DNA of 64,000 bases from Nanobdellota archaeon. Lineage in GTDB: Archaea > Nanobdellota > Nanobdellia > SCGC-AAA011-G17 > JAFCDX01. Below are positions 1-64,000 of the stretch, in pieces. The translations under genes and the position numbers were made by a program. Location of the stretch: NCBI GenBank assembly GCA_040753775.1, contig JBFMDT010000001.1, positions 58,584 through 122,583 on the forward strand. The letters run 5' to 3'. Each line of letters opens with the position of its first letter. Within the stretch, counting starts at the first letter, position 1. The notes beneath the pieces are model-generated. The model was not told where the DNA came from. It saw only the letters and a program-made list of their open reading frames with translations, and searched no databases.

Positions 1-35
1 TTTCTCTTTTTTACATATTTGGATGGAATTTTGTA

Positions 36-374
36 TTGTGGTCAAATCTTTATGTTCGCACCGACTTATTTACTCCGCTAAATATGATGTTTTTTGTTTT
101 TATTTTGGTATTAGCAAGCCTTGTTTTGACATTAAGCATCTATAATTTTAGGAACATGTGCTCTAGTAAAGGAAGCGCCTCTATAGTGTCTACAGCATTT
201 ACTTCTATGTGCCCTGGTTGCCCGCCACTTATTTTATCTTTCTTCAGTACAACCGCTGGCTTTGGCCTATTTTTGGTAAAGTTCAACATTTATATTAATA
301 TCATAATAATTATTTTATTACTTATATCTTTGTATTGGCTATCTTCAGTTAAATGTAATTTTAAAAATAGATGA
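36..374 (+). CDS. hypothetical polytopic membrane protein with CPGCP motif
   Basis: ORF with hydrophobic helices and a CxxC (CPGCP) motif; no recognisable family. Confidence 0.3.
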   Translation: MWSNLYVRTDLFTPLNMMFFVFILVLASLVLTLSIYNFRNMCSSKGSASIVSTAFTSMCPGCPPLILSFFSTTAGFGLFLVKFNIYINIIIIILLLISLYWLSSVKCNFKNR

Positions 375-823
375 TATGCAAATAGTTACATTTGAGTTGT
401 AACATAAATTTTATATATTACATCCATTTTTGATATATGGACAATTCGGTTGCCCTGGAAAGGGTATGATTATTGAAGGCCTCTGTCAAATGGTCGCTAT
501 TATTATTATGTCTGGACTATAACTCACAATAAGAAATCCACGTTTGATAAGCTTTTTATAACATGAAAAAGATAACCTTTAAAACAAGTTGAAGGGTTAA
601 GATTGATTTGACAGTTGTTTGAGGAACTTTTTCACCGAGTCCAGACAATATTTATAAAATATTTTTGTGAGGAAAGATGAAAAAGAAAATAAAAAAGAAT
701 AAATCTAAAAAGTCTGAGAGAAAGGCAAGTAAATCTATAAAAAAGAAAACCAGAGGACCCAGCAATAAAAGCAAGCTGTCAAAGGTAAAAAAATTAATAA
801 AATTGGCTAAAAGAAAAAAGTAA

Positions 824-1234
824 TCAATATTTTTTATGCGTATGTGCACAATTTTTACAGCAGAAGAATAAATATCTTCCATTTATCTTCTTTTTGTAAC
901 CACCAGAATAAATTTTACACCCACAATAATAGCATGCCTTTAGGTTCGGTTTTATCCCTAGGTTTATTATTTCATCAAGCCTTTTGAGCGTATTTTTAAT
1001 GAATCTTTTTCCGTCATTTGTCAAATAATAAACCTTTTTCTCCCTGCCCCCAACCCTATTTATTTTTATGTATTTAGCCTTCTTTAGAGTACTTAAAAAT
1101 GGATAAATGTTAGAAGCGCTTATCCTTTTATTCATCTTGATGCTCAGCTCTTTTATGAGCTCATAACCATGCTTAGGCTTTTGGTGCAATAATACAAGAA
1201 TGTACAGTTTTAGGATGTTATTTATTTTTAGCAT
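824..1234 (-). CDS. PadR-like winged-helix regulator with C-terminal TRASH metal-binding domain (CopT/CopR-like copper-responsive regulator)
   Basis: N-terminal HTH region (HQKPKHGYELIKEL); C-terminal C-x2-C-x20-C-x3-C (CYYCGC...FFCCKNC) matches TRASH spacing; lies next to the cop cluster. Confidence 0.6.
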   Translation of the reverse strand: MLKINNILKLYILVLLHQKPKHGYELIKELSIKMNKRISASNIYPFLSTLKKAKYIKINRVGGREKKVYYLTNDGKRFIKNTLKRLDEIINLGIKPNLKACYYCGCKIYSGGYKKKINGRYLFFCCKNCAHTHKKY

Positions 1235-1304
1235 TTATTTTATAGTATAGAAACATTTATATACTTTACTGATATATCAAAATTAGATATATAAAGGAGG
1301 TACA

Positions 1305-1604
1305 ATGACTAAAGAGAAAGCAGAATGCGGAAGGCTTAGCACCAAGGCACTTGCTATAGCCTTAGGCGTACTTTGGGGTGCTTATGTATTTTTGTTAGGC
1401 CTGGTTTTAACAGCATTCCCGAACATAAAATTTTTCTGGGTTAGCAAAGAGTTTTTAGCTATTTTAGCAACTTTATACCCAGGATATGCGGCTACACTAG
1501 CTGGAAGCTTCATAGGCTTGTTTTGGGGCTTCTTATGCGGCTTTGTTGGTGGGGCAATAATAGCCTGGCTGCACAACTTTACACTTGAGAAGTACTGCGA
1601 ATAG
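1305..1604 (+). CDS. small hypothetical membrane protein
   Basis: SD-like aaggagg 8 nt upstream of ATG; 3 predicted TM helices. Confidence 0.4.
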   Translation: MTKEKAECGRLSTKALAIALGVLWGAYVFLLGLVLTAFPNIKFFWVSKEFLAILATLYPGYAATLAGSFIGLFWGFLCGFVGGAIIAWLHNFTLEKYCE

Positions 1605-1624
1605 GCTGGAGTTTAAGGGGCAAG

Positions 1625-1768
1625 ATGAAAAAGTTAAGATTTTATAAGTGTAAAATATGCGGGAATATGTACAAAGAGCAAAATATAGCAAAGAAATGTG
1701 GGGATTTTTGCAGAAAAAATAATGCATGCTCAACTGAAATAGCAAAATATGCAATAAACAGGAGGTAA
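1625..1768 (+). CDS. small Cys-rich zinc-ribbon/TRASH-like protein (47 aa)
   Basis: Hand-translated short ORF below the ORF-track length cutoff (CKIC...CGDFC); translationally coupled to the next gene (taaaaatg). Confidence 0.35.
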   Translation: MKKLRFYKCKICGNMYKEQNIAKKCGDFCRKNNACSTEIAKYAINRR

Positions 1769-1770
1769 AA

Positions 1771-1950
1771 ATGCTCAGCTTATTCAAAAGAAGAGATCCT
1801 ATTTGCGGAATGAAGGAGGAGAAAGGAAAGGGCAGTGAAAAATATGGAAAATGGTTTTGTTCGGATAAATGCACCAAGGATTATGAAAAGATAATAAAAA
1901 GCTTATCAAACAAAGATAATAAAAAGCTTATCAAACGTGGATGCTGTTGA
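1771..1950 (+). CDS. YHS/TRASH-domain small metal-binding protein (CopM-like)
   Basis: DPICGM...WFCSDKC motif typical of YHS/TRASH domains; aggagg SD upstream; adjacent to copA. Confidence 0.5.
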   Translation: MLSLFKRRDPICGMKEEKGKGSEKYGKWFCSDKCTKDYEKIIKSLSNKDNKKLIKRGCC

Positions 1951-2012
1951 ACGAAACTATGATAAAAAATTAAAAAGCAGGACTTACTGAACAAATAATA
2001 TTCAAAATAAAT

Positions 2013-3026
2013 ATGCAATATGATGCAGTAATAGTTGGAGGAAGCTTTGCAGGATTAGCTGTTGCTTCTGAAGTTAGTGGAAGGGTATTGCTGATAGACA
2101 GAAAGAAAATTGGGGGCAATGTAACATCTGCATGCGGGACAAGGTATGACCTAGCAAGGGAAATAAGCAAGAAAAGTATATTGCAGAAATTTAATACTGT
2201 GACTTTAAATACAAAGAACAACGAGCATGAGGTAAAACTAAATTATCCCTATTGCACTATTGACTATGAAACATTTTGCAAAGACTGGATGAAAAAAATT
2301 GATGCTGAGTTTATAAAAACAAATGCAGTTGGATATAAAAATGGCAAGGGCGTGATAACAAAAAATGGTAATTATGATGCCAAATGTATAGTTGACTGCA
2401 GTGGATGGAATGCTGTAATAGCAAGCAGCCTGAGAAAAAACTTTGTCAATAAAAAAATGATGAGCTTTGGGATTGAAACAGAATTGAAATACAAAGATAA
2501 TACATTAAGATTTTTTGCTGATTCGGGCATAATAAAGAAAGGGGCTGCATGGATTTTCCCGATAGGCAATGAATCCAGATTTGGTGTTGCAAGCTATGTT
2601 GGCAGGACAAAAATCTTGGATAATTTAAAAAACTTTGTTAAAAGATACAAGCTAAGGCCTAAGAAAGTGTATGGCGGCTATTTTCCCTATGGATTAAGGG
2701 ATTGTGTTGCTGGAAACATCTTTCTCGTTGGAGATAGCGCTTGCCAGACAATTCCCTTGACAGGAGAGGGCATAAGAATAGCGGTCAATTATGGAAGGGA
2801 ATGCGGAAAAATAGTGCAAAAAGTCATAGACAATGAAATAACATTAGAGCAAGGCTTAAATATGTACGGGGAAATAGGAAACAAAAATAAAAGATATTAT
2901 GAGCTTATACTTAAGGCGCAGAATATGTTTATAAATATGAGCGATGTTACAATAGAAAGATTTGCCAAACTGCTTGATAACAAAATGCTTATGAAGATAA
3001 TGGAGGAAAAATACCAGGGGTTATGA
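2013..3026 (+). CDS. FAD-dependent oxidoreductase, geranylgeranyl-reductase family
   Basis: N-terminal GxGxxG FAD fold ([12 protein letters not shown]) and C-terminal LVGDSAC...PLTGEGI signature of the GGR family; stop overlaps the copA start (ATGA). Confidence 0.65.
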
Positions 3027-5476
3027 CAAAAAAAATAATAGCAATAAGCGGAATGCATTGTGCTAGCTGTGCAAACACAATAGAAAAGGCTTTAAAAAAA
3101 CTTAAGGGAATAAAAGATGCTTCTGTCAATTATGCAACAGAAAAGGCAACAATAGAGCATGATGAAAAGTTTGAGATGTCTGAAGCTGCTAAGGCAATAA
3201 AAAGTCTTGGATATACACCATTGGAAGCAGAGGCTGTTGCTAAGGGAGAAATAAGGCTTAAAGTTATAGGAATGTCAAGCCCGCACTGCTCAAACATAGT
3301 CCAAAATGCATTGAACAAGCTTAAGGGAATAACAAATGCAGAGCTTAATTTTGCAAACGAGCTGGCAGTAATAAAATACAACCCAAATATTATAAATGTC
3401 AAAGGGATAAAGAATGAGCTCAAAAAGGCTGGCTACGAGGCTATTGAAGAAAGTTTTGTTGACAGGGAAAAAGAGGCAAGACAGAGGGACATCAGAACAT
3501 TAAGATTAGAATTCATAGTCAGTTTAATTCTTAGTATTCCTATAGTTCTCATAAGTATTCCTGATTGGTTTGGTATAGAAGTCCCATTTGTAAGTGTTCC
3601 ACATGCTTATATGAATTATGTACTTTTCATATTAACAACACCAATTCAATTGATAATAGCAAAAAGATTTTACAAGGGAATGTATTTTGCACTGAAAAAT
3701 AAATCAGCGAACATGGATACTTTAATAGCAGTGGGAACATCAGCTGCTTACTTATACAGTGTTGTTGTAACATTTTTTCCAAATATATTTCAGGACAATG
3801 TTTATTACGATGTTTCTGCCATTATCATTACATTCATAATCCTTGGAAAATATTTAGAGGCTGTCATGAAGGGAAAGACTTCAGAGGCTATTAAAAAATT
3901 GCTTGGATTAAGGCCAAAAACAGCAAGAGTTGTAAGAAATGGCAAGGAGATTGAAATAAGCATAGATGATGTAAGGGTGAATGACATTGTTGTTATAAAA
4001 CCAGGAGAAAAGATCCCTGTTGATGGAATTGTAATTGAGGGAAGCACTTCTGTTGATGAAAGCATGATTACTGGGGAGAGCATTCCTGTTGAGAAAAATA
4101 AGGGAGATGAGGTAATAGGAGCTACAATAAATAAAAATGGATTAATCAAATTTAAAGCAACTAAGGTTGGAAAGGACACTGTATTAGCACAGATTATTAA
4201 GCTTGTTGAGGAAGCACAGGGAAGCAAAGCACCAATACAAAGGCTGGCTGACAAGGTAAGCAGTTATTTTGTTCCTGTTGTCATAGTAATTGCTGTTTTA
4301 TCAGCTTTATTCTGGTATTTTATTGGAGCAAGCTTAACTACACTCAGCATGGCACCATTTGTATTTTCTTTAAGCATTTTTGTAGCTGTATTGATAATTG
4401 CATGCCCTTGCGCTCTTGGCTTAGCAACACCAACAGCTATAATGGTTGGAACAGGAAAGGGAGCTGAAAATGGAATCTTGATTAAGGGGGGTGAAGCATT
4501 AGAAACAGCGCATAAGTTAACAACAGTTATATTCGATAAAACAGGAACATTGACAAAAGGAAAGCCAGAGGTGACGGATATTGTTGCAGCAGAAAAATTT
4601 AATGAAAATGATGTTTTGAAATATGCTGCAATTGCTGAAAAGGGAAGCGAGCATCCATTAGCAGATGCCATTTTGAATAAGGTAAAGAAGATTGCAGGAT
4701 TTAAGATACCAGAAGCAAGTTCATTTAAGGCCCTGCCAGGATTGGGAGTTGAGGTAAAATACAAAGGAACAGAAATTTTATTGGGGAACAGAAAATTAAT
4801 GATTGATAAAAAAGTTGATATAAAAGATTTGGAAGACAATATTAGGAAATTAGAAGAGCAAGGAAAGACTGTAATTGTAGTTTCTTTTAGAAGAAAGGCT
4901 ATAGGAATAATTGCTGTTGCGGATACTTTAAAGGAGAATAGCAAAGAGGCTGTTGAAATTCTGCATAAAATGAAGAAAGAAGTAGTGATGATAACCGGTG
5001 ATAATGAAAGAACAGCAAGGGCTATTGCAAGCAAAATTGGAATTGATAGGGTGTTAGCTGATGTTTTGCCTGGAGAGAAAGCCCATGCTGTTAAGAAGCT
5101 GCAGGAAGAGGGAAAGATTGTTGCTTTTACAGGAGATGGGATCAATGATGCCCCGGCAATGGCACAGGCAGATGTAGGGATTGCTGTTGGCTCTGGAACT
5201 GATGTTGCTATTGAGACTGGCGATATTATATTAATTAAGGATGACTTGAGGGATGTTGTAAGGGCAATCAACCTGAGCAAATACACATTGAAAAAGATTA
5301 AACAAAATTTATTCTGGGCATTTTTTTACAATAGTGTTGGAATCCCTGTTGCAGCTGGTATATTGTACCCTCTTGGATTTTTGCTTAACCCAATAATAGC
5401 AGGCGCTGCAATGGCTTTTAGCTCTGTAAGCGTTGTAGGAAATTCCTTGCTGATGAGAAGGTATAAGGTAAAATGA
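3023..5476 (+). CDS. copA: Cu+-exporting P1B-type ATPase with two N-terminal HMA domains
   Basis: Two GMxCxxC metal-binding motifs, CPC transmembrane motif ([10 protein letters not shown]), DKTGTLT phosphorylation site, GDGINDAP hinge. Confidence 0.95.
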
Positions 5477-5991
5477 TTGATTTAATATTAATAATTATTT
5501 TCATGGTGCTTTCTATAGACATCTTCATGGTTTACAAGTATAAGGTGATGCACAAGTCAAGACACAAATATGGGTTGGCTGCCTTGCATGTGCTTGTTCT
5601 GCTATTAAACATAATCTTTATTTTTTACTTGGGAATAAAATATTACAATGATATTAAGACAAATTTTTTAGGTTATGTTTTCGTTTTAATCGGCTTTTTG
5701 CTGGGTTTGGCTGCATTACGCACTATAAAAGAAACAGCTATTCTGCCAAAAAACAAATTGGTTGTTAAAGGCCCTTACAAATATATGAGGCACCCTATAT
5801 ACATGGCAGATATTATAATGCTGTTTGGGCTCAGCTTAGTATTTGGCTCTTTATACCTTTTAACTTACACAATAGCTTTGGTGTTTGCACTAAGATATTT
5901 GGCTAAAAAAGAGGAGAAAGAGCTTGTAAAGAGATTTGGAAATAATTATAAGGATTATATACAGAAGGTAAAGGGGTTTGGTATTTTCTAA
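5473..5991 (+). CDS. ICMT/phospholipid-methyltransferase-family membrane methyltransferase
   Basis: Polytopic membrane protein with C-terminal ICMT-like motif (RHPIY...E-x-E-L-x-x-FG); start overlaps the copA stop. Confidence 0.55.
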
Positions 5992-7146
5992 ATGAAAGGG
6001 AAGTTATCAAAAAATGTAATCTGGATGGGCGTCGTAAGTTTGCTTACTGATGTTAGTAGCGAGATGATTTTTCCAATACTACCATTGTTTTTGGCAAACA
6101 TTCTTAATGCAAGCAAGTCCGCAATAGGCATTATAGAAGGGCTTGCTGAGAGCACTGCATCCATATTAAAAGTATTTTCTGGATGGCTTTCAGATAAGCT
6201 CAACAAAAGGAAGGCAATTATTGTTTTTGGATACAGCCTTAGCACAATTATGAAACCCTTGTTTGCAGTCTCAACATTATGGCAGTATGTTTTAGTTATA
6301 AGATTTTTTGACAGGTTTGGAAAGGGAACAAGAGATCCGCCGAGAGATGCCTTAATTGCAGCATCAACAAATAAAGATGTTAAAGGAAGGGCATTTGGGT
6401 TTCACAAGATGATGGACACTATAGGGGCTATCATAGGAACGCTTGCTGCATTTTTGCTTTTGGCATTTGCCTTCAACTACAGGAGCATATTCTGGTTCAG
6501 TTTTATTCCAGGGGCAATCGCTGTTTTAGTGCTTATATTTTTTGTAAAGGAAATCAAAAATAAAGTAAACAATGAGATAAAGCTAAAGGAAAGTTTTGGA
6601 AGAGAATTCAAGATATTTGTTTTAATATCATCCTTGTTTTCTTTAGGAAACTTCAGTTACGCCTTTTTTATACTTAAGGCGCAGGAATTTGTACAAGCTT
6701 TGTTTATTCCTATCATTTATCTTCTTTATAATGTGTCCTATGCCTTGTTTGCAATGCCAGCCGGTAATTTATCAGACAAGTTCGGCAGGAGAAATATTAT
6801 TGCAATAGGCTATATTTTATTTGGCATTGTTGCATTTGCATTTACTGTTATAGCAAACAGCATTTTTGCATGGGTTCTATTTATTTTTTATGGAATATCT
6901 ATAGCTTTCAGAGAGGCTGTTTCAAGGGCTTATGTAACAGACTTGGTCGACAAGGACAAGAGGGCTACTGCTTTTGGTGTATTTTATATGGCTAATGGTC
7001 TAGTGATGTTTCCTGCCAGCATTATTGCAGGGAAATTATGGGACATTTATGGAAGCAATTTGGTATTTTTGTATGCATCTGTCATATCTATAATTTCAGC
7101 TGTTTTGCTTTTGTTATTGCTTGACAAAAAGCTTAAAAATAATTGA
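5992..7146 (+). CDS. MFS transporter
   Basis: 12-TM architecture with an MFS-like GxxxDRxGRR motif (DKFGRRN). Confidence 0.75.
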   Translation: MKGKLSKNVIWMGVVSLLTDVSSEMIFPILPLFLANILNASKSAIGIIEGLAESTASILKVFSGWLSDKLNKRKAIIVFGYSLSTIMKPLFAVSTLWQYVLVIRFFDRFGKGTRDPPRDALIAASTNKDVKGRAFGFHKMMDTIGAIIGTLAAFLLLAFAFNYRSIFWFSFIPGAIAVLVLIFFVKEIKNKVNNEIKLKESFGREFKIFVLISSLFSLGNFSYAFFILKAQEFVQALFIPIIYLLYNVSYALFAMPAGNLSDKFGRRNIIAIGYILFGIVAFAFTVIANSIFAWVLFIFYGISIAFREAVSRAYVTDLVDKDKRATAFGVFYMANGLVMFPASIIAGKLWDIYGSNLVFLYASVISIISAVLLLLLLDKKLKNN

Positions 7147-7161
7147 GGCTTTTGATTAACT

Positions 7162-7467
7162 ATGAAGAGGCTTTGTTTGATCGTTTTAATTAGTATTTTT
7201 TTAGGCGGTTGCGCTCAGCAAATAGAGCCCAAAGAGCAAGTTGTTTCCAAGTGCATTGAGCTATGCAATTCCAAGTTAGACACGCAAGATTTAAATAACG
7301 GGCCTTGCTTAGGATTAATAGCTAATGATTGGGTGTGCGATGTTGCGCATAACCCAAGGCAGGCAGTGGACAATATTCAGGAAAATCAATGCAGTGAATT
7401 TAGGGAAGGAAAAGCAAAACATTTTATTGAGGTTGATCCAAAATGCGAACTAATAAGAGCAGTATAA
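7162..7467 (+). CDS. Cys-rich lipoprotein, hypothetical
   Basis: Signal peptide plus lipobox (FLGGC); 8 Cys residues. Confidence 0.4.
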   Translation: MKRLCLIVLISIFLGGCAQQIEPKEQVVSKCIELCNSKLDTQDLNNGPCLGLIANDWVCDVAHNPRQAVDNIQENQCSEFREGKAKHFIEVDPKCELIRAV

Positions 7468-7799
7468 AAATCATTTTAGCCTTATTCTTAATCTTGTTTA
7501 TTGCAGCGTGTGCACAGCAAGCAGAAGAACAAAGCTCAGCTGTTGAAGCGCAGGATACAGCACTTATAGAGATTAGCAATTTTCAGTTTGTTCCAGGCAC
7601 AGCTACAATTAAAAGGGGTGGAACAGTAACTTGGGTGCAAAAAGATTCTGTAGCACATACGATTGCTATCAAGGATTTACAAACATCATCTTTATTAAAT
7701 GAGGGAGAGCAATGGAACTTTACTTTTGACAAGACAGGAAGCTACAGTTATATATGCAGCATACATCCCAGCATGAAGGGAAAGATAATTGTTAAATGA
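7443..7799 (+). CDS. cupredoxin (blue copper protein, plastocyanin/amicyanin-like) lipoprotein
   Basis: Lipobox (FIAAC) and type-1 copper ligand pattern H...C-x2-H-x4-M (HTIAIK...YICSIHPSMKG). Confidence 0.7.
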   Translation: MRTNKSSIKIILALFLILFIAACAQQAEEQSSAVEAQDTALIEISNFQFVPGTATIKRGGTVTWVQKDSVAHTIAIKDLQTSSLLNEGEQWNFTFDKTGSYSYICSIHPSMKGKIIVK

Positions 7800-7838
7800 G
7801 AGCAAAAGATTTAAAAAATGACATAATGATCATTCTAT

Positions 7839-8624
7839 ATGAAGCACAGCATAAAAATAACAGTAATACTCCTTTCTTTGTTTATTTTAGCACAAATTAT
7901 TGGTCTTGTTATAGTAAAAAACTATATTTCAGAGCCTCTGCCGTATAAAATTGAAAAGCCGGAGATTAGAGAGACAACATCTTTTATACCCCTGACTTTT
8001 GCTATATTAATTGCAACTGCCTTAGCCCTGTTTTTATTGTATTTCAGGGCAAGGAGAATATGGAAATTTTGGTTTTTTATAAGCGTGTTATTCTGCCTGC
8101 TTATAGCATTTGGGGTATTTGTAAATGAAAAAATCGCTTTAATACTTGCGTTTGTTTTTTCTTTGCTGAAGGTATACAAGCCAAATGTAATACTTCATAA
8201 TTTGACTGAGTTATTTATCTATGGGGGCTTAGCTGCCTTATTTGTCCCTATACTTAATATTTTTTCTATTTCAGTTCTTCTTGTTATAATTTCTCTGTAT
8301 GATATGATTGCTGTATGGAAGACAAAGTATATGGTAAAAATGGTGAAGTTTCAGAGCAAGCTAAAGGTGTTTGCAGGATTGCTTATACCTTATGGAAAGG
8401 ACAAGACAGCAATTCTTGGTGGGGGTGATATTGGATTTCCGCTGCTGTTTTCAGGGACAGTACTTAAGACTTATGGCTTGCAGCCAGCTTTATTTTCCAT
8501 AATTTTTACAAGCCTTGCTTTATTGTTTTTATTGCTGATAGCTGAGAAGAAAAAGTATTATCCTGCAATGCCTTTCTTGGCTGCTGGGTGCTTTATTAGT
8601 TTATTAATTATAAATTTAATTTGA
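7839..8624 (+). CDS. presenilin/signal-peptide-peptidase family intramembrane aspartyl protease homolog
   Basis: Polytopic protein with YD (SLYDMIAV), GxGD (LGGGDIGFP) and PAL-like (YPAMPFLA) motifs in the canonical order. Confidence 0.55.
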   Translation: MKHSIKITVILLSLFILAQIIGLVIVKNYISEPLPYKIEKPEIRETTSFIPLTFAILIATALALFLLYFRARRIWKFWFFISVLFCLLIAFGVFVNEKIALILAFVFSLLKVYKPNVILHNLTELFIYGGLAALFVPILNIFSISVLLVIISLYDMIAVWKTKYMVKMVKFQSKLKVFAGLLIPYGKDKTAILGGGDIGFPLLFSGTVLKTYGLQPALFSIIFTSLALLFLLLIAEKKKYYPAMPFLAAGCFISLLIINLI

Positions 8625-8680
8625 ATAAAGAAAAAGGGCCGAAGGAAAAACCTCGATGATGGGAAAGGGAAAAGCCTCGG

Positions 8681-8796
8681 AAATGGGAAGGTTTTGAATG
8701 AGGCTGGAGCTTGCTAAAGTGTTGAATTTTGGCAGTGTAGGGCTTATGCTTGGGGTTCCACAGGAAATGAGGTCTCGATTGTGGGAAAGGGTGTAG
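8681..8796. repeat. upstream copy of ~110-bp imperfect direct repeat flanking the HEPN/MNT cassette (core 56 bp, 8741-8796, near-identical to 9675-9730)
   Basis: Direct comparison: tggggttccacaggaaatgaggtctcgattgtgggaaagggtgtag is present at both sites, with extended similarity upstream (aggttttgaat...). Confidence 0.8.
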
Positions 8797-8896
8797 TAGA
8801 GGGTGGAAATGAATGGTAGATAAAGAGGATGAAATTAAGGGAAGAAATATTTAAATAGTTGGAAAAAGAAAAATAGTATGGAAAAAGAGGGAAGGT

Positions 8897-9277
8897 ATGA
8901 GAAAAGAAATTGAGGATTGGGTAAAGCAAGCACTTGCAGATTTAAGAAAAGCCGAAGTTCTAATCAATAGCAAAAATTTTGATGGGGCTGTATTTTTCTG
9001 TCAACAGGCAGTAGAAAAATCTCTGAAAGCTTTATACATGCTTAAATTAAAAGAAATTCCAAAAGGACACTCTATAATTTATTTTGCACAAAAGGTTAAT
9101 GTTCCAAAAGAAATGCTGTCAGGCATAAGGGACTTGAATCCAGAGTATTTGATTACAAGATATCCTGATATGGCTGCAGGCATTCCTGCAGAACTTTATG
9201 ATGCAGAGATTGCTAATAGACATAAAAAAACTGCAGAACAGGTGCTAAAATGGGTAGAACAAAAGATAAAAAAATAA
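8897..9277 (+). CDS. HEPN-domain protein (toxin component of a HEPN/MNT pair)
   Basis: HEPN-like helical protein (AVFFCQQAVEKSLKALY...RYPD); overlaps the downstream MNT gene by 28 nt. Confidence 0.8.
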   Translation: MRKEIEDWVKQALADLRKAEVLINSKNFDGAVFFCQQAVEKSLKALYMLKLKEIPKGHSIIYFAQKVNVPKEMLSGIRDLNPEYLITRYPDMAAGIPAELYDAEIANRHKKTAEQVLKWVEQKIKK

Positions 9278-9564
9278 AAGATTTTATCAATAAAATTAAA
9301 AAAAAATATAATGTACAAAATGCAATATTATTTGGAAGCAGGGCAAGAGGCGATTACTTAAAAAACAGCGATTACGACATTATTATTGTCTCTAAAGATT
9401 TTAAAGGCATTTTTTTTACACAGAGGATTGCTAAAATGTATGCCTTTTGGAAATATTACCCGCTTGAAATAGAGCCTTTGTGCTATACCCCAGAAGAGTT
9501 TAAGAAAAAAGCAAAAGAGCATGGGACTGTTAGAACTGCGATTAAAGAAGGGATTAAGTTATAA
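9250..9564 (+). CDS. minimal nucleotidyltransferase (MNT, antitoxin component)
   Basis: GS-x9-DxD nucleotidyltransferase motif (GSRARGDYLKNSDYDIIIV). Confidence 0.8.
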   Translation: MGRTKDKKIKDFINKIKKKYNVQNAILFGSRARGDYLKNSDYDIIIVSKDFKGIFFTQRIAKMYAFWKYYPLEIEPLCYTPEEFKKKAKEHGTVRTAIKEGIKL

Positions 9565-9629
9565 AAAGCAATAAGAAGAATCTATAGAAAATGAGGTCTC
9601 GAAATAGGCCTCGATTCTGAGAAGGTTTT

Positions 9630-9730
9630 GAATAAGGTAGGATTTTTCGGAAATGCAGAATTTTACTGGTATAAGGCTTGCTGTTGGGGTTCCACAGGAA
9701 ATGAGGTCTCGATTGTGGGAAAGGGTGTAG
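9630..9730. repeat. downstream copy of the direct repeat flanking the HEPN/MNT cassette
   Basis: See 8681-8796; also contains the aggtctcga/gggaaagg submotifs. Confidence 0.8.
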
Positions 9731-9983
9731 GTGGGGGAAGACAGGACTGAGTGGAAAGGTACAGTAAAGAAGGGTTCTATACAAAGGGCAATGAAGATGA
9801 TATTGGATTTGGAAAGGGGGACAGCTAACCATGCTTTCCGCTGTAATGCAGTACAACATGGAACGGAGGCTTGCTTAACTTCCAGGTTCGAAATGTTTCT
9901 GGGTGGTTCCAAGCCCCTCTGGCCGTCCTGACGTCCATACGCACTTCAGGGTTAATAAGCTTTATGGTTGTGTCAGTACTCCT

Positions 9984-10914
9984 GTGATGTCCTGTAATTA
10001 GTTCACACTTATATACTATTCTATATAGTCTTCTTGAGGTGATGTTTTATGTTAAACTTTAAGAAGAAGGTATGGATAGTAAAGCAGAAAGATAAAGGAA
10101 TATTAACAGATTCTGAGATTGCTTCTGCTCAGGATGTTACAAGAAGAGCTGTACAGAAGATATATTCTATTTATAGATTAAATGGATTACAATCCCTAAA
10201 TGATAAGCCTAAAGGAAGAAGGATAGATGATATACTTTATAATCTACAACAAGAGATACTTAAGCTAAGGAAAGAGCAATACGGAGTGCATAAGATAGAA
10301 GGGTTATTAAAAAATAAGGAATTAATTATTTCCCATAACAAGATACATAGATTCCTTAAGTCTAAAGGATTAGTTAAGTTAGAGCCTAAGAAAGGAAGAA
10401 GATACAAGTATATAGATTGGGAAAGAAAACACTCTAATAGCCTCTGGCAGACTGATTATTGCTGGATTCCAAGGTATCATAAATGGATGATAGCATACGT
10501 AGATGATCATTCAAGATTATGCACTGGAGCTAGTTATACTAACGAAGCTACTACAGAAACAGCTATTAACTTGTTAGATAAAGCAATAAACAAATGGAAT
10601 AAGCCAAGAGAAGTGTTAAGTGATAGAGGATCTCAATTCTATGCTGCAAAAGGAGAGAGTTCTTATTATAAGGAGTATCTAAATAGCTTAGGGATTAAGC
10701 TAATCTATTCTTCTATTAAGAAGCCTACTACTACAGGAAAGATAGAGAGATTCTGGCTAACCCATAATACAGAGAGGTGGAGATTTAGTTCTCTAGAGAA
10801 GTTCATTAATTATTACAACTATAAGAGACTCCATATGAGCTTGGATTATCTAACACCTTATGAGGTTTACATAAGAGATTTACCTAATGTGAGAACCTAT
10901 TAGGAGACATCACA
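9984..10914 (+). mobile_element. IS element with imperfect terminal inverted repeats (TGTGATGTCcTgTAAT / rc TGTGATGTCTCCTAAT)
   Basis: Inverted repeats found by eye at 9984-10000 and 10901-10914, bracketing a DDE transposase gene. Confidence 0.6.
10049..10903 (+). CDS. DDE transposase (N-terminal HTH plus rve/integrase-core domain)
   Basis: WQTDYCWIP...DDHSRL...E catalytic-core pattern; N-terminal helix-turn-helix. Confidence 0.8.
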   Translation: MLNFKKKVWIVKQKDKGILTDSEIASAQDVTRRAVQKIYSIYRLNGLQSLNDKPKGRRIDDILYNLQQEILKLRKEQYGVHKIEGLLKNKELIISHNKIHRFLKSKGLVKLEPKKGRRYKYIDWERKHSNSLWQTDYCWIPRYHKWMIAYVDDHSRLCTGASYTNEATTETAINLLDKAINKWNKPREVLSDRGSQFYAAKGESSYYKEYLNSLGIKLIYSSIKKPTTTGKIERFWLTHNTERWRFSSLEKFINYYNYKRLHMSLDYLTPYEVYIRDLPNVRTY

Positions 10915-10974
10915 CTACAAAAAATAAACCGAAACCTTTATATATAAGTTACTACCTATTAATGACTAACAAAA

Positions 10975-12159
10975 ATGAAAAAAATAGCACTATTAATACT
11001 AGCACTTTCCTTAGTTATTGGAATAGCTAACGCTGCTCCTCCGCAAATAGACTCATTCAACCCAACAAGCCCAATAATTGTTGATGAAGGAACAATCACA
11101 CCAGTTTCTATTTATTTTTCAGACCCCGATGGAGACCCATTAACTGTCTCTATCTACTATGATGGGGAGCTGGTAGATCCAACTGCAAGTAATATTACTA
11201 TAACTCCAAACTATGCTAAAGGAGACTTTTATCCTGACTCTTCTGCAATAGGAAATCATAATATAAAAGTAACCGTATCAGATGGGACTTCAGAAGTTTT
11301 TCAAGAATGGGATGTAACTGTCAATGATGTAAATATTGCCCCAAAAATAACTTTTCCTAGCCAAGATAGTAAAATGAAGTTTTTTGAGGATTTTAACAGT
11401 GGATTATTTGCTATTTCGGCAGTTGATGCTGATGGAGACCCTATAACCTATTCAGCAAGCAATTTACCATCAGGAGCCACTTTTGATCCTTTAACACACA
11501 TGTTGTTATGGACTCCAACAGCTGGCCAAAGGGGAGAATATCAAATAACCTTAACTGCATCTGATGGAGCACTAAGCTCGTCTATAGACTTAATTTTAGT
11601 AGTCAATAGGCCGCCAGTAATAGAAAATTTCGACCCTTCTAGCGAATTAACAATAAGTGAGGGAGATTCTCTTACATTATCGCAAGATGTCACTGATGCT
11701 GATGGAGACCAAATAATGTACAGCTGGATACTAGATGGCACTCCTGTATCAGATAGAAATTATTATACATATTCTCCTGATTACAACAGCCAGGGAAATC
11801 ATGTTCTTGAATTTATAGCAACAGATGGAAAGTTAAGTACAAATAAAATATGGACAGTTATTGTTAATGATGTTAATCCGCCATCAGGAGGTGGGGGAGG
11901 CGGAAGCAGCAATGTTGAATCAAGCGCAGGAATGATTGTTATTGCACCAGAAACACCATCATCAATGCCTTTATCAGAACAACCAGTAGAAGAAACAAAG
12001 AATAAAGCAAGCGCTCCTCAAACTGTACAAGAACAATCCCCTATTACAGGCTTTGCTATATTAACAAATGCCATTTCAAATAATCCAATAATATCTGTAT
12101 TGGTCTTGATATTGATAATTGCATTAATAACAGGTATCTATTGGTACAAGAAGCATTAG
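10975..12159 (+). CDS. cell-surface protein with cadherin/PKD-like repeats, poly-Gly linker and C-terminal TM anchor
   Basis: Signal peptide; repeated D-x-DGD motifs and W-x-VTVNDVN modules; GGGGGGS linker; C-terminal hydrophobic helix plus KKH tail. Confidence 0.6.
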   Translation: MKKIALLILALSLVIGIANAAPPQIDSFNPTSPIIVDEGTITPVSIYFSDPDGDPLTVSIYYDGELVDPTASNITITPNYAKGDFYPDSSAIGNHNIKVTVSDGTSEVFQEWDVTVNDVNIAPKITFPSQDSKMKFFEDFNSGLFAISAVDADGDPITYSASNLPSGATFDPLTHMLLWTPTAGQRGEYQITLTASDGALSSSIDLILVVNRPPVIENFDPSSELTISEGDSLTLSQDVTDADGDQIMYSWILDGTPVSDRNYYTYSPDYNSQGNHVLEFIATDGKLSTNKIWTVIVNDVNPPSGGGGGGSSNVESSAGMIVIAPETPSSMPLSEQPVEETKNKASAPQTVQEQSPITGFAILTNAISNNPIISVLVLILIIALITGIYWYKKH

Positions 12160-12488
12160 AGTTTTGTTTTGATGTTCTGTATTTCTATCAGCTCAGGCTT
12201 GCATTTGTCTATTAAAGGCAATAATTCATCTGCAAGCTCTCCGCTTTCTTCTGCTTGATGGTCAAACTCAAGAAATTCCTTTAATGTATACCTCACCTGT
12301 AATTTGTTCAAAATGCAGCTGCAATACTTGTCTGCTGTTTCTTTTGAGGGTCCGTATATTGTTCCAAATGCCCCAATCCTGCAGTTATTCATGAAATTAT
12401 TAACAACATCTCCCGGATATTCATTCTTTTTGTTGCAAGCGCTATATAAAAGAATAAATGATGCAACAATATTGATAAGCTGTTTCAT
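12156..12488 (-). CDS. small lipoprotein, hypothetical
   Basis: Signal peptide with lipobox (LYSAC). Confidence 0.4.
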   Translation of the reverse strand: MKQLINIVASFILLYSACNKKNEYPGDVVNNFMNNCRIGAFGTIYGPSKETADKYCSCILNKLQVRYTLKEFLEFDHQAEESGELADELLPLIDKCKPELIEIQNIKTKL

Positions 12489-12572
12489 TATGTAACGCTA
12501 TTAACATACCTATTTAAATCTTTAGGAAAAATAATCAAAAATCTTAAATATTAGCTAATCTTATTAAAAACA

Positions 12573-13268
12573 ATGAAATATCCAAAATTATTGATTATAT
12601 TGCTTCTTATTCCTTTAGTCTTATTTATAGCAGCATGTGAACAAGCACAGCAAAAACAGCAGGAAGAAAAAGTAGTTAATACATGCGATGATAATAACCC
12701 ATGCACAGATGACGTATTTAATGAAAAGACCATGCAGTGCGAGCACAACAAGCTTTCAAAATGCTGCGGCAACAGGATATGCGAAGAGGGTGAGCGCTGC
12801 AATCCAGAAGTAGGTTATACAATATGTTCATCTGACTGTCCTTTAGAATGCCCTGCAAAAGCTACCGTATCAAAATTCAGCTGTGCAACGTCAAAATGCC
12901 AGCAAACATCTGAAAATACCTTTACTATAACTGACTCAAGCGTGATTGAAGCTGACTTGGAAAACATAGGCGAGCGCGGGACTGACTTAATAACATCAAG
13001 GTTCAAGTGCGGCAAAGGTGAAACAGATTTGGTTAGCCATGACAAGGATAATTTGTTTGGAATAAGCTTCAGGGACTACTTCAATAATAACGAAGATACT
13101 ATTTATTTAAGCGGCCGTCAATCAGAAACAGGCGGAAACAAAGCTAAGTACAAGTTTGCATTTGACATAACAAAATTGGAAAAAGCAACAGACCTTGATT
13201 GTGAAATAAGCCTGCAGGCAATACCAGCATTAAACAATATACAAACAGTACACTTGTCCTTTAAATAA
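12573..13268 (+). CDS. Cys-rich lipoprotein, hypothetical
   Basis: Lipobox (FIAAC); about 20 Cys residues in an EGF/disulfide-rich-like pattern. Confidence 0.4.
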   Translation: MKYPKLLIILLLIPLVLFIAACEQAQQKQQEEKVVNTCDDNNPCTDDVFNEKTMQCEHNKLSKCCGNRICEEGERCNPEVGYTICSSDCPLECPAKATVSKFSCATSKCQQTSENTFTITDSSVIEADLENIGERGTDLITSRFKCGKGETDLVSHDKDNLFGISFRDYFNNNEDTIYLSGRQSETGGNKAKYKFAFDITKLEKATDLDCEISLQAIPALNNIQTVHLSFK

Positions 13269-13599
13269 TTTTTAATTTTCCAGTTATCTTATCTATCTTT
13301 TCTCCTTCATCAGGGCCGATAGCAAGGCAAGTTACAGTTCCTGGTTCTACCTCAGTCCTTCCAGAATCTCTTATCAAAGCTGTGATTAACCCAGAATCAT
13401 CTGCCATTCCTTTATATTTGAGCAGTTCATCTAGGTCCTTGACTTTTAGAATAACCTTCTTCATCCCATCTTTTCTCCATTTTTCAATAATTCTTTTGTC
13501 AGACTTAAGAACGCCTTCAACAGAAGCATGGCTTACTTGACTTGACATCTTTCCCCTGCTTAATTTTAAATCGCTTCTAACCAAAATAACCTGCTTCAT
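13261..13599 (-). CDS. pth2: peptidyl-tRNA hydrolase, archaeal/eukaryotic type
   Basis: Pth2 family features (MKQVILVRSDLKLSRGK...AIGP). Confidence 0.85.
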   Translation of the reverse strand: MKQVILVRSDLKLSRGKMSSQVSHASVEGVLKSDKRIIEKWRKDGMKKVILKVKDLDELLKYKGMADDSGLITALIRDSGRTEVEPGTVTCLAIGPDEGEKIDKITGKLKII

Positions 13600-13773
13600 A
13601 AATTAAAATAAAATTTTAAACTTATAAATGTTTCCAAAAAAAGAAAAAGTAATGCGCTAGGCTTAGATTGATTCCGAAGAACCAAGGTAATACCGAAGTA
13701 TAACCTGTATCTAAGTTGCCTGCACTAATAACAATTTAATAAAGCAACAATCGTATTTAAAGCTTATGGTTGC

Positions 13774-14421
13774 TTATCTTGACTTAACAACGCCAACTCT
13801 TTTGCAGTATTTTACCACAGGGCATTTGGAGCAGAACGGATTCATAGGAACACATATATTTTTCCCATGCAAGATGAACAACCCGTTAAGCTCTCTCCAA
13901 TATTTCTTAGGAATAATTTTAATTAATTCCCTTTCAGTCTGCTCTGCATTTTTAGTTCTAACCCAGCCTAGTCTGTTAACTATTCTATGGACATTAACAT
14001 CAACAGGTATAACATCTTTCCTATAAGCAAAGCATAAAACAATATTAGCCGTCTTTCTTCCTATACCCTTAATGCTTAACAGCTCCTTTTCAGTATCAGG
14101 AACCCCCCCATTATATTTTTCAAGAATAACATTGGCAACATGCTTGATAGTCCTTGCCTTATTTTTATAATATCCAGAGCTATAAACTATTTTTTCTAAT
14201 CTTTTAACATCCATTCTTGCTATTTTCTCGGGCGTGTCTGCAATCTTGAAAAGCTCTCTTGAAATCCTCTCTGTTGTTTCATCCCTTGTCCTTAGGGAAA
14301 TCAGGCAGGAAATAAGAATCTTAAACGCATTTGGCCTTTCCCTCATTCTATTCAAGGTTGTTCTTCTTTCTTTTTTGTAATAACCTTCTAAAGTAGTTAT
14401 AACCCCGGCTAAATTGTTCAT
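13774..14421 (-). CDS. nth: endonuclease III (DNA glycosylase/AP lyase)
   Basis: HhH-GPD fold with C-terminal 4Fe-4S cluster C-x6-C-x2-C-x5-C (CVPMNPFCSKCPVVKYC). Confidence 0.9.
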   Translation of the reverse strand: MNNLAGVITTLEGYYKKERRTTLNRMRERPNAFKILISCLISLRTRDETTERISRELFKIADTPEKIARMDVKRLEKIVYSSGYYKNKARTIKHVANVILEKYNGGVPDTEKELLSIKGIGRKTANIVLCFAYRKDVIPVDVNVHRIVNRLGWVRTKNAEQTERELIKIIPKKYWRELNGLFILHGKNICVPMNPFCSKCPVVKYCKRVGVVKSR

Positions 14422-14451
14422 ATTCTAATAAATCCAAGATGTCTTATAAAT

Positions 14452-15036
14452 TTATTCCTTGTCAAACCTCTTGGTGACAACATCCCAGTCAATAACACCA
14501 AAAAAATTCTCAATATAATCTGCCTTTTTTATGCCGTAATCAGTCATGTATGCGTGCTCAAAAACATCCATTACTAAAATTAGAATCCCTCCAGAAAGAT
14601 GCCCAACGTCATGTTCATTAATCCAAACATTAAATAGTCTATTTGCCTTTTTATCATAATATAATATAACCCATCCAATCCCCCTCATTGCAGCCATTGC
14701 TTTAAACTCTTTTTCCCAGTTCTCGTAGCTTCCAAAATCCTCTATAATCTTCTTAAATAATTTTGAATTCTTATTAAGTTTTTTATTGCTTTTGCAAAGA
14801 TTTCCAAAGTAATATTCATGTAGCTTCATTCCATTAAATTCCCAGCCAAACCTGCGTTTTAGTTCAGCAAATTCCAGAATAGTTGTTTTCCCCTCTTTAA
14901 GCATTGCAGTTAAAGAATCTATTAATTTGTTTGTATTTGTAACATATCCTTGGTAAAGGGCAAAATGATTTCTTAAAAGCTGCTCACTAAATCCCTTTAT
15001 TCCTATTAAATTCTCAAAATTTTTTAGTTCATACAT
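14452..15036 (-). CDS. sod: Fe/Mn superoxide dismutase
   Basis: DVFEHAYM signature; both N- and C-terminal SOD domains present. Confidence 0.85.
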   Translation of the reverse strand: MYELKNFENLIGIKGFSEQLLRNHFALYQGYVTNTNKLIDSLTAMLKEGKTTILEFAELKRRFGWEFNGMKLHEYYFGNLCKSNKKLNKNSKLFKKIIEDFGSYENWEKEFKAMAAMRGIGWVILYYDKKANRLFNVWINEHDVGHLSGGILILVMDVFEHAYMTDYGIKKADYIENFFGVIDWDVVTKRFDKE

Positions 15037-15037
15037 T

Positions 15038-15601
15038 CTAAATCCTTCCTACTAAATTTAGTCCAGGTTTTAAAGTTTTCTTTCCAGGCTCCCAGCTTGC
15101 AGGGCATACTAATCCCTTGTTTTCCTTTACAAACTTAGCTGCCCGAAGTTTTCTCAAGAGTTCTCTGGCATTTCTTCCAATGCTATTATCATGAATCTCA
15201 AAAGCCTTTAATATTCCATCTGGATCTATAATAAAGCTTCCTCTAAGAGAAATGCCTTCATTTTCAATATAAGTTCCGAATTCCCTGCAAAGTTTCCCAG
15301 TCGGATCTGCTACCATTGGGAATCTTATTTTTTTTATGGCCTTTGAATTATCATGCCATGCCTTGTGTACAAAAGTAGTATCTGTGCTGATGCTTAATAT
15401 CTCTGCATTTAATTTTTTGAATTCATCATAAAAGTCAGCTGCTTCTTCAAGTTCTGTAGGGCAAATAAACGTAAAATCAGCAGGATAAAACATTAAAATC
15501 AGCCATTTGCCTTTGTAGTCCGAAAGCCTGATCTTTTTTATACAATTTTCATAAAAGGCTTCTATTTCAAAATCAGGAATTTTCTCTCCTACTTTTACCA
15601 T
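15038..15601 (-). CDS. peroxiredoxin (thiol peroxidase, AhpC/Prx family)
   Basis: FTFICPTE peroxidatic-Cys motif. Confidence 0.9.
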   Translation of the reverse strand: MVKVGEKIPDFEIEAFYENCIKKIRLSDYKGKWLILMFYPADFTFICPTELEEAADFYDEFKKLNAEILSISTDTTFVHKAWHDNSKAIKKIRFPMVADPTGKLCREFGTYIENEGISLRGSFIIDPDGILKAFEIHDNSIGRNARELLRKLRAAKFVKENKGLVCPASWEPGKKTLKPGLNLVGRI

Positions 15602-15636
15602 TTCAGATCTCTAGCACTTTCTTCTTTTTCTTTTTT

Positions 15637-16014
15637 TCATTTTTCCAGGCATTTTTCACATAAACCATTAAAATTAACAACAGCATTGTCCACCCTTACG
15701 CCTTTATAGTTATCTTTTACATCCTCCACAAACCTTTTAGGAAGCCTTGCCATTAAATCTAGTATCCTGCCACACTTGCTGCACATGAAATGGTGATGCT
15801 CTGTTAAATCCCCATCAAAATGAGCTTTTTCAGCGGTATCTATCTCTAAAATCAACCCATTTTTCTTCAATATCTGCAAATTCCTATAAACAGTCCCTGG
15901 GCTTATCCTGCTTAGCTTTTTCCTTACTTCTTTGTATACATCTTCTGCAGTAGGGTGGCTCTTTACGCTCTTAACATAATTTAGTATTTCTTGCCTCTGG
16001 CTTGTCATTTTCAT
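15637..16014 (-). CDS. Fur-family metalloregulator (PerR/Fur-like)
   Basis: Winged helix plus HHHF and CSKCG metal-binding motifs. Confidence 0.85.
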   Translation of the reverse strand: MKMTSQRQEILNYVKSVKSHPTAEDVYKEVRKKLSRISPGTVYRNLQILKKNGLILEIDTAEKAHFDGDLTEHHHFMCSKCGRILDLMARLPKRFVEDVKDNYKGVRVDNAVVNFNGLCEKCLEK

Positions 16015-16065
16015 TTTGATAACTATTCCTAATTAAGAATAACTTCTATTTAAACTTTTCCTTTT

Positions 16066-16914
16066 CTATTTTAAGTGGAATTCAACCACGTCCCCCTCAT
16101 CCAAAATATGGTTAAGCTTTACCATCTGCCCATCAAATTTTGCACTTTTGCCCCATACCTTTGCATAATTAAACTTGTTCAAAAAATCCTTGTGAATGTG
16201 CATTGCTAAATCCTTTACAGTTGCATTTATCCTAAGGGCAACAGGTGGAAAATCAGGCTTCTTGCCAGGTTGCTTTGTATATACATAAATAAGCCTCAAG
16301 GATTTCCATATGATATTTTTTAAGTTTTCTGTCTCTTCATTTCCATCATAATAAACAATAGGAAGCTCTATGTTGTTTTTGTAAAGCTCCTTCAGCACCA
16401 TTCCTCTATCATCCTCATTCCTGTAGGTTAAAATAATTAAATCAGACTCTTTTATTATGCTCAAGAAATACCCGCCTCTTTCCTTGTAATAAAAGTTCTC
16501 AACCACAGCAGGGATCTCTATAATCTGTATCTTTATTCCCTTGTAGTCCATCATCCCTACTTCAAGCTCTTTTGTGGTAAACTCATGCTCTGCTATTTTT
16601 GGCCTGGCGTTTGTGAGCTTGCTTAGCAACAAGGACTTTCCAGACATTGTAACGCCAATGATAGTAATCCTTGCTGCCCCCTCCTTCTTAATACCAACCT
16701 GCTTTGTACCCTTTTTCTTTGTTTTTTGCTTTTCTAGTTGTTCTTTTAGCTTTGCTATCTTCTGTTTTATATCAAGCCTTAAAGTCTCAGCACCCTTATG
16801 GCTTGGCGCTTTTGAGAGCATTTCTTCTAATGCCAAGATTTTTTCCTCTATTGTTTTTGCCTGCATATATTTTTTCTGCACATTTGTAAATTCAACAGTT
16901 ACATTCGCTGGCAT
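16066..16914 (-). CDS. DRG-like GTP-binding protein with C-terminal TGS domain and degenerate G motifs
   Basis: P-loop GVTMSGKS; the C-terminus (IYVYTKQPGKKPDFPP...VWGKSAKFDGQMV...DGDVVEF) resembles the DRG/TGS region; G3 motif not recognisable. Confidence 0.55.
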   Translation of the reverse strand: MPANVTVEFTNVQKKYMQAKTIEEKILALEEMLSKAPSHKGAETLRLDIKQKIAKLKEQLEKQKTKKKGTKQVGIKKEGAARITIIGVTMSGKSLLLSKLTNARPKIAEHEFTTKELEVGMMDYKGIKIQIIEIPAVVENFYYKERGGYFLSIIKESDLIILTYRNEDDRGMVLKELYKNNIELPIVYYDGNEETENLKNIIWKSLRLIYVYTKQPGKKPDFPPVALRINATVKDLAMHIHKDFLNKFNYAKVWGKSAKFDGQMVKLNHILDEGDVVEFHLK

Positions 16915-16959
16915 ATCAATTACAAGACAACTTCATTTTTAAGTATTTTCTTTTTCAGA

Positions 16960-17093
16960 TTTTCCTAAAAAGGCTCTTATTTATTTTTCGCGAACCTTTT
17001 TCCTAAAAAGGCTCTTATTTATTTTTCGCGAACCTTTTTCCTAAAAAGGCTCTTATTTATTTTTCGCGAACCTTTTTCCTAAAAAGGCTCTTT
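16960..17093. repeat. 38-bp tandem repeat, ~3.4 copies (cctaaaaaggctcttatttatttttcgcgaaccttttt)
   Basis: Period 38 confirmed by positions of cctaaaaagg at 16964, 17002, 17040 and 17078; lies in the divergent intergenic region between the DRG-like and MscS genes. Confidence 0.9.
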
Positions 17094-17129
17094 CATAATC
17101 TTTTTAAATACATTTTTCATAACAAAAGC

Positions 17130-17672
17130 ATGGCATTAAGCTTATTCAACAACATAATCACAGAAACAATAGTCAACCTAATGGCATCCATTCTCATCCT
17201 TCTTATAGGTCTTATCATAGGAAGGTTTGCTGGAAAGCTCATCAAAAAGGTTCTTTCCGAGCTCAATGTCAATGTAATACTAAAAAAGGAATCTAGAATT
17301 AAAATACCCTTCGAGGAATTTATAAGCATGTTGGTAAAATATATAATCTACTTTATTGCCTTGATTATTGCTTTAAACCAGCTTGGCCTAACAACAATAG
17401 TCTTTTATATAACCCTTACTGTAATCTTCATTTTAATAGGCATATTTATTATACTGGCTGTAAAGGATTTTATCCCAAACATAGTTGCTGGTTTAATGCT
17501 GCATCAAAAAGATTCTATAAAGCTCGGTGATAAAATAAGGGTCAAGGGTGTTGAGGGAAAAATAGTTCACATAAGCCTAACTGAAACAAAAATAAAAACC
17601 AAAGATAATGACATAATATTTATTCCGAACATTGCAATGATAAAAAATGAGGTGGTAAAGTTAAGAAAATAA
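17130..17672 (+). CDS. small-conductance mechanosensitive channel (MscS family, short form)
   Basis: 3 TM helices followed by the MscS beta-domain pattern (IRVKGVEGKIVHISLTETKIKTKDNDIIFIPN). Confidence 0.6.
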   Translation: MALSLFNNIITETIVNLMASILILLIGLIIGRFAGKLIKKVLSELNVNVILKKESRIKIPFEEFISMLVKYIIYFIALIIALNQLGLTTIVFYITLTVIFILIGIFIILAVKDFIPNIVAGLMLHQKDSIKLGDKIRVKGVEGKIVHISLTETKIKTKDNDIIFIPNIAMIKNEVVKLRK

Positions 17673-17673
17673 G

Positions 17674-18279
17674 TTATTCAACAACAAAATCTTCTATCTT
17701 ATACTTAAATTCCTTGTCTGATTTTATAAGCTTCCTGTTGACAAGGTAGCTTTTTGTAAGTATCCAGAATATTAAGCCCAAGCTGTTTCTCCCCTTGTTA
17801 TTGCATGGTACAACAAGGTCAACATACTTTGCATCATTATTTGTATCGCATAGCGCAATAACAGGAACGGAATTCTTGTACGAATCAATGACAGCATTCT
17901 TGTCAGGCCCTGGGTCTACAACAAGAATAAGCCTTGCTTCCATAAAATTATCAAGCTCGACATTGGTCATTATGCCTGCAGGATACTTTCCAGTTACAAC
18001 TCTTATCCCGGTAAGCTTGCCCATAAGGTTTGCAGCATGCCATCCATTCTCTCTTCTGCATATAATGAGAATGTCCTCGGGCTTGTATTGGCTTAAAAAT
18101 TTGGAAGCTATGCCTATTCTTCTGTCAATATCTTGCACATTAAGCACGCTGAGCCCGTCATCCCTTATCTTATAGACAAAATGCTTCGTATCTTTTGTTC
18201 TGAACTTTGTTCCTATATGTATGCCTGCCTTTAGGTATTCATCTAAAGCTACTAATAACTTGTTTTCAGCCATAAGCAA
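17674..18279 (-). CDS. rps2: 30S ribosomal protein uS2
   Basis: Strong match to archaeal S2 (LLVALDEYLKAGIHIGT...). Confidence 0.9.
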   Translation of the reverse strand: MLMAENKLLVALDEYLKAGIHIGTKFRTKDTKHFVYKIRDDGLSVLNVQDIDRRIGIASKFLSQYKPEDILIICRRENGWHAANLMGKLTGIRVVTGKYPAGIMTNVELDNFMEARLILVVDPGPDKNAVIDSYKNSVPVIALCDTNNDAKYVDLVVPCNNKGRNSLGLIFWILTKSYLVNRKLIKSDKEFKYKIEDFVVE

Positions 18280-18541
18280 AAAAGAAGTATAACACTATTT
18301 AAACATTTCGATAAATATTTTCTTTTCTAAAACGACAGATTTAAATATAAAAAGAATAATCATATTTTTGAGAGGTGATTAAAATGACATTGTGGCCTTT
18401 TAAAACTACTAATTCTCAAAAATATGTATCTCTTGCAGTTTTGATTGGAGGTATATTACTGATATTTAGTTTAGAAAATTTATTAGTAGGAGCAATTTTA
18501 TCTTTAATAGGGTTAGTATACCTTCTAGATACAATATAAAA

Positions 18542-18781
18542 ATGGATAAAGGATTGATTCAAAAGAATTTGTACGACCTAGAATATAATAAAGTATTAAA
18601 TTTGTATAATATTACAATGGTTTTAATTGGGACACTTATTATAAGTATTATATTAAGCAACTATGATCAAAATACAAAAGTTTTAACTATTTTCTTCTCT
18701 GGTTTGCTTAGTATTTACTTCAGACATATATTCAATAAGGAATTAGAAAATATAAAAGGAAGAATGAAAACTTTAAAATAA
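18542..18781 (+). CDS. small hypothetical membrane protein
   Basis: ORF with 2 TM helices; no family recognised. Confidence 0.3.
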   Translation: MDKGLIQKNLYDLEYNKVLNLYNITMVLIGTLIISIILSNYDQNTKVLTIFFSGLLSIYFRHIFNKELENIKGRMKTLK

Positions 18782-18838
18782 AATTTCTAAAATTATAATA
18801 GGCAAAATTAAAATTATTAAAATAAAAAAGAAAAAGAT

Positions 18839-19513
18839 TTAGAAGCTCTTTCTTACGTCTTCTATAATCTTCTTTGAGCTTTCTCTTAATCCCAATCCCA
18901 ATCCAATTCCTAATGCCAATGCTATTCCCAATCCTATTGCTCCGATTATTATCAGGAATGTGTTTTCTAAGATGCCTATTGCAACTCCTATCTGCTCCAG
19001 TGCAACAAGTACAGCCAGTATTATTACAACAACCTTTGTGATTCCTGCAACAGCCCTCATTCCCTTCATTTTTGTATTCTCTAGTACCTTCATTTCTATG
19101 TAATAAGCTAGGGCTATACCAACAAATAATACTATAATAGCAGCGATAACATTAGGAAGCCATAGAACAAATTCATTTAAGAGGTCGCTTAAACCCCCGA
19201 GCTGTAATAGATCAGCTGCAACTCCTAAGAATATTATAAAGATGTACCATTTGGTTATCTCCCCAATGACAGCTGAAACATTTGTATGGCCAACAGCTCT
19301 TGTCAATTCGCTCTTCTCAACAGCCCTGTTCAAGCCAAGCTTTTGCAATAGCAGCTTTAAGCCGTGCCCAATCAGATAAGCCACAGCATAACCTAATATT
19401 ATTATCAATATTGCTGCCAAAAGCCCAGGCAGTATATTCACAAAGCTGTTCCAAAGTGTATATAATGGATTAAGAATTATAGCACCTGTTGCGCTAATAT
19501 CTTCTAATGCCAA
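18839..19513 (-). CDS. hypothetical polytopic membrane protein (TM-helix repeat)
   Basis: Repeated hydrophobic helices with a GxxxG-rich C-terminus. Confidence 0.4.
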   Translation of the reverse strand: MALEDISATGAIILNPLYTLWNSFVNILPGLLAAILIIILGYAVAYLIGHGLKLLLQKLGLNRAVEKSELTRAVGHTNVSAVIGEITKWYIFIIFLGVAADLLQLGGLSDLLNEFVLWLPNVIAAIIVLFVGIALAYYIEMKVLENTKMKGMRAVAGITKVVVIILAVLVALEQIGVAIGILENTFLIIIGAIGLGIALALGIGLGLGLRESSKKIIEDVRKSF

Positions 19514-19629
19514 TATAAGTCACCTCCTTTTTTGACTGTGATAGCAATAACAAAGATGTTTCATTTATAAAGCTTTCGAAATATAAAATATTATGTAACT
19601 ATTTTAAAGTAGATATTATAAAACCATGT

Positions 19630-20844
19630 TTAAAATCTCCTTTGAAGCATTGCTTTCCCGGCCTTTATCTGTTGCTCTATTCTTCTTAGTTCATAAAGTT
19701 TTGTTTCCCTTTCCTTTCCAAATACCCCGCACTTTATTATTGGAGCATCGAATCCAACAGCTAAATGGCTCAGAACAGCATCCCTTGTTTCTCCTGACCT
19801 ATGGGACATTACAATGTTTATTTTATTCTTCTTTGCAATTTCAACAACCTCTTTTGTCTTTAAAATGCTTCCAACCTGGTTTGGCTTGATGATGACTGCA
19901 TTTATTGCCTTATTTTTTATGGCCTTTCTAAGAAGCTCTGGGTTAGTGCATATCAGATCATCCCCGCACACCATGCATCTGCCCTTAACTTTTTTTGTCA
20001 GTTCACTGAAACTCCTGAAATCACTTTCTTCAAATGGGTCCTCAACATAAATGAGGTTATATTTATTAATTAAATTGCAAACATAATTTATTTGCTCTTT
20101 TTTGCTTAATCTCTTGTCTCTGTAAATATATTTTTTCCCATTAAACAAATGAGAAGCAGCAATATCTACTCCTAACCTTAAATCAAAAGTGAATTCCTTG
20201 CTTACCCTTTTAATTATTTCATTCAGCTTATCGAGTATTTCCTCTGCACTTAGCTTGCTTATCCACGCCCCCTCATCATTTACATCCTTGGCCTTAACCT
20301 CGCTTTTTGCTAATTTCCATACCATCCTGTTTGCTTCAATTGCCTCTGTAATATTGAATGCATTCAGGCTTATAACTAAAAATTCCTGAAACTCTATTTT
20401 TTCCTTTTCTTTTGTATGCATCCCACCACCAACAACATTTCCCAAGGGTCTGGGTATATGCCTTATGTCTTTATTCAAAAACTTCCATACACATCCATCA
20501 GCCATGGCCTTAAGTAGCGCTAGTTCAACAGCAATCACAGTATTCCCTCCAATTATATTCCAGTTATCTGTCTTGTCATACTGCCTTAAAATCTTTTCAA
20601 CCATTGCGATATCCTCAAATTTCTCAATTTTCATTCCAACAATCTTGTTTCTTAAGGTGTTGTTGACAAAACCAACAGCTTCTCCTACGCCATTTTTTGG
20701 AAAGGCAGTAACCTCTTTCTTTCCCCTAGAAGCACCAGAAGGAGCAGAGGCATATTCCTTGCTATCCGCCTTGACCATCACCTCTATTGTTTCCTCATTC
20801 CTGGAATTTTTTATTTTCCAAGCCTTTACTTTCTTTATGAGCAT
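19630..20844 (-). CDS. eno: enolase (phosphopyruvate hydratase)
   Basis: SHRSGETRD-type signature and overall enolase architecture. Confidence 0.9.
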   Translation of the reverse strand: MLIKKVKAWKIKNSRNEETIEVMVKADSKEYASAPSGASRGKKEVTAFPKNGVGEAVGFVNNTLRNKIVGMKIEKFEDIAMVEKILRQYDKTDNWNIIGGNTVIAVELALLKAMADGCVWKFLNKDIRHIPRPLGNVVGGGMHTKEKEKIEFQEFLVISLNAFNITEAIEANRMVWKLAKSEVKAKDVNDEGAWISKLSAEEILDKLNEIIKRVSKEFTFDLRLGVDIAASHLFNGKKYIYRDKRLSKKEQINYVCNLINKYNLIYVEDPFEESDFRSFSELTKKVKGRCMVCGDDLICTNPELLRKAIKNKAINAVIIKPNQVGSILKTKEVVEIAKKNKINIVMSHRSGETRDAVLSHLAVGFDAPIIKCGVFGKERETKLYELRRIEQQIKAGKAMLQRRF

Positions 20845-20878
20845 AATAAAAAAAGAAAATAATACTATATAAATATTA

Positions 20879-21811
20879 TTAATTTAAATTCATCTTGCTA
20901 TAAAACCCCAAAACATAGCTCAGCACATGGCTAGCTCTCAATGGCTTTTTCAATTCAGGTCCAACTCTAAAGCAATAATCCAATTTATCTCTCAATTCCT
21001 GGCCTAATCCATATTTCTCATTCCCGAATATTAAGGCAATTTTCTTATTCAGCTTAAGAAAACTTGCTAATTGCCTTTCATTTTTATTTCCATGTTTGCT
21101 AAATCCAAAATATAAATATTCATCTGGCAGATTTTTTTCTATCCTTAAATCAAACTTGCTGTAATTAATTCCCTTGGTCTCTTCTTTTGCCTTTTTCAAA
21201 ATTCTTTCAAAATCCTTCCCAGGTATAACAAGCAGGGGAATTCTAAAAACATAGCATATTCTTAAAAAATCTGATATTTCAATAGAGCTCTCTGGCTTTT
21301 CAAGAACAGCAATAAATTTTCTTGTATTTGGTTCAATTGTGTCAATTCTTTTTATTCTTTTTATTCCAACCCTGTATTTATTCTTGTTAAATTCTACATA
21401 AATTACAGCGCCATCATTCCTGTATGCAAACCCCTCCTTCTTCAGATAAGTATTAATCTTCTTGTAAATTTGTTTGGCAGAAAAATTTTGTTTTGTTATG
21501 AATTTGGTTTCAACCCTAAAAAATTTATCCCCAGACTTTTTAAAAGCATATGCAGCATCTTGGCATAGTTCCCTGAATCCATGAAAAGGCTTGTAGTCAA
21601 AATATAAATCAATTATTTCTTTAACCTCATCCAGATTAATTACGCTTTCAATATCAATATCTTCAGCTATTGCTCTGTAATTATCCTCAAATTTAATTTT
21701 GCCTATTTTTTTCTCAAGCTCTCTCTTATTTATGTCATATCTATTTAAAATAAGCAGGTATTTCATAAAAAGTAAGAACAAGAATAATTTATAATGCTTT
21801 TGCTTAATCAA
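20879..21811 (-). CDS. putative RNA methyltransferase: THUMP-like N-terminal region plus SPOUT-like C-terminal domain
   Basis: The C-terminal LIFGNEKYGLGQEL...RASHVLSYVLG resembles the TrmH/SpoU motifs; the track start is TTG, so the true start may be the internal ATG (MKYLL). Confidence 0.4.
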   Translation of the reverse strand: MIKQKHYKLFLFLLFMKYLLILNRYDINKRELEKKIGKIKFEDNYRAIAEDIDIESVINLDEVKEIIDLYFDYKPFHGFRELCQDAAYAFKKSGDKFFRVETKFITKQNFSAKQIYKKINTYLKKEGFAYRNDGAVIYVEFNKNKYRVGIKRIKRIDTIEPNTRKFIAVLEKPESSIEISDFLRICYVFRIPLLVIPGKDFERILKKAKEETKGINYSKFDLRIEKNLPDEYLYFGFSKHGNKNERQLASFLKLNKKIALIFGNEKYGLGQELRDKLDYCFRVGPELKKPLRASHVLSYVLGFYSKMNLN

Positions 21812-22016
21812 TTGGTATGGGGGTAAAAGAGGTGTGAAAACCCCATACCAAATGAAAATGAAATGGCTACCTTTTGAGTAGCCGAGATTCTTGAGGTGTT
21901 TGATTTACTATTTTTAACTCAGCCGGTTTATAAATACATTATGAAAACTTGGTTAATACAGCAACTCTAGACCATTAATTCATAATGTTTATAAAGAAAT
22001 TTTAAAGGTTTTATTT

Positions 22017-22700
22017 ATGGGGTTAATTGAATTAAGAGGTCCTATTTGGTTCTATAAATTAGATACAATAATCCAATTCTTTGGTGCATTAGTTGCCTTA
22101 TTGATATCCTATTACACCTACAAAGCCTACAAACTTAGCTCTAAAAAAGCTCATTTGTATTTCAGCATAGCCTTTGCCTTGCTTGGCCTGAACTTAATAA
22201 TTTACTCAATAGTTCTCCCGGCCTGGATGGTTGTGTATGCAGGAAGCGGTTTCATCGTAGACATATTTTCACTTCCTGTTCTTCTGTTGGGCTCTAAAAT
22301 ATTGAACATTCTTTATGTATTCTCGTATTTAATGGCTTACTCCCTGCTTATATTTGTTTACTCGAAGATTGAAAGAAAAAGCATGATAGCCTTAACAGCG
22401 CTTTTTACTTTAGTTATATCTATTTATTCTTCAATAATTTACAGCTCTTACTCAACGCAAATCTTTATGGCCTTCAATATAATAAGCCTCATGCTTTTAA
22501 GTATTATAGTGTTCTTTACATACAAAAATTACATGCAGAAGAAAAACAGAAGTTCTTTCCTTGTTCTTTCAGCGTTCTTATTGATAGCAGTTTCTCATTT
22601 GCTTATGCTCTTTGAAAGCTTTAACAATGCCTTCTTCTTATCAGCCCATGTAGCCCAATTATTAGGTTACATAAGCCTTCTGATAGTTACAAGGGCATAA
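22017..22700 (+). CDS. hypothetical 7-TM membrane protein
   Basis: Hydrophobicity pattern only. Confidence 0.35.
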   Translation: MGLIELRGPIWFYKLDTIIQFFGALVALLISYYTYKAYKLSSKKAHLYFSIAFALLGLNLIIYSIVLPAWMVVYAGSGFIVDIFSLPVLLLGSKILNILYVFSYLMAYSLLIFVYSKIERKSMIALTALFTLVISIYSSIIYSSYSTQIFMAFNIISLMLLSIIVFFTYKNYMQKKNRSSFLVLSAFLLIAVSHLLMLFESFNNAFFLSAHVAQLLGYISLLIVTRA

Positions 22701-22741
22701 TAACAAATATTTATAAATGAGCTGTCTTTATAATTAACAAT

Positions 22742-23011
22742 ATGCCTGAGCGCAGAAACAAACTTCAGATAATAATCGATATACTTGCCTTGCTCCAGAA
22801 AAAGGGCAAGGTTAAACCAACTCATTTGCTCTATGGTGGAAATCTCTCTTACGACAGGCTAAAGAAATATATAAAAGATCTTGAAGAAAAAAGCCTTATA
22901 GAGGAAATAACTGAAAAGGATAAAAAATTCTATAAATTAACAGACAAAGGACATAGTTTTTTGGACGAGATAAAAAAGATAAAAGAAGTTACAGATGCCT
23001 TTGGGCTATAA
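22742..23011 (+). CDS. small winged-helix DNA-binding protein
   Basis: wHTH-like region (LQIIIDILALLQKKG...SYDRLKKYIKDLEEKSLIE). Confidence 0.45.
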   Translation: MPERRNKLQIIIDILALLQKKGKVKPTHLLYGGNLSYDRLKKYIKDLEEKSLIEEITEKDKKFYKLTDKGHSFLDEIKKIKEVTDAFGL

Positions 23012-23072
23012 TTTTCCCTAAAGGTTTTTCATTTTTGCTTAAGCTTTTCCTAAAAGCTTATTCTAAAAGGAT

Positions 23073-24293
23073 TTATTCATACCTCAAGGCATCAACAGGC
23101 TTCATCTTAGATGCCTGTCTTGCTGGCATTATTCCAGACACAGTCCCAACAATAAATGAAAATATTAATGCCCCAACTATCAAATAAGGGCTGAAGGATG
23201 CTCTTAACAATCCAGAGCCCAAATAATTCCCCGCAATAATCTCAGTTCCCTTGCTCAATCCAATGCCCAAAGTAATACCTATCGAACCTCCAGCCAGTCC
23301 AAGCAGCCCAGACTCAATAAGAAATATCAATAGTATGTCAGAATTCTTAGCCCCAATAGCCTTCATTATTCCTATGTCTTTTGTTCTTTCTAATACAGAT
23401 GTGTACATAGTATTCATTATTCCTATTCCGCCAACTAATAAGCTAATTGCGGCTATTCCAATAAGAACAGTCTGCACTATAGTGAAGATATTTGAAAATG
23501 TCTGGGCCAATTGTTCAGAAGTAGCAACCTGAAAATCCTCTTCTCCTTTCTTAACATCATGGCTTTTTCTCAATTTTTCTTTTATTAGCTCTGCTACTTT
23601 ATTAATATCCTCTCCCTCTTTTACTCTGACAAAAAGATAGGCAATGCCCTCAGGCTCATTGAACAATTCCCTTAAAGTCTCCAAAGGGATATATAACGAA
23701 GCATCATCTACAGGATTTCCTATAGGTCTAAGAATTCCTACAACCTTAAAATCTTTTCCTTCTATATTTATTGTATCCTTTAATCCTACAGGCTTTTTGA
23801 AGAATGTACCTTTAGCAACATTTTCACCAACAACAACCTCATACTTTCCACCCTCCTTTAGCCTCTTTCCTTCAGCAATCTCTATGTTATTCATCTCCTC
23901 TATTACAACCCTTGATTCATCCAAAGGAATTCCATGCACAAAATTATATTTCAGCTCATCTTTGTACTTTACCCTTGCCTGCTTGAACAGCATTTCAGCA
24001 ACCTCATCAACCCCATTTATTTTTTTTATTATGTTTACATCCTCTTTTGTCAGTCTTGCAGATGTTAATGTGCTTCCAGGTGGCCCGCTGAATCCGCTTC
24101 CTGCGCTTATTGTTATCTTGTCTGTTCCTAGAATTTTGAACTGCTCGTTAATAGCCTTCTGTAATCCCTGGCCCAAAGAGATTAAACTAACAACAGCAGC
24201 TATTCCTATGAATATCCCAAGCATAGTGAGCCAGCTTCTTAAACCCCTGTACTTCAGATTATTAAAGGCAAAAGTAAAATAATCCTTTATCAT
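23073..24293 (-). CDS. ABC transporter permease, FtsX/MacB-like
   Basis: N-terminal TM, large extracytoplasmic domain, then a C-terminal FtsX 3-TM bundle. Confidence 0.8.
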   Translation of the reverse strand: MIKDYFTFAFNNLKYRGLRSWLTMLGIFIGIAAVVSLISLGQGLQKAINEQFKILGTDKITISAGSGFSGPPGSTLTSARLTKEDVNIIKKINGVDEVAEMLFKQARVKYKDELKYNFVHGIPLDESRVVIEEMNNIEIAEGKRLKEGGKYEVVVGENVAKGTFFKKPVGLKDTINIEGKDFKVVGILRPIGNPVDDASLYIPLETLRELFNEPEGIAYLFVRVKEGEDINKVAELIKEKLRKSHDVKKGEEDFQVATSEQLAQTFSNIFTIVQTVLIGIAAISLLVGGIGIMNTMYTSVLERTKDIGIMKAIGAKNSDILLIFLIESGLLGLAGGSIGITLGIGLSKGTEIIAGNYLGSGLLRASFSPYLIVGALIFSFIVGTVSGIMPARQASKMKPVDALRYE

Positions 24294-25453
24294 GCATTGC
24301 TCTTTCTCTTCTTTTTAATTCTCCTGTAGAAAAGGTATATAGCAAAAACAAAAATAACGCCAAAAATAATATAGAGTCTGTTGTTGCTTTGTATTAATCC
24401 CATGGCTTTTGCTTCAGAAGCACTATAGACCCTTGCACTTACAAATGCTGTTTTTGTGTAATCTTCGTTGTTTGCATCCTTAAAAATTAATGTTAAAGGA
24501 ATTACAATGTTCTGATTTTTTGGATTCAATTTAAATTCAATGTTCTCATAATCATCCGAATCAATGTTTCCTATGTATAAATTCTCATTTGACAATATTT
24601 CATAATCCCCTGGCTCTAACCTTATGCTTAAAAACTTGACATCGCTTAATCCATTGTTAATGAGCTTAAGCGAAATGGTGCTTGGTCTTTCTACAACTAA
24701 TTTATTCTCTTCTATGCTAATCTCAAGATTAGGCTCAGCCCCAACAATCAGGCTTATTATGCTGCTCTCGTTGTATGCCCTTCCAAACTCATCAAAATAA
24801 GTAATAAATAAAGGAACCTTGTAAACTCCTGTCTTTGCATCTGCCAATGTTATTATAGTAAATGTGACTTCTTCACTTGATTCATCCGATATTTCATCAA
24901 TGTTTTTTTCACCAACAGAATTAATTGGAGCAAAAGGCGAGTTGCTGAAATCTAATTTTAAGTTTACATTTTTCAAGGAATAGCTTGCCTTGTTTCTTAC
25001 ATTTATCTTTACACTGGAGCTTTCCCCAGGAACTAATTTCTCAGGCTCGGATTTAACAGAGCTGATTGACAATGTTGATTCAATTCCGCTGACATAAACA
25101 TTAAATGTCTTTTCTGAAGAGTCATTTGAAGTGGAAGCCTTTAAGCTTATTGCCTTGTAGCCTGTTTTTGCATCCGAATCTGCTTTTAAATTATAATTAA
25201 GAGTAACAGTTTGATATGGCATAAGCAAATTGTAATTTATTTTCCTATCCCCTTTCACAGAAAATGAGCTTCCTTCATCTATTTCAAAGCTTACATTATT
25301 TAGTTGACTGCCCCCATTGACAACATTGAACTGGACATTAAAGTAATTTCCAGGCATAATGTCCCCAACTGGAACCATGCTTACGCTGATGTCCATTGCA
25401 AGAGCTATATTTGCAAGCAATGTCACCATTAAAAATATGAACAGTCTTTTCAT
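24290..25453 (-). CDS. secreted surface protein with C-terminal TM anchor (partner of the ABC/FtsX module)
   Basis: Signal peptide; beta-rich repetitive domains; C-terminal hydrophobic helix plus RRIKKKRK tail; genes overlap the ATPase and permease. Confidence 0.4.
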   Translation of the reverse strand: MKRLFIFLMVTLLANIALAMDISVSMVPVGDIMPGNYFNVQFNVVNGGSQLNNVSFEIDEGSSFSVKGDRKINYNLLMPYQTVTLNYNLKADSDAKTGYKAISLKASTSNDSSEKTFNVYVSGIESTLSISSVKSEPEKLVPGESSSVKINVRNKASYSLKNVNLKLDFSNSPFAPINSVGEKNIDEISDESSEEVTFTIITLADAKTGVYKVPLFITYFDEFGRAYNESSIISLIVGAEPNLEISIEENKLVVERPSTISLKLINNGLSDVKFLSIRLEPGDYEILSNENLYIGNIDSDDYENIEFKLNPKNQNIVIPLTLIFKDANNEDYTKTAFVSARVYSASEAKAMGLIQSNNRLYIIFGVIFVFAIYLFYRRIKKKRKSNA

Positions 25454-26130
25454 TTTTTTTCTCCCATTTCACCATCTTTAATGTAATATATCTTATTTGT
25501 ATTTTTTGCAATTAATGGGTCATGAGTAACTAATATTACTGTCTTCCCTTTTTTATTTAATGTTTTCAGGAAATCCATAACTATGCTTCCTGTTTTGCTG
25601 TCCAAGTTTCCTGTTGGCTCATCTGCTAATACAATATCTGGGTCATTTGCTAAGGCCCTTGCTATTGCCACTCTCTGCTGTTCCCCCCCAGATAACTCGT
25701 TTGGCCTGTGATTCATTCTGTCTTTTAATTCAACCATTTCAAGTAATTCTATAGCCCTTTTCATCCTACTCCCTTCTTCCGTTCCCTGAAATATCATTGG
25801 AAGCATGACATTCTCCAAGGCGCTTAAGGTGTTTATCAAATTAAACTGCTGGAATATAAAGCCTATTTTCCTCCCCCTTATCCCTGCTAACTCAGACTCA
25901 TCCAATGAAGAGATATCATGTTCCCCCAAATATACCTTGCCTCTTGTTGGAAGATCCAAGCAGCCAACCATGTTCATTGAGGTTGATTTTCCAGAACCAG
26001 AAGGCCCCATGATAGCTATAAAATCTCCTTGCTTTATTGTTATATTTATTCCTCTTAAAGCCTCTACACTTGAATTTCCTATTCTATAAATCTTCCATAC
26101 ATTATTAAGCTTGATTAAGGATTGCATCAA
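25450..26130 (-). CDS. ABC transporter ATP-binding protein (MacB/LolD-like)
   Basis: Walker A (GPSGSGKST), ABC signature (LSGGEQQR), Walker B (ILLADEPT). Confidence 0.9.
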   Translation of the reverse strand: MMQSLIKLNNVWKIYRIGNSSVEALRGINITIKQGDFIAIMGPSGSGKSTSMNMVGCLDLPTRGKVYLGEHDISSLDESELAGIRGRKIGFIFQQFNLINTLSALENVMLPMIFQGTEEGSRMKRAIELLEMVELKDRMNHRPNELSGGEQQRVAIARALANDPDIVLADEPTGNLDSKTGSIVMDFLKTLNKKGKTVILVTHDPLIAKNTNKIYYIKDGEMGEKK

Positions 26131-26230
26131 ATTACACAGCAGTTTATCTTTAAAAATGTTTCTATTTAACAGTAATAATAAATTTATAGTTAGAAATCTT
26201 TAAATACAGAGTAAAAGTAGAAATCCATAA

Positions 26231-26330
26231 GCGGATGTGCCGGAGTGGCCAAACGGGGCAGATACTTTGTAGCCCAACCTCAAGAGCTGTTGGCTTAGTG
26301 CCTACACAGGTTCGAATCCTGTCATCCGCA
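26231..26330 (+). tRNA. tRNA gene, ~100 nt; candidate Leu(CAA) with intron(s), precise structure unresolved
   Basis: 7-bp acceptor complementarity (GCGGATG/CATCCGC); T-arm ACAGG-TTCGAAT-CCTGT; internal CTCAAGA (canonical Leu-CAA anticodon loop) flanked by CCAAC/GTTGG but with 3 extra nt; D-arm GCCGGAGTGGCCAAAC is class-II-like. Confidence 0.55.
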
Positions 26331-26337
26331 TCGTACA

Positions 26338-26958
26338 ATGAAGATGAAAATAAATACAATTATATCCTGGCTGATGAAAGTTGTGATAATATGGCTCCTC
26401 CTTGTGTTTCTATATAAAAAAGATTATCCATTAGCATTATCGGCATTTATATCCATAATAGTATTTCTAATGCCGGCTGTAATTGAAAGGAACTATAAAA
26501 TAAATCTTCCATGGATATTTGACATTCTTATTATAACACCTTTGTTCATACATATCTTGGGAATAACTTACAAATGGTACAATAACCTTTACTTTAGCAG
26601 CTTTTCTCATTTTATTGGAACAATAATAATAGCTCTGCTTGGTTTTATGATCCCCTTTACTTTAAATGCAACAGGCAAAATAAAATTATCTATAAAGATG
26701 ATAATGTTTTTCACAATAATTTTCTCGATAGCAATAGGAGCTGTCTGGGAAATAGCAGAATTTAGTTCAGATGTATTTCTTGAAACAAAATCCCAGCCAA
26801 GCAATACAGACACAATGCTTGACTTGCTCTTTGATGCCTTATCTGGGGTTGTAACTGCCTTCATCGGTGCATGGTACATCAAGAAAATTCCACCCCATAG
26901 ATTAAATAACATAATTGATCCATTTGCAACAATGATGAAAATAGAATATAAAAAATGA
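26338..26958 (+). CDS. hypothetical polytopic membrane protein
   Basis: Hydrophobicity pattern only. Confidence 0.35.
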   Translation: MKMKINTIISWLMKVVIIWLLLVFLYKKDYPLALSAFISIIVFLMPAVIERNYKINLPWIFDILIITPLFIHILGITYKWYNNLYFSSFSHFIGTIIIALLGFMIPFTLNATGKIKLSIKMIMFFTIIFSIAIGAVWEIAEFSSDVFLETKSQPSNTDTMLDLLFDALSGVVTAFIGAWYIKKIPPHRLNNIIDPFATMMKIEYKK

Positions 26959-27512
26959 AAACATTAGCTGAAAAACTAAGAGAATTTAAAAGAGGCCCTG
27001 CAATAATCCTTCCAAAAGATGCTGGATTAATAATAGCATTAACCGGGATAAACAAGGATTCAAAGGTGGTTGATGCAGGAACAGGCTCAGGATTTCTTGT
27101 AGCTTACCTGGCAAACATCTGCAAGGAAGTAACAACTTATGAAAATAGAAAAGAATTCCTTGAGATAGCAAAAATTAATTTAGCCGGATTCAGGAATGTT
27201 AAGATAAAGTTCAAGGACGTTTACAAGGGAATTTCTGAAAAAAATCTTGACTTAATAACTTTAGACTTAAAAGAGCCATGGAAAGTTTTTAAATATGCAG
27301 AAAAGTCTTTAAAAAGCAATGGGTTCTTGGTGTCTTACTTGCCAACAATAAACCAGCTTGAAATTTTGCTGAAGGAAATAAAAAAATATAAATTTAGGTT
27401 GATAAAAGCTATAGAACTGCTTGAAAGGGAATGGGAAACCGAAGACAGGATAAGGCCTAAGTCGCAGATGATAGCCCACACTGGTTTTTTGGTTTTTATT
27501 AGAAAGCTTTAA
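26955..27512 (+). CDS. tRNA (adenine-N1)-methyltransferase TrmI/Gcd14-like (short archaeal form)
   Basis: Rossmann SAM motif (VVDAGTGSGFLVAYLA) with TrmI-like flanking regions. Confidence 0.7.
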   Translation: MKTLAEKLREFKRGPAIILPKDAGLIIALTGINKDSKVVDAGTGSGFLVAYLANICKEVTTYENRKEFLEIAKINLAGFRNVKIKFKDVYKGISEKNLDLITLDLKEPWKVFKYAEKSLKSNGFLVSYLPTINQLEILLKEIKKYKFRLIKAIELLEREWETEDRIRPKSQMIAHTGFLVFIRKL

Positions 27513-27536
27513 ATAAAATAAAAAAAGGGATTTAGT

Positions 27537-29336
27537 ATGTCAAAAGAGGAAACCTATGTTGTTGATACTTCAGTTGTAATAGAACGTATTGTTTCTAAAC
27601 TGATTAAAAACAAGGAAATAAAAGGTACTATTCTTGTTCCGCATGCAGTTCTTGCAGAGCTGGAGCACCAGGCAAATGAAAGAAAGGAAATAGGCTTTCT
27701 TGGCTTGGAAGAGCTGCAAAACCTGCAAAAGTTGGCAAAGGATGGAAAAATAGAGCTTAAGTTTATTGGGACAAGACCAAACTTATATCAAAGGATTTAT
27801 GCAAAAAGCGGCGGTGAAATAGACGCCTTGATAAGGGACCTAGCTTATGCAGAAGATGCAACCTTGATTACAGCAGACACAATACAAGCAGAATCAGCCA
27901 AAGCCCTCAATGTAAAAGTTCTATATTTTGAATTAAAAAAGTCAATAGGCAAATTAGAGATAGAAAAGTTTTTTGACAATACAACAATGTCTGTTCACCT
28001 AAAAGAAGATTGTTTTGTTAGGGGCAAGAAGGGTGGACCTGGAAACTGGCAGTTAGTTGATGTAAGCGATAAAAAATTGACATCTGAGGAAATTGAAGCA
28101 ATGGCAAAGGACATAGTTGAAAAAACAAGATTAGATCCACATTCTTTTATAGAAATCTCAAGAAAAGGCTCAACAATAGTCCAATATAAAAATTACAGGA
28201 TCGTTATTGTCCACCCTCCAGTGTCAGATGGAATTGAAATAACAGCTGTCAGGCCATTAAAAGTCTTAAACTTGGACGATTACAATTTAAAAGAAGAATT
28301 ATTTACAAGGTTAAGAGATAAAGCAAGGGGTGTTGTAATTGCTGGAGAAACTGGAAGTGGTAAAAGTACGTTTGCCCAAGCCCTTGCCGAATTTTATTCA
28401 AAGCTTAAAAAAGTTACAAAAACAATAGAAAGCCCGAGGGACTTAGTTTTGTCAGATGAAATTACGCAATATTCTAAAAATCTTGCATCCTCAACAGAAA
28501 TCCATGACATCCTGTTCTTGTCAAGGCCTGATTATACAATATTTGATGAGATGAGGGACACCCCTGACTTTGAGCTTTATACAGATCTGCGTTTGGGTGG
28601 GGGGAATGTCGTTGGTGTATTGCATGCAGCTGCTCCAATAGATGCTGTGCAAAGGTTCATAGGAAGAATAGAAACAGGAATGATACCATCTGTGCTTGAT
28701 ACCTTATTATTTATCGAAAAAGGTTACATAAACAAAGTTTTAACTCTAAAGATGGTTGTAAAAGTTCCATCAGGCATGACAGAAGCTGATTTGGCAAGAC
28801 CTGTAGTTGAAGTTCGTGATTTTAATACAAATAACTTGGAATTTGAAATATACAGTTATGGTGAAGAAACAGTTGTAGTTCCAGTAACCCGAGAATTAAC
28901 ACCAACATCCCAATTAGCCTCAAAAGCAATAGAAAAAGAATTCCTTAACTACTCAAACAATGTTAAAATAGACCTCTTGTCAGGCAATAAGGCAGTAGTT
29001 TATGTCCCTGAAAAAGATATAGCAACTATTATAGGCAAGAAAGGCAAGAACATAGAAAAGATAGAAAAAAGGTTGGGATTGCATTTAGAAATAAGGGAGC
29101 TAAAAGAAGAAAAGAATGAGATAAAATTTGAAGCAGAAGAAATAAAAAAGCATATTATCCTAAAGGTTCAGCCGTATTTGGCAAGGAGATTAGCGGATAT
29201 TTACGTTGATGATGAGTTTTGGCTCTCAGCAACAGTAAGCGACAAGGGCGAGATAAAAATAAATAAAAAAAGCAAGATGGGAAAAGACATATCAAAGGCA
29301 ATAAACTCAAATAAAAGCATTAGTATTAAAGCATAA
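27537..29336 (+). CDS. PIN-domain/PilT-like ATPase/KH-domain protein (conserved archaeal COG1855-type)
   Basis: N-terminal PIN acidic residues, central Walker A (GETGSGKST), C-terminal KH-like region (IIGKKGKNIEKIEKRLG). Confidence 0.8.
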   Translation: MSKEETYVVDTSVVIERIVSKLIKNKEIKGTILVPHAVLAELEHQANERKEIGFLGLEELQNLQKLAKDGKIELKFIGTRPNLYQRIYAKSGGEIDALIRDLAYAEDATLITADTIQAESAKALNVKVLYFELKKSIGKLEIEKFFDNTTMSVHLKEDCFVRGKKGGPGNWQLVDVSDKKLTSEEIEAMAKDIVEKTRLDPHSFIEISRKGSTIVQYKNYRIVIVHPPVSDGIEITAVRPLKVLNLDDYNLKEELFTRLRDKARGVVIAGETGSGKSTFAQALAEFYSKLKKVTKTIESPRDLVLSDEITQYSKNLASSTEIHDILFLSRPDYTIFDEMRDTPDFELYTDLRLGGGNVVGVLHAAAPIDAVQRFIGRIETGMIPSVLDTLLFIEKGYINKVLTLKMVVKVPSGMTEADLARPVVEVRDFNTNNLEFEIYSYGEETVVVPVTRELTPTSQLASKAIEKEFLNYSNNVKIDLLSGNKAVVYVPEKDIATIIGKKGKNIEKIEKRLGLHLEIRELKEEKNEIKFEAEEIKKHIILKVQPYLARRLADIYVDDEFWLSATVSDKGEIKINKKSKMGKDISKAINSNKSISIKA

Positions 29337-29337
29337 T

Positions 29338-31788
29338 ATGAAAAACACAATTTTAATTATTTTTGTTATGTTCGCTTTCTTGATTGTACTATCCTTCTTC
29401 GGCCTGTTCAAGCCTACTGGCCTTGTATCTTATAAGCAGGTAGAAATAGAGAAGCAAGCAGAAAATGAAATAAACAATCTTGGGGAAGCAAGAATAATAA
29501 TTGAATTAAAAGATGAAAAAATAAGTACATTAGCAGAGCCTGAATTCAAAGAAAAGCATAAATTCAAAAAAAGAATTGCCGGCAATCTTACAAAAAAAGG
29601 GCTTTCAAAAATAAAAAATAATCCAAATATAGAAAAAATTTATTTTGACCAGGTGTTGTATGTAATGCTTCCGGATTCTGTGCCGTTAGTACAGGCCTCA
29701 AATGCGCATTCCTTAATTGTTAAAAATAATCTAACAGGAGAAGGCGAATCAATTTGTTTAGTAGATACTGGAGTCAATTATCTGCATCAAGATTTGGGCG
29801 GTTGTTTTGGTACTAATTGCAAGGTTGTATATGGCTATGATTTTGTAAATAGTGACAATGACCCAATGGACGATAATGGTCATGGAACTCATGTTGCAGG
29901 GATACTGGCAGCCAATGGTAATTTAAAGGGCGTTGCACCAGATGCCAAGATAATTGCAATGAAAGTCTGCAACAGTGCTGGCTCATGCTACTCTTCTGAT
30001 GTCCTAGCTGCAATAGATTCGTGTGTAAGCAATAAAAACTTATACAATATTTCTGCAATAAGTATAAGCCTCGGAGGTGGTTTGTATTCCAGCTACTGTG
30101 ACGATTCTTATCCCTTATTTAGCAGCTCAATAAATAATGCAGTATTAAACAATATATCAGTAGTAATATCAGCAGGCAACTCTGGCAGCACTTCCCAAAT
30201 AGCAGTTCCTTCTTGTATAAAAAATGCAATAGCAACATCAGCCACAACAAAGCAGGACCAGATAGCATCCTACAGCAATACAAACAACATAACAGATTTG
30301 CTTGCCCCAGGCTCAAGTATATACTCAACAGCAGGGCCATGCTTAAGCGGATGTAGCTGTTCTGGAAATTACATGACATGCTCAGGGACATCAATGGCAA
30401 CTCCCCATGTTGCTGCATCAATAGCCATCTTAAACCAATACTACAAAGAGGAATACAACAAAGAGATTACATTAATTGAAGCAGAATCAGCATTAAAGAG
30501 CTCAGGTAAATTAATCAATCAGCAGCTAAACCTAAGCAGGATAAATATATATAACACGATTATTGCACTCGATAAAGCTCCACCAGCAGTTTCATTATAT
30601 ATAAGCCAAAATGAAATAACTTATCAGGATAATGTTAATACAACAATAAACTTTTCAGCATCAGACACAACTTTGATGAATTACAAATTAAACATAACTT
30701 ATCCTAACTCAAGTCTGCTTGGAACTTTCACAAATAACCTGACTTTAACAAAAGAAAATCTGACTGAAAAAGGAAATTACACAATCATCTTGTCCGCCTC
30801 TGACCTGAACAACAATTCTGCAATAATCTCTTCAGGCATATTGGTTAAAAACAGCTCAATTCCATCAGTTAGCTTGCTACACCCTGAAGATGATTCAATA
30901 ATAACAACAAGCAATGTTTCACTCTCATGCGCTGCAGCAGACGATTCAGCTTTATCATCAATAAGCCTTTACACAAATATAACTGGAAGCTTTGCTCAAG
31001 CCCAAATAGTTAATGTAACAGGAACAAATAAAACAATGATTTTTGAGATGAATTTAAGCAATATGTCATTTATCTGGAACTGCTTAGCTGTTAATGATAA
31101 AAATAATTCAGCATATGCTTCAAAAAATTATACATTAACAGTAATAATTAACAGCCAGCCATCAATAGACTTTTTTATTCCAGAAAACACTGTAATAACA
31201 ATAAACGAAAATAGTTCCCAACTCCTTTCAATTCTTGCCTCAGACCAGGATAACAACACATTAGACTATGCATGGTACCTTGACAATAATAAAGTAAACT
31301 CTGAAAAAAATTATACCTATTATGCAGACTTTAATTCAGCTGGCACACATAACATAACAGCAATAGTATCTGACTTTTTATCGCAAGACTCAAGAGCCTG
31401 GAATGTAACAGTTAATGACATTCAAGAAACCCCAACCACCCCATCCTCAGGAGGAGGCGGAGGAGGCGGGGGTGGCTCTAGCAAAAATGAGGAAAGCAGT
31501 GAGGAATTAAAAATTACATCAGAAGAATCAAAAACTAAAAGCATTGTTACAACAGCAGCAATTAAAGAAACATGCAATGATGGAATCAAGAACCAGGATG
31601 AAACTGGAATAGACTGTGGTGGAATATGTGAAGAATGTATAATCGACAAAGTTGAGCTTCCTACAGGCATGAGTGTTTACATAGGAAAGGTATTTGGGAA
31701 TATTAATTACAATGTTATTTTGCTTTTGATTCTATTTTTTGCTTTAATAGTCTTAAGGCACAAAAAGCCGCTTAAAAAACAAAAGTAA
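29338..31788 (+). CDS. subtilisin-like serine protease with C-terminal repeat module, poly-Gly linker, Cys-rich knob and TM anchor
   Basis: Catalytic triad contexts DTGV, HGTHVAG, GTSMATPHV; C-terminal W-x-VTVNDI module, G9 linker, then a TM helix plus KKQK tail. Confidence 0.85.
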   Translation: MKNTILIIFVMFAFLIVLSFFGLFKPTGLVSYKQVEIEKQAENEINNLGEARIIIELKDEKISTLAEPEFKEKHKFKKRIAGNLTKKGLSKIKNNPNIEKIYFDQVLYVMLPDSVPLVQASNAHSLIVKNNLTGEGESICLVDTGVNYLHQDLGGCFGTNCKVVYGYDFVNSDNDPMDDNGHGTHVAGILAANGNLKGVAPDAKIIAMKVCNSAGSCYSSDVLAAIDSCVSNKNLYNISAISISLGGGLYSSYCDDSYPLFSSSINNAVLNNISVVISAGNSGSTSQIAVPSCIKNAIATSATTKQDQIASYSNTNNITDLLAPGSSIYSTAGPCLSGCSCSGNYMTCSGTSMATPHVAASIAILNQYYKEEYNKEITLIEAESALKSSGKLINQQLNLSRINIYNTIIALDKAPPAVSLYISQNEITYQDNVNTTINFSASDTTLMNYKLNITYPNSSLLGTFTNNLTLTKENLTEKGNYTIILSASDLNNNSAIISSGILVKNSSIPSVSLLHPEDDSIITTSNVSLSCAAADDSALSSISLYTNITGSFAQAQIVNVTGTNKTMIFEMNLSNMSFIWNCLAVNDKNNSAYASKNYTLTVIINSQPSIDFFIPENTVITINENSSQLLSILASDQDNNTLDYAWYLDNNKVNSEKNYTYYADFNSAGTHNITAIVSDFLSQDSRAWNVTVNDIQETPTTPSSGGGGGGGGGSSKNEESSEELKITSEESKTKSIVTTAAIKETCNDGIKNQDETGIDCGGICEECIIDKVELPTGMSVYIGKVFGNINYNVILLLILFFALIVLRHKKPLKKQK

Positions 31789-31821
31789 GTTATTTAAACT
31801 AAAATTTATACCTTATCTTGT

Positions 31822-32001
31822 GGGCCCGTAGCGCAGCCTGGAAATCAAAAAGATTAGGCAAATAGCGTAACAGGTTCCTAAGTCTTTGATGATTAACGAC
31901 AATTTGCCTTGATGGCAGAAAGAGAATTATCTAAGGCTGAAAGACCTGTCGGTCGTGGGAGGTTCTTAAAGAATCCACGAATTCAAATCCCATCGGGCCC
32001 G
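31822..32001 (+). tRNA. tRNA-Arg(CCT) interrupted by three introns (D-loop ~21 nt, canonical 37/38 ~63 nt, T-arm ~22 nt)
   Basis: 5' exon GGGCCCGTAGCGCAGCCTGG is a textbook archaeal tRNA 5' end; 3' end TTCAAATCCCATCGGGCCCG completes a 7-bp acceptor stem and T-arm. Pairing partners for the D-stem (GCGC/GCGT), anticodon stem (ACAGG/CCTGT, loop TTCCTAA) and T-stem (GTGGG/CCCAT) are only found if three inserts are removed. Confidence 0.7.
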
Positions 32002-32020
32002 CTTATTTAAAGAATTGAAT

Positions 32021-32509
32021 TTATTTTGCATCAGGATAATTATTGGGATTAGTCAATCTTTTTACATAAAGTGCATAATTTTTATAAAGAAATTCCAGTT
32101 CACCATCAGTAGTTATGTAATTCCCAACAACTCCGTCGCTCAACCTTATGTTGCTTAATTTGTCTGTCCTCAAAGCAACATATAAAGCTGTATCAGAGGC
32201 TGGTCCTATTGTAAGCTCTATGGTCCCAAGCTTTATAGTAACTCCAGATTTTAGATCATTCACTATCAATTCCTTGGGCATATACCCTAAATTAATATCA
32301 CTTCCTTTGCCAAGAGATAGTTTTACAGGCCCAGTTATTTTTGGCCCTTCAACTACTTTTTGTTGCTCAGCAGACTTATCTTCTGCAACATTAGAAACGT
32401 TCTTAACAACATAGGCTGTGGGTGTACCAGTATTCATGAAGACAGTTGCTAAAATAGCTCCAGCTACAATTACACCCAATATAACCAAAATAATAATCCC
32501 TTTATTCAT
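32021..32509 (-). CDS. hypothetical N-terminally anchored secreted protein
   Basis: N-terminal TM/signal anchor; no family recognised. Confidence 0.35.
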   Translation of the reverse strand: MNKGIIILVILGVIVAGAILATVFMNTGTPTAYVVKNVSNVAEDKSAEQQKVVEGPKITGPVKLSLGKGSDINLGYMPKELIVNDLKSGVTIKLGTIELTIGPASDTALYVALRTDKLSNIRLSDGVVGNYITTDGELEFLYKNYALYVKRLTNPNNYPDAK

Positions 32510-32541
32510 ACAAAAAGAATAATACCTAAAAATATATAAAC

Positions 32542-33261
32542 CTATCTAAACCATCCCAAAATCCAGTTGAGTAATCTTCTAAAAAATCCTTCTTTAACTT
32601 CCTTTATTTCAGTAACCTCACTTGTATTAGTCGCTTGTTTTTGCACTTGTTCGCTTGGGTTTGGATTAAGCTTGCTCGCATCGCAATCTGAATCATCCGG
32701 GTAATAGCAATTGCTTGGGCAGCATTTGTCATTTACAACGCATTCTGTAATTGGTGTTTGTGTGCATTTCTTTGGCTTGCCCTCGCACTTATAGCTTATG
32801 CAAAAATCCCTGTTAGGAATATTCCAACATTCCTCACTGTCACTACATTCATTCAACATGCATTTACTATCAACACAGCTGTAATTTTTCTCGCAACCGC
32901 AATCTGCACAGCAATTTTCTTTTGTTTCAGTCCCATCGCAATTTCCATCTCCACATTCCCCAAAAGCGACGCCTTCAACAGTGGTCAACGCCTCTAACAA
33001 TAACTTTGTGCTCCTTGATTCAACTTCCCCTGTATAAAATATTTCAACAACACTGATCTTTACGCCACTAATATCCTTATTTCCATAAAGCGGAACAATG
33101 TCCTTTACTCCATCAACACTAACAACTACATTCATCTGCCCTATATTAACAACAATAACTTTATGGCCAGAAACAGTTGTTGAGCTGCCTTGGTTATAAG
33201 TCTCTTGTGCAAATACAGCTATAGAAAGTAGGATAATAAAGAATACATAGAATTTTTTCAT
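32542..33261 (-). CDS. Cys-rich secreted protein, hypothetical
   Basis: Probable start at MKKFYVFF (the track ORF extends to 33333 and overlaps the GT gene); signal peptide; more than 25 Cys in CxxC/CC patterns. Confidence 0.4.
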   Translation of the reverse strand: MKKFYVFFIILLSIAVFAQETYNQGSSTTVSGHKVIVVNIGQMNVVVSVDGVKDIVPLYGNKDISGVKISVVEIFYTGEVESRSTKLLLEALTTVEGVAFGECGDGNCDGTETKENCCADCGCEKNYSCVDSKCMLNECSDSEECWNIPNRDFCISYKCEGKPKKCTQTPITECVVNDKCCPSNCYYPDDSDCDASKLNPNPSEQVQKQATNTSEVTEIKEVKEGFFRRLLNWILGWFR

Positions 33262-33281
33262 AAGATATAAAGTCCTTATTT

Positions 33282-34373
33282 TTATATAAATCTTTTGAAT
33301 TCCTTCATTAGGCCTTTTGCAGTGTAGCCCCAATTTAATTTAGCCACGGACCTTCTTGCATTCTTTCCAAGCTTTGCCCTAAGTTTCTTATTTTTTATTA
33401 GTTTGATTAAAATCTTAGCTAAATAACTGGAACTTTTTTTTGGAATAAAATACCCATTGAACCCATCTTTTATGTAATGCATCATATAGCCAACCTTAGT
33501 GCACAATATTGGCAAGCCGCACCTCATTGCCTCAAGAGTTGCCAAGCTGCTTGTCTCAGTCAGGCTAGGCATAACAAATATATCCATTGCCTGCAAATAT
33601 TTAACAATGTCTTTTGCATTTTTAACTAATTTTATTCTTTTGTTCTTGATAAATAATTTTCTGTAAGGTCCATCCCCAACAATCAACAAGAATTTTTTTT
33701 CGTATTTTAATTTATTGAACGCCTTTAGCAGAGTCTCTAAGTTTTTTTCTCTGCTTAATCTTCCGCAGTATCCTATAACTATCTTATCATCTAAATTAAA
33801 TTTCTTTTTTGTATTTCCTGGGATAAACTCTTTTGATAAGCCAAGCTTAACTACTTTTGTCTTTGCTTTTATTTTGTTTCTTTTTAGTTTTTGCGCAACA
33901 TCATCTGAAGCAACCAATATTAAGCTACATTTGTTATAAATAAGCCTAGCAAGTTTTTTTGTTGTCGTTTTTATCCTCTTTTTGAATAAACTTGGTATGT
34001 AAACAGCCTCTGGAAAGAGCTCCCACTCTATTGAATGTGCATAAGAAATAACTGGCTTTTTTATTTTATTTGCATATAAAACTGTAAGAACACCAATTGG
34101 CCCAGGGGTCTGATTGAATATCAAATCTGTATCTTCGACAAATTTTTTAATCAGGCCTAAGTTAGGTTTAGCTGGCCTATAACCACTAATCCTAAACCTT
34201 GCTAAAGAAAATTTTATTAGTTTTATTCCTTTGTATTTAACTCCGCCATAATTTGGTGCGATAACAGTAATTTTGTAATATTTTCTCAGCCTCGGTATAA
34301 CCTCATCAAGAAACCTGGCTACCCCATCCCACCTAGGCAAAAATGAATCCGTTGTTATAAGAAGTTTTTTCAT
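33282..34373 (-). CDS. glycosyltransferase family 4 (GT-B, group 1)
   Basis: C-terminal GT1/GT4 motif region (ETSSLATLEAMRCGLPIL). Confidence 0.8.
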   Translation of the reverse strand: MKKLLITTDSFLPRWDGVARFLDEVIPRLRKYYKITVIAPNYGGVKYKGIKLIKFSLARFRISGYRPAKPNLGLIKKFVEDTDLIFNQTPGPIGVLTVLYANKIKKPVISYAHSIEWELFPEAVYIPSLFKKRIKTTTKKLARLIYNKCSLILVASDDVAQKLKRNKIKAKTKVVKLGLSKEFIPGNTKKKFNLDDKIVIGYCGRLSREKNLETLLKAFNKLKYEKKFLLIVGDGPYRKLFIKNKRIKLVKNAKDIVKYLQAMDIFVMPSLTETSSLATLEAMRCGLPILCTKVGYMMHYIKDGFNGYFIPKKSSSYLAKILIKLIKNKKLRAKLGKNARRSVAKLNWGYTAKGLMKEFKRFI

Positions 34374-34374
34374 T

Positions 34375-35019
34375 TTAGTTCAGCTTGTAAAATCTCTCGG
34401 CATATTTGCAGTCTAAATGATCTCCATGCAGTTTTGCTCTTGTATAAATGCTTGGCATAAGCTGTAGTATGACATGCCTCTGGCTTTTAAATTCCTTCAA
34501 TGCCTTTATCTTAAGTTCAAAAGTATCGCTAACATCCACATACAACTTGGGGTTTTCAGATTCCTTAAGGTTTGTTATGTTCCACACATCAAACCCGTAA
34601 ATGTAAGTATCAAATTTCATCTCATTAATGCAGGAAATAACAGCTTCATTAACAGCAAGGTGATCTGGAAGTTTATCGCTTGGGCTATGTGTAAATATCT
34701 TTATTGGCCTGTATTTCCTAATTAATTTTTTGATATCATCTTTCACTTTCTCTACATTTTGCTTTATCTTTGAATCAGGTAAACCAAAAAAAATAATGTC
34801 TTTATAACCTAAGATTTTTGCTGCACTCTTTATCTCACTTACTCTTTTTTTAACTATGATCTCTTTTTTCAAATGGCTAATTTCACCATAAGAAAATATA
34901 ACTTCAATTATCCTTTTCTTTTCTTTTACATATTTTGCTAAAGTTGAACCTATCCCAATTATTGAGTCATCTGGATGAGCAACGAAGCATAAAATATTTT
35001 CTTTTTTCATCTTAATCAA
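34375..35019 (-). CDS. PIG-L/LmbE-family N-acetylglucosaminyl deacetylase
   Basis: AHPDDS motif near the N-terminus (CFVAHPDDSIIGIG). Confidence 0.8.
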   Translation of the reverse strand: MIKMKKENILCFVAHPDDSIIGIGSTLAKYVKEKKRIIEVIFSYGEISHLKKEIIVKKRVSEIKSAAKILGYKDIIFFGLPDSKIKQNVEKVKDDIKKLIRKYRPIKIFTHSPSDKLPDHLAVNEAVISCINEMKFDTYIYGFDVWNITNLKESENPKLYVDVSDTFELKIKALKEFKSQRHVILQLMPSIYTRAKLHGDHLDCKYAERFYKLN

Positions 35020-35031
35020 AGTGCGTCAGCT

Positions 35032-35118
35032 GGGATTTGAACCCAGATCCTCGCCTTGGAAGGGCGAGATATTGGCCCATTTCTGACTAGCCATTATACT
35101 ACTGACGCATAATCAAGA
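35032..35118 (-). tRNA. tRNA-Gly(TCC) with a ~14-nt insertion (probable intron) in the D-loop
   Basis: On the minus strand: acceptor GCGTCAG/CTGACGC, anticodon arm TCGCC-CTTCCAA-GGCGA, T-arm CTGGG-TTCAAAT-CCCAG all contiguous; the D-region (GTAT...23 nt...ATAT) is about 14 nt too long. Confidence 0.7.
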
Positions 35119-35149
35119 AAAAATTTGGTTGCTTATAAATATTCTCTTT

Positions 35150-35371
35150 TTATTCCTCAGCACACCCATTGCTAAAGCATCCGCCTGCGCATATTTTTAT
35201 ATCAATAGTATCGCAATTTCCATACTGGTAAACAAGCTTGAAATCATCTACGCACCTGTAGCCCATGTCGCATCTCTTTGTATTAAAAGTAAAATAGCCT
35301 GTTGGTGTAAATAAATTGATAAAAATAACTAATAAGATTATTCCAATTACAACATAAAATAATCTGTTCAT
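35150..35371 (-). CDS. small secreted Cys-rich protein
   Basis: Signal peptide; 7 Cys residues. Confidence 0.3.
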   Translation of the reverse strand: MNRLFYVVIGIILLVIFINLFTPTGYFTFNTKRCDMGYRCVDDFKLVYQYGNCDTIDIKICAGGCFSNGCAEE

Positions 35372-38046
35372 TTTACCTTCCTAAAAGCATAGTCAATCTG
35401 CTCACTGCTCCACCCTTTCTTAAGCAATGTTTCTTTTATCTGTTTTTCATTAATTCCCTGGCTTAAGGTCTGCTCGATATATTTCTCTAAATTCTCTAAA
35501 TCCTGCTGTGATGTAAAGATTCTTCTCTTAAAAAGCTTTACGGAAATCCAATTAGTTAAGTCTTTAAAGTTTCCTGGCCCTTTATAGAAATTTATGTAAT
35601 AAATACAAAGGGCAAGTATTAAGAATAGTATTGCATATGGAATTATTGGTACCTTTTTCTTGCAGTCCTCTGGGCAACTTATCTCATCCTCAAGCGGCTC
35701 TTCGCATTTCTTATTCCCGCAAACTCCAACTTCAAATTCCTCAACACCAATGTCTTTTGCTTCTGCAAGAACAATAGTTTTCGTATTAATCACACTGTCC
35801 AAGGCAGCACCACGTACTATGTATGCGATGTCTAAGCTCCCCGAAATAGGCCATTTTATTATAGGATCAGCCTCAACTATTTCATAACCCTGTGTAATAA
35901 TATCATCTCCGCTTATGCTTCCAGCAACCTCTTTTGGTATAACTTCTACAACAAACATATTTTTTGGGTTGCTTAGTGTAATTGATTTTTTGACAACTAC
36001 AAACCCATCATCCCTTCCAGATATATACTTTGCATTTACAGAATAGCCATAACCCTGCACATTTACATCTTCCTGAAATGCAAACAAGGCCTTTTTGTAG
36101 TTTATATCAGTTGTTATTGCATCAGGAATGTCATCAAAATAATTAACACCTGAAACAAAAGTCAAACCTTCCACGCTTAAGCCCTTTGGCAGTGTAGCCC
36201 TTAACGCAAGCAAACTGCTCTGTATATTTCCAAAAGTCATTTCCTTCTCTGTATCGGTTAATGAAAGAGCTGAATTATAATCAAGTTCATACTGCGTTAG
36301 TAAAGCACTGGCATTTTCAATCTTGGTATTTATTTCAAGAATATTAACTATATCATTAACAACCTGCGAAGCATTTCCAAGCTGGCCATTAAATATTTTA
36401 ATACTTTCTTTTGTGTCATTAAGAAGGTATTCTACGTTCTTCTGCGCAGAATCCACATGTACAGTTGCATATGCCATGCTGCTTAATTCATTTACATCAA
36501 CAACAGCCACGCTTACATCATAATCCCCAATTGTATTGTAGGTGTATGTTACATTAGGCTCAAATGTCGTAACAACTTGGCCCTCCCCAAAATACCAATC
36601 ATACCTTGCTATAGCACTCTTGTTGTTTTTCACCTGAACTCCAAAAGGTGTTTCTTGGTATAGCCCTGCAAATTGTGGTGCTATTATCTTAACATCAGCA
36701 GCCTTAACAACATTTATGTCTTTTTCATCAGAAGCATAAACCTTTCCATTATACTCCAAACTAGCCTTTAGCTTGTAAGTTCCTTCAGAAGATGGTGCAG
36801 CAATTCCTTCAACATTACCAAGCTCTAATATAAGTTCTCCATTGCTTATTGTATCAGGCATGTATTCTATACTATAGAGCTTGCCATCAACAGCCCCTGC
36901 CTTAACAGATACCATCTTAAAATTGATTTTTCCCTTTCCTTCTGTGCTTATCTCTATAGGATACAAACAATACTTAACAGAAGCTTTTACTAAATTAATA
37001 GGGCAGCTTGCTCCAGAAAGCTCAGTGCTAAAGTCTATGCTTTCTGTTGTGCTCATATTTGTTTGGAATTTATTCCTTGCAATTTTAATAAAGTAGTCAT
37101 AACCCTCAAAGCCAGCAATGCTACAGTCATTACTTTCACAGTATAAACCATTGGACACTGCATTTGGAGCCTCAACACCTATCTTATAATATGTATTGGC
37201 TGAAGATCCGCTATCAGCATATACACAGACATAATAATTATCCGGCTTGATGTCTATAGTGCAGGACTTCCATCCAAAATTGCCATCAGCAGTTAATTGG
37301 CATCTTACTTCATTATTATCAACCTTAACAATTTCCTTGTCCTTGTCCCTCAAGCTGGCATAAAGGTTTGCCCCATCTGCAGACTTCTTAACATAAGCAT
37401 CAAGCCTGTACCTTCCAGAAGCAGGAAAATCAATCTGCTCGCAGTACTCTGTATTTCTTGCGCCATTGACATTAAATTCATCATCAACGTTGTAATCAAA
37501 AAGATACTGTGCTTGAACATCCTCAAACTGTCCTGTTATCAAAGGCCCAACATAACCCCATTTAGCATCCTTTATCTTAACTCCAGGAAGCATAGGATAA
37601 ATATTGTCAACCTTATTTCCTGTTATGCTGAACTTTGCTTCGCTTATGTCTGGGCTTTGTATGCTAAAACCAAGAGCATAGGAATTACTAACACCTTTAC
37701 TGTTAAATGTAAGGGCTGCTTCAGAAACAGGGCTGGTGCTTTTCAATACATAGGAAGCAGGGACAATTTCACAACCCGAGCATATGTCCCTTAGTTTGCT
37801 GCTGTACTTTTTATCATTAATGGCTATTATCAGCTCTGCATCAGCAGGAATATCTGTGTAGCTCATGTTTACAAGCCCGCTTAATATTTGCCCAGGGCTG
37901 TATTTGCTTGTGCTTAAATCTAGCTTAGCAGTTGAAGAAGTGACGTATCCAGTATACTTAGGCTCAAATAATACAAGCGTTAATACAAGAACAAGAACAA
38001 TAACAATAAAAGTTAAGAGTAAATAATTTTTCTTCAGGGTTACCAC
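35368..38046 (-). CDS. large type-I membrane surface protein (about 890 aa) with ~80-aa cytoplasmic tail
   Basis: Signal peptide, long beta-rich ectodomain with PKD-like segments, single C-terminal TM, then a charged tail. Confidence 0.45.
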   Translation of the reverse strand: MVTLKKNYLLLTFIVIVLVLVLTLVLFEPKYTGYVTSSTAKLDLSTSKYSPGQILSGLVNMSYTDIPADAELIIAINDKKYSSKLRDICSGCEIVPASYVLKSTSPVSEAALTFNSKGVSNSYALGFSIQSPDISEAKFSITGNKVDNIYPMLPGVKIKDAKWGYVGPLITGQFEDVQAQYLFDYNVDDEFNVNGARNTEYCEQIDFPASGRYRLDAYVKKSADGANLYASLRDKDKEIVKVDNNEVRCQLTADGNFGWKSCTIDIKPDNYYVCVYADSGSSANTYYKIGVEAPNAVSNGLYCESNDCSIAGFEGYDYFIKIARNKFQTNMSTTESIDFSTELSGASCPINLVKASVKYCLYPIEISTEGKGKINFKMVSVKAGAVDGKLYSIEYMPDTISNGELILELGNVEGIAAPSSEGTYKLKASLEYNGKVYASDEKDINVVKAADVKIIAPQFAGLYQETPFGVQVKNNKSAIARYDWYFGEGQVVTTFEPNVTYTYNTIGDYDVSVAVVDVNELSSMAYATVHVDSAQKNVEYLLNDTKESIKIFNGQLGNASQVVNDIVNILEINTKIENASALLTQYELDYNSALSLTDTEKEMTFGNIQSSLLALRATLPKGLSVEGLTFVSGVNYFDDIPDAITTDINYKKALFAFQEDVNVQGYGYSVNAKYISGRDDGFVVVKKSITLSNPKNMFVVEVIPKEVAGSISGDDIITQGYEIVEADPIIKWPISGSLDIAYIVRGAALDSVINTKTIVLAEAKDIGVEEFEVGVCGNKKCEEPLEDEISCPEDCKKKVPIIPYAILFLILALCIYYINFYKGPGNFKDLTNWISVKLFKRRIFTSQQDLENLEKYIEQTLSQGINEKQIKETLLKKGWSSEQIDYAFRKVK

Positions 38047-38083
38047 CTCTTTATTAACTTTAAAAGTATATACTATATAAATA

Positions 38084-38593
38084 TTATGATTTAACTACCT
38101 TCCCCCTTTCTGATGGAACAATCACCTTTTTGGCCTTATTGAACTCAGCCTTCTTTCTGTTAAAATATTCATAAAGAAATATGGCTAATGCGCTTACTTC
38201 GGAATGCGGTTGGTTTGTCACAGAAATATTGCAATCTGATAGTTTATAAAATTCTGGAGCAACCTTTTCCCCGCCAACTATAGCCAAAACATCTTTGTTC
38301 CTCAATTCATCTATTTTGCTACTTAGCTCTACACCATATGCAGTAAGATGGACGATTTTAAAACCATCTTTTTTCTTGCTTTCAATTAGTTTTATTGGAT
38401 TTTCTGTAAATTCTATCTCAAAATTTCCGCCAAAATTCTTAACAACATTCCTTACGCTGTCTTCAAATGCCTTGTCCCTTTGCCCGGAATAATACAACTT
38501 ATGAGCGCCAAAGGCCCTTGCAGCCAAAGCAACATGCATAGTTAATCTCTTATCCCTCTCAATCCTGTGGTTAAGCCTTAAAATATTTATCAT
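38084..38593 (-). CDS. tRNA (cytidine56-2'-O)-methyltransferase aTrm56 (SPOUT)
   Basis: ILRLNHRIERDKRLTMHVALAARAFGA matches the conserved aTrm56 N-terminus. Confidence 0.75.
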   Translation of the reverse strand: MINILRLNHRIERDKRLTMHVALAARAFGAHKLYYSGQRDKAFEDSVRNVVKNFGGNFEIEFTENPIKLIESKKKDGFKIVHLTAYGVELSSKIDELRNKDVLAIVGGEKVAPEFYKLSDCNISVTNQPHSEVSALAIFLYEYFNRKKAEFNKAKKVIVPSERGKVVKS

Positions 38594-38632
38594 AATTAAC
38601 TAAAAAACAACTAAAATAAAAAGCTTGCCTTA

Positions 38633-39142
38633 TTACAGTTTTCTTGCTCTTTCTTCTGAAAATTTGTTTTTGTAAATAAAATCATTAAGCACATCGTTAA
38701 TTTTCTTATGTTCAGCTTGATTGTTGCTTCCGTCCATAAGGTTTCTTGCAGTTAAATTTCTCGCAAGGTCGTATTTATCAGAAGTTGAATCCTGATTAAC
38801 GCGAGAGTGTATGTCGCAATATAAAGTATTGAGCGCCTTCCAGGCAATTACTCCCTTGACAGAACACCTCATCATATATTTCAATAAATTTTTCATAAGC
38901 CTATCATAATTTTTATCATATAAGTCTATGCTAATTGTTGTCTGTAAAATAGGATATAAGCTATGTAGATTATAGGCAGTGTATAATTTACCCGCAATTT
39001 TTTTCTCTAAGTTGGGGAGCTCCTTTCTTATTTTCCTGTCATCCTCTCTTATTTCACTTTCAATAAATATGCCTATCACTTCCTTCTCGCTTAAGCTTAG
39101 CTCTTCCAGATTTTCTTTCATCTTAGCCATAGAATAATGCAA
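38633..39142 (-). CDS. hypothetical protein
   Basis: ORF only. Confidence 0.3.
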   Translation of the reverse strand: MHYSMAKMKENLEELSLSEKEVIGIFIESEIREDDRKIRKELPNLEKKIAGKLYTAYNLHSLYPILQTTISIDLYDKNYDRLMKNLLKYMMRCSVKGVIAWKALNTLYCDIHSRVNQDSTSDKYDLARNLTARNLMDGSNNQAEHKKINDVLNDFIYKNKFSEERARKL

Positions 39143-39158
39143 AAAATTTATAAAGCTT

Positions 39159-40091
39159 ATGGAAATGTTTTTAAATGGGTTTAATCAGAATAAATCAATG
39201 CTAAAAGAAAAACTCTATCCGCTATACGATAAACACCATAAAAAGACGCTGATATTCCCAATTATAATAATTCTGCTCAGCATCCTGATAATAGGTTACA
39301 AGTACTATACAACAGGAGATTTCATAGAAAAGGATGTATCTCTTAAAGGTGGTATTTCTGCTACAATATATACTGAAAATGAAATTAATGTAAAAGAATT
39401 GAAATCTTTCTTAACCTCAAAATTCCCTAATGCAGACATAGCTATAAGAAAGCTTGGTGATTTTAGTACAGGAAAGCAGGTAGGCATTTCTATAGATGCA
39501 ACAAATATAAAATCTGATGACTTAAAGATAGCTTTGCAGGAAAATTTGCAGCTAACCTTAACAGATGAAAATCTCTCTGTAGAAGAAATTGGTTCTTCCT
39601 TAAGCCAGTCCTTCTATAAAGAAATCCTGTATGCAGTGCTTATAGCATTTTTGTTTATGGGCATAGTCATCTTCATAATATTCAGGCTTCCAATTCCATC
39701 CTTAACTGTGATCTTGTGTGCATTTACAGACATAATTGCAACAGTAGCTGTAGTCGACCTCCTTGGAATAAAGCTTTCTATGGGTGGAATAGCTGCCTTT
39801 CTTATGTTAATAGGTTACTCAGTTGACACAGATATCTTGCTTACCACTCGCGTATTAAAAAGAAAAGAAGGCACTTTGTTTGACAGGATGTATGAAGCCT
39901 CAAAGCCAGGCCTCACAATGACAATCACAACAATTGTGGCTGTATTCATTGGTTATCTCTTAGCAACATCAGCAGTAATGCAGCAGATCTTCCTAATAAT
40001 ATTCATAGGGGGTATATGGGATATATTCAACACTTGGATAACAAACACAAGCATATTGTACTGGTACTGTAAAAAGAAAGGTGTAGCATGA
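39159..40091 (+). CDS. secF: protein-export membrane protein SecF
   Basis: Length and TM pattern of archaeal SecF, with a conserved GYSVDTDIL-type region. Confidence 0.75.
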   Translation: MEMFLNGFNQNKSMLKEKLYPLYDKHHKKTLIFPIIIILLSILIIGYKYYTTGDFIEKDVSLKGGISATIYTENEINVKELKSFLTSKFPNADIAIRKLGDFSTGKQVGISIDATNIKSDDLKIALQENLQLTLTDENLSVEEIGSSLSQSFYKEILYAVLIAFLFMGIVIFIIFRLPIPSLTVILCAFTDIIATVAVVDLLGIKLSMGGIAAFLMLIGYSVDTDILLTTRVLKRKEGTLFDRMYEASKPGLTMTITTIVAVFIGYLLATSAVMQQIFLIIFIGGIWDIFNTWITNTSILYWYCKKKGVA

Positions 40092-41635
40092 TAACAAAAC
40101 TATTCAGAAAATGGCGTGTTATAATATTGATTTTGTTTCTGATATTTGCCTATATAGCGATAAATCCGCAGTTTTCTGTTACTGGCGTTGCAATAAAAAG
40201 CATTGACATTAATGGAACAGCATACAAAGTAGGCATGCAAAATCCAACCAGTGCAATGCCAACCCAGCAGGAAATAATACTAAGCATCAACAATAAGCCA
40301 ATAGAAAAGTTAAGTGATTACTCAAAAATCTTGTCTGAAATATCTGATAATTCAACATTGAGAATTTTAACAGATAAAAATGAATATGTTATGCTTAAAA
40401 CAGAAAACCTAGGAATAACTGTTGCAAACCCGGCAAGCTCTAACATTAAAAAAGGTCTTGACTTGCAGGGTGGTACGCGTGTTGTCCTGCAGCCTGAATC
40501 AAAAATAACAGACCAGGAGAGAGACGACATAATAGCTGTGATGAGCAATAGGCTAAACGTATATGGCCTAAGCGATATAAAAATAAAGCCTGCAGATGAT
40601 TTACTCGGAAACAAGTATATTGTGATAGAACTAGCAGGAGCAACAAAAGAGGAAGTAAAAGAGTTGATAGGTAAGCAGGGTAGCTTTGAGGCAAGAATAG
40701 GCAACGAAACTGTCTTTGTTGGTGGGAAAAAAGATATTGTTTTTGTGTGCAGGAATGATGGAACATGCTCCGGAATAAGGTCTTGTGAACAAAGCGGAAG
40801 TGAAAACTTCTGCAAGTTTGAATTTGCAATAACCTTAAGTCAGGCTGCTGCTGATATGCATGCAAAAATAACCAAGGACATAGAGATAAATACAACGCAG
40901 TCAGGCCAACAGATACTTGCAAAGCCTATTGACTTTTATCTTGATGGAAAATTGGTTGATTCCTTGCAGATAGCAGCTGACCTAAAAGGAAAGTCCACTA
41001 CCCAAATAGCAATATCTGGCCCAGGTGGAGGAAAAACAAAGGAAGAAGCAATAAATGAAGCCTTAAAAAACATGAACAAGCTGCAGACAATATTAATAAC
41101 AGGAAGCCTCCCAACAAAACTTAATATAGTCAAGCTTGACAATGTCTCGCCATTCCTCGGGGAAGCCTTTATTAAAAATGCATTCTTAGTCGGCCTGCTG
41201 GCAGTAATCTCTGTTGTGTTGGTTGTATTCATAAGGTACAGGCAGGTAAAAATATCCATAGCTATGATAATCACGCTTTTATCAGAATTATTTTTATTGC
41301 TTGGCTTCGCTGCATTCTTTAAGTATAATTTAGACCTAGCTGCAATAGCTGGTTTGGTGGTAGCAATAGGTACTGGTGTAGATGATCAGATTGTTATAGC
41401 TGATGAAACAGTAAAAGGCAAAGGCTACTATAACTGGAAGGACAGGCTTAAAAAGGCATTTTTCATAATATTTTCCTCGTATGCGACAACAGTAGTAGCC
41501 ATGATACCCCTATTCAAAGCTGGTGCTGGCTTGCTTACAGGATTCGCCCTCGTTACAATCGTTGGTGTTTCAATAGGAGTATTTATAACAAGGCCTGCCT
41601 ATGCCACGATACTAGAAGTCTTGTCAGAAGAATAA
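40088..41635 (+). CDS. secD: protein-export membrane protein SecD
   Basis: Large periplasmic-type domain followed by a 6-TM bundle with GTGVDDQIV motif; overlaps the secF stop. Confidence 0.75.
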   Translation: MITKLFRKWRVIILILFLIFAYIAINPQFSVTGVAIKSIDINGTAYKVGMQNPTSAMPTQQEIILSINNKPIEKLSDYSKILSEISDNSTLRILTDKNEYVMLKTENLGITVANPASSNIKKGLDLQGGTRVVLQPESKITDQERDDIIAVMSNRLNVYGLSDIKIKPADDLLGNKYIVIELAGATKEEVKELIGKQGSFEARIGNETVFVGGKKDIVFVCRNDGTCSGIRSCEQSGSENFCKFEFAITLSQAAADMHAKITKDIEINTTQSGQQILAKPIDFYLDGKLVDSLQIAADLKGKSTTQIAISGPGGGKTKEEAINEALKNMNKLQTILITGSLPTKLNIVKLDNVSPFLGEAFIKNAFLVGLLAVISVVLVVFIRYRQVKISIAMIITLLSELFLLLGFAAFFKYNLDLAAIAGLVVAIGTGVDDQIVIADETVKGKGYYNWKDRLKKAFFIIFSSYATTVVAMIPLFKAGAGLLTGFALVTIVGVSIGVFITRPAYATILEVLSEE

Positions 41636-41753
41636 CATTAAGTTAAAAATAAGTGAAGCCTTTCAAATGCTCTGTCTGTATATGCTCTGTCTGTATAAAT
41701 AGGTAAATTTATAAAATACGAATGTAACCAAACTCATATAAAGGAGGTGTAAA

Positions 41754-41891
41754 ATGGCTCTTGATGCTACGCAATATGCAATAATTATACTGTTGGGGAT
41801 TAATATAGGCATACTCTATGGAATAAGAAGAATTTATGTACTTGAAAACAAAATTGAGAGATTAGAAGAGAAAATTTCCAAAAAAAGATAA
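41754..41891 (+). CDS. small membrane/coiled-coil protein (45 aa)
   Basis: Strong SD aaaggaggtg 4 nt upstream of the ATG; one TM helix; hand-translated. Confidence 0.35.
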   Translation: MALDATQYAIIILLGINIGILYGIRRIYVLENKIERLEEKISKKR

Positions 41892-42575
41892 CTAATATTT
41901 TAATTTTAATTTTATTAATGCCGAAAACATATTAGGTACAGCCTTATACAATTTCAGTCTAGACCCTTTTTTATCCTCCCATATAGTTGCTTCTTCTTTA
42001 ATCTTATACCCATTCTTGACTAAAGGATACAGAATGCTTACATCAATCGCCCAATTTGTCTTCATCAGTTTATTAACTATAGATTTTATTGCTTTTTTCT
42101 TGAATATCTTTACTCCAGCCTGTGTGTCCTTAAATCGCAAACCAAGTATTATTCGTACAAGAAGATTAAAGCCCCTGCTTGCAATTCTTCTAAGCAAAGG
42201 TTGTTTTGTATTTATTATAGCACCATTAATCCATCTGCTCCCTATGACCCCATCATAAGCATTAATCTTCCCAACAAGCCTCTCCAATTCTTTAGGTTCT
42301 GTAGCACCATCAGCATCAACATAAGAAATAAGGTCTCCTTCAGCTATTCTAAAACCTTTAATAATTGCCCCACCCTTGTTTGCCTCCTTTAACACAATAT
42401 GCTTAAGTCTCTTATCCTTGATGCTCTTAACAATACCCAAAGTATCGTCAGTGCAGCCGTTCAAAATAACAAGAATATCAACTTTATATTTCCATTTATA
42501 TTTCAGGTACTTCAGCAACGTTTCTTTTATCCTTCTGCCTTCATTATGTGCAGGAATTATTATAGATAACCTCAT
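41892..42575 (-). CDS. dolichyl-phosphate glycosyltransferase (GT2, DPM1-like)
   Basis: GT2 DxD region (VDADG) and overall DPM1-like architecture. Confidence 0.8.
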   Translation of the reverse strand: MRLSIIIPAHNEGRRIKETLLKYLKYKWKYKVDILVILNGCTDDTLGIVKSIKDKRLKHIVLKEANKGGAIIKGFRIAEGDLISYVDADGATEPKELERLVGKINAYDGVIGSRWINGAIINTKQPLLRRIASRGFNLLVRIILGLRFKDTQAGVKIFKKKAIKSIVNKLMKTNWAIDVSILYPLVKNGYKIKEEATIWEDKKGSRLKLYKAVPNMFSALIKLKLKY

Positions 42576-42646
42576 AGCAAAAATAAAGTAATGCTTTTTA
42601 TAAACCTTTTCAAAAATTATTTAAACAGTAACTCTAACATAAATCC

Positions 42647-43078
42647 ATGCTAGTCCATATACATATAATTCTTTCAATATTATTCTCCTTAATTCTTTAT
42701 CCAATCTTTGGTATTTACTCTTTGCTTATATTTCTAGGGGGATTTCTTATGGATGTAGACCATTATCTAGAATATGTTATAAGGAAAAAAAATCTTTCTG
42801 TAATAAAAGCTTATCGGGAAGGTATGAAATTTTACAGGGAATCAGTCAAGCTAGGCAGGCCAGTAAGGTTGAACATCCTTCATGTCTTTCACACAATGGA
42901 ATTCTTAATCCTTGTAATAGTTCTAAGCTTCTTCAACAAAATTATATCCTTGGTAGCGATTGGCATGCTCTTTCATATAATTCTTGACCTTGGTTGGTTA
43001 ATAAAAAGAAAGGCTCTTAAATCAAGGGCTCATTCCTTGATAAAATGGCTGAATGAAAAATGGAATCAAAATACATAG
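42647..43078 (+). CDS. small membrane protein, paralog of 45443-45814
   Basis: Shared motifs DHYLEYVIRKKNLS and LHVFHTMEFLILVIVLS. Confidence 0.4.
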   Translation: MLVHIHIILSILFSLILYPIFGIYSLLIFLGGFLMDVDHYLEYVIRKKNLSVIKAYREGMKFYRESVKLGRPVRLNILHVFHTMEFLILVIVLSFFNKIISLVAIGMLFHIILDLGWLIKRKALKSRAHSLIKWLNEKWNQNT

Positions 43079-43410
43079 CAATACTTTTGGTGATCTTAAG
43101 TACTCTCTTTGCATCCTTTGGCCAGTTATTTTACAAGCTTGGAGTTGATAAGTTGGAATTCAATCTAAGCATGCTGACAAACTATACTCTTATACTTGGA
43201 ATCTTGCTTTACATAATAGCTGGAGTCATACTGATAATAGCCTTAAAGTACGGTGAACTGTCAGCAGTTTACCCAATATATGCAACAAATTATATCTGGG
43301 TTTCGCTGCTCTCTTTGTATATATTGAAAGAGATGATGAATTATTTTAAATGGCTTGGCGTGCTCTTCATAGTAATAGGTGTTGGTCTGTTGGGAGTGAG
43401 TAAAAGATGA
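43060..43410 (+). CDS. 4-TM EamA/SMR-like protein (ArnE/ArnF-type lipid-linked sugar flippase subunit candidate)
   Basis: About 115 aa with 4 TM helices, paired with an adjacent similar gene. Confidence 0.5.
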   Translation: MESKYIAILLVILSTLFASFGQLFYKLGVDKLEFNLSMLTNYTLILGILLYIIAGVILIIALKYGELSAVYPIYATNYIWVSLLSLYILKEMMNYFKWLGVLFIVIGVGLLGVSKR

Positions 43411-43745
43411 CCCCATTAATTTCAATAATAATAATTGTTATAGCAGCTGCGATTGGCTCATTTGGGGCATTATTCATAAAAAAGGGCTCAAAACACTTCA
43501 CAATAAAAAAACCATTCAATAAAGATATAGTGATTGGGGTGTTGTTGTATGGGATTTCTACATTGCTCTTTATCCCGGCATTAAAGCTTGGGGAGCTATC
43601 GGTGTTGTACCCCTTTGTTGCAACAGGCTACATCTGGATAATAATGCTGTCAAAAAAATACCTAAATGAAAGTATAACCTTAACCAAGATAATTTCAATA
43701 GCTCTTATAATAATTGGTGTAAGCTTCATTGGTTTTGGAAGTTAG
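43407..43745 (+). CDS. 4-TM EamA/SMR-like protein (second subunit)
   Basis: As above; overlaps the upstream partner. Confidence 0.5.
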   Translation: MTPLISIIIIVIAAAIGSFGALFIKKGSKHFTIKKPFNKDIVIGVLLYGISTLLFIPALKLGELSVLYPFVATGYIWIIMLSKKYLNESITLTKIISIALIIIGVSFIGFGS

Positions 43746-43784
43746 CTTCATAAATAATATAAATGCATCAAAACAGCCCTCTAT

Positions 43785-44642
43785 ATGATATCAATAGTAA
43801 TAACAGCCTGCAGAGAGCCTTCTACAGTAAGCAGGGCAATTAGCTCTGTTCTTTCCCAAAAAATAAAAAATTCTGAAATAATCGTTGTTGCTCCTGACAA
43901 AGAAACGCTGAACAAAGCAAAAAAATACAGGGTTAAAATTGTCCATGATAAGGGAAGGGGTAAACCAGCAGCCCTCAACCTTGTTTTTAAAAAAGCCAAA
44001 GGGAACATCTTAGTGCTGACAGATGGTGATGTATACCTGGAAAAAAATTCTATTAAACTTCTTCTTGCCTATTTTAAAGACGGGAATGTCGGTGCAGTAA
44101 CAGGAAGGCCGGTTGCAACAGACAACAGGAAAACTCTGCTTGGTTATTGGGCTAACCTGCTCAATGATGCTGCTCATTTAGAAAGGATAAGGAGGGACAA
44201 AGAAAACTTGTTTATATTCTGCTCCGGCTATCTGTTTGCCATGAGAAATATAATAAAAAAAATTCCTGAAAACTGCCTTGATGATGCTTATATCTCATCG
44301 CTCATTGCAAAAAAGGGCCGCAAAATAAGATACTCCCCAAACTCTAAAACCTACATAAAAAACCCTTCAACGTTCTCTGATTGGGTCATGCAAAAGAGAA
44401 GGAACGCTGCAGGCCATGAGCAGATAAGGAAAGATCTAGGCATTGTGATGAAATCCTTGAAAAATGAGATAATTTACGGCTGGTACAAAGCACTAACTTA
44501 TCCTAAAAATTTCAGAGAATTTATTTACACAGTGCTTCTATTCCCTGCCCGCCTCTACACCTGGCTCCTAAGCTTCTATGACTTAAAGCTCAAGCGCAGA
44601 AAAGTAATTGAGCTCTGGAAAAGAATAGAGTCAACAAAATAA
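43785..44642 (+). CDS. glycosyltransferase family 2
   Basis: GT2 fold with DGD motif (LTDGDVY). Confidence 0.8.
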   Translation: MISIVITACREPSTVSRAISSVLSQKIKNSEIIVVAPDKETLNKAKKYRVKIVHDKGRGKPAALNLVFKKAKGNILVLTDGDVYLEKNSIKLLLAYFKDGNVGAVTGRPVATDNRKTLLGYWANLLNDAAHLERIRRDKENLFIFCSGYLFAMRNIIKKIPENCLDDAYISSLIAKKGRKIRYSPNSKTYIKNPSTFSDWVMQKRRNAAGHEQIRKDLGIVMKSLKNEIIYGWYKALTYPKNFREFIYTVLLFPARLYTWLLSFYDLKLKRRKVIELWKRIESTK

Positions 44643-44646
44643 TTAT

Positions 44647-45390
44647 TTAAAGCTTACCTATAGCATTTAATATTAATTTTTTAACATTATCTGCATTTCT
44701 CTTCATAACATCCATAATCATTTCCCAGCTCACAGCCTCTTCTGATTCATGCCAACTATCAAAATCTGTACTCATAGCAATAGCAGCATAAGGAATTCCA
44801 AGCTCATTCGCTAATATTACTTCAGGTGCAATTGACATATTAATAACATCAGCCCCAATTAATCTAAACATTTTGCTTTCTGCCTTTGTGCTAAACCTAG
44901 GTCCTTCGATTGTGACAACAGTCCCTTTTCCATGATATTTTAATTTTAATTCTTTAGCAGCTTCAATTAATTTTTCCCTTAAAAATTTGTCAAAGGGCTC
45001 AGCCATGGGTGTATGTTTTATTCCATTTTCAAAGGATTCATAAAATGTTATTTTTCTATGTCTTGTAAAATCAATGAACTGGTCTAAAAAAACAAAATCT
45101 CCTCTTCCTATTTCTTCTTTTAAAGAACCAACAGCGCTTGTTGCAATTATATACTTACACCCTTGCTCCTTTAGTGCAAAAATGTTGGCTCTATAGTTAA
45201 CCTGTGTTGGTGGTATTTGATGTTTTCGGCCATGCCTTGCTAGTATTACAACATCAATGTTTCCTATCTTTCCTGTTGTTAATGCAGAAGAAGGTTTTTC
45301 ATAAGGTGTATTGACTTCTATATCTTTAGCACTCCTTAGAATCGTTGGATCGTCTAATCCAGACCCCCCAATGATGCCCACTTTTACCAT
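44647..45390 (-). CDS. purine nucleoside phosphorylase / methylthioadenosine phosphorylase
   Basis: PNP-MTAP family features (VGIIGGSG...HGR). Confidence 0.85.
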   Translation of the reverse strand: MVKVGIIGGSGLDDPTILRSAKDIEVNTPYEKPSSALTTGKIGNIDVVILARHGRKHQIPPTQVNYRANIFALKEQGCKYIIATSAVGSLKEEIGRGDFVFLDQFIDFTRHRKITFYESFENGIKHTPMAEPFDKFLREKLIEAAKELKLKYHGKGTVVTIEGPRFSTKAESKMFRLIGADVINMSIAPEVILANELGIPYAAIAMSTDFDSWHESEEAVSWEMIMDVMKRNADNVKKLILNAIGKL

Positions 45391-45442
45391 ATTGATGTTA
45401 TAAATTAATAATATTTAAATATACCTAAATTACAAAATTTTT

Positions 45443-45814
45443 ATGTATCCTTCAACACATGTCATAACATCTTTAATATTAGCAGTTATTTTATATCCAT
45501 GGTTTGGGCTATATTCCATAGCAATTTTCTTGGTTGGATTTTTGATGGATATAGACCACTATTTTGAGTATGTTGTAAGAACAAGAGACTTATCTCCAGT
45601 AAGGGCTTGCAAGGAATACTACGAATGCGCAAAAAGGGCAAGAAAACTGAAAAAGGCAATAAAAGTAGACATGCTTCATGTTTTTCACACTGTAGAATTT
45701 TTAGTTGTGATAGCTATACTATCAGTTTATAGCAAATTATTTTTAGCAGTACTAGTTACAATGTTATCCATAGCCTTATTGACACAGCAGATTTGTTATA
45801 TCGAAACTTTTTAG
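45443..45814 (+). CDS. small membrane protein, paralog of 42647-43078
   Basis: See the paralog. Confidence 0.4.
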   Translation: MYPSTHVITSLILAVILYPWFGLYSIAIFLVGFLMDIDHYFEYVVRTRDLSPVRACKEYYECAKRARKLKKAIKVDMLHVFHTVEFLVVIAILSVYSKLFLAVLVTMLSIALLTQQICYIETF

Positions 45815-45914
45815 ATGCAAGAACATATTCGCTGATAGCATGGTTGATTAGGCATAAAAAGTTACTACTTTATAATAGAAATATTTATAAATTAATAGCT
45901 AATTAGCTTACATA

Positions 45915-46970
45915 ATGAAAAAAGCCTTAATTACGGGTATTACTGGCCAAGATGGAAGTTACCTTTCAGAATTCTTGCTAAGCAAAGGTTATGATGTATA
46001 TGGAACTGTTAGTTACTCCAGCAGCATAGACTTGAGGGATAGGGGGTTAGATTCAAGATTTGAATACTTAAGTGATAAAGTTAAATTAGTAACGGCTGAT
46101 TTAAGGGATGAAAGTTCTTTGGTAAGGGAGATAAATAAAATAGACCCAGATGAGGTGTATAATCTTGGTGCTTTATCCTTTGTATCAACATCCTTTAAAG
46201 ATCCAGAAAAAACATCAGACATAACAGGCATGGGTGTGCTGAGGATTTTAGAGGCAATAAGAAAGGTTAATCCTAAGATAAAGTTTTATCAAGCTTCTTC
46301 ATCAGAAATGTTTGGCGCTGCAAGGAAAACTCCACAAAATGAAAACACTCCTTTCCATCCAAAAAGTCCATATGGAACTGCAAAGGTGTTTGGCCACAAT
46401 ACTGTAGTAAATTACAGGGAAAGTTGCGGCATATTCGCATGTAGTGGAATTCTGTTTAATCACGAATCCCCGAGAAGAGGTAGCGAATTCGTAACTAAAA
46501 AGGTTGTTAATACAGCTGTAAAAATGCATCTTGGTCTAGAAAATAAATTAGTTTTGGGGCGTTTGGACCCTAAAAGAGATTGGGGGTATGCAAAGGACTA
46601 TGTTGAAGCAATGTGGTTAATGCTGCAACAAAAAGAGGCTGATGATTATGTAATAGCAACTGGCGAAACGCATACTGTAAGAGAATTTGTTGAAGCGGTA
46701 TTTAATTACTTGGGTAAAAAGATAGCGTGGAGTAAGGAAGATCGGTGTGGGAGGTCAAATGAGGGTGGTTACGATAGAAGTGGCTGTAAGTTAATAGAAG
46801 TTTCAGAAGGTCTTTTCAGACCAGCGGAGGTTTATGAGCTAAGAGGGGATGCTAGTAAAGCAAGAGAAAAGCTTGGTTGGCAGCCTAAAACAAATTTCCT
46901 AGATTTGATTAAGATCATGGTTGATGAAGAAAGAAAACTAGTTATTAAGAAACAAAATTTGTTGGTATAA
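45915..46970 (+). CDS. gmd: GDP-mannose 4,6-dehydratase
   Basis: SDR N-terminus (ITGITGQDGSYL) and Gmd-specific regions (YGTAKVFGHN...NHESPRRG). Confidence 0.9.
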   Translation: MKKALITGITGQDGSYLSEFLLSKGYDVYGTVSYSSSIDLRDRGLDSRFEYLSDKVKLVTADLRDESSLVREINKIDPDEVYNLGALSFVSTSFKDPEKTSDITGMGVLRILEAIRKVNPKIKFYQASSSEMFGAARKTPQNENTPFHPKSPYGTAKVFGHNTVVNYRESCGIFACSGILFNHESPRRGSEFVTKKVVNTAVKMHLGLENKLVLGRLDPKRDWGYAKDYVEAMWLMLQQKEADDYVIATGETHTVREFVEAVFNYLGKKIAWSKEDRCGRSNEGGYDRSGCKLIEVSEGLFRPAEVYELRGDASKAREKLGWQPKTNFLDLIKIMVDEERKLVIKKQNLLV

Positions 46971-47009
46971 ATTAACAATCTTTAAATACCCCTATTTTAT
47001 AAAATTCTT

Positions 47010-48539
47010 ATGGATAGTAGCAGCCTAAAAAAGGTAACTAAAGGCGCCTTTTATGTTTTTATAGGGTTGATAGTTTCTAAGTTACTAACTTATGTTTACA
47101 GGATTATAGTTGCTAGGATTGGGGCAACAGAATATGGATTACTTAACATAGGCTTGGCAGTAATTGGAGTAGTGTCTATATTTTGCTTGCTTGGCTTTGA
47201 AGAAGGCTTGCTGAGGTACATATCATATTATAAAGCACTAGATGATAAGAAAAGGGTTACTGGGCTTTATAAATCATCACTTAAAATTAGCTTGGCAATA
47301 AGCATCGTATTTGCAATTTTATTGTACTACTATTCAAATAGCATTGCTATATTTATTTTTCATAATCAAAATTTAATCAGTGTTTTAAAAATATTTTCAA
47401 TAGTTCTTCCATTCTTTGTTGTTTACAAACTAAATCTAGCTTCCATAAGAGCACTGCAGGACATAAAGGGATGGACTTATATAGGGAATATAGCTGAAAG
47501 TGCAATTAGGTTGATTTTGACTGTAGTTTTAATCTTGCTTGGACTAAAACTTTTTGGTGTTATAATAGCATATCTTTTAACAATAGTCTTTGTTTCTACA
47601 ATATCGTTTTACTATCTGACTAGGATTGTTAAATTTGTAAAAAACAAAGTTAGTACAAACCTTACGAAAGAACTGGTTAGATATTCCTGGCCTCTGATGT
47701 TTAGCAGTATACTAATAGCTATAATGGCGTGGACAGATACTTTAATACTTGGTTACTTCAAGACGGCTAGTGATGTCGGAGTCTATAATGCAGCACTGCC
47801 AACTTCAACCCTACTGTACATAATTCCTATGGCGCTATTAAGTTTGTTTATACCCCTGTTAACAGAGTTGCTAGCCCTAAATAAAAGGGCTGAATTCAGA
47901 AGCCTGTATGACACGACAAATAGATGGATATTCTTTGCTAACTTCCCTCTATTTGTACTGCTAGTGCTGTTTTCCAAGCAGATATTAGCAATTTTATTTG
48001 GACAGGCTTATATAAATGGTTATACTGCTTTAATAATACTGTCTGTAGGGTACGTAATTTATTTCGCATTTGAAACATCAAATAAAATATTAAACGTGTT
48101 AAATAAAACCAAACTTGTTTTGATTAATACTGCCATTGCTACAATGCTAAATGTTGTTCTAAACCTTATCCTTGTTCCTATTTTGGGCATAAATGGGGCG
48201 GCTATTGCTACTGCATCCAGTTTAGTATCAACAAACTTTTTAGCTTTTATAGAAGTAAGAAGATTTGCGAAGCTAAATCCGTTGCAAATTATTTATTTTA
48301 AATCTATAGCAGCATCAGTTGTGGCTGGGTTTGTAGTCTATTTAATAAAATCCCTTATAGATGCGCAATCTTTAATTGCAGTTATCTTGCTTGGGATTTT
48401 ATTCTTGTCAATATATCTAGCTGGAATAGCGCTGCTAAAGAGCTTTTTGCCAGAGGATATTGAGATAATAAAGATTTTACAAACAAAAACTGGTGTAAAG
48501 TTGAATGCAGTAAGTAATTTTATAAAAAGGTTTATATAA
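47010..48539 (+). CDS. polysaccharide/oligosaccharide flippase, MOP superfamily (Wzx-like)
   Basis: 12-14 TM helices, MATE/Wzx-like. Confidence 0.75.
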   Translation: MDSSSLKKVTKGAFYVFIGLIVSKLLTYVYRIIVARIGATEYGLLNIGLAVIGVVSIFCLLGFEEGLLRYISYYKALDDKKRVTGLYKSSLKISLAISIVFAILLYYYSNSIAIFIFHNQNLISVLKIFSIVLPFFVVYKLNLASIRALQDIKGWTYIGNIAESAIRLILTVVLILLGLKLFGVIIAYLLTIVFVSTISFYYLTRIVKFVKNKVSTNLTKELVRYSWPLMFSSILIAIMAWTDTLILGYFKTASDVGVYNAALPTSTLLYIIPMALLSLFIPLLTELLALNKRAEFRSLYDTTNRWIFFANFPLFVLLVLFSKQILAILFGQAYINGYTALIILSVGYVIYFAFETSNKILNVLNKTKLVLINTAIATMLNVVLNLILVPILGINGAAIATASSLVSTNFLAFIEVRRFAKLNPLQIIYFKSIAASVVAGFVVYLIKSLIDAQSLIAVILLGILFLSIYLAGIALLKSFLPEDIEIIKILQTKTGVKLNAVSNFIKRFI

Positions 48540-48542
48540 CTT

Positions 48543-49940
48543 TTGCTGCATTATATAAAAATGACTAAGGTTTTGCTTGTCCAACCAAACTTTAATGTAA
48601 ACGTAGAAAAGGCATATGATGCTTGTTTGCCTCTGCCCCTTATTTACATAGGAACTTTTTTAAATAAAAATGGCCATGAAGCAAAGATATTTGACAGAAG
48701 TTTGCATTCCGACAATAGAGACTTTATAAGAGCGCTGAAACAATTTAATCCTGATATTGTCTATACTAATGTTATAATGGGCAGATTGATATTTGATTGC
48801 ATTACATTTTCTAAAATAGCAAAATCACACAGCGATGCATTGGTTATCTGGGGAGGAATATTGCCGACCCTAAGACCAGCAATTCCTTTGAATAGCGGGT
48901 ACGTTGACTTTGTTATAAGAGGTGAAACAGAAGAAACTATGTTAGATATAGCAAACACCTTTAAAGCCAGGAAAACCAGAGAAACAATTTCTAAACTGCG
49001 CAATGTAAACTACAATCCATCTAGACCAAGAATGGACCTGGATTTGCTTGCTGAGCCTGACTATGAATTAGTTGATGTTAAAAAATATACGGACTTCGGT
49101 GTTATCACATCAAGAGGATGTCCTTATAGGTGTGCTTTTTGTTACATAGATGGCTACTGGAAGTCTCTGCATCTAGAAAAATGGCGCGGTATGTCTACAG
49201 ATAAAGCTATAAACATGATAAGAAACCTTGTTACTAAATACAACATAAGAGATATAGCAATTTATGATGACAATTTTCCAACAGATAAAAAGAGAGCTAT
49301 AGAAATAATGCATGGAATAAGCGATCTTGGTTTGAAAATTTTCATACTGGGCAGAACAAACTATTGCCAAGATGACATAATGCAAGCTTATAAAAAGGCT
49401 GGCGTGTGGACCATACAGATTGGTTTTGAATCTGGCTCACAAAGAATGCTCAATTTTATGAAAAAGGACGTAACAGTGCAGCAGATGAAATATGCAGTAA
49501 AGCAATGCAAAAAATACAAAATACTCTGCGAAGGAAGTTTTGTTATTGGCTTTCCAGAAGAAAATGTAGCAGACTTAAGTGAAACTGTAAAATTTATTAA
49601 GCAAAATACTCCAGATTACGCTGGAATTAAGCTATATCACCCATATCCAGAAACAGATTTTTATGACTACTGTATTAAAAATAGGCTTATAACAGAACCT
49701 AAAAGACTTGAAGACTGGGGTAATGTTAGTGTATTCAATTGGGCAAATATCAATGTAAGCAAAATTCCAACAGATGTTTTAATGAAGACAAAGGCAAACA
49801 TAGAAAGATTTTTGTTTATGAAATCATACAGCAGAAAGCTCTTTAGAATGCTACTATCAGGAAGAATTCCTAAGTTCAGCAAAATCTTAAATGCATCTAA
49901 ACATATCTTAAGTTTATGGACAAATAAGCCTATCCAATAA
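48543..49940 (+). CDS. B12-binding-domain radical SAM enzyme (paralog 1)
   Basis: N-terminal cobalamin-binding-like domain; CxxxCxxC (RGCPYRCAFC). Confidence 0.8.
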   Translation: MLHYIKMTKVLLVQPNFNVNVEKAYDACLPLPLIYIGTFLNKNGHEAKIFDRSLHSDNRDFIRALKQFNPDIVYTNVIMGRLIFDCITFSKIAKSHSDALVIWGGILPTLRPAIPLNSGYVDFVIRGETEETMLDIANTFKARKTRETISKLRNVNYNPSRPRMDLDLLAEPDYELVDVKKYTDFGVITSRGCPYRCAFCYIDGYWKSLHLEKWRGMSTDKAINMIRNLVTKYNIRDIAIYDDNFPTDKKRAIEIMHGISDLGLKIFILGRTNYCQDDIMQAYKKAGVWTIQIGFESGSQRMLNFMKKDVTVQQMKYAVKQCKKYKILCEGSFVIGFPEENVADLSETVKFIKQNTPDYAGIKLYHPYPETDFYDYCIKNRLITEPKRLEDWGNVSVFNWANINVSKIPTDVLMKTKANIERFLFMKSYSRKLFRMLLSGRIPKFSKILNASKHILSLWTNKPIQ

Positions 49941-50865
49941 CCTTGCTAAGAACATTTAAATATGATTTAGCTACTTCTTCCCATGTATAAGTTCTTATCT
50001 TCTTAACGTTTTTGGATAATTTACTTCTTAGACTTTTATTCTTGATTAATTCTGCTAGTGCTTTCCTAAAATCTCTTGTCAAATAAGCATCTTTCTTATG
50101 TGTTAAAATTTTTCTTATTCTTCCATCATAAGCTAAGATACATTTACCGCACCTTATGTATTCAAACATCTTTAATGCAGAATCCTGATTAGACGTAACA
50201 ACAACTATATCTGCTGCTTTAACATAACCGGGAACATCTTCTTGTTTCTTGAATCCTAAAAAATGTACGTTTTTAGAAGCAATTTTTTTAAATTCTGGAT
50301 TAGTCTGCCCTATTAGGTATAAATCACAATTAAGGCCGTCAACAGCTTTAATAATCCTATCGACTTTTTTGTATTCGGTTTGTTCTCCAACATAAAGAAC
50401 CTTTATTCTGCCTCTAAGCTTTACAGCTTTCTTATTGCTTCTGTCTGCACCATGAGGGATATAGGAAACCTTTTTACCTAGCTTCCTTGCTTCTTTTTCT
50501 AAATGTTTGCTAACTGTAGTTATGTAATCAGAATTTTTAATCGTAAAAACCTCTAAAAAATATATAAAGCCATAGCCATACTTTTTGCCCATGACCTCTG
50601 AATAAATATCATCCCATGCATGAACAACAGGGCATTTTATTAATTTAATTTTTCTAAGCAAGGCTGGTATAAAACCAATAACACCTGAGCTTATTACAAC
50701 CTCTGGATTAAATCTCAGGTAGCGAAAGTAGAATTTTAACCAATCTTTTTTTGTTATAAAATCAACCTTATTTCCTTGTTTTTCAAAAATATAACTCAAC
50801 CTAGATGGTCCTACAAAAACAATTGGTTTTCTTACTCTATCGTGTGTTATTACCTGTATCTTCAT
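49930..50865 (-). CDS. glycosyltransferase family 4
   Basis: GT-B C-terminal domain. Confidence 0.7.
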   Translation of the reverse strand: MKIQVITHDRVRKPIVFVGPSRLSYIFEKQGNKVDFITKKDWLKFYFRYLRFNPEVVISSGVIGFIPALLRKIKLIKCPVVHAWDDIYSEVMGKKYGYGFIYFLEVFTIKNSDYITTVSKHLEKEARKLGKKVSYIPHGADRSNKKAVKLRGRIKVLYVGEQTEYKKVDRIIKAVDGLNCDLYLIGQTNPEFKKIASKNVHFLGFKKQEDVPGYVKAADIVVVTSNQDSALKMFEYIRCGKCILAYDGRIRKILTHKKDAYLTRDFRKALAELIKNKSLRSKLSKNVKKIRTYTWEEVAKSYLNVLSKVIG

Positions 50866-51968
50866 TTCAAGTTTTTTAACAAGCTTAAATAATCTTTTGA
50901 CACCTTGCTAAAGCGGTATTGCTTTGCTTTCTCGTAACCACTTTTACCAATTTTACTAGCCAGTCTTTTATCTTTTAATATAATGTTTATCTTACTTGCT
51001 AGTGTTTGCACATCTCCCAAGTTATATAAGCAAAAGTTATCTGGAACTATAGCTGGCAACCCGCCTGTACTAGTCGCTATTACCGGCTTTTTTTGCGCCA
51101 TCGCCTCTATCATTACAGCCCCTAAACCCTCTTTAATGCTTGGCAATACAAATAAATTGCAGGCAACATAAGCTTCTAATCTTTCTTTGGTGTCTAAGTC
51201 TTTGTTTAACCAAACTATTTTATTTTCAACATTGAGCTTTTCAGCCAATGACTTCCATTGTTTTGTAACATCACTTTCTTTGCCTCCAAAAACAAACGTG
51301 GCATCAACATATTGTGCTGCCCTAATTAATTCGCCCAAGTTTTTCACTTGATGATGCCTACCTAGCCATAAGATCACATTCCCTTTTAATTTGTACTTCT
51401 CCCTAAAAGAACTTTTTATTTTTTTAAAGCATATGTCTTCTAGTGGAGCAGGGATAATTGCAATATTTTTAGTTCCTAAATTCTTCAACCATTTTGCTTC
51501 TAAACTAGTTTCGGCTAAACAATATGAATTTCTTATCAAAGGATTACCGATTGTTAAATCAATAAAGTTCATAAGAATGTTTACAAAAATGCCTTTTATA
51601 GAAGCTCTTTTGTAAGCAGGAAAGAACGGGGAAAGTAAAAACTTGGCTTTGCCTTTTGTGATAAATGCATAAAATACATGCGGGTGCCTATAGCCACCGC
51701 AACAGTGTATTACGTCATAGCCTCTTACATCAGGAAAAAATACCTTAGCAAAATAAAATAAATTCAAATAATTTTTATACCGCTTGATCTTTATTCCCTC
51801 TTTAGTTTCTTCCTTCACTTTAATTCTTTTGCCATCTGGATAAACATCGGAGCAAATAACAGTGACATCTTGCCCAGCATTTTTTAAAATCTTGACCATC
51901 TTGCCGGCATAGCCCTCATAAAATTCATTAACAGGCCAACAAAATGGGGTAACGATTGCAATTTTCAT
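50862..51968 (-). CDS. glycosyltransferase family 4
   Basis: GT-B fold; EGLGAVMIEAMA motif. Confidence 0.8.
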   Translation of the reverse strand: MKIAIVTPFCWPVNEFYEGYAGKMVKILKNAGQDVTVICSDVYPDGKRIKVKEETKEGIKIKRYKNYLNLFYFAKVFFPDVRGYDVIHCCGGYRHPHVFYAFITKGKAKFLLSPFFPAYKRASIKGIFVNILMNFIDLTIGNPLIRNSYCLAETSLEAKWLKNLGTKNIAIIPAPLEDICFKKIKSSFREKYKLKGNVILWLGRHHQVKNLGELIRAAQYVDATFVFGGKESDVTKQWKSLAEKLNVENKIVWLNKDLDTKERLEAYVACNLFVLPSIKEGLGAVMIEAMAQKKPVIATSTGGLPAIVPDNFCLYNLGDVQTLASKINIILKDKRLASKIGKSGYEKAKQYRFSKVSKDYLSLLKNLK

Positions 51969-52498
51969 TTCACTACCTTAAGCTCTACGTATAATTCGTT
52001 GCTTGGAATGATAAATGCAATATATCTTTCGTAAAATTTGGGAAAGATATTTATTATATAACTGAACAGGTTTAACAGTCTGTTCCAAGAAAAGTTGATC
52101 CTCCTTCTAACAATCTTAAACTCAACTCTGCTATCTATGCTTAACCAAGAATTTTTTACAAAATATTCAAACGTCCTATAAGCAAAAAAATGTTTATGTG
52201 TGGGGTCTTGAAATGCGTATGCACTGGCAAAATAAGGAACCTTTATAATAACTAATGCATTTGGCTTTGCTACTCTATAAATCTCCTCTATTGCTTTCAC
52301 TAAATCACTTAAATGTTCTAGGATGTGACTAGCATAAACTTTATCAAAGGTATTTGGCTTAAATGGCCATGGATATTTATCCAAATTATGTACAACTTCA
52401 ACGTGCTCTTTTTTAATTCTATCTAGATGAACAACCTCTTCATTGGATTTAGCTTTGTAGTAGTGCTTACCGCTTCCAATTTCTAGTACTTTGCTCAT
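51965..52498 (-). CDS. class I SAM-dependent methyltransferase
   Basis: Rossmann methyltransferase motifs (LEIGSG). Confidence 0.65.
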   Translation of the reverse strand: MSKVLEIGSGKHYYKAKSNEEVVHLDRIKKEHVEVVHNLDKYPWPFKPNTFDKVYASHILEHLSDLVKAIEEIYRVAKPNALVIIKVPYFASAYAFQDPTHKHFFAYRTFEYFVKNSWLSIDSRVEFKIVRRRINFSWNRLLNLFSYIINIFPKFYERYIAFIIPSNELYVELKVVK

Positions 52499-53310
52499 AG
52501 TTTTAGTGAATCTATTCTAGCTTTTAAAATTTCTCTTATATAAAACAGTGTTTTTGGTTTGGCTAAAACTTGATACCCAATAAATAATGGGAAATAGACA
52601 AAGAAATCTAAGATTGTAAATAGCAACCTGTTTTTAGTGTATTTTAAGCAGTAGAGCACCCTATTCCTGTTCATGTAGTAAACCTCGTGGCTTGATACTT
52701 TACTTTTTTGGATATCATGATAAACTACAGCTTTTGGCTCGTAAACAACCTTATAGCCCTTGTTTCTAATCCTCTTACACAGATCTACTTCTTCATAGTA
52801 CAAGTAATATTTTTTATCAAGCAACCCTACTCTGTCTAGAACATCCCTTTTCAGCAGTATCGCACAACCACTAACATAATCACAGCTGGATTTATTTACG
52901 TGCGTATTGAATATCCCTCCTATGATCTCCTTTGCTCCAGAAAACCAGACGTCTTTGCTATCCTTGTAGTAAATCTTTGCTCCTCCTGCCCCAACATCTT
53001 TAGATTTAACAGCGCTAACTAAATACTGCAGACAATTTTTATCAGCATAGGCATCATTATTCAACAAAAAAATGTATTTTCCCTTTGCCTTTCTTATTCC
53101 AATATTGTTTCCTTCAGCATAGCCATAATTTTTTTTGTTTCTTATTAATTTAAAGCCATACTCCTTAACTATTTTATCACTGTTATCACTGGAATCATTA
53201 TCCACAACAATAACCTCATAATCCTTAAAATTCAAATTTCTTACAGAATCTAGGCATTTCTTCAGCGTTCTTGCCCCATTGTAGTTTAAGATGATAATTG
53301 AAATTAGCAT
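52495..53310 (-). CDS. glycosyltransferase family 2
   Basis: GT2 N-terminus (ISIIILNYNG...VVDNDSSD). Confidence 0.85.
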   Translation of the reverse strand: MLISIIILNYNGARTLKKCLDSVRNLNFKDYEVIVVDNDSSDNSDKIVKEYGFKLIRNKKNYGYAEGNNIGIRKAKGKYIFLLNNDAYADKNCLQYLVSAVKSKDVGAGGAKIYYKDSKDVWFSGAKEIIGGIFNTHVNKSSCDYVSGCAILLKRDVLDRVGLLDKKYYLYYEEVDLCKRIRNKGYKVVYEPKAVVYHDIQKSKVSSHEVYYMNRNRVLYCLKYTKNRLLFTILDFFVYFPLFIGYQVLAKPKTLFYIREILKARIDSLKL

Positions 53311-53385
53311 AAAAATGAGTTAAAAATGCTATTTAAAAAGTTTATTAAGCATAAATCTCATTTATCCCAGAGAACGTCCTTTATT

Positions 53386-53874
53386 TTATTTAATTAGATT
53401 TCCCCATTCTCCTAAATCAGTTATCCATTCTTTCTGCGATCTTTCTTCCCAAGTTTTAAATGCTTGTTCATAACATTCTTCAAAAATTTGTTTTGTTACT
53501 TTATTTATTTTTATAAAATGTTCTATTAATTTATTCATATTTAAAAGTCCTTTTGAAACTTGAATTTCTGCAAATCCTATATGTTTAATCATATGACAAT
53601 CGTCACATAAGGCAGTAAATCCCTTTAATTTTTGGATATTATTTTTGTCATCATAATCCCATATTTCATGACAATCTAGTTTACTTGATGCCCCACAGAT
53701 TTGACATTTATTCTCTGCTTTTTTATAAGTCTCTTTTCTAATTTTATCCCATTCACTTTTTGAAATATTATTTCTTAGATTTGAATACCATGCTGTTGCC
53801 GGTACTAATTCTATCTCAAGTTCCATTTCTACCTCCAAATCTCTTTGTATCAGGCTTACTCTGCCAGCACTCAC
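53386..53874 (-). CDS. HNH-like zinc-finger nuclease-domain protein
   Basis: CQICG...CHEIW...LCDDCHMIKH pattern. Confidence 0.4.
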   Translation of the reverse strand: MSAGRVSLIQRDLEVEMELEIELVPATAWYSNLRNNISKSEWDKIRKETYKKAENKCQICGASSKLDCHEIWDYDDKNNIQKLKGFTALCDDCHMIKHIGFAEIQVSKGLLNMNKLIEHFIKINKVTKQIFEECYEQAFKTWEERSQKEWITDLGEWGNLIK

Positions 53875-54068
53875 AACAGCTTATCCTTATCAGAAGAAAA
53901 AAATCTTATCATCATCAACTTATGCAAAATAAACCTTGATCTATAATATTTTATTTGTCAAACTTGTTTATATACTTTTGTATCTTTGAACATATTAATC
54001 CATATCAATAATTCAAACTTTATTTAATAATTAGGCTCTGTTTAAAAGTAATTTATTCCAAAATCCCT

Positions 54069-54821
54069 TTACTTCCTCCCAACCACAGTCCAGCTATTAT
54101 TGTTTACGTGATAAATTTTAACATTCGTTAGCTCTTTCAACAAACTCTTAGCTTCCCTTTTAGTCCAGTAATTAGCAATTCTAGGTAATAACTGGTCAAA
54201 AACAATAGAATGTACATGCCTAAATCTAAAAATTTTAAGTTGTTTTAAATAAGGTGATTTTGGTTTAGCCAATTTCAAATAAATCCATAAAGAAATGCTA
54301 AACAAATATGCAATCTTATGCGTCAAAGAAATAGGCAGTCTGCTAGTTACCTTTCTTATAGGATTTACATACCTAACAATCCATTCATTTCCTTCATAAC
54401 CATAAACCCAAATCAATAAGGTCCCATTCTTCTTCAATGCCCTTACAAGATTTTCAATAGCCTTCTCAGGAAACTCCAAATGATGTATAACCCCAATGGA
54501 AAAAACAAAATCAAACTTATTCTTGTAATTAATGTCGTAAATGCTTTTGTATTCAACTTTTGCATTCTTGAATTCTTTTAAAGTTTTTCTAGCAGCTCTA
54601 ACAGTTCTTTTGTCGTAATCAAAGGCAACTAAACTCTTAGCCCCGTTTTTCAAGCAAAAATAGCTGTTCCTACCCATTCCGCATGCAGCATCTAAAATAC
54701 TTTTTCCCTTGATAAATCTCTTGTTAACAGGATAAACCCATTTCCAAAACTGTACTTCATACTCCTTGTACATTTCAGGATACTTGCTCCATTCATAACC
54801 AAACCTCTCAGTAGATGCCAT
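54069..54821 (-). CDS. class I SAM-dependent methyltransferase
   Basis: Motif I LDAACGMGRN. Confidence 0.8.
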   Translation of the reverse strand: MASTERFGYEWSKYPEMYKEYEVQFWKWVYPVNKRFIKGKSILDAACGMGRNSYFCLKNGAKSLVAFDYDKRTVRAARKTLKEFKNAKVEYKSIYDINYKNKFDFVFSIGVIHHLEFPEKAIENLVRALKKNGTLLIWVYGYEGNEWIVRYVNPIRKVTSRLPISLTHKIAYLFSISLWIYLKLAKPKSPYLKQLKIFRFRHVHSIVFDQLLPRIANYWTKREAKSLLKELTNVKIYHVNNNSWTVVGRK

Positions 54822-54891
54822 ATAAAACTATAAAATAACCAATATATAAATCATAGCAAATTATTTAAACTATTTATGCAGGCTAAGTATA

Positions 54892-56928
54892 ATGAAAGAG
54901 TCCTTTTTTCAGAAGTACAAAAAAGATGTTTTAAATTTTATAATACTCTTAGCGCTTATAATTTTTGTTTTATGGAATACCTTTAACAATGCCTTTATAG
55001 GCGGGACAAATGACCTTGAGCCCCATTCTTACTCCTTCTACTACTTAAAAGAATCTTTGGTAAACTATGGAAAAATCCCGCAATGGACATCAGATTACTT
55101 TGGTGGTAAGCCTTTTCTAGGATTGTACCAGCCTTTTACTTATTTCTTATTCCTTCCAGTATCCCTATTCTTTAATCCAGTCATCGTTCCTAAAATAGTC
55201 TTTTTCTTAATATTTTTATTGTCAGTATTATTCTTTTATCTCCTTGCAAAAAAACTCTTTAATAATTCAACAAAAGCACTTCTTGCATCAATAATTTTCA
55301 CAGTATTTCCAGCAAGGCTCTCGATGACAGCTTCAGGAGTATTGGCAGAATTAACAGCAATCATCTTTATCCCAATAGCCTTTTTGTTATATGAAAAAAT
55401 AAAAGAATCTCCAAAGCTAAGGTACTTTGCATTGCTTGCTTTAACTCAAGGCTTTGCTCTTTTAAGCCATCATGCAGCAGGGGGCTCTTTATTCTTTACT
55501 TTAATAGTTTTCATTGCTTATGACTATTTCCTTGAAAATAAGAACACAACAAAAGTAATTCCATATTTAGTAATAGGTATAATAATGTCCTTAGTCTTCC
55601 TGATTCCAGCATATCAGATCCAGGAAAGCCTAAATTTTGCAGTTACAGAAAAGGCAGGAACATCCTTTAGGCCATTGGACATAAAAAACTTCTTCACAAG
55701 AGAAAACTCCCATGGCGAGTTCATAGGAATAACAGCATTCATATTAATTCTTTCATCTCTTTCCTTGGCATTCAAAAAAAGAGACCAATTTACAAAATAT
55801 ATAATCATCTCATTCACTTTTCTGATTGTCGGCTTATATTTGCACTTTCTAATTCCAAGTTTTATTAAAGGAACTCTGCAGTTTGCAAGCAGATTTTATT
55901 CTGTATTAAGCATTACTCTTCCATTGCTTATCATTCTTGGAGTTGAAAATTTCTCTCTTTACCTGATAAAACTGTCAAAAGAGTATAATATATTAACTAT
56001 AAATGAAAAAACAAAAGACACAGCTAAGTATGTTTTAATTGCACTATTCCTCATTCTAATATTTTTTAGCTACATCCAATTCAAGCCTCAAAAAGGGAAT
56101 GAGCTAAGCATTCCAAATGGTGTCCTTGACTTTTACCAAAATATTTCAGCAAATCAAGATTATTATCGAGTAGAAGACCAAGTATTTGCCCCCTTCGGCT
56201 TTTCTCCAATTTTGCATAAGCATGGAATACTCAATGGTGCTCCCTCTCAAGAAGCCCCGAAATATCACTTTACTTTATGGGCAACAGCATGGCAGTTAAT
56301 GCAGTCAGAAAGTGGTGCACAAAACCTTGCAGGGCTTTATGGAGCTTTGTCTATCAAATATTTTGTAGCAGGTGGCCAGACAAATATTCCATACTTTACT
56401 GAATATAAATGCGGTTACAGATATTGCATTTATGAAAATCAAAAATTCCTTCCATACATAAGAACAGTTTCAAAAGTAATTAACATAAACCTAAAAGAAC
56501 CAGATTATGTCTTTGCATTCCTAGATAGCCTGACAAAATTTATAGTTCCGTTTGACAAAGTGGCATTTGCAAGGAATTTTGGTTTATCTGGTATCAACAC
56601 AATAGAGTTATCCCAACCAAAAGCAGCCCTAATGCTTGTTGAAAAATCCCCTGGCTATCTAAAAATAAAAATAGGTAACCTCAACAACCAAGAGTATCTC
56701 ATAGTGTCAGAATCTTACCACCCCTACTGGAAAGCCTATTTGAATAAAAAGGAAATACCGATTTACGAAGGAGTTCCATCAACGCTTGTAATACCAATAA
56801 ATGAAAATGGCAATTTGGAAATAAAATATACTCCTCCAAAAATTAAGTATATATTGTTCTGGCTTACAATGCTCATAATGCTTGCTTTAATAGCCATGGC
56901 AGCGTATGATTACAAAACTAAAAAATGA
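54892..56928 (+). CDS. large polytopic membrane protein (GT-C-like / YfhO-like glycosylation candidate)
   Basis: About 12 N-terminal TM helices, a soluble C-terminal domain and a final TM; no WWDYG AglB motif. Confidence 0.4.
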   Translation: MKESFFQKYKKDVLNFIILLALIIFVLWNTFNNAFIGGTNDLEPHSYSFYYLKESLVNYGKIPQWTSDYFGGKPFLGLYQPFTYFLFLPVSLFFNPVIVPKIVFFLIFLLSVLFFYLLAKKLFNNSTKALLASIIFTVFPARLSMTASGVLAELTAIIFIPIAFLLYEKIKESPKLRYFALLALTQGFALLSHHAAGGSLFFTLIVFIAYDYFLENKNTTKVIPYLVIGIIMSLVFLIPAYQIQESLNFAVTEKAGTSFRPLDIKNFFTRENSHGEFIGITAFILILSSLSLAFKKRDQFTKYIIISFTFLIVGLYLHFLIPSFIKGTLQFASRFYSVLSITLPLLIILGVENFSLYLIKLSKEYNILTINEKTKDTAKYVLIALFLILIFFSYIQFKPQKGNELSIPNGVLDFYQNISANQDYYRVEDQVFAPFGFSPILHKHGILNGAPSQEAPKYHFTLWATAWQLMQSESGAQNLAGLYGALSIKYFVAGGQTNIPYFTEYKCGYRYCIYENQKFLPYIRTVSKVININLKEPDYVFAFLDSLTKFIVPFDKVAFARNFGLSGINTIELSQPKAALMLVEKSPGYLKIKIGNLNNQEYLIVSESYHPYWKAYLNKKEIPIYEGVPSTLVIPINENGNLEIKYTPPKIKYILFWLTMLIMLALIAMAAYDYKTKK

Positions 56929-58865
56929 ACAAGGAGATTATCCCTTACATTTTGATTGTAGCAATTGCACTTACCCTTACTTACAGCATGTTTGCTCCAG
57001 GGTTTATGCTTTACACAGATAATCCAACACACATAGCCTCAGTCCATTTTCTTGTTGATAATTTGCTAAAAGAACAAAAATGGATAACTGGGTGGAGCAA
57101 CTGGGATTTTCTTGGATTTCCTATGCTGCTTTACACTTATCAGTTAAGCTACTTGCTGATTGCTTTTCTAAGCCTGTTTCTTAGTGTAAATCTTGCCTAT
57201 AAAATAATCATCCTTTTTTCAATTATTTTTCCATCAATAGCCCTTTACATATTGCTTAAAACCAAATATAAAATAATTCCGGCAGCAATAGCATCAATTC
57301 TCTTCCTGCTTGCAAGGCCGATATTAAGCCATCAACTAGTAGGCATGTACAACGAATTCATAAGCATTGGCTTCTTTATCCTTTTTGTATATTTCCTGCA
57401 AAAGGATTATAGCGCTAAAAACAGCATAATTTTGGCAGTTCTCTTCTTCCTTATAGTGATTTCCCATCCTTATTCAATTTTTATCCTGCTCTATTTCTCA
57501 TTAATCCTTCTTTTTGTTTATAGAAAGGAAGTTAATTTTATAAAAAACTACTTAAAAATATCTGGAATAGGCTTGCTGCTCTCATCCTATTACCTGCTTC
57601 CAATAATACTGACAAGCAGCTGGCTAGTGAAGTTCGGCTGGCCCATAGGTCCAAGCTTGATCTCAACCTTTATCCACCTTGTATATCAAATATTGTTCTC
57701 AGTCCCAAGCTATTTTACAATATACGATTTCATCAAGGCATCTTTGTCTTTTAACTTAATAGCAATAAAATACCTTGCTGAAATAATTCTCGCAAGTCTT
57801 CCACAATTACTTACTGCAGTGCTCGCTTCAATAGGCCTTTACTATTACAAAAAAAATGACAAGTTTCTTTCTTTAGTTCTCTTATTTTCAATAGCCTCTT
57901 TTATTTTAGGGACAGGCTTTTGGTATTATCTTCCCTTAATAAAAAATATTGACTTGCTCCAGGGAATAGTCTCGTATAAGTTTATTTATTATGGAAGAAT
58001 TGGCTTGGCCGTATTTGCAGCCTATGCCCTATCAAAAATAAAACTAAAAAAAATAAAATACTTGCTCTTTATACCAGCATTTCTTCTCTTGATTTCTGGC
58101 TCATTTGGTTACTTGGTTGAAAAAGATTGGCTGGCAACATCAGAAAACTCTCTTTATATGAATGAAGTTAATTACATACAAGATTGGATTAAGAATAATA
58201 TTAATGGTTCGGAAACAAGGGTAATATACCAGCACCTTGCAGGAAACTTTAGGCAAAACTCTGTACTTGATACAAGCTCTGTCTTTGCAATGTCAAGCTA
58301 TTTCACAAATGTTCCATCCATAGGAATCTGGAGTGGGGGTATTCCTTATCCAACTGAAAACCTAAGATCAACAGAAAACCAAAGGCTGCTTGGTAGTGGG
58401 GTGCAAAATATAACAGACAAAGAGCTGATAGAAAAAATGAAATTAGTGAACGCAAAATACATTGTAGCAGTTGAGAAAAATTTAAAAAACAAGCTAAGAA
58501 ATGATAAATTTATAGAAAAAATTAATACAACCTATCTAAGCATATTTGAATTAAAAGATTACAGGCCAGAATGGATAGAAACAGATGGCACTTATAAATT
58601 AAACAAATTCAAAGACAATGAAATAGGATTTTACATAGAAAATGCAACCTATGCTCTGGTCAAAATGCAGTACCATCCTTATTGGAAAGCAGGCCTAGAC
58701 AACAAAACTTTGAAAATAAATAAGAATGAAAATAATTTGATGATTCTTGATGTAGATGAAATGAAGGGTAATGTAAAATTAAACTACAGCTCAAAAAATA
58801 TCCTCGGAATTATTTTAACGCTTATCGGTCTTATCTTTATTATGAAAATCCGCTCCAAGAGCTAG
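56925..58865 (+). CDS. large polytopic membrane protein, similar architecture to the upstream gene
   Basis: Same architecture as above; start overlaps the upstream stop. Confidence 0.4.
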   Translation: MNKEIIPYILIVAIALTLTYSMFAPGFMLYTDNPTHIASVHFLVDNLLKEQKWITGWSNWDFLGFPMLLYTYQLSYLLIAFLSLFLSVNLAYKIIILFSIIFPSIALYILLKTKYKIIPAAIASILFLLARPILSHQLVGMYNEFISIGFFILFVYFLQKDYSAKNSIILAVLFFLIVISHPYSIFILLYFSLILLFVYRKEVNFIKNYLKISGIGLLLSSYYLLPIILTSSWLVKFGWPIGPSLISTFIHLVYQILFSVPSYFTIYDFIKASLSFNLIAIKYLAEIILASLPQLLTAVLASIGLYYYKKNDKFLSLVLLFSIASFILGTGFWYYLPLIKNIDLLQGIVSYKFIYYGRIGLAVFAAYALSKIKLKKIKYLLFIPAFLLLISGSFGYLVEKDWLATSENSLYMNEVNYIQDWIKNNINGSETRVIYQHLAGNFRQNSVLDTSSVFAMSSYFTNVPSIGIWSGGIPYPTENLRSTENQRLLGSGVQNITDKELIEKMKLVNAKYIVAVEKNLKNKLRNDKFIEKINTTYLSIFELKDYRPEWIETDGTYKLNKFKDNEIGFYIENATYALVKMQYHPYWKAGLDNKTLKINKNENNLMILDVDEMKGNVKLNYSSKNILGIILTLIGLIFIMKIRSKS

Positions 58866-59877
58866 CTATAGACAGCAATGCCCTTGTATTGACTAGCATG
58901 CTTGGATACCCAATGCATCTGAATCTGCAGTCTTTACAGAACCAGTAGCTTCCCTGTAAATTTCTTGCTTCAATTGCCTTGCTGTTATTCCATACCTTCC
59001 TTATATCTCCCTTCATAATCTCCTTTGGAAACCCGGAGCACGGCATTGAGACATTTCCATCCGGCTTAATTGAGATTGTTATATCCATTGCCCTGCATCC
59101 TATCTCAGCTAATCCGCCCTTCCTCAACATTGTAAAATAGATGTTTGGATTAGCAACAGTACTTCCAAACTCTTTTTTTAGGCTCTTGACATCGCTGATA
59201 AATTTCTCCCTATCCGGAACTAAGCTTTCTTGCTCTTTATCAAACATTTCAGGCTTAGGATTCTTTACAGTTTGCAATTCTTTTAACGCCATTGTATATT
59301 CTATCTGTGCATTAAATGCCTTGGCCAATTTAACAAGCCTTCTTAAATTTTCATAACTTGCATTTCTTGTTACAACAGTATGTATCATAAATTTTTTCCC
59401 TCTTTTCTTTAGCTCATTCATCCCTTCCAGAGCCTTCCTAAATGCATTTGGGTAATTTCTCAGTTTGTCATGCTCCCTTCCAACATTATCTAGGCTTATC
59501 CTGACAACATCCGCATCCATTACCTTGTCCGCATTCTCTTTCAAAACAGAGCCATTAGTGCTCACAAAAACATTCATTCCCTTCTTTTTTATGTGCTTTA
59601 TTAAAATATCTATGTCCTTTCTAAGCAAGGGCTCTCCGCCGCTGAAATTTATTATCTTGGTGCCAAGTTCTTTTAGCTGGTCTACTACCTGCAGAGCCTC
59701 TTTTGTGTTAAGCTCAGGGGTCCATGCCTTTTTATGTTTATTAACGCAGCAAAACCCGCACTTCATATTGCAGTTATAGCTTATTTCCCACTGGCAGAAC
59801 AAAGGGACTCTTTTTCCAAAATACTTGACTGCAACAATTCCAGGTAATAATTTTAGTCCGGTAATTATTTTTTTCAT
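58840..59877 (-). CDS. radical SAM enzyme with C-terminal SPASM/twitch-like Cys cluster
   Basis: CNMKCGFC (Cx3Cx2C) and C-terminal C...CKDCRFRC. Confidence 0.75.
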   Translation of the reverse strand: MKKIITGLKLLPGIVAVKYFGKRVPLFCQWEISYNCNMKCGFCCVNKHKKAWTPELNTKEALQVVDQLKELGTKIINFSGGEPLLRKDIDILIKHIKKKGMNVFVSTNGSVLKENADKVMDADVVRISLDNVGREHDKLRNYPNAFRKALEGMNELKKRGKKFMIHTVVTRNASYENLRRLVKLAKAFNAQIEYTMALKELQTVKNPKPEMFDKEQESLVPDREKFISDVKSLKKEFGSTVANPNIYFTMLRKGGLAEIGCRAMDITISIKPDGNVSMPCSGFPKEIMKGDIRKVWNNSKAIEARNLQGSYWFCKDCRFRCIGYPSMLVNTRALLSIASSWSGFS

Positions 59878-61271
59878 TTTGTTATAAACTTGAACAAACT
59901 AAAGGCCCTTATTACTAGTTTTGGGAATTCTGAGATTTTAGTATGCATGATTCTCCTGAAGATATAGCCAGCAGAAAAGTAAAATGACCTGTATGCAAGC
60001 TTGTGGTAGTATGTTAGTTCTTTTGCTGAAACGCTTGGCAACTCTATTACTGGCCTGCCATATCTCTGAAATCTCCACCAGTCTTTTGTCAGCAGTTTTA
60101 TTCCCTTGTCATGCTCAGCCATTGTAAGCACTTCTGTTCCAGGCAATGGTGTCATAACAGAAAATTGCGCATAATCCAATTTTAGTTCTTTTGCAAACCT
60201 TATTGTTTTCATTATGGTTTCCTTTGTATCATAAGGATGCCCTATAATAAAGAATCCATGCGTCTGTAGCCCTACTTTTTTAGCCAATGCTACAGCCCTT
60301 CTAACCTGCTCCAAAGTAATGCCTTTGTGTATAATATTTAGTATTTTTTGATCTCCTGACTCAACCCCAAACTTCACTAATCTACATCCTGCTTTTTTCA
60401 TAATCCTAAGCAACTCTTCTGTAATGAAATTAACCCTTGTATCGCATGCCCATTCTATTTTTATCCCTCTTCTTATGAGCTCTTTGCATATTTCCATTGT
60501 CCTTTGCGGATAAGCAGTAAAAGTGTCATCAACAAACATTATTTTCTTTACGTTGTATTTCTTGTATAGATACTCAATTTCATCAACAACATTCTTCGGG
60601 CTTCTTACTCTGTATTTTCCCTGGTGTATAACCTTTGATGAGCAGAAAGCGCAATTATATGGACAACCCCTTCCAGTAACCATAATTAATGACTTTCCCA
60701 AAAATGGATTTCCATATCTTTCCAAAGGAAGCATGTCATAAGCAGGCCATGGCAACTTGTCCAAATTTTGTATCAGTGCTCTTCTTGGATTTATCTTAAC
60801 CTTATCTTTTTTATCCCTGTAACATAATCCTTTTATCTGCGAAAGCCTCTTTCCGCTAATCAGCTCTTTAAATGTTTCCTCACCCTCGCCTATTGTAATC
60901 ATATCAACATACTTAAATTTCATGCATTCTTCAGGCAATGCAGAAGGATGCGGCCCCCCCCAGACTACTTTAATACCCGGATTTATCCTTTTAACAATCT
61001 CTGATATTTTCATGACCTCAAGAATAGTTGGTGTAACACAGGGTATTCCTACAAACCTTGGGGCTTCCCTTTTTATTACATTTTCAATGACATTCTGCCA
61101 CTTGTTTCCATAATACCTTAGGTCAATTAGGCCAACACTAAAATTATTTTCTCTTAAATAACTTGCAATGTAGGCAATGCCCAAAGGAAACATATCAGCA
61201 TCTATGTGTCTTACATCTATGTTTCCAAAAGCCCTTATGTCAGGCGGTGAAAAAAATATAACATCTTTCAT
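59874..61271 (-). CDS. B12-binding-domain radical SAM enzyme (paralog 2)
   Basis: RGCPYNCAFC; same architecture as 48543-49940. Confidence 0.8.
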   Translation of the reverse strand: MKDVIFFSPPDIRAFGNIDVRHIDADMFPLGIAYIASYLRENNFSVGLIDLRYYGNKWQNVIENVIKREAPRFVGIPCVTPTILEVMKISEIVKRINPGIKVVWGGPHPSALPEECMKFKYVDMITIGEGEETFKELISGKRLSQIKGLCYRDKKDKVKINPRRALIQNLDKLPWPAYDMLPLERYGNPFLGKSLIMVTGRGCPYNCAFCSSKVIHQGKYRVRSPKNVVDEIEYLYKKYNVKKIMFVDDTFTAYPQRTMEICKELIRRGIKIEWACDTRVNFITEELLRIMKKAGCRLVKFGVESGDQKILNIIHKGITLEQVRRAVALAKKVGLQTHGFFIIGHPYDTKETIMKTIRFAKELKLDYAQFSVMTPLPGTEVLTMAEHDKGIKLLTKDWWRFQRYGRPVIELPSVSAKELTYYHKLAYRSFYFSAGYIFRRIMHTKISEFPKLVIRAFSLFKFITK

Positions 61272-61310
61272 TTTTCTTTACACAATAATAAACTTTATAA
61301 AATTATTTGT

Positions 61311-62153
61311 TTAAGGCAGCCTCATTACCATCTGCCCATTCTTAAAAACTCTCACTACCCCACCAGACTCGGAAACAACTACAGCAACAGCATCGGTCTC
61401 CTTTGTTAGTGCTGCACAATTTTTATGCCTAGTTCCCATACCAAATGGAAGATTTAGCAAACTTGAGTTTATGTCTATGTATGTTCCTACAGACAAAATT
61501 CTCCCATCCTTATCAATAACAAACACCCCATCAAGTTGGGAAAATTCTTTTATCCCTTCCTTTATATCATAATCTGTTATTTTTCTGTCTTCTTTTTCAA
61601 AAGGGTTTATTATAAGCTGTTTTGTATACTTATCTATAGGCTCATTGTTGCGTATAATGAAGGCAGTTCCAACCTTCTTGCCTTCTCTTCCTTCGTCAGC
61701 TATTTCAAGTGCAAGGTCAGTAACAGCCTCAATAACCTGCACATTTACCCCTTCAAGCAATTTAGCTGTTTTTGTTATATTAAAAAATAGCTCATCTATA
61801 TCAAAAACATACAAAGCACCCATGAAATAGCTTGTAACATTTCTATCCTCTACAAATACAACCCTGTCTCCTTTGCTTATATAACTATGATTAAGTGCTT
61901 TTATCAGCAGCCTTTTTATAAATGTAATTGGGTTTATTTGGGTCCTGCTTATCTCTGTTATATAACTGTACTGCTTAAAGTTGTGCTCAGATCCCTTAAA
62001 AATATTTACCTTTATTTCAGTATAAGGAAGAATATCATTCAGTCCTTTATTTTCTCTTAAATGTCTGTTAATAGTGACTATGCAGTTAGCCTTAATGTCA
62101 CTTGCAATCTTTATAGCTGCATTGCCTATGGATTCCTCAACTGTAGGATTCAT
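61311..62153 (-). CDS. dacZ: diadenylate cyclase, archaeal DacZ type (c-di-AMP synthase)
   Basis: C-terminal DAC domain with DGVFVID...GMGTRHKNCAALT...VVSESGGVVRVF (DGA-like and RHR-like motifs); N-terminal PK-C-like region. Confidence 0.75.
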   Translation of the reverse strand: MNPTVEESIGNAAIKIASDIKANCIVTINRHLRENKGLNDILPYTEIKVNIFKGSEHNFKQYSYITEISRTQINPITFIKRLLIKALNHSYISKGDRVVFVEDRNVTSYFMGALYVFDIDELFFNITKTAKLLEGVNVQVIEAVTDLALEIADEGREGKKVGTAFIIRNNEPIDKYTKQLIINPFEKEDRKITDYDIKEGIKEFSQLDGVFVIDKDGRILSVGTYIDINSSLLNLPFGMGTRHKNCAALTKETDAVAVVVSESGGVVRVFKNGQMVMRLP

Positions 62154-62202
62154 ATTAATACTTCAAATAGCTTACTTAAATAATTTATTAACTATAAGAA
62201 TA

Positions 62203-63588
62203 TCAACTGGCATAAGCAATCAGCCTGTTAACCAAAAATCTTAAATGCCTGAATGAGGTTACATCCCTTAAAATATTAAATAAAATTTTTGGCCTTAAAT
62301 AAAATCTTAAAATTGCATTTCTTTGCAATTTTTTAAGTCTTTTAAGTGTAAGGCCTTTTGGGGCATAAACTACATTGGCAAAGGATGCATATTTCGCCCA
62401 ATCTCTTATTTCTCCTATTTCCCCATTCTTTACAAGCTCGTAATAAATCTCAGTTCCTGGCAATGGCAAAAAACACCCAAACTGTGCCCTGTCTATTTTT
62501 AACTGCCTGGCAAACCTTGCTGTCTGTTTTATTTCCTTAACAGTTTCACCAGGATACCCTAATATGAACAGCCCGGTTACCTTCATCCCAGATTCATGTA
62601 TCAATCTTATTTTCTCTCTAATCTTTTTTGTATCCAAGTGCTTCTTCATCAATTTCAGTATTCTGTCAGAGCCGGACTCGATGCCAACAGAAACAGCATA
62701 GCACCCGGCCCTTTTCATTAATTTCAATACCTCTTTGTCTAGAGTATCCAATCTTATGCCATTAGGAGTAGCCCAGAATAAATTTAACTTCTCTTTCAGC
62801 AAAGCATTGCAAAACTTTATAACATATTCCCTGTTCAAAGTAAAATTGTCATCTATCATATGAAACTCTTTTACACCATACTCATTTTTGAGCATCTTCA
62901 ACTCGCTTATTACATGCTCAACGCTTCTGTATCTTAACATCTTTCCATTTACCTTTGCCCCTGAACAAAAAGTGCAGTTGTATGGGCAGCCCCTTGTTGC
63001 TTGTATTAGCACAATTGGAAATGCCTTTGCAAATCCCCCCTGCGGGGTTTCAGGATATTTTCTAGGGTCTATTAAATCCCAAGCAGGAAATCCTAATTTA
63101 TCCAAATCCTTTTCAAAGTATTGTGAATTTACTTCAACTCCCTTCTTAGTTTTATATATAAGCCCGGGAACGTCCTTAATCTTATTTTTATTTTCTAAAT
63201 TTTCAAGCAGTTTAACAATACCAAATTCAGCTTCCCCTGCAAATCCATAATCCAGTCCATTAAAATATTTCATGCTGTCATAAGGAACAGCCGAAATATG
63301 CGGACCTCCAGCCATTGTTACTATATCTTTATTTATTTTTTTGATTATTTTAATATACTTCTGAACAACAGGAAGATCGCTTGAAAAAATTTGAAAGGCT
63401 ACAGCATCTGGCTTAAAAGAATTTATATACCCTACAAATCCGTTATAGCCTATATTACAAAGAGTGCAGTCAAGAATTTTAACGTCATGCCCTCTGCTCC
63501 TTAAGCTAGTTGCTAAGTAACCAAGTCCAACAGGAGGCACAAGTGAATACGCCTGCTCATTGTATGGCTTTACCAAAAGTATTTTCAT
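62203..63588 (-). CDS. B12-binding-domain radical SAM enzyme (paralog 3)
   Basis: RGCPYNCTFC; same architecture. Confidence 0.8.
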   Translation of the reverse strand: MKILLVKPYNEQAYSLVPPVGLGYLATSLRSRGHDVKILDCTLCNIGYNGFVGYINSFKPDAVAFQIFSSDLPVVQKYIKIIKKINKDIVTMAGGPHISAVPYDSMKYFNGLDYGFAGEAEFGIVKLLENLENKNKIKDVPGLIYKTKKGVEVNSQYFEKDLDKLGFPAWDLIDPRKYPETPQGGFAKAFPIVLIQATRGCPYNCTFCSGAKVNGKMLRYRSVEHVISELKMLKNEYGVKEFHMIDDNFTLNREYVIKFCNALLKEKLNLFWATPNGIRLDTLDKEVLKLMKRAGCYAVSVGIESGSDRILKLMKKHLDTKKIREKIRLIHESGMKVTGLFILGYPGETVKEIKQTARFARQLKIDRAQFGCFLPLPGTEIYYELVKNGEIGEIRDWAKYASFANVVYAPKGLTLKRLKKLQRNAILRFYLRPKILFNILRDVTSFRHLRFLVNRLIAYAS

Positions 63589-63614
63589 CCTACAAAAACT
63601 AAAGTATTTTGTAT

Positions 63615-63887
63615 TTAAACTTTGCTATAAAAATGCTCAACAAACCTTTTTGCCAGCTTTATAGAGTTATTCATATTCCTGTCATCTGGAAAAATCTGGC
63701 TTGTATTTACCATATAGATATTTCTAATTTTAGTTTCAAAACTTGGCTTTTTGTATCCTGTCTTGTATACTGGTGTTGCATACTTATTCCTTGAAACATA
63801 ATAGTTTATAACATCAGACTCTTTAAAAAAAGGAAACATGAGCTTTAAGCCATTCATATAAAAGTTAAAAAGCCTCTTGTCACTCAT
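63615..63887 (-). CDS. hypothetical protein (possibly part of a longer gene running toward the window end)
   Basis: ORF only. Confidence 0.2.
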   Translation of the reverse strand: MSDKRLFNFYMNGLKLMFPFFKESDVINYYVSRNKYATPVYKTGYKKPSFETKIRNIYMVNTSQIFPDDRNMNNSIKLAKRFVEHFYSKV

Positions 63888-64000
63888 TTTGTATATCTTG
63901 CTGTCGCTTTTTGTATAATTAAAAATATATGCTAAATTTTCATTATCATAATATTTTTTGGATATAAAATTTGTATGCTCAATAACTCCGCCAAAGGGGA

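Follow-up and report, generated by a model that had tools for sequence, protein, structure and literature searches.

A putative cell-surface glycan biosynthesis locus with four radical SAM enzymes in a DPANN archaeon

Two sugar-modifying radical SAM (rSAM) enzymes, AprD4 and BlsE, are the closest solved relatives of two enzymes described here, B12_2 and rSAM345, respectively. AprD4 has been reported neither to bind nor to use cobalamin (PMC12931638). In archaea, known rSAM enzymes of the B12-binding cluster are lipid modifiers (PMC13459092). We analysed a 64,000-nt stretch of DNA (the window) from a tiny, symbiotic-type DPANN (Nanoarchaeota) archaeon and propose, with a probability of roughly 0.6, that it encodes a tailoring pathway within a cell-surface glycan biosynthesis locus. 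This locus would span at least ~22 kb, from ~41892 to beyond 64000, and comprise at least two separately conserved modules. An earlier note on this DNA had described a glycan-biosynthesis island at 48543-63588, with three B12-binding rSAM enzymes and a fourth rSAM enzyme among glycan genes. All open reading frames that it named are present at the coordinates it gave, and Pfam matches agree with its four rSAM assignments:

48543..49940, + strand: B12_1, B12-binding rSAM enzyme (Pfam B12-binding 47.5, Radical_SAM 69.9 bits)
59874..61271, - strand: B12_2, B12-binding rSAM enzyme (B12-binding 85.7, Radical_SAM 109.7 bits)
62203..63588, - strand: B12_3, B12-binding rSAM enzyme (B12-binding 69.7, Radical_SAM 107.1 bits)
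58840..59877, - strand: rSAM345 (345 aa), rSAM enzyme whose C-terminal domain resembles a shortened SPASM / twitch domain (Radical_SAM 95.1 bits)

The Pfam gathering scores are 32.1 for B12-binding and 29.5 for Radical_SAM, and each B12-type enzyme has one CxxxCxxC motif, at residue 193 (B12_1), 203 (B12_2) or 201 (B12_3). Pairwise identity is only 27%, 26% and 31%, and each enzyme has its own orthologues in other genomes (44-85% identical), which makes them three distinct old subfamilies. The earlier term "paralogs" therefore holds for distant paralogues and not for a local expansion. B12_1, whose NCBI-annotated start lies 6 codons downstream (459 aa), is the most divergent, with degenerate N-domain motifs (GGILPT / GETE) ahead of CPYRCAFC; those of its close relatives that bear a name belong to DPANN (Nanoarchaeota, Pacearchaeota), the majority of its matches being nameless. 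The corresponding motifs are GGPHPS / GEGE / CPYNCAFC in B12_2 and GGPHIS / GEAE / CPYNCTFC in B12_3, and the GGPH / GEGE motifs align with those of the cobalamin binders TokK, MgmA and OxsB. An AF2 model of B12_2 (pLDDT 92.8) matches the folds of AprD4, MgmA, TsrM, OxsB and TokK. The B12-type enzymes may require cobalamin and may catalyse C-methylation or epimerisation. What is reported of AprD4 and the degenerate motifs of B12_1 speak against cobalamin use; no cobalamin uptake or salvage gene was found among the scanned open reading frames of the window.

None of the three reached the cut-off of any curated family, with HpnJ, BchE, P-methylase and AprD4 among the models. The top curated models, BchE, HpnJ and P-methylase, scored only 27-47% of their cut-offs: BchE for B12_1 (158 vs 481), HpnJ for B12_2 (269 vs 577.6) and the Sden_1168 P-methyltransferase for B12_3 (215 vs 575). 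Because every enzyme falls below all curated cut-offs, no reaction can be assigned.

The fourth enzyme had been called SPASM-type. Its rSAM core is clear, but it scores 19.4 against Pfam SPASM, below the threshold of 21.5, and its invariant cysteines are C36/C40/C43 plus C261, C280, C314, C317 and C321. With five rather than seven invariant C-terminal cysteines, rSAM345 looks twitch-like and not full SPASM. Besides BlsE, its nearest solved structures are SkfB, viperins and MoaA. The family is rare: a word-index search of 5.8e9 proteins gave ~16 full-length relatives above 30% identity, and ~16 of 1.84e9 representatives scored above 290 bits. Next in relatedness comes the PTO1314 family with its DUF3463 domain (PF11946), which is also present in HpnH.

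This fold bears on whether the substrate is a peptide or protein, with the B12-type enzymes acting as PoyC- or MgmA-like C-methyltransferases and rSAM345 as a SPASM/twitch maturase of a RiPP precursor or surface protein. Second among the solved relatives is MgmA, which C-methylates glutamine in protein. The RiPP-type models ApyD and rSAM_ocin_1 match at E-values of 1e-17 to 1e-55, rSAM345 resembles SkfB, SuiB and PqqE in fold, and the window also encodes a subtilase and large secreted proteins with PKD/Ig domains. However, these scores lie far below the family cut-offs, and rSAM345, with 345 aa and a single N-terminal helix before the rSAM core, has no room for a peptide-recognition domain. 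Nor is there intergenic room for a precursor, as rSAM345 shares 4 nt at its start with the end of B12_2 and 26 nt with the membrane-protein gene GTC2. A check for a precursor-peptide gene beside rSAM345, which the earlier note had suggested, found none that fits, with no plausible short open reading frame in the sole sizeable gaps. A RiPP-type protease or exporter was not found in the locus, and the conserved neighbours are glycosylation genes throughout. We consider peptide modification improbable.

The glycan reading is drawn from the genes among which the rSAM genes are interspersed: GT2 and GT4 glycosyltransferases, two methyltransferases, a Wzx-type flippase, Gmd and two GT-C-like membrane proteins. 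Profile matches bear out the earlier identification of the two GT4, the GT2, the two class-I methyltransferases, Wzx and Gmd, although Gmd and Wzx lie just left of the island's proposed start. The left part of the locus is as follows:

41892..42575, - strand: small GT2 (227 aa) of polyprenyl-phosphate sugar synthase type (Pfam Glycos_transf_2 85 bits)
43060..43745, + strand: two overlapping EamA half-transporters (116 and 112 aa; Pfam EamA)
43785..44642, + strand: GT2a glycosyltransferase (285 aa; Pfam GT2 78 bits)
44647..45390, - strand: S-methyl-5'-thioadenosine phosphorylase, MTAP (TIGR01694 296.8 bits vs cut-off 274.85)
45915..46970, + strand: GDP-mannose 4,6-dehydratase, Gmd (TIGR01472 423.5 vs cut-off 415; Pfam GDP_Man_Dehyd 432 bits)
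47010..48539, + strand: Wzx-type (Polysacc_synt / MATE-like) oligosaccharide flippase (Pfam Polysacc_synt 97 bits)
49930..51968, - strand: two translationally coupled GT4 glycosyltransferases, GT4a and GT4b (311 and 368 aa; Pfam Glycos_transf_1 54 and 93 bits)
51965..52498, - strand: class-I SAM methyltransferase MT177 (177 aa; Pfam Methyltransf_11 41.9 bits), overlapping the neighbouring gene on each side by 4 nt
52495..53310, - strand: GT2b glycosyltransferase (271 aa; Pfam GT2 113 bits)

The right part, apart from the rSAM genes, holds:

53386..53874, - strand: orf162, a 162-aa Cys-rich (zinc-ribbon-like) open reading frame with no family at threshold
54069..54821, - strand: class-I SAM methyltransferase MT250 (Pfam Methyltransf_31/11/25, 56-59 bits), divergent from the GT-C pair
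54892..56928, + strand: GTC1, GT-C-like membrane glycosyltransferase (678 aa; PMT_2 27.1 vs gathering score 26.1, marginal)
56925..58865, + strand: GTC2, large polytopic membrane protein (646 aa), a distant GTC1 paralogue
61311..62153, - strand: DacZ-like diadenylate cyclase between B12_2 and B12_3 (Pfam DAC 75 bits; NCBIfam DacZ 124 vs 430, matching the C-terminal half only)
63615..64000, - strand: C-terminal part of a PRK07233-family flavoprotein (FAD amine-oxidase / phytoene-desaturase superfamily), running off the window end

By its hydropathy profile, GTC1 has ~10 TM helices in the N-terminal part, followed by a soluble domain and one more TM helix at the C-terminus. GTC2 has no Pfam match, even at E<=5, and is a putative GT-C protein from its like topology and its paralogy with GTC1 (BLAST E=3.6e-5 at the N-terminus, 4.5e-8 at the C-terminus); of the two GT-C-like proteins claimed earlier, one is thus a marginal PMT_2 match and the other a prediction. 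The flavoprotein fragment (90 aa) shares 73% identity with the C-terminal end of a 411-aa protein in L001, a syntenic locus; that protein matches NF005560 at 423 bits (cut-off 252). This superfamily also acts on isoprenoid chains. The flavoprotein, orf162 and DacZ-like genes had gone unmentioned. Among the window's scanned open reading frames we found no AglB/STT3, no partner reductase for Gmd and no isoprenoid/lipid biosynthesis genes. MTAP may salvage SAM by-products, and its membership of the pathway is uncertain.

Gene order in other genomes showed that the locus is a mosaic rather than one unit with the proposed bounds, extending past both ends. L001 retains the series flavoprotein-B12_3-B12_2-rSAM345-GTC2-GTC1-MT250-GT2b at 62-87% identity (B12_3 81%, GTC2 79%, GTC1 87%, MT250 81% at the equivalent position, GT2b 62%). 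Neither the DacZ-like gene nor orf162 is present in L001, where the orthologue of B12_3 adjoins that of B12_2 and the orthologue of MT250 that of GT2b. The DacZ-like gene is therefore probably outside the pathway, and orf162 is probably an insertion, likewise outside it.

B12_2 is the core of what we call module B. Its orthologues (52-85% identity) occur in L001, L003, L005-L007, L071 and L072, spanning presumed archaea (DPANN) and CPR Nealsonbacteria. At 52-57% identity, those in L003, L071, L072/L005 and the Nealsonbacteria L006/L007 are accompanied by rSAM345, a PMT_2 GT-C protein, a small GT2, a methyltransferase or the PRK07233 flavoprotein, L006 and L007 each having just some module B genes. 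A GT-C protein, a small polyprenyl-phosphate-type GT2 or both accompany the B12_2 orthologues; the flavoprotein is present in most loci (also L003, L005, L006 and L071) and rSAM345 in many (45-51% in L003, L006, L007 and L071; absent from L005 and L072). PMT / PMT_2 proteins take the place of GTC1 in L003, L071 and L072, and a methyltransferase occupies the MT250 position in L003 and L071. L003 has a B12_3 orthologue (44%) and additional SIS, GHMP kinase, nucleotidyltransferase and two epimerase/dehydratase genes, GDP-heptose-type in appearance.

B12_1 belongs to the other module; in the two loci examined, its orthologues lie in clusters of sugar genes. L073 carries GT2a (68%) adjoining MTAP (76%), Wzx (53%) immediately upstream of B12_1 (58%), GT4a (50%) and GT4b (48%), with DegT, dTDP-sugar isomerase and nucleotidyltransferase genes. 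L074 has DegT, GT4, B12_1 (50%), a methyltransferase, GT9, further GT4s and GT2a (63%), directly followed by GTC1 (50%) and PMT. Orthologues of all three B12-type enzymes thus recur among glycosyltransferases, flippases, GT-C proteins and sugar-nucleotide genes, and this synteny supports the glycan context the earlier note had proposed.

The rSAM genes could also share no pathway with the variable glycan locus they adjoin and have unrelated housekeeping roles, possibly like the DacZ-like gene and MTAP. The mosaic holds two clearly unrelated genes, DacZ-like and orf162, and for distant homologues glycan neighbours often go undetected: a glycan-probe match was found in just 26 of 64 GTDB loci, a raw count with no background control, so that the link is weaker there. 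Yet GT-C, GT2 or both are present in 9/9 examined loci with close B12_2 or B12_1 orthologues, across two domains of life (CPR bacteria and presumed archaea), and 4-nt overlaps indicate translational coupling in tight operons (B12_2/rSAM345, GTC1/GTC2, GT2b/MT177/GT4b/GT4a). We consider the absence of a common pathway very improbable.

The flavoprotein raises a further alternative, that it and the rSAM enzymes act on membrane lipids, on the polyprenyl/dolichyl carrier or on the head group of a glycolipid, in the manner of GrsA/GrsB, Gmm, HpnJ or calditol synthase, with the GT2 and GT-C proteins making or attaching the head group. The best curated matches are lipid or cofactor enzymes (HpnJ for B12_2, BchE, a ladderane-lipid rSAM enzyme), which, with the DUF3463 relatives of rSAM345, the lipid substrates of known archaeal enzymes of the cluster and this flavoprotein in the conserved module, favours lipid tailoring. 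Against it, all scores are far below their cut-offs, B12_1 is coupled with Wzx and sugar-nucleotide genes, and no lipid, isoprenoid or cofactor pathway was found in the seven neighbouring loci with Pfam gene tables. Moreover, the module is common to archaea and CPR bacteria, whose membrane lipids differ, and lipid synthesis is mostly absent from DPANN and CPR organisms. We regard lipid tailoring as unlikely.

Under the glycan reading, module A (GT2a, Gmd, Wzx, B12_1, two GT4, a methyltransferase and GT2b) would build, at the cytoplasmic face, a lipid-linked oligosaccharide for Wzx to flip. Module B would comprise MT250, GTC1/GTC2, rSAM345, B12_2, B12_3, the flavoprotein and the small GT2, with the EamA half-transporters nearby. 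The small GT2 would load a sugar onto polyprenyl/dolichyl phosphate, the linked sugar would be flipped, and a GT-C enzyme would pass it on to an acceptor at the surface. Tailoring of the nucleotide- or polyprenyl-phosphate-linked sugar would fall to the four cytoplasmic rSAM enzymes, the flavoprotein and the methyltransferases, possibly by C-methylation, deoxygenation/dehydration, oxidation/decarboxylation or ring rearrangement at unactivated carbons. As the four rSAM enzymes are of uncharacterised families and part of the locus also occurs in ultra-small bacteria, the product is probably an unusual cell-surface sugar.

As a whole, the locus is syntenic solely with uncharacterised loci; together with the low BchE, HpnJ and P-methylase scores, this leaves the earlier note's reading unrefuted by the grounds it had named. 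Its left flank carries an ArnC/ArnE/ArnF-like set. The small GT2 resembles ArnC, GtrB and Dol-P-hexose transferase; its best NCBIfam matches, AglJ, PgfS, ArnC, PpgS and Dol-P-hexose transferase, are all under cut-offs, and it shares 25-29% identity with the small GT2s of related loci, whose best models are ArnC, PgfS, PpgS and Dol-P-hexose transferase. The EamA pair resembles the ArnE/ArnF flippase subunits for polyprenyl-phosphate sugars, below cut-offs (best NCBIfam ArnE, 35.9 and 29.1 bits, and ArnF; cut-offs 92 / 99), and is a candidate flippase. In these respects module B resembles "three-component" systems of extracytoplasmic glycosylation.

The open reading frames (ORFs) that the earlier note had claimed for this region were all present where it placed them, among them three genes for B12-binding radical SAM (rSAM) enzymes:

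48543-49940, + strand: B12_1, 465 aa; B12-binding domain 47.5 bits, Radical_SAM domain 69.9 bits
59874-61271, - strand: B12_2, 465 aa; B12-binding domain 85.7 bits, Radical_SAM domain 109.7 bits
62203-63588, - strand: B12_3, 461 aa; B12-binding domain 69.7 bits, Radical_SAM domain 107.1 bits

All three show both sequence criteria of class B rSAM enzymes, namely an N-terminal Pfam B12-binding domain (PF02310) scoring above the gathering score (GA) of 32.1, and a PF04055 core with one CxxxCxxC motif per enzyme (CPYRCAFC at residue 193 of B12_1, CPYNCAFC at residue 203 of B12_2 and CPYNCTFC at residue 201 of B12_3). The NCBI annotation starts B12_1 six codons downstream, giving 459 aa, and lists B12_2 as MEW6062905.1. 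Pairwise identities among the three, described earlier as paralogs, are 26-31%, and each has much closer orthologues elsewhere: B12_2 at 85% identity on an ENA metagenome contig (L001) and at 52-58% in several loci, B12_3 at 81% in L001 and 44% in L003, and B12_1 at 58% in L073 and 50% in L074. To judge from these identities, B12_1, B12_2 and B12_3 are distinct, old subfamilies.

Family placement was judged by scores against curated HMMs as a stand-in for a tree, and none of the three enzymes reached any family cut-off in the curated set, which holds no GenK or Fom3 models. HpnJ (TIGR03471, cut-off 577.6) was the top curated family for B12_2, with a near full-length match at 269.3 bits (47% of the cut-off), and scored 166.5 bits for B12_3 and 132.2 bits for B12_1. 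The BchE anaerobic cyclase (TIGR02026, cut-off 481.35) scored 157.9, 197.3 and 198.5 bits for B12_1, B12_2 and B12_3, respectively, and was the top family for B12_1 (158 vs 481). The Sden_1168 and PhpK P-methyltransferases (NF038361 and TIGR04479, cut-offs 575 and 600) reached a maximum of 215.4 bits with B12_3, for which Sden_1168 was the top family (215 vs 575); no phosphonate gene (e.g. PepM) was found among the scanned ORFs of the window. The AprD4 diol dehydratase model (NF033070, cut-off 500) gave 32.1, 122.8 and 110.9 bits in the same order, over the rSAM core only. GrsA/GrsB, Gmm and Cds were weighed by gene context alone. The HpnJ, BchE and P-methyltransferase models thus appear to be simply the nearest generic ones. 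Because no curated cut-off was reached, the clustering with BchE or hopanoid enzymes that the earlier note had named as evidence against its interpretation was not observed.

Among solved structures, AprD4 (PDB 6fd2) was the top match of B12_2 and B12_3 (phmmer E=5e-29 and 1e-24; Foldseek TMq 0.76 over the full length; pLDDT 92.8 for the predicted B12_2 model), followed in the sequence and fold ranking by MgmA, TsrM, OxsB, CysS and TokK. AprD4 is the radical SAM 1,2-diol dehydratase of apramycin biosynthesis, its substrate is a sugar (paromamine), and it shares with the B12-type enzymes a Rossmann-like N-domain, a partial TIM barrel and C-terminal helices; identity is ~21%, and the family profile aligns from residue ~162 on, that is, in the rSAM core only. 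A recent review reports no cobalamin binding by AprD4 (PMC12931638). In contrast, the N-domains here match Pfam B12-binding, and in the family profile their GGPH and GEGE motifs align with those of TokK, MgmA and OxsB, for all of which cobalamin binding is proven. These motifs are kept in B12_2 (GGPHPS, GEGE) and B12_3 (GGPHIS, GEAE) and degenerate in B12_1 (GGILPT, GETE). As far as the motifs indicate, cobalamin use is likely for B12_2 and B12_3 and uncertain for B12_1. Pfam scans covering most window ORFs of at least 100 aa gave no gene for cobamide uptake or salvage. If the B12-type enzymes truly use cobamide, the reduced genomes of DPANN and CPR organisms would depend on an external supply.

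A fourth rSAM gene overlaps B12_2 by 4 nt:

58840-59877, - strand: rSAM345, 345 aa; Radical_SAM domain 95.1 bits

It had been described as SPASM-type, and its predicted fold (pLDDT 88.3) does group with SPASM/twitch enzymes, with BlsE first, then SkfB, viperins, MoaA, SuiB, PqqE and anSME (TM ~0.6). However, its Pfam SPASM (PF13186) score of 19.4 bits is under the GA of 21.5, and its C-terminal part has five invariant cysteines and not the seven-cysteine motif of SPASM domains with two auxiliary clusters. Across a 16-member alignment the invariant positions are C36/C40/C43 and C261-x12-G-x5-C280 ... C314-x2-C317-x3-C321, so that the C-terminus looks like a shortened SPASM, closer to a one-cluster twitch domain. 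The spacing C-x18-C ... C-x2-C appears to agree with the twitch pattern of BtrN. BlsE was also the top sequence match, and all family cut-offs were missed (64.7 vs 400 for BlsE; 111.4 vs 306 for the PTO1314 family, TIGR03961). Compared with the sugar and nucleotide twitch/SPASM enzymes BlsE, BtrN, MoaA and viperin, to which it is 17-19% identical at TM ~0.6, rSAM345 has an extra, fifth invariant cysteine, C321. The family is rare: a word-index search of 5.8 billion proteins gave ~16 full-length relatives above 30% identity, and ~16 of 1.84 billion cluster representatives scored >290 bits against the rSAM345 profile, below which matches merged into wider SPASM/twitch families. The same representative search returned many proteins of 600-1,900 aa (e.g. 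P0378, P0397 and P0419) that match the profile in 2-5 separate stretches and look like fused multi-radical-SAM proteins.

A short precursor ORF beside this fourth enzyme, which the earlier note had proposed to look for, would point to a RiPP pathway. None was found: besides the overlap with B12_2, the gene overlaps GTC2, which encodes a GT-C-like membrane protein, convergently by 26 nt, and the sizeable gaps of the locus, all within 53300-54900, contain no plausible small ORF. RiPP maturation is recognized by a precursor gene adjoining the maturase together with a peptide-recognition domain, and this combination was not found at rSAM345, where the predicted model has a single N-terminal helix (residues 2-20) ahead of a core that begins at ~residue 27. 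Because there is neither a free flank nor a plausible short ORF in the gaps, a RiPP role of rSAM345 is unlikely and this candidate was rejected; peptide or protein modification as the function of the locus as a whole is highly improbable.

The remaining genes point to glycosylation. In and around the rSAM genes lie two GT4 glycosyltransferases, the GT2 glycosyltransferase GT2b, two class-I methyltransferases and two large polytopic membrane proteins, GTC1 and GTC2. A Wzx-type flippase and Gmd sit just left of B12_1, the gene with which the earlier note had begun the locus, and GT2a, a true MTAP, a small GT2 and two overlapping ~115-aa EamA half-transporters are also found on this side.

41892-42575: small GT2 of polyprenyl-phosphate type, 227 aa
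45915-46970, + strand: Gmd, GDP-mannose 4,6-dehydratase (TIGR01472, 423.5 bits, over the cut-off of 415)
54892-56928: GTC1, GT-C-like membrane protein
56925-58865: GTC2, GT-C-like membrane protein

No partner of Gmd (a GDP-4-keto-6-deoxymannose reductase, epimerase or aminotransferase; Fcl, Rmd, Per) was found among the scanned ORFs of the window. The top matches of the small GT2 were the polyprenyl-phosphate sugar synthases ArnC, PgfS, PpgS and Dol-P-hexose transferase, all below cut-off. Similarly, ArnE (35.9 and 29.1 bits, cut-off 92) and ArnF (22.4 and 25.6 bits, cut-off 99) were sub-threshold top matches of the EamA pair; tblastn found no such pair in related loci, where these short proteins may be too divergent for detection. 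GTC1 scores just over the GA for Pfam PMT_2 (PF13231; 27.1 vs 26.1 bits). GTC2, which had no Pfam match even at a permissive E<=5, is a distant paralogue of GTC1 with a like topology, in which ~10-11 TM segments are followed by a soluble domain and one further TM segment at the C-terminus, and the counterparts of both in L003, L071 and L072 match PMT or PMT_2. By these matches, the small GT2 as lipid-phosphate sugar synthase, the EamA pair as small flippase and the GT-C pair as transferase would provide the components for three-component glycosylation.

Several side observations were made in the same part of the window. The MTAP gene (44647-45390, - strand) is bona fide and is kept beside GT2a in two related genomes (L073 2862-3608). 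MTAP-type enzymes can also clear 5'-deoxyadenosine, a by-product of radical SAM enzymes, and the linkage to GT2a may be functional or may reflect mere common ancestry. Two small paralogous membrane proteins (42647-43078 and 45443-45814, both + strand; 44% identical, weak DUF6122 matches) flank the segment of ArnE/F-like genes, GT2a and MTAP. Elsewhere, a GT4 glycosyltransferase adjoins a PIG-L-family de-N-acetylase (33282-35019, - strand); top matches of this pair include BshA/BshB and GlcNAc-phosphatidylglycerol synthase, and the arrangement is reminiscent of GlcNAc-then-deacetylate pathways (bacillithiol, mycothiol, GPI-like anchors). Large secreted or surface proteins are also predicted, namely an Ig-domain subtilase, a PKD-domain protein of 892 aa, and proteins of the Big_9 and CARDB types; all are candidate glycan acceptors:

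10975-12159, + strand: large predicted secreted or surface protein
24290-25453, - strand: large predicted secreted or surface protein
29338-31788, + strand: large predicted secreted or surface protein
35368-38046, - strand: large predicted secreted or surface protein

We read the region as a cell-surface glycan locus with rSAM tailoring of sugars, at a probability of about 0.6, and conserved neighbourhoods are the strongest evidence for this glycan reading. L001 carries the order flavoprotein, B12_3, B12_2, rSAM345, GTC2, GTC1, MT250 (a methyltransferase) and GT2b, at 62-87% identity. More distant B12_2 orthologues (52-57%) are accompanied by subsets of the same set: rSAM345 homologues (45-51%) in L003, L071 and the CPR Nealsonbacteria loci L006 and L007; PMT or PMT_2 GT-C proteins in L003, L005, L071 and L072; a GT2 of 227-238 aa in L003, L005, L006, L071 and L072; a methyltransferase in L003, L007 and L071; and an amine-oxidase-like flavoprotein in L003, L005, L006 and L071. 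L003 additionally encodes a SIS isomerase, a GHMP kinase, a nucleotidyltransferase and two epimerase/dehydratases, whose domains together resemble those of a GDP-heptose-type pathway. The neighbourhood of B12_1 recurs as well. In L073, GT2a (68%), MTAP (76%) and Wzx (53%) are followed directly by B12_1 (58%) and the two GT4 genes (50% and 48%), with a DegT aminotransferase, a dTDP-sugar isomerase and a nucleotidyltransferase also present; L074 carries DegT, GT4, B12_1, methyltransferase, GT9, further GT4 genes and GT2a, then a GTC1 orthologue (50%) and PMT.

The nearest relatives of B12_2 among GTDB species representatives were in CPR Nealsonbacteria (54%), then in Omnitrophota, Planctomycetes and Elusimicrobia (40-46%) and in Iainarchaeum (~40%), a list that is biased because the scan was restricted to one peptide pattern. 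At least two B12-type rSAM genes lie within ~10 kb in 40 of 64 loci, with up to seven in some, and glycan probes matched in 26 of the 64, a raw count without background control. Some loci (L006, L040, L018 and L050) hold six to ten radical SAM genes per ~20 kb; among them, the 21-kb Nealsonbacteria locus L006 has eight B12-type and two twitch-type genes, while L040 has an unbroken run of seven B12-type genes. Radical SAM genes packed this closely point to wholly uncharacterised pathways of multi-step radical tailoring. Literature searches returned nothing relevant on B12 or rSAM enzymes in DPANN or CPR glycosylation, or on B12-rSAM enzymes in polysaccharide clusters.

Comparison with L001 also bears on the extent of the locus.

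53386-53874, - strand: 162-aa Cys-rich ORF with CxxC...C-H / CxxC-H zinc-ribbon-like motifs
61311-62153, - strand: DacZ-like diadenylate cyclase, between B12_3 and B12_2 and on the same strand
63615-64000, - strand: C-terminal part of the flavoprotein, gene cut at the window end

The flavoprotein copy in the window is represented by its C-terminus, the 90-aa ORF at 63615-63887, which is 73% identical to that of L001, and the locus therefore runs on past the window end; beyond 64000 we infer the same gene content as in the 85%-identical L001. In L001 the flavoprotein (L001 5486-6721) belongs to the uncharacterised PRK07233 family (423 bits, cut-off 252) of the amine-oxidase/phytoene-desaturase superfamily, with a small GT2 and an asparagine-synthase-like amidotransferase on its far side. 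Of the eight related loci with close B12_2 orthologues, five (L001, L003, L005, L006 and L071) have a flavoprotein of this type alongside the rSAM module. An identity as UDP-galactopyranose mutase is not supported for this PRK07233-family member, as no Glf model was among its matches. The DacZ-like gene passes Pfam DAC (75.2 vs 27) and misses NF041371 (124.1 vs 430), with a match to the C-terminal DAC domain only; the N-terminal 135 aa are unassigned. This c-di-AMP gene seems to be inserted into the rSAM operon, since the two rSAM genes are adjacent in L001. The 162-aa ORF, with no family above threshold and weak matches to Lar and FpoO only, has no counterpart in L001, where MT250 and GT2b lack a gene between them; it is possibly a small gene of mobile or HNH-like type. 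Because both are missing from the L001 block, they probably lie outside the pathway. Mere co-location of the genes, with no common pathway, would accord with these two interruptions, but it has to be set against the recurring blocks and is hardly credible. Taken together, the locus delimited in the earlier note contains the genes described, but its limits do not hold, since genes reach past both ends; it is a mosaic of modules.

G+C is even over the window (0.31-0.38), so composition shows no mark of recent import, and the aTrm56 and DacZ-like genes fit an archaeal source. A 5S rRNA gene (9816-9930, - strand) lies directly beside an rve-type integrase/transposase gene (10049-10903, + strand). 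An 87-nt tRNA (35022-35108, - strand) was detected by Rfam (57 bits), but ARAGORN predicted none over the entire window; the gene could contain an intron or be atypical for an archaeal tRNA in some other way.

Most known cases of sugar tailoring by rSAM enzymes come from the biosynthesis of antibiotics such as aminoglycosides, nucleoside antibiotics and moenomycin. In the mechanism we propose, the cytoplasmic rSAMs, the flavoprotein and the methyltransferases would tailor at least one sugar while it is linked to a nucleotide or polyprenyl phosphate. Module A (GT2a, Gmd, Wzx, B12_1, two GT4, methyltransferase and GT2b) would make an oligosaccharide that is flipped by Wzx, and module B (MT250, GTC1/GTC2, rSAM345, B12_2, B12_3, flavoprotein and small GT2) would make a modified polyprenyl-phosphate sugar for extracellular transfer by the GT-C proteins. 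Candidate reactions are C-methylation, an AprD4-like deoxygenation, an oxidation or decarboxylation of the kind catalysed by BtrN and BlsE, and the ring contraction suggested for HpnJ and Cds (PMC13459092). The glycan-tailoring interpretation of the earlier note is partly supported and needs refinement as to the module mosaic, the limits, the twitch-like fourth enzyme and the use of cobalamin, which is putative.

Modification of a lipid, a head group or a carrier is an alternative to sugar tailoring for a surface glycan. HpnJ, which forms the hopanoid cyclitol ether, and the calditol synthase Cds are rSAMs genetically implicated in ring contraction of lipid-linked hexoses, with catalysis proposed (PMC13459092), and HpnJ uses the product of the GT2 HpnI, as a small GT2 belongs to the conserved module here. 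However, no hopanoid or GDGT gene is present among the scanned ORFs of the window, the MTAP gene is a true MTAP and not HpnG, and the alternative is unlikely. A HpnH/HpnG/HpnI/HpnJ-like set made up of MTAP, rSAM345, GT2 and B12_2 was likewise rejected: the phosphorylase passes the MTAP cut-off, the rSAMs fall far under the HpnH and HpnJ cut-offs, and a hopanoid context is absent.

Within the surface-glycan reading, a more specific proposal, and a doubtful one, is that DPANN and CPR organisms have a common pathway, probably through inter-domain transfer, in which a polyprenyl-phosphate- or nucleotide-linked sugar is remodelled by at least two cobalamin-type rSAMs, a rare twitch rSAM and the flavoprotein, and a GT-C protein sets it on the surface. 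Possible forms of this remodelling are C-methylation, deoxygenation and, by analogy with the proposals for HpnJ and Cds, contraction of the ring to a carbocycle. We know of no description of rSAM sugar tailoring in an archaeal or CPR cell-envelope glycan, and literature searches returned none. If the proposal is true, the glycan would be the first of a cell envelope known to be tailored by radical SAM enzymes, as far as these searches show, and its chemistry would be specific to the surfaces of ultra-small episymbionts. Because DPANN and CPR organisms spend their lives fixed to the cells of a host, their surface glycans likely matter for attachment and recognition. The multi-rSAM module with its polyprenyl-phosphate/GT-C system is a concrete, testable gene set for a new sugar modification, offers new reactions for the largely unassigned sequence space of B12-binding rSAMs, and is a marker of gene exchange between two groups of ultra-small microbes.

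The class B structures TokK, MgmA/QCMT, OxsB, TsrM and CysS share domain order and fold with the B12-type enzymes, and the N-terminal motifs of TokK, MgmA and OxsB align with theirs. Identity is 16-21%, the substrates differ (carbapenem, protein, nucleoside), and the enzymes here, at ~465 aa against 570-740 aa for TokK, OxsB and CysS, lack the long extensions that these three have at the C-terminus. This group carries out C-methylation or ring contraction on unactivated carbons. Class B C-methylases of sugars or phosphonates include GenK, GenD1, Fom3 and MoeK5 (PMC12931638). The locus also resembles the three-component systems ArnC/ArnE-ArnF/ArnT, GtrA/B/C, CsbB/YfhO and PgfS/PgfM in its small GT2, EamA pair and GT-C-like membrane proteins, but its GT2 and EamA scores are below cut-off. 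None of these systems is known to include radical SAM enzymes or a PRK07233 flavoprotein. As in archaeal agl (N-glycosylation) clusters, with their AglR/Wzx-like flippase and AglP-type methyltransferase, a Wzx-type flippase, GT2 and GT4 enzymes and SAM methyltransferases are clustered here, and the small GT2 matches AglJ weakly. Unlike in agl clusters, no AglB/STT3 was found among the scanned ORFs of the window; an STT3 gene adjoins the related locus L005. No described agl pathway is known to include B12-type radical SAM enzymes. Class B and twitch rSAMs and three-component glycosylation are of known kinds, and their combination, which is uncharacterised, is shared by DPANN and CPR organisms.
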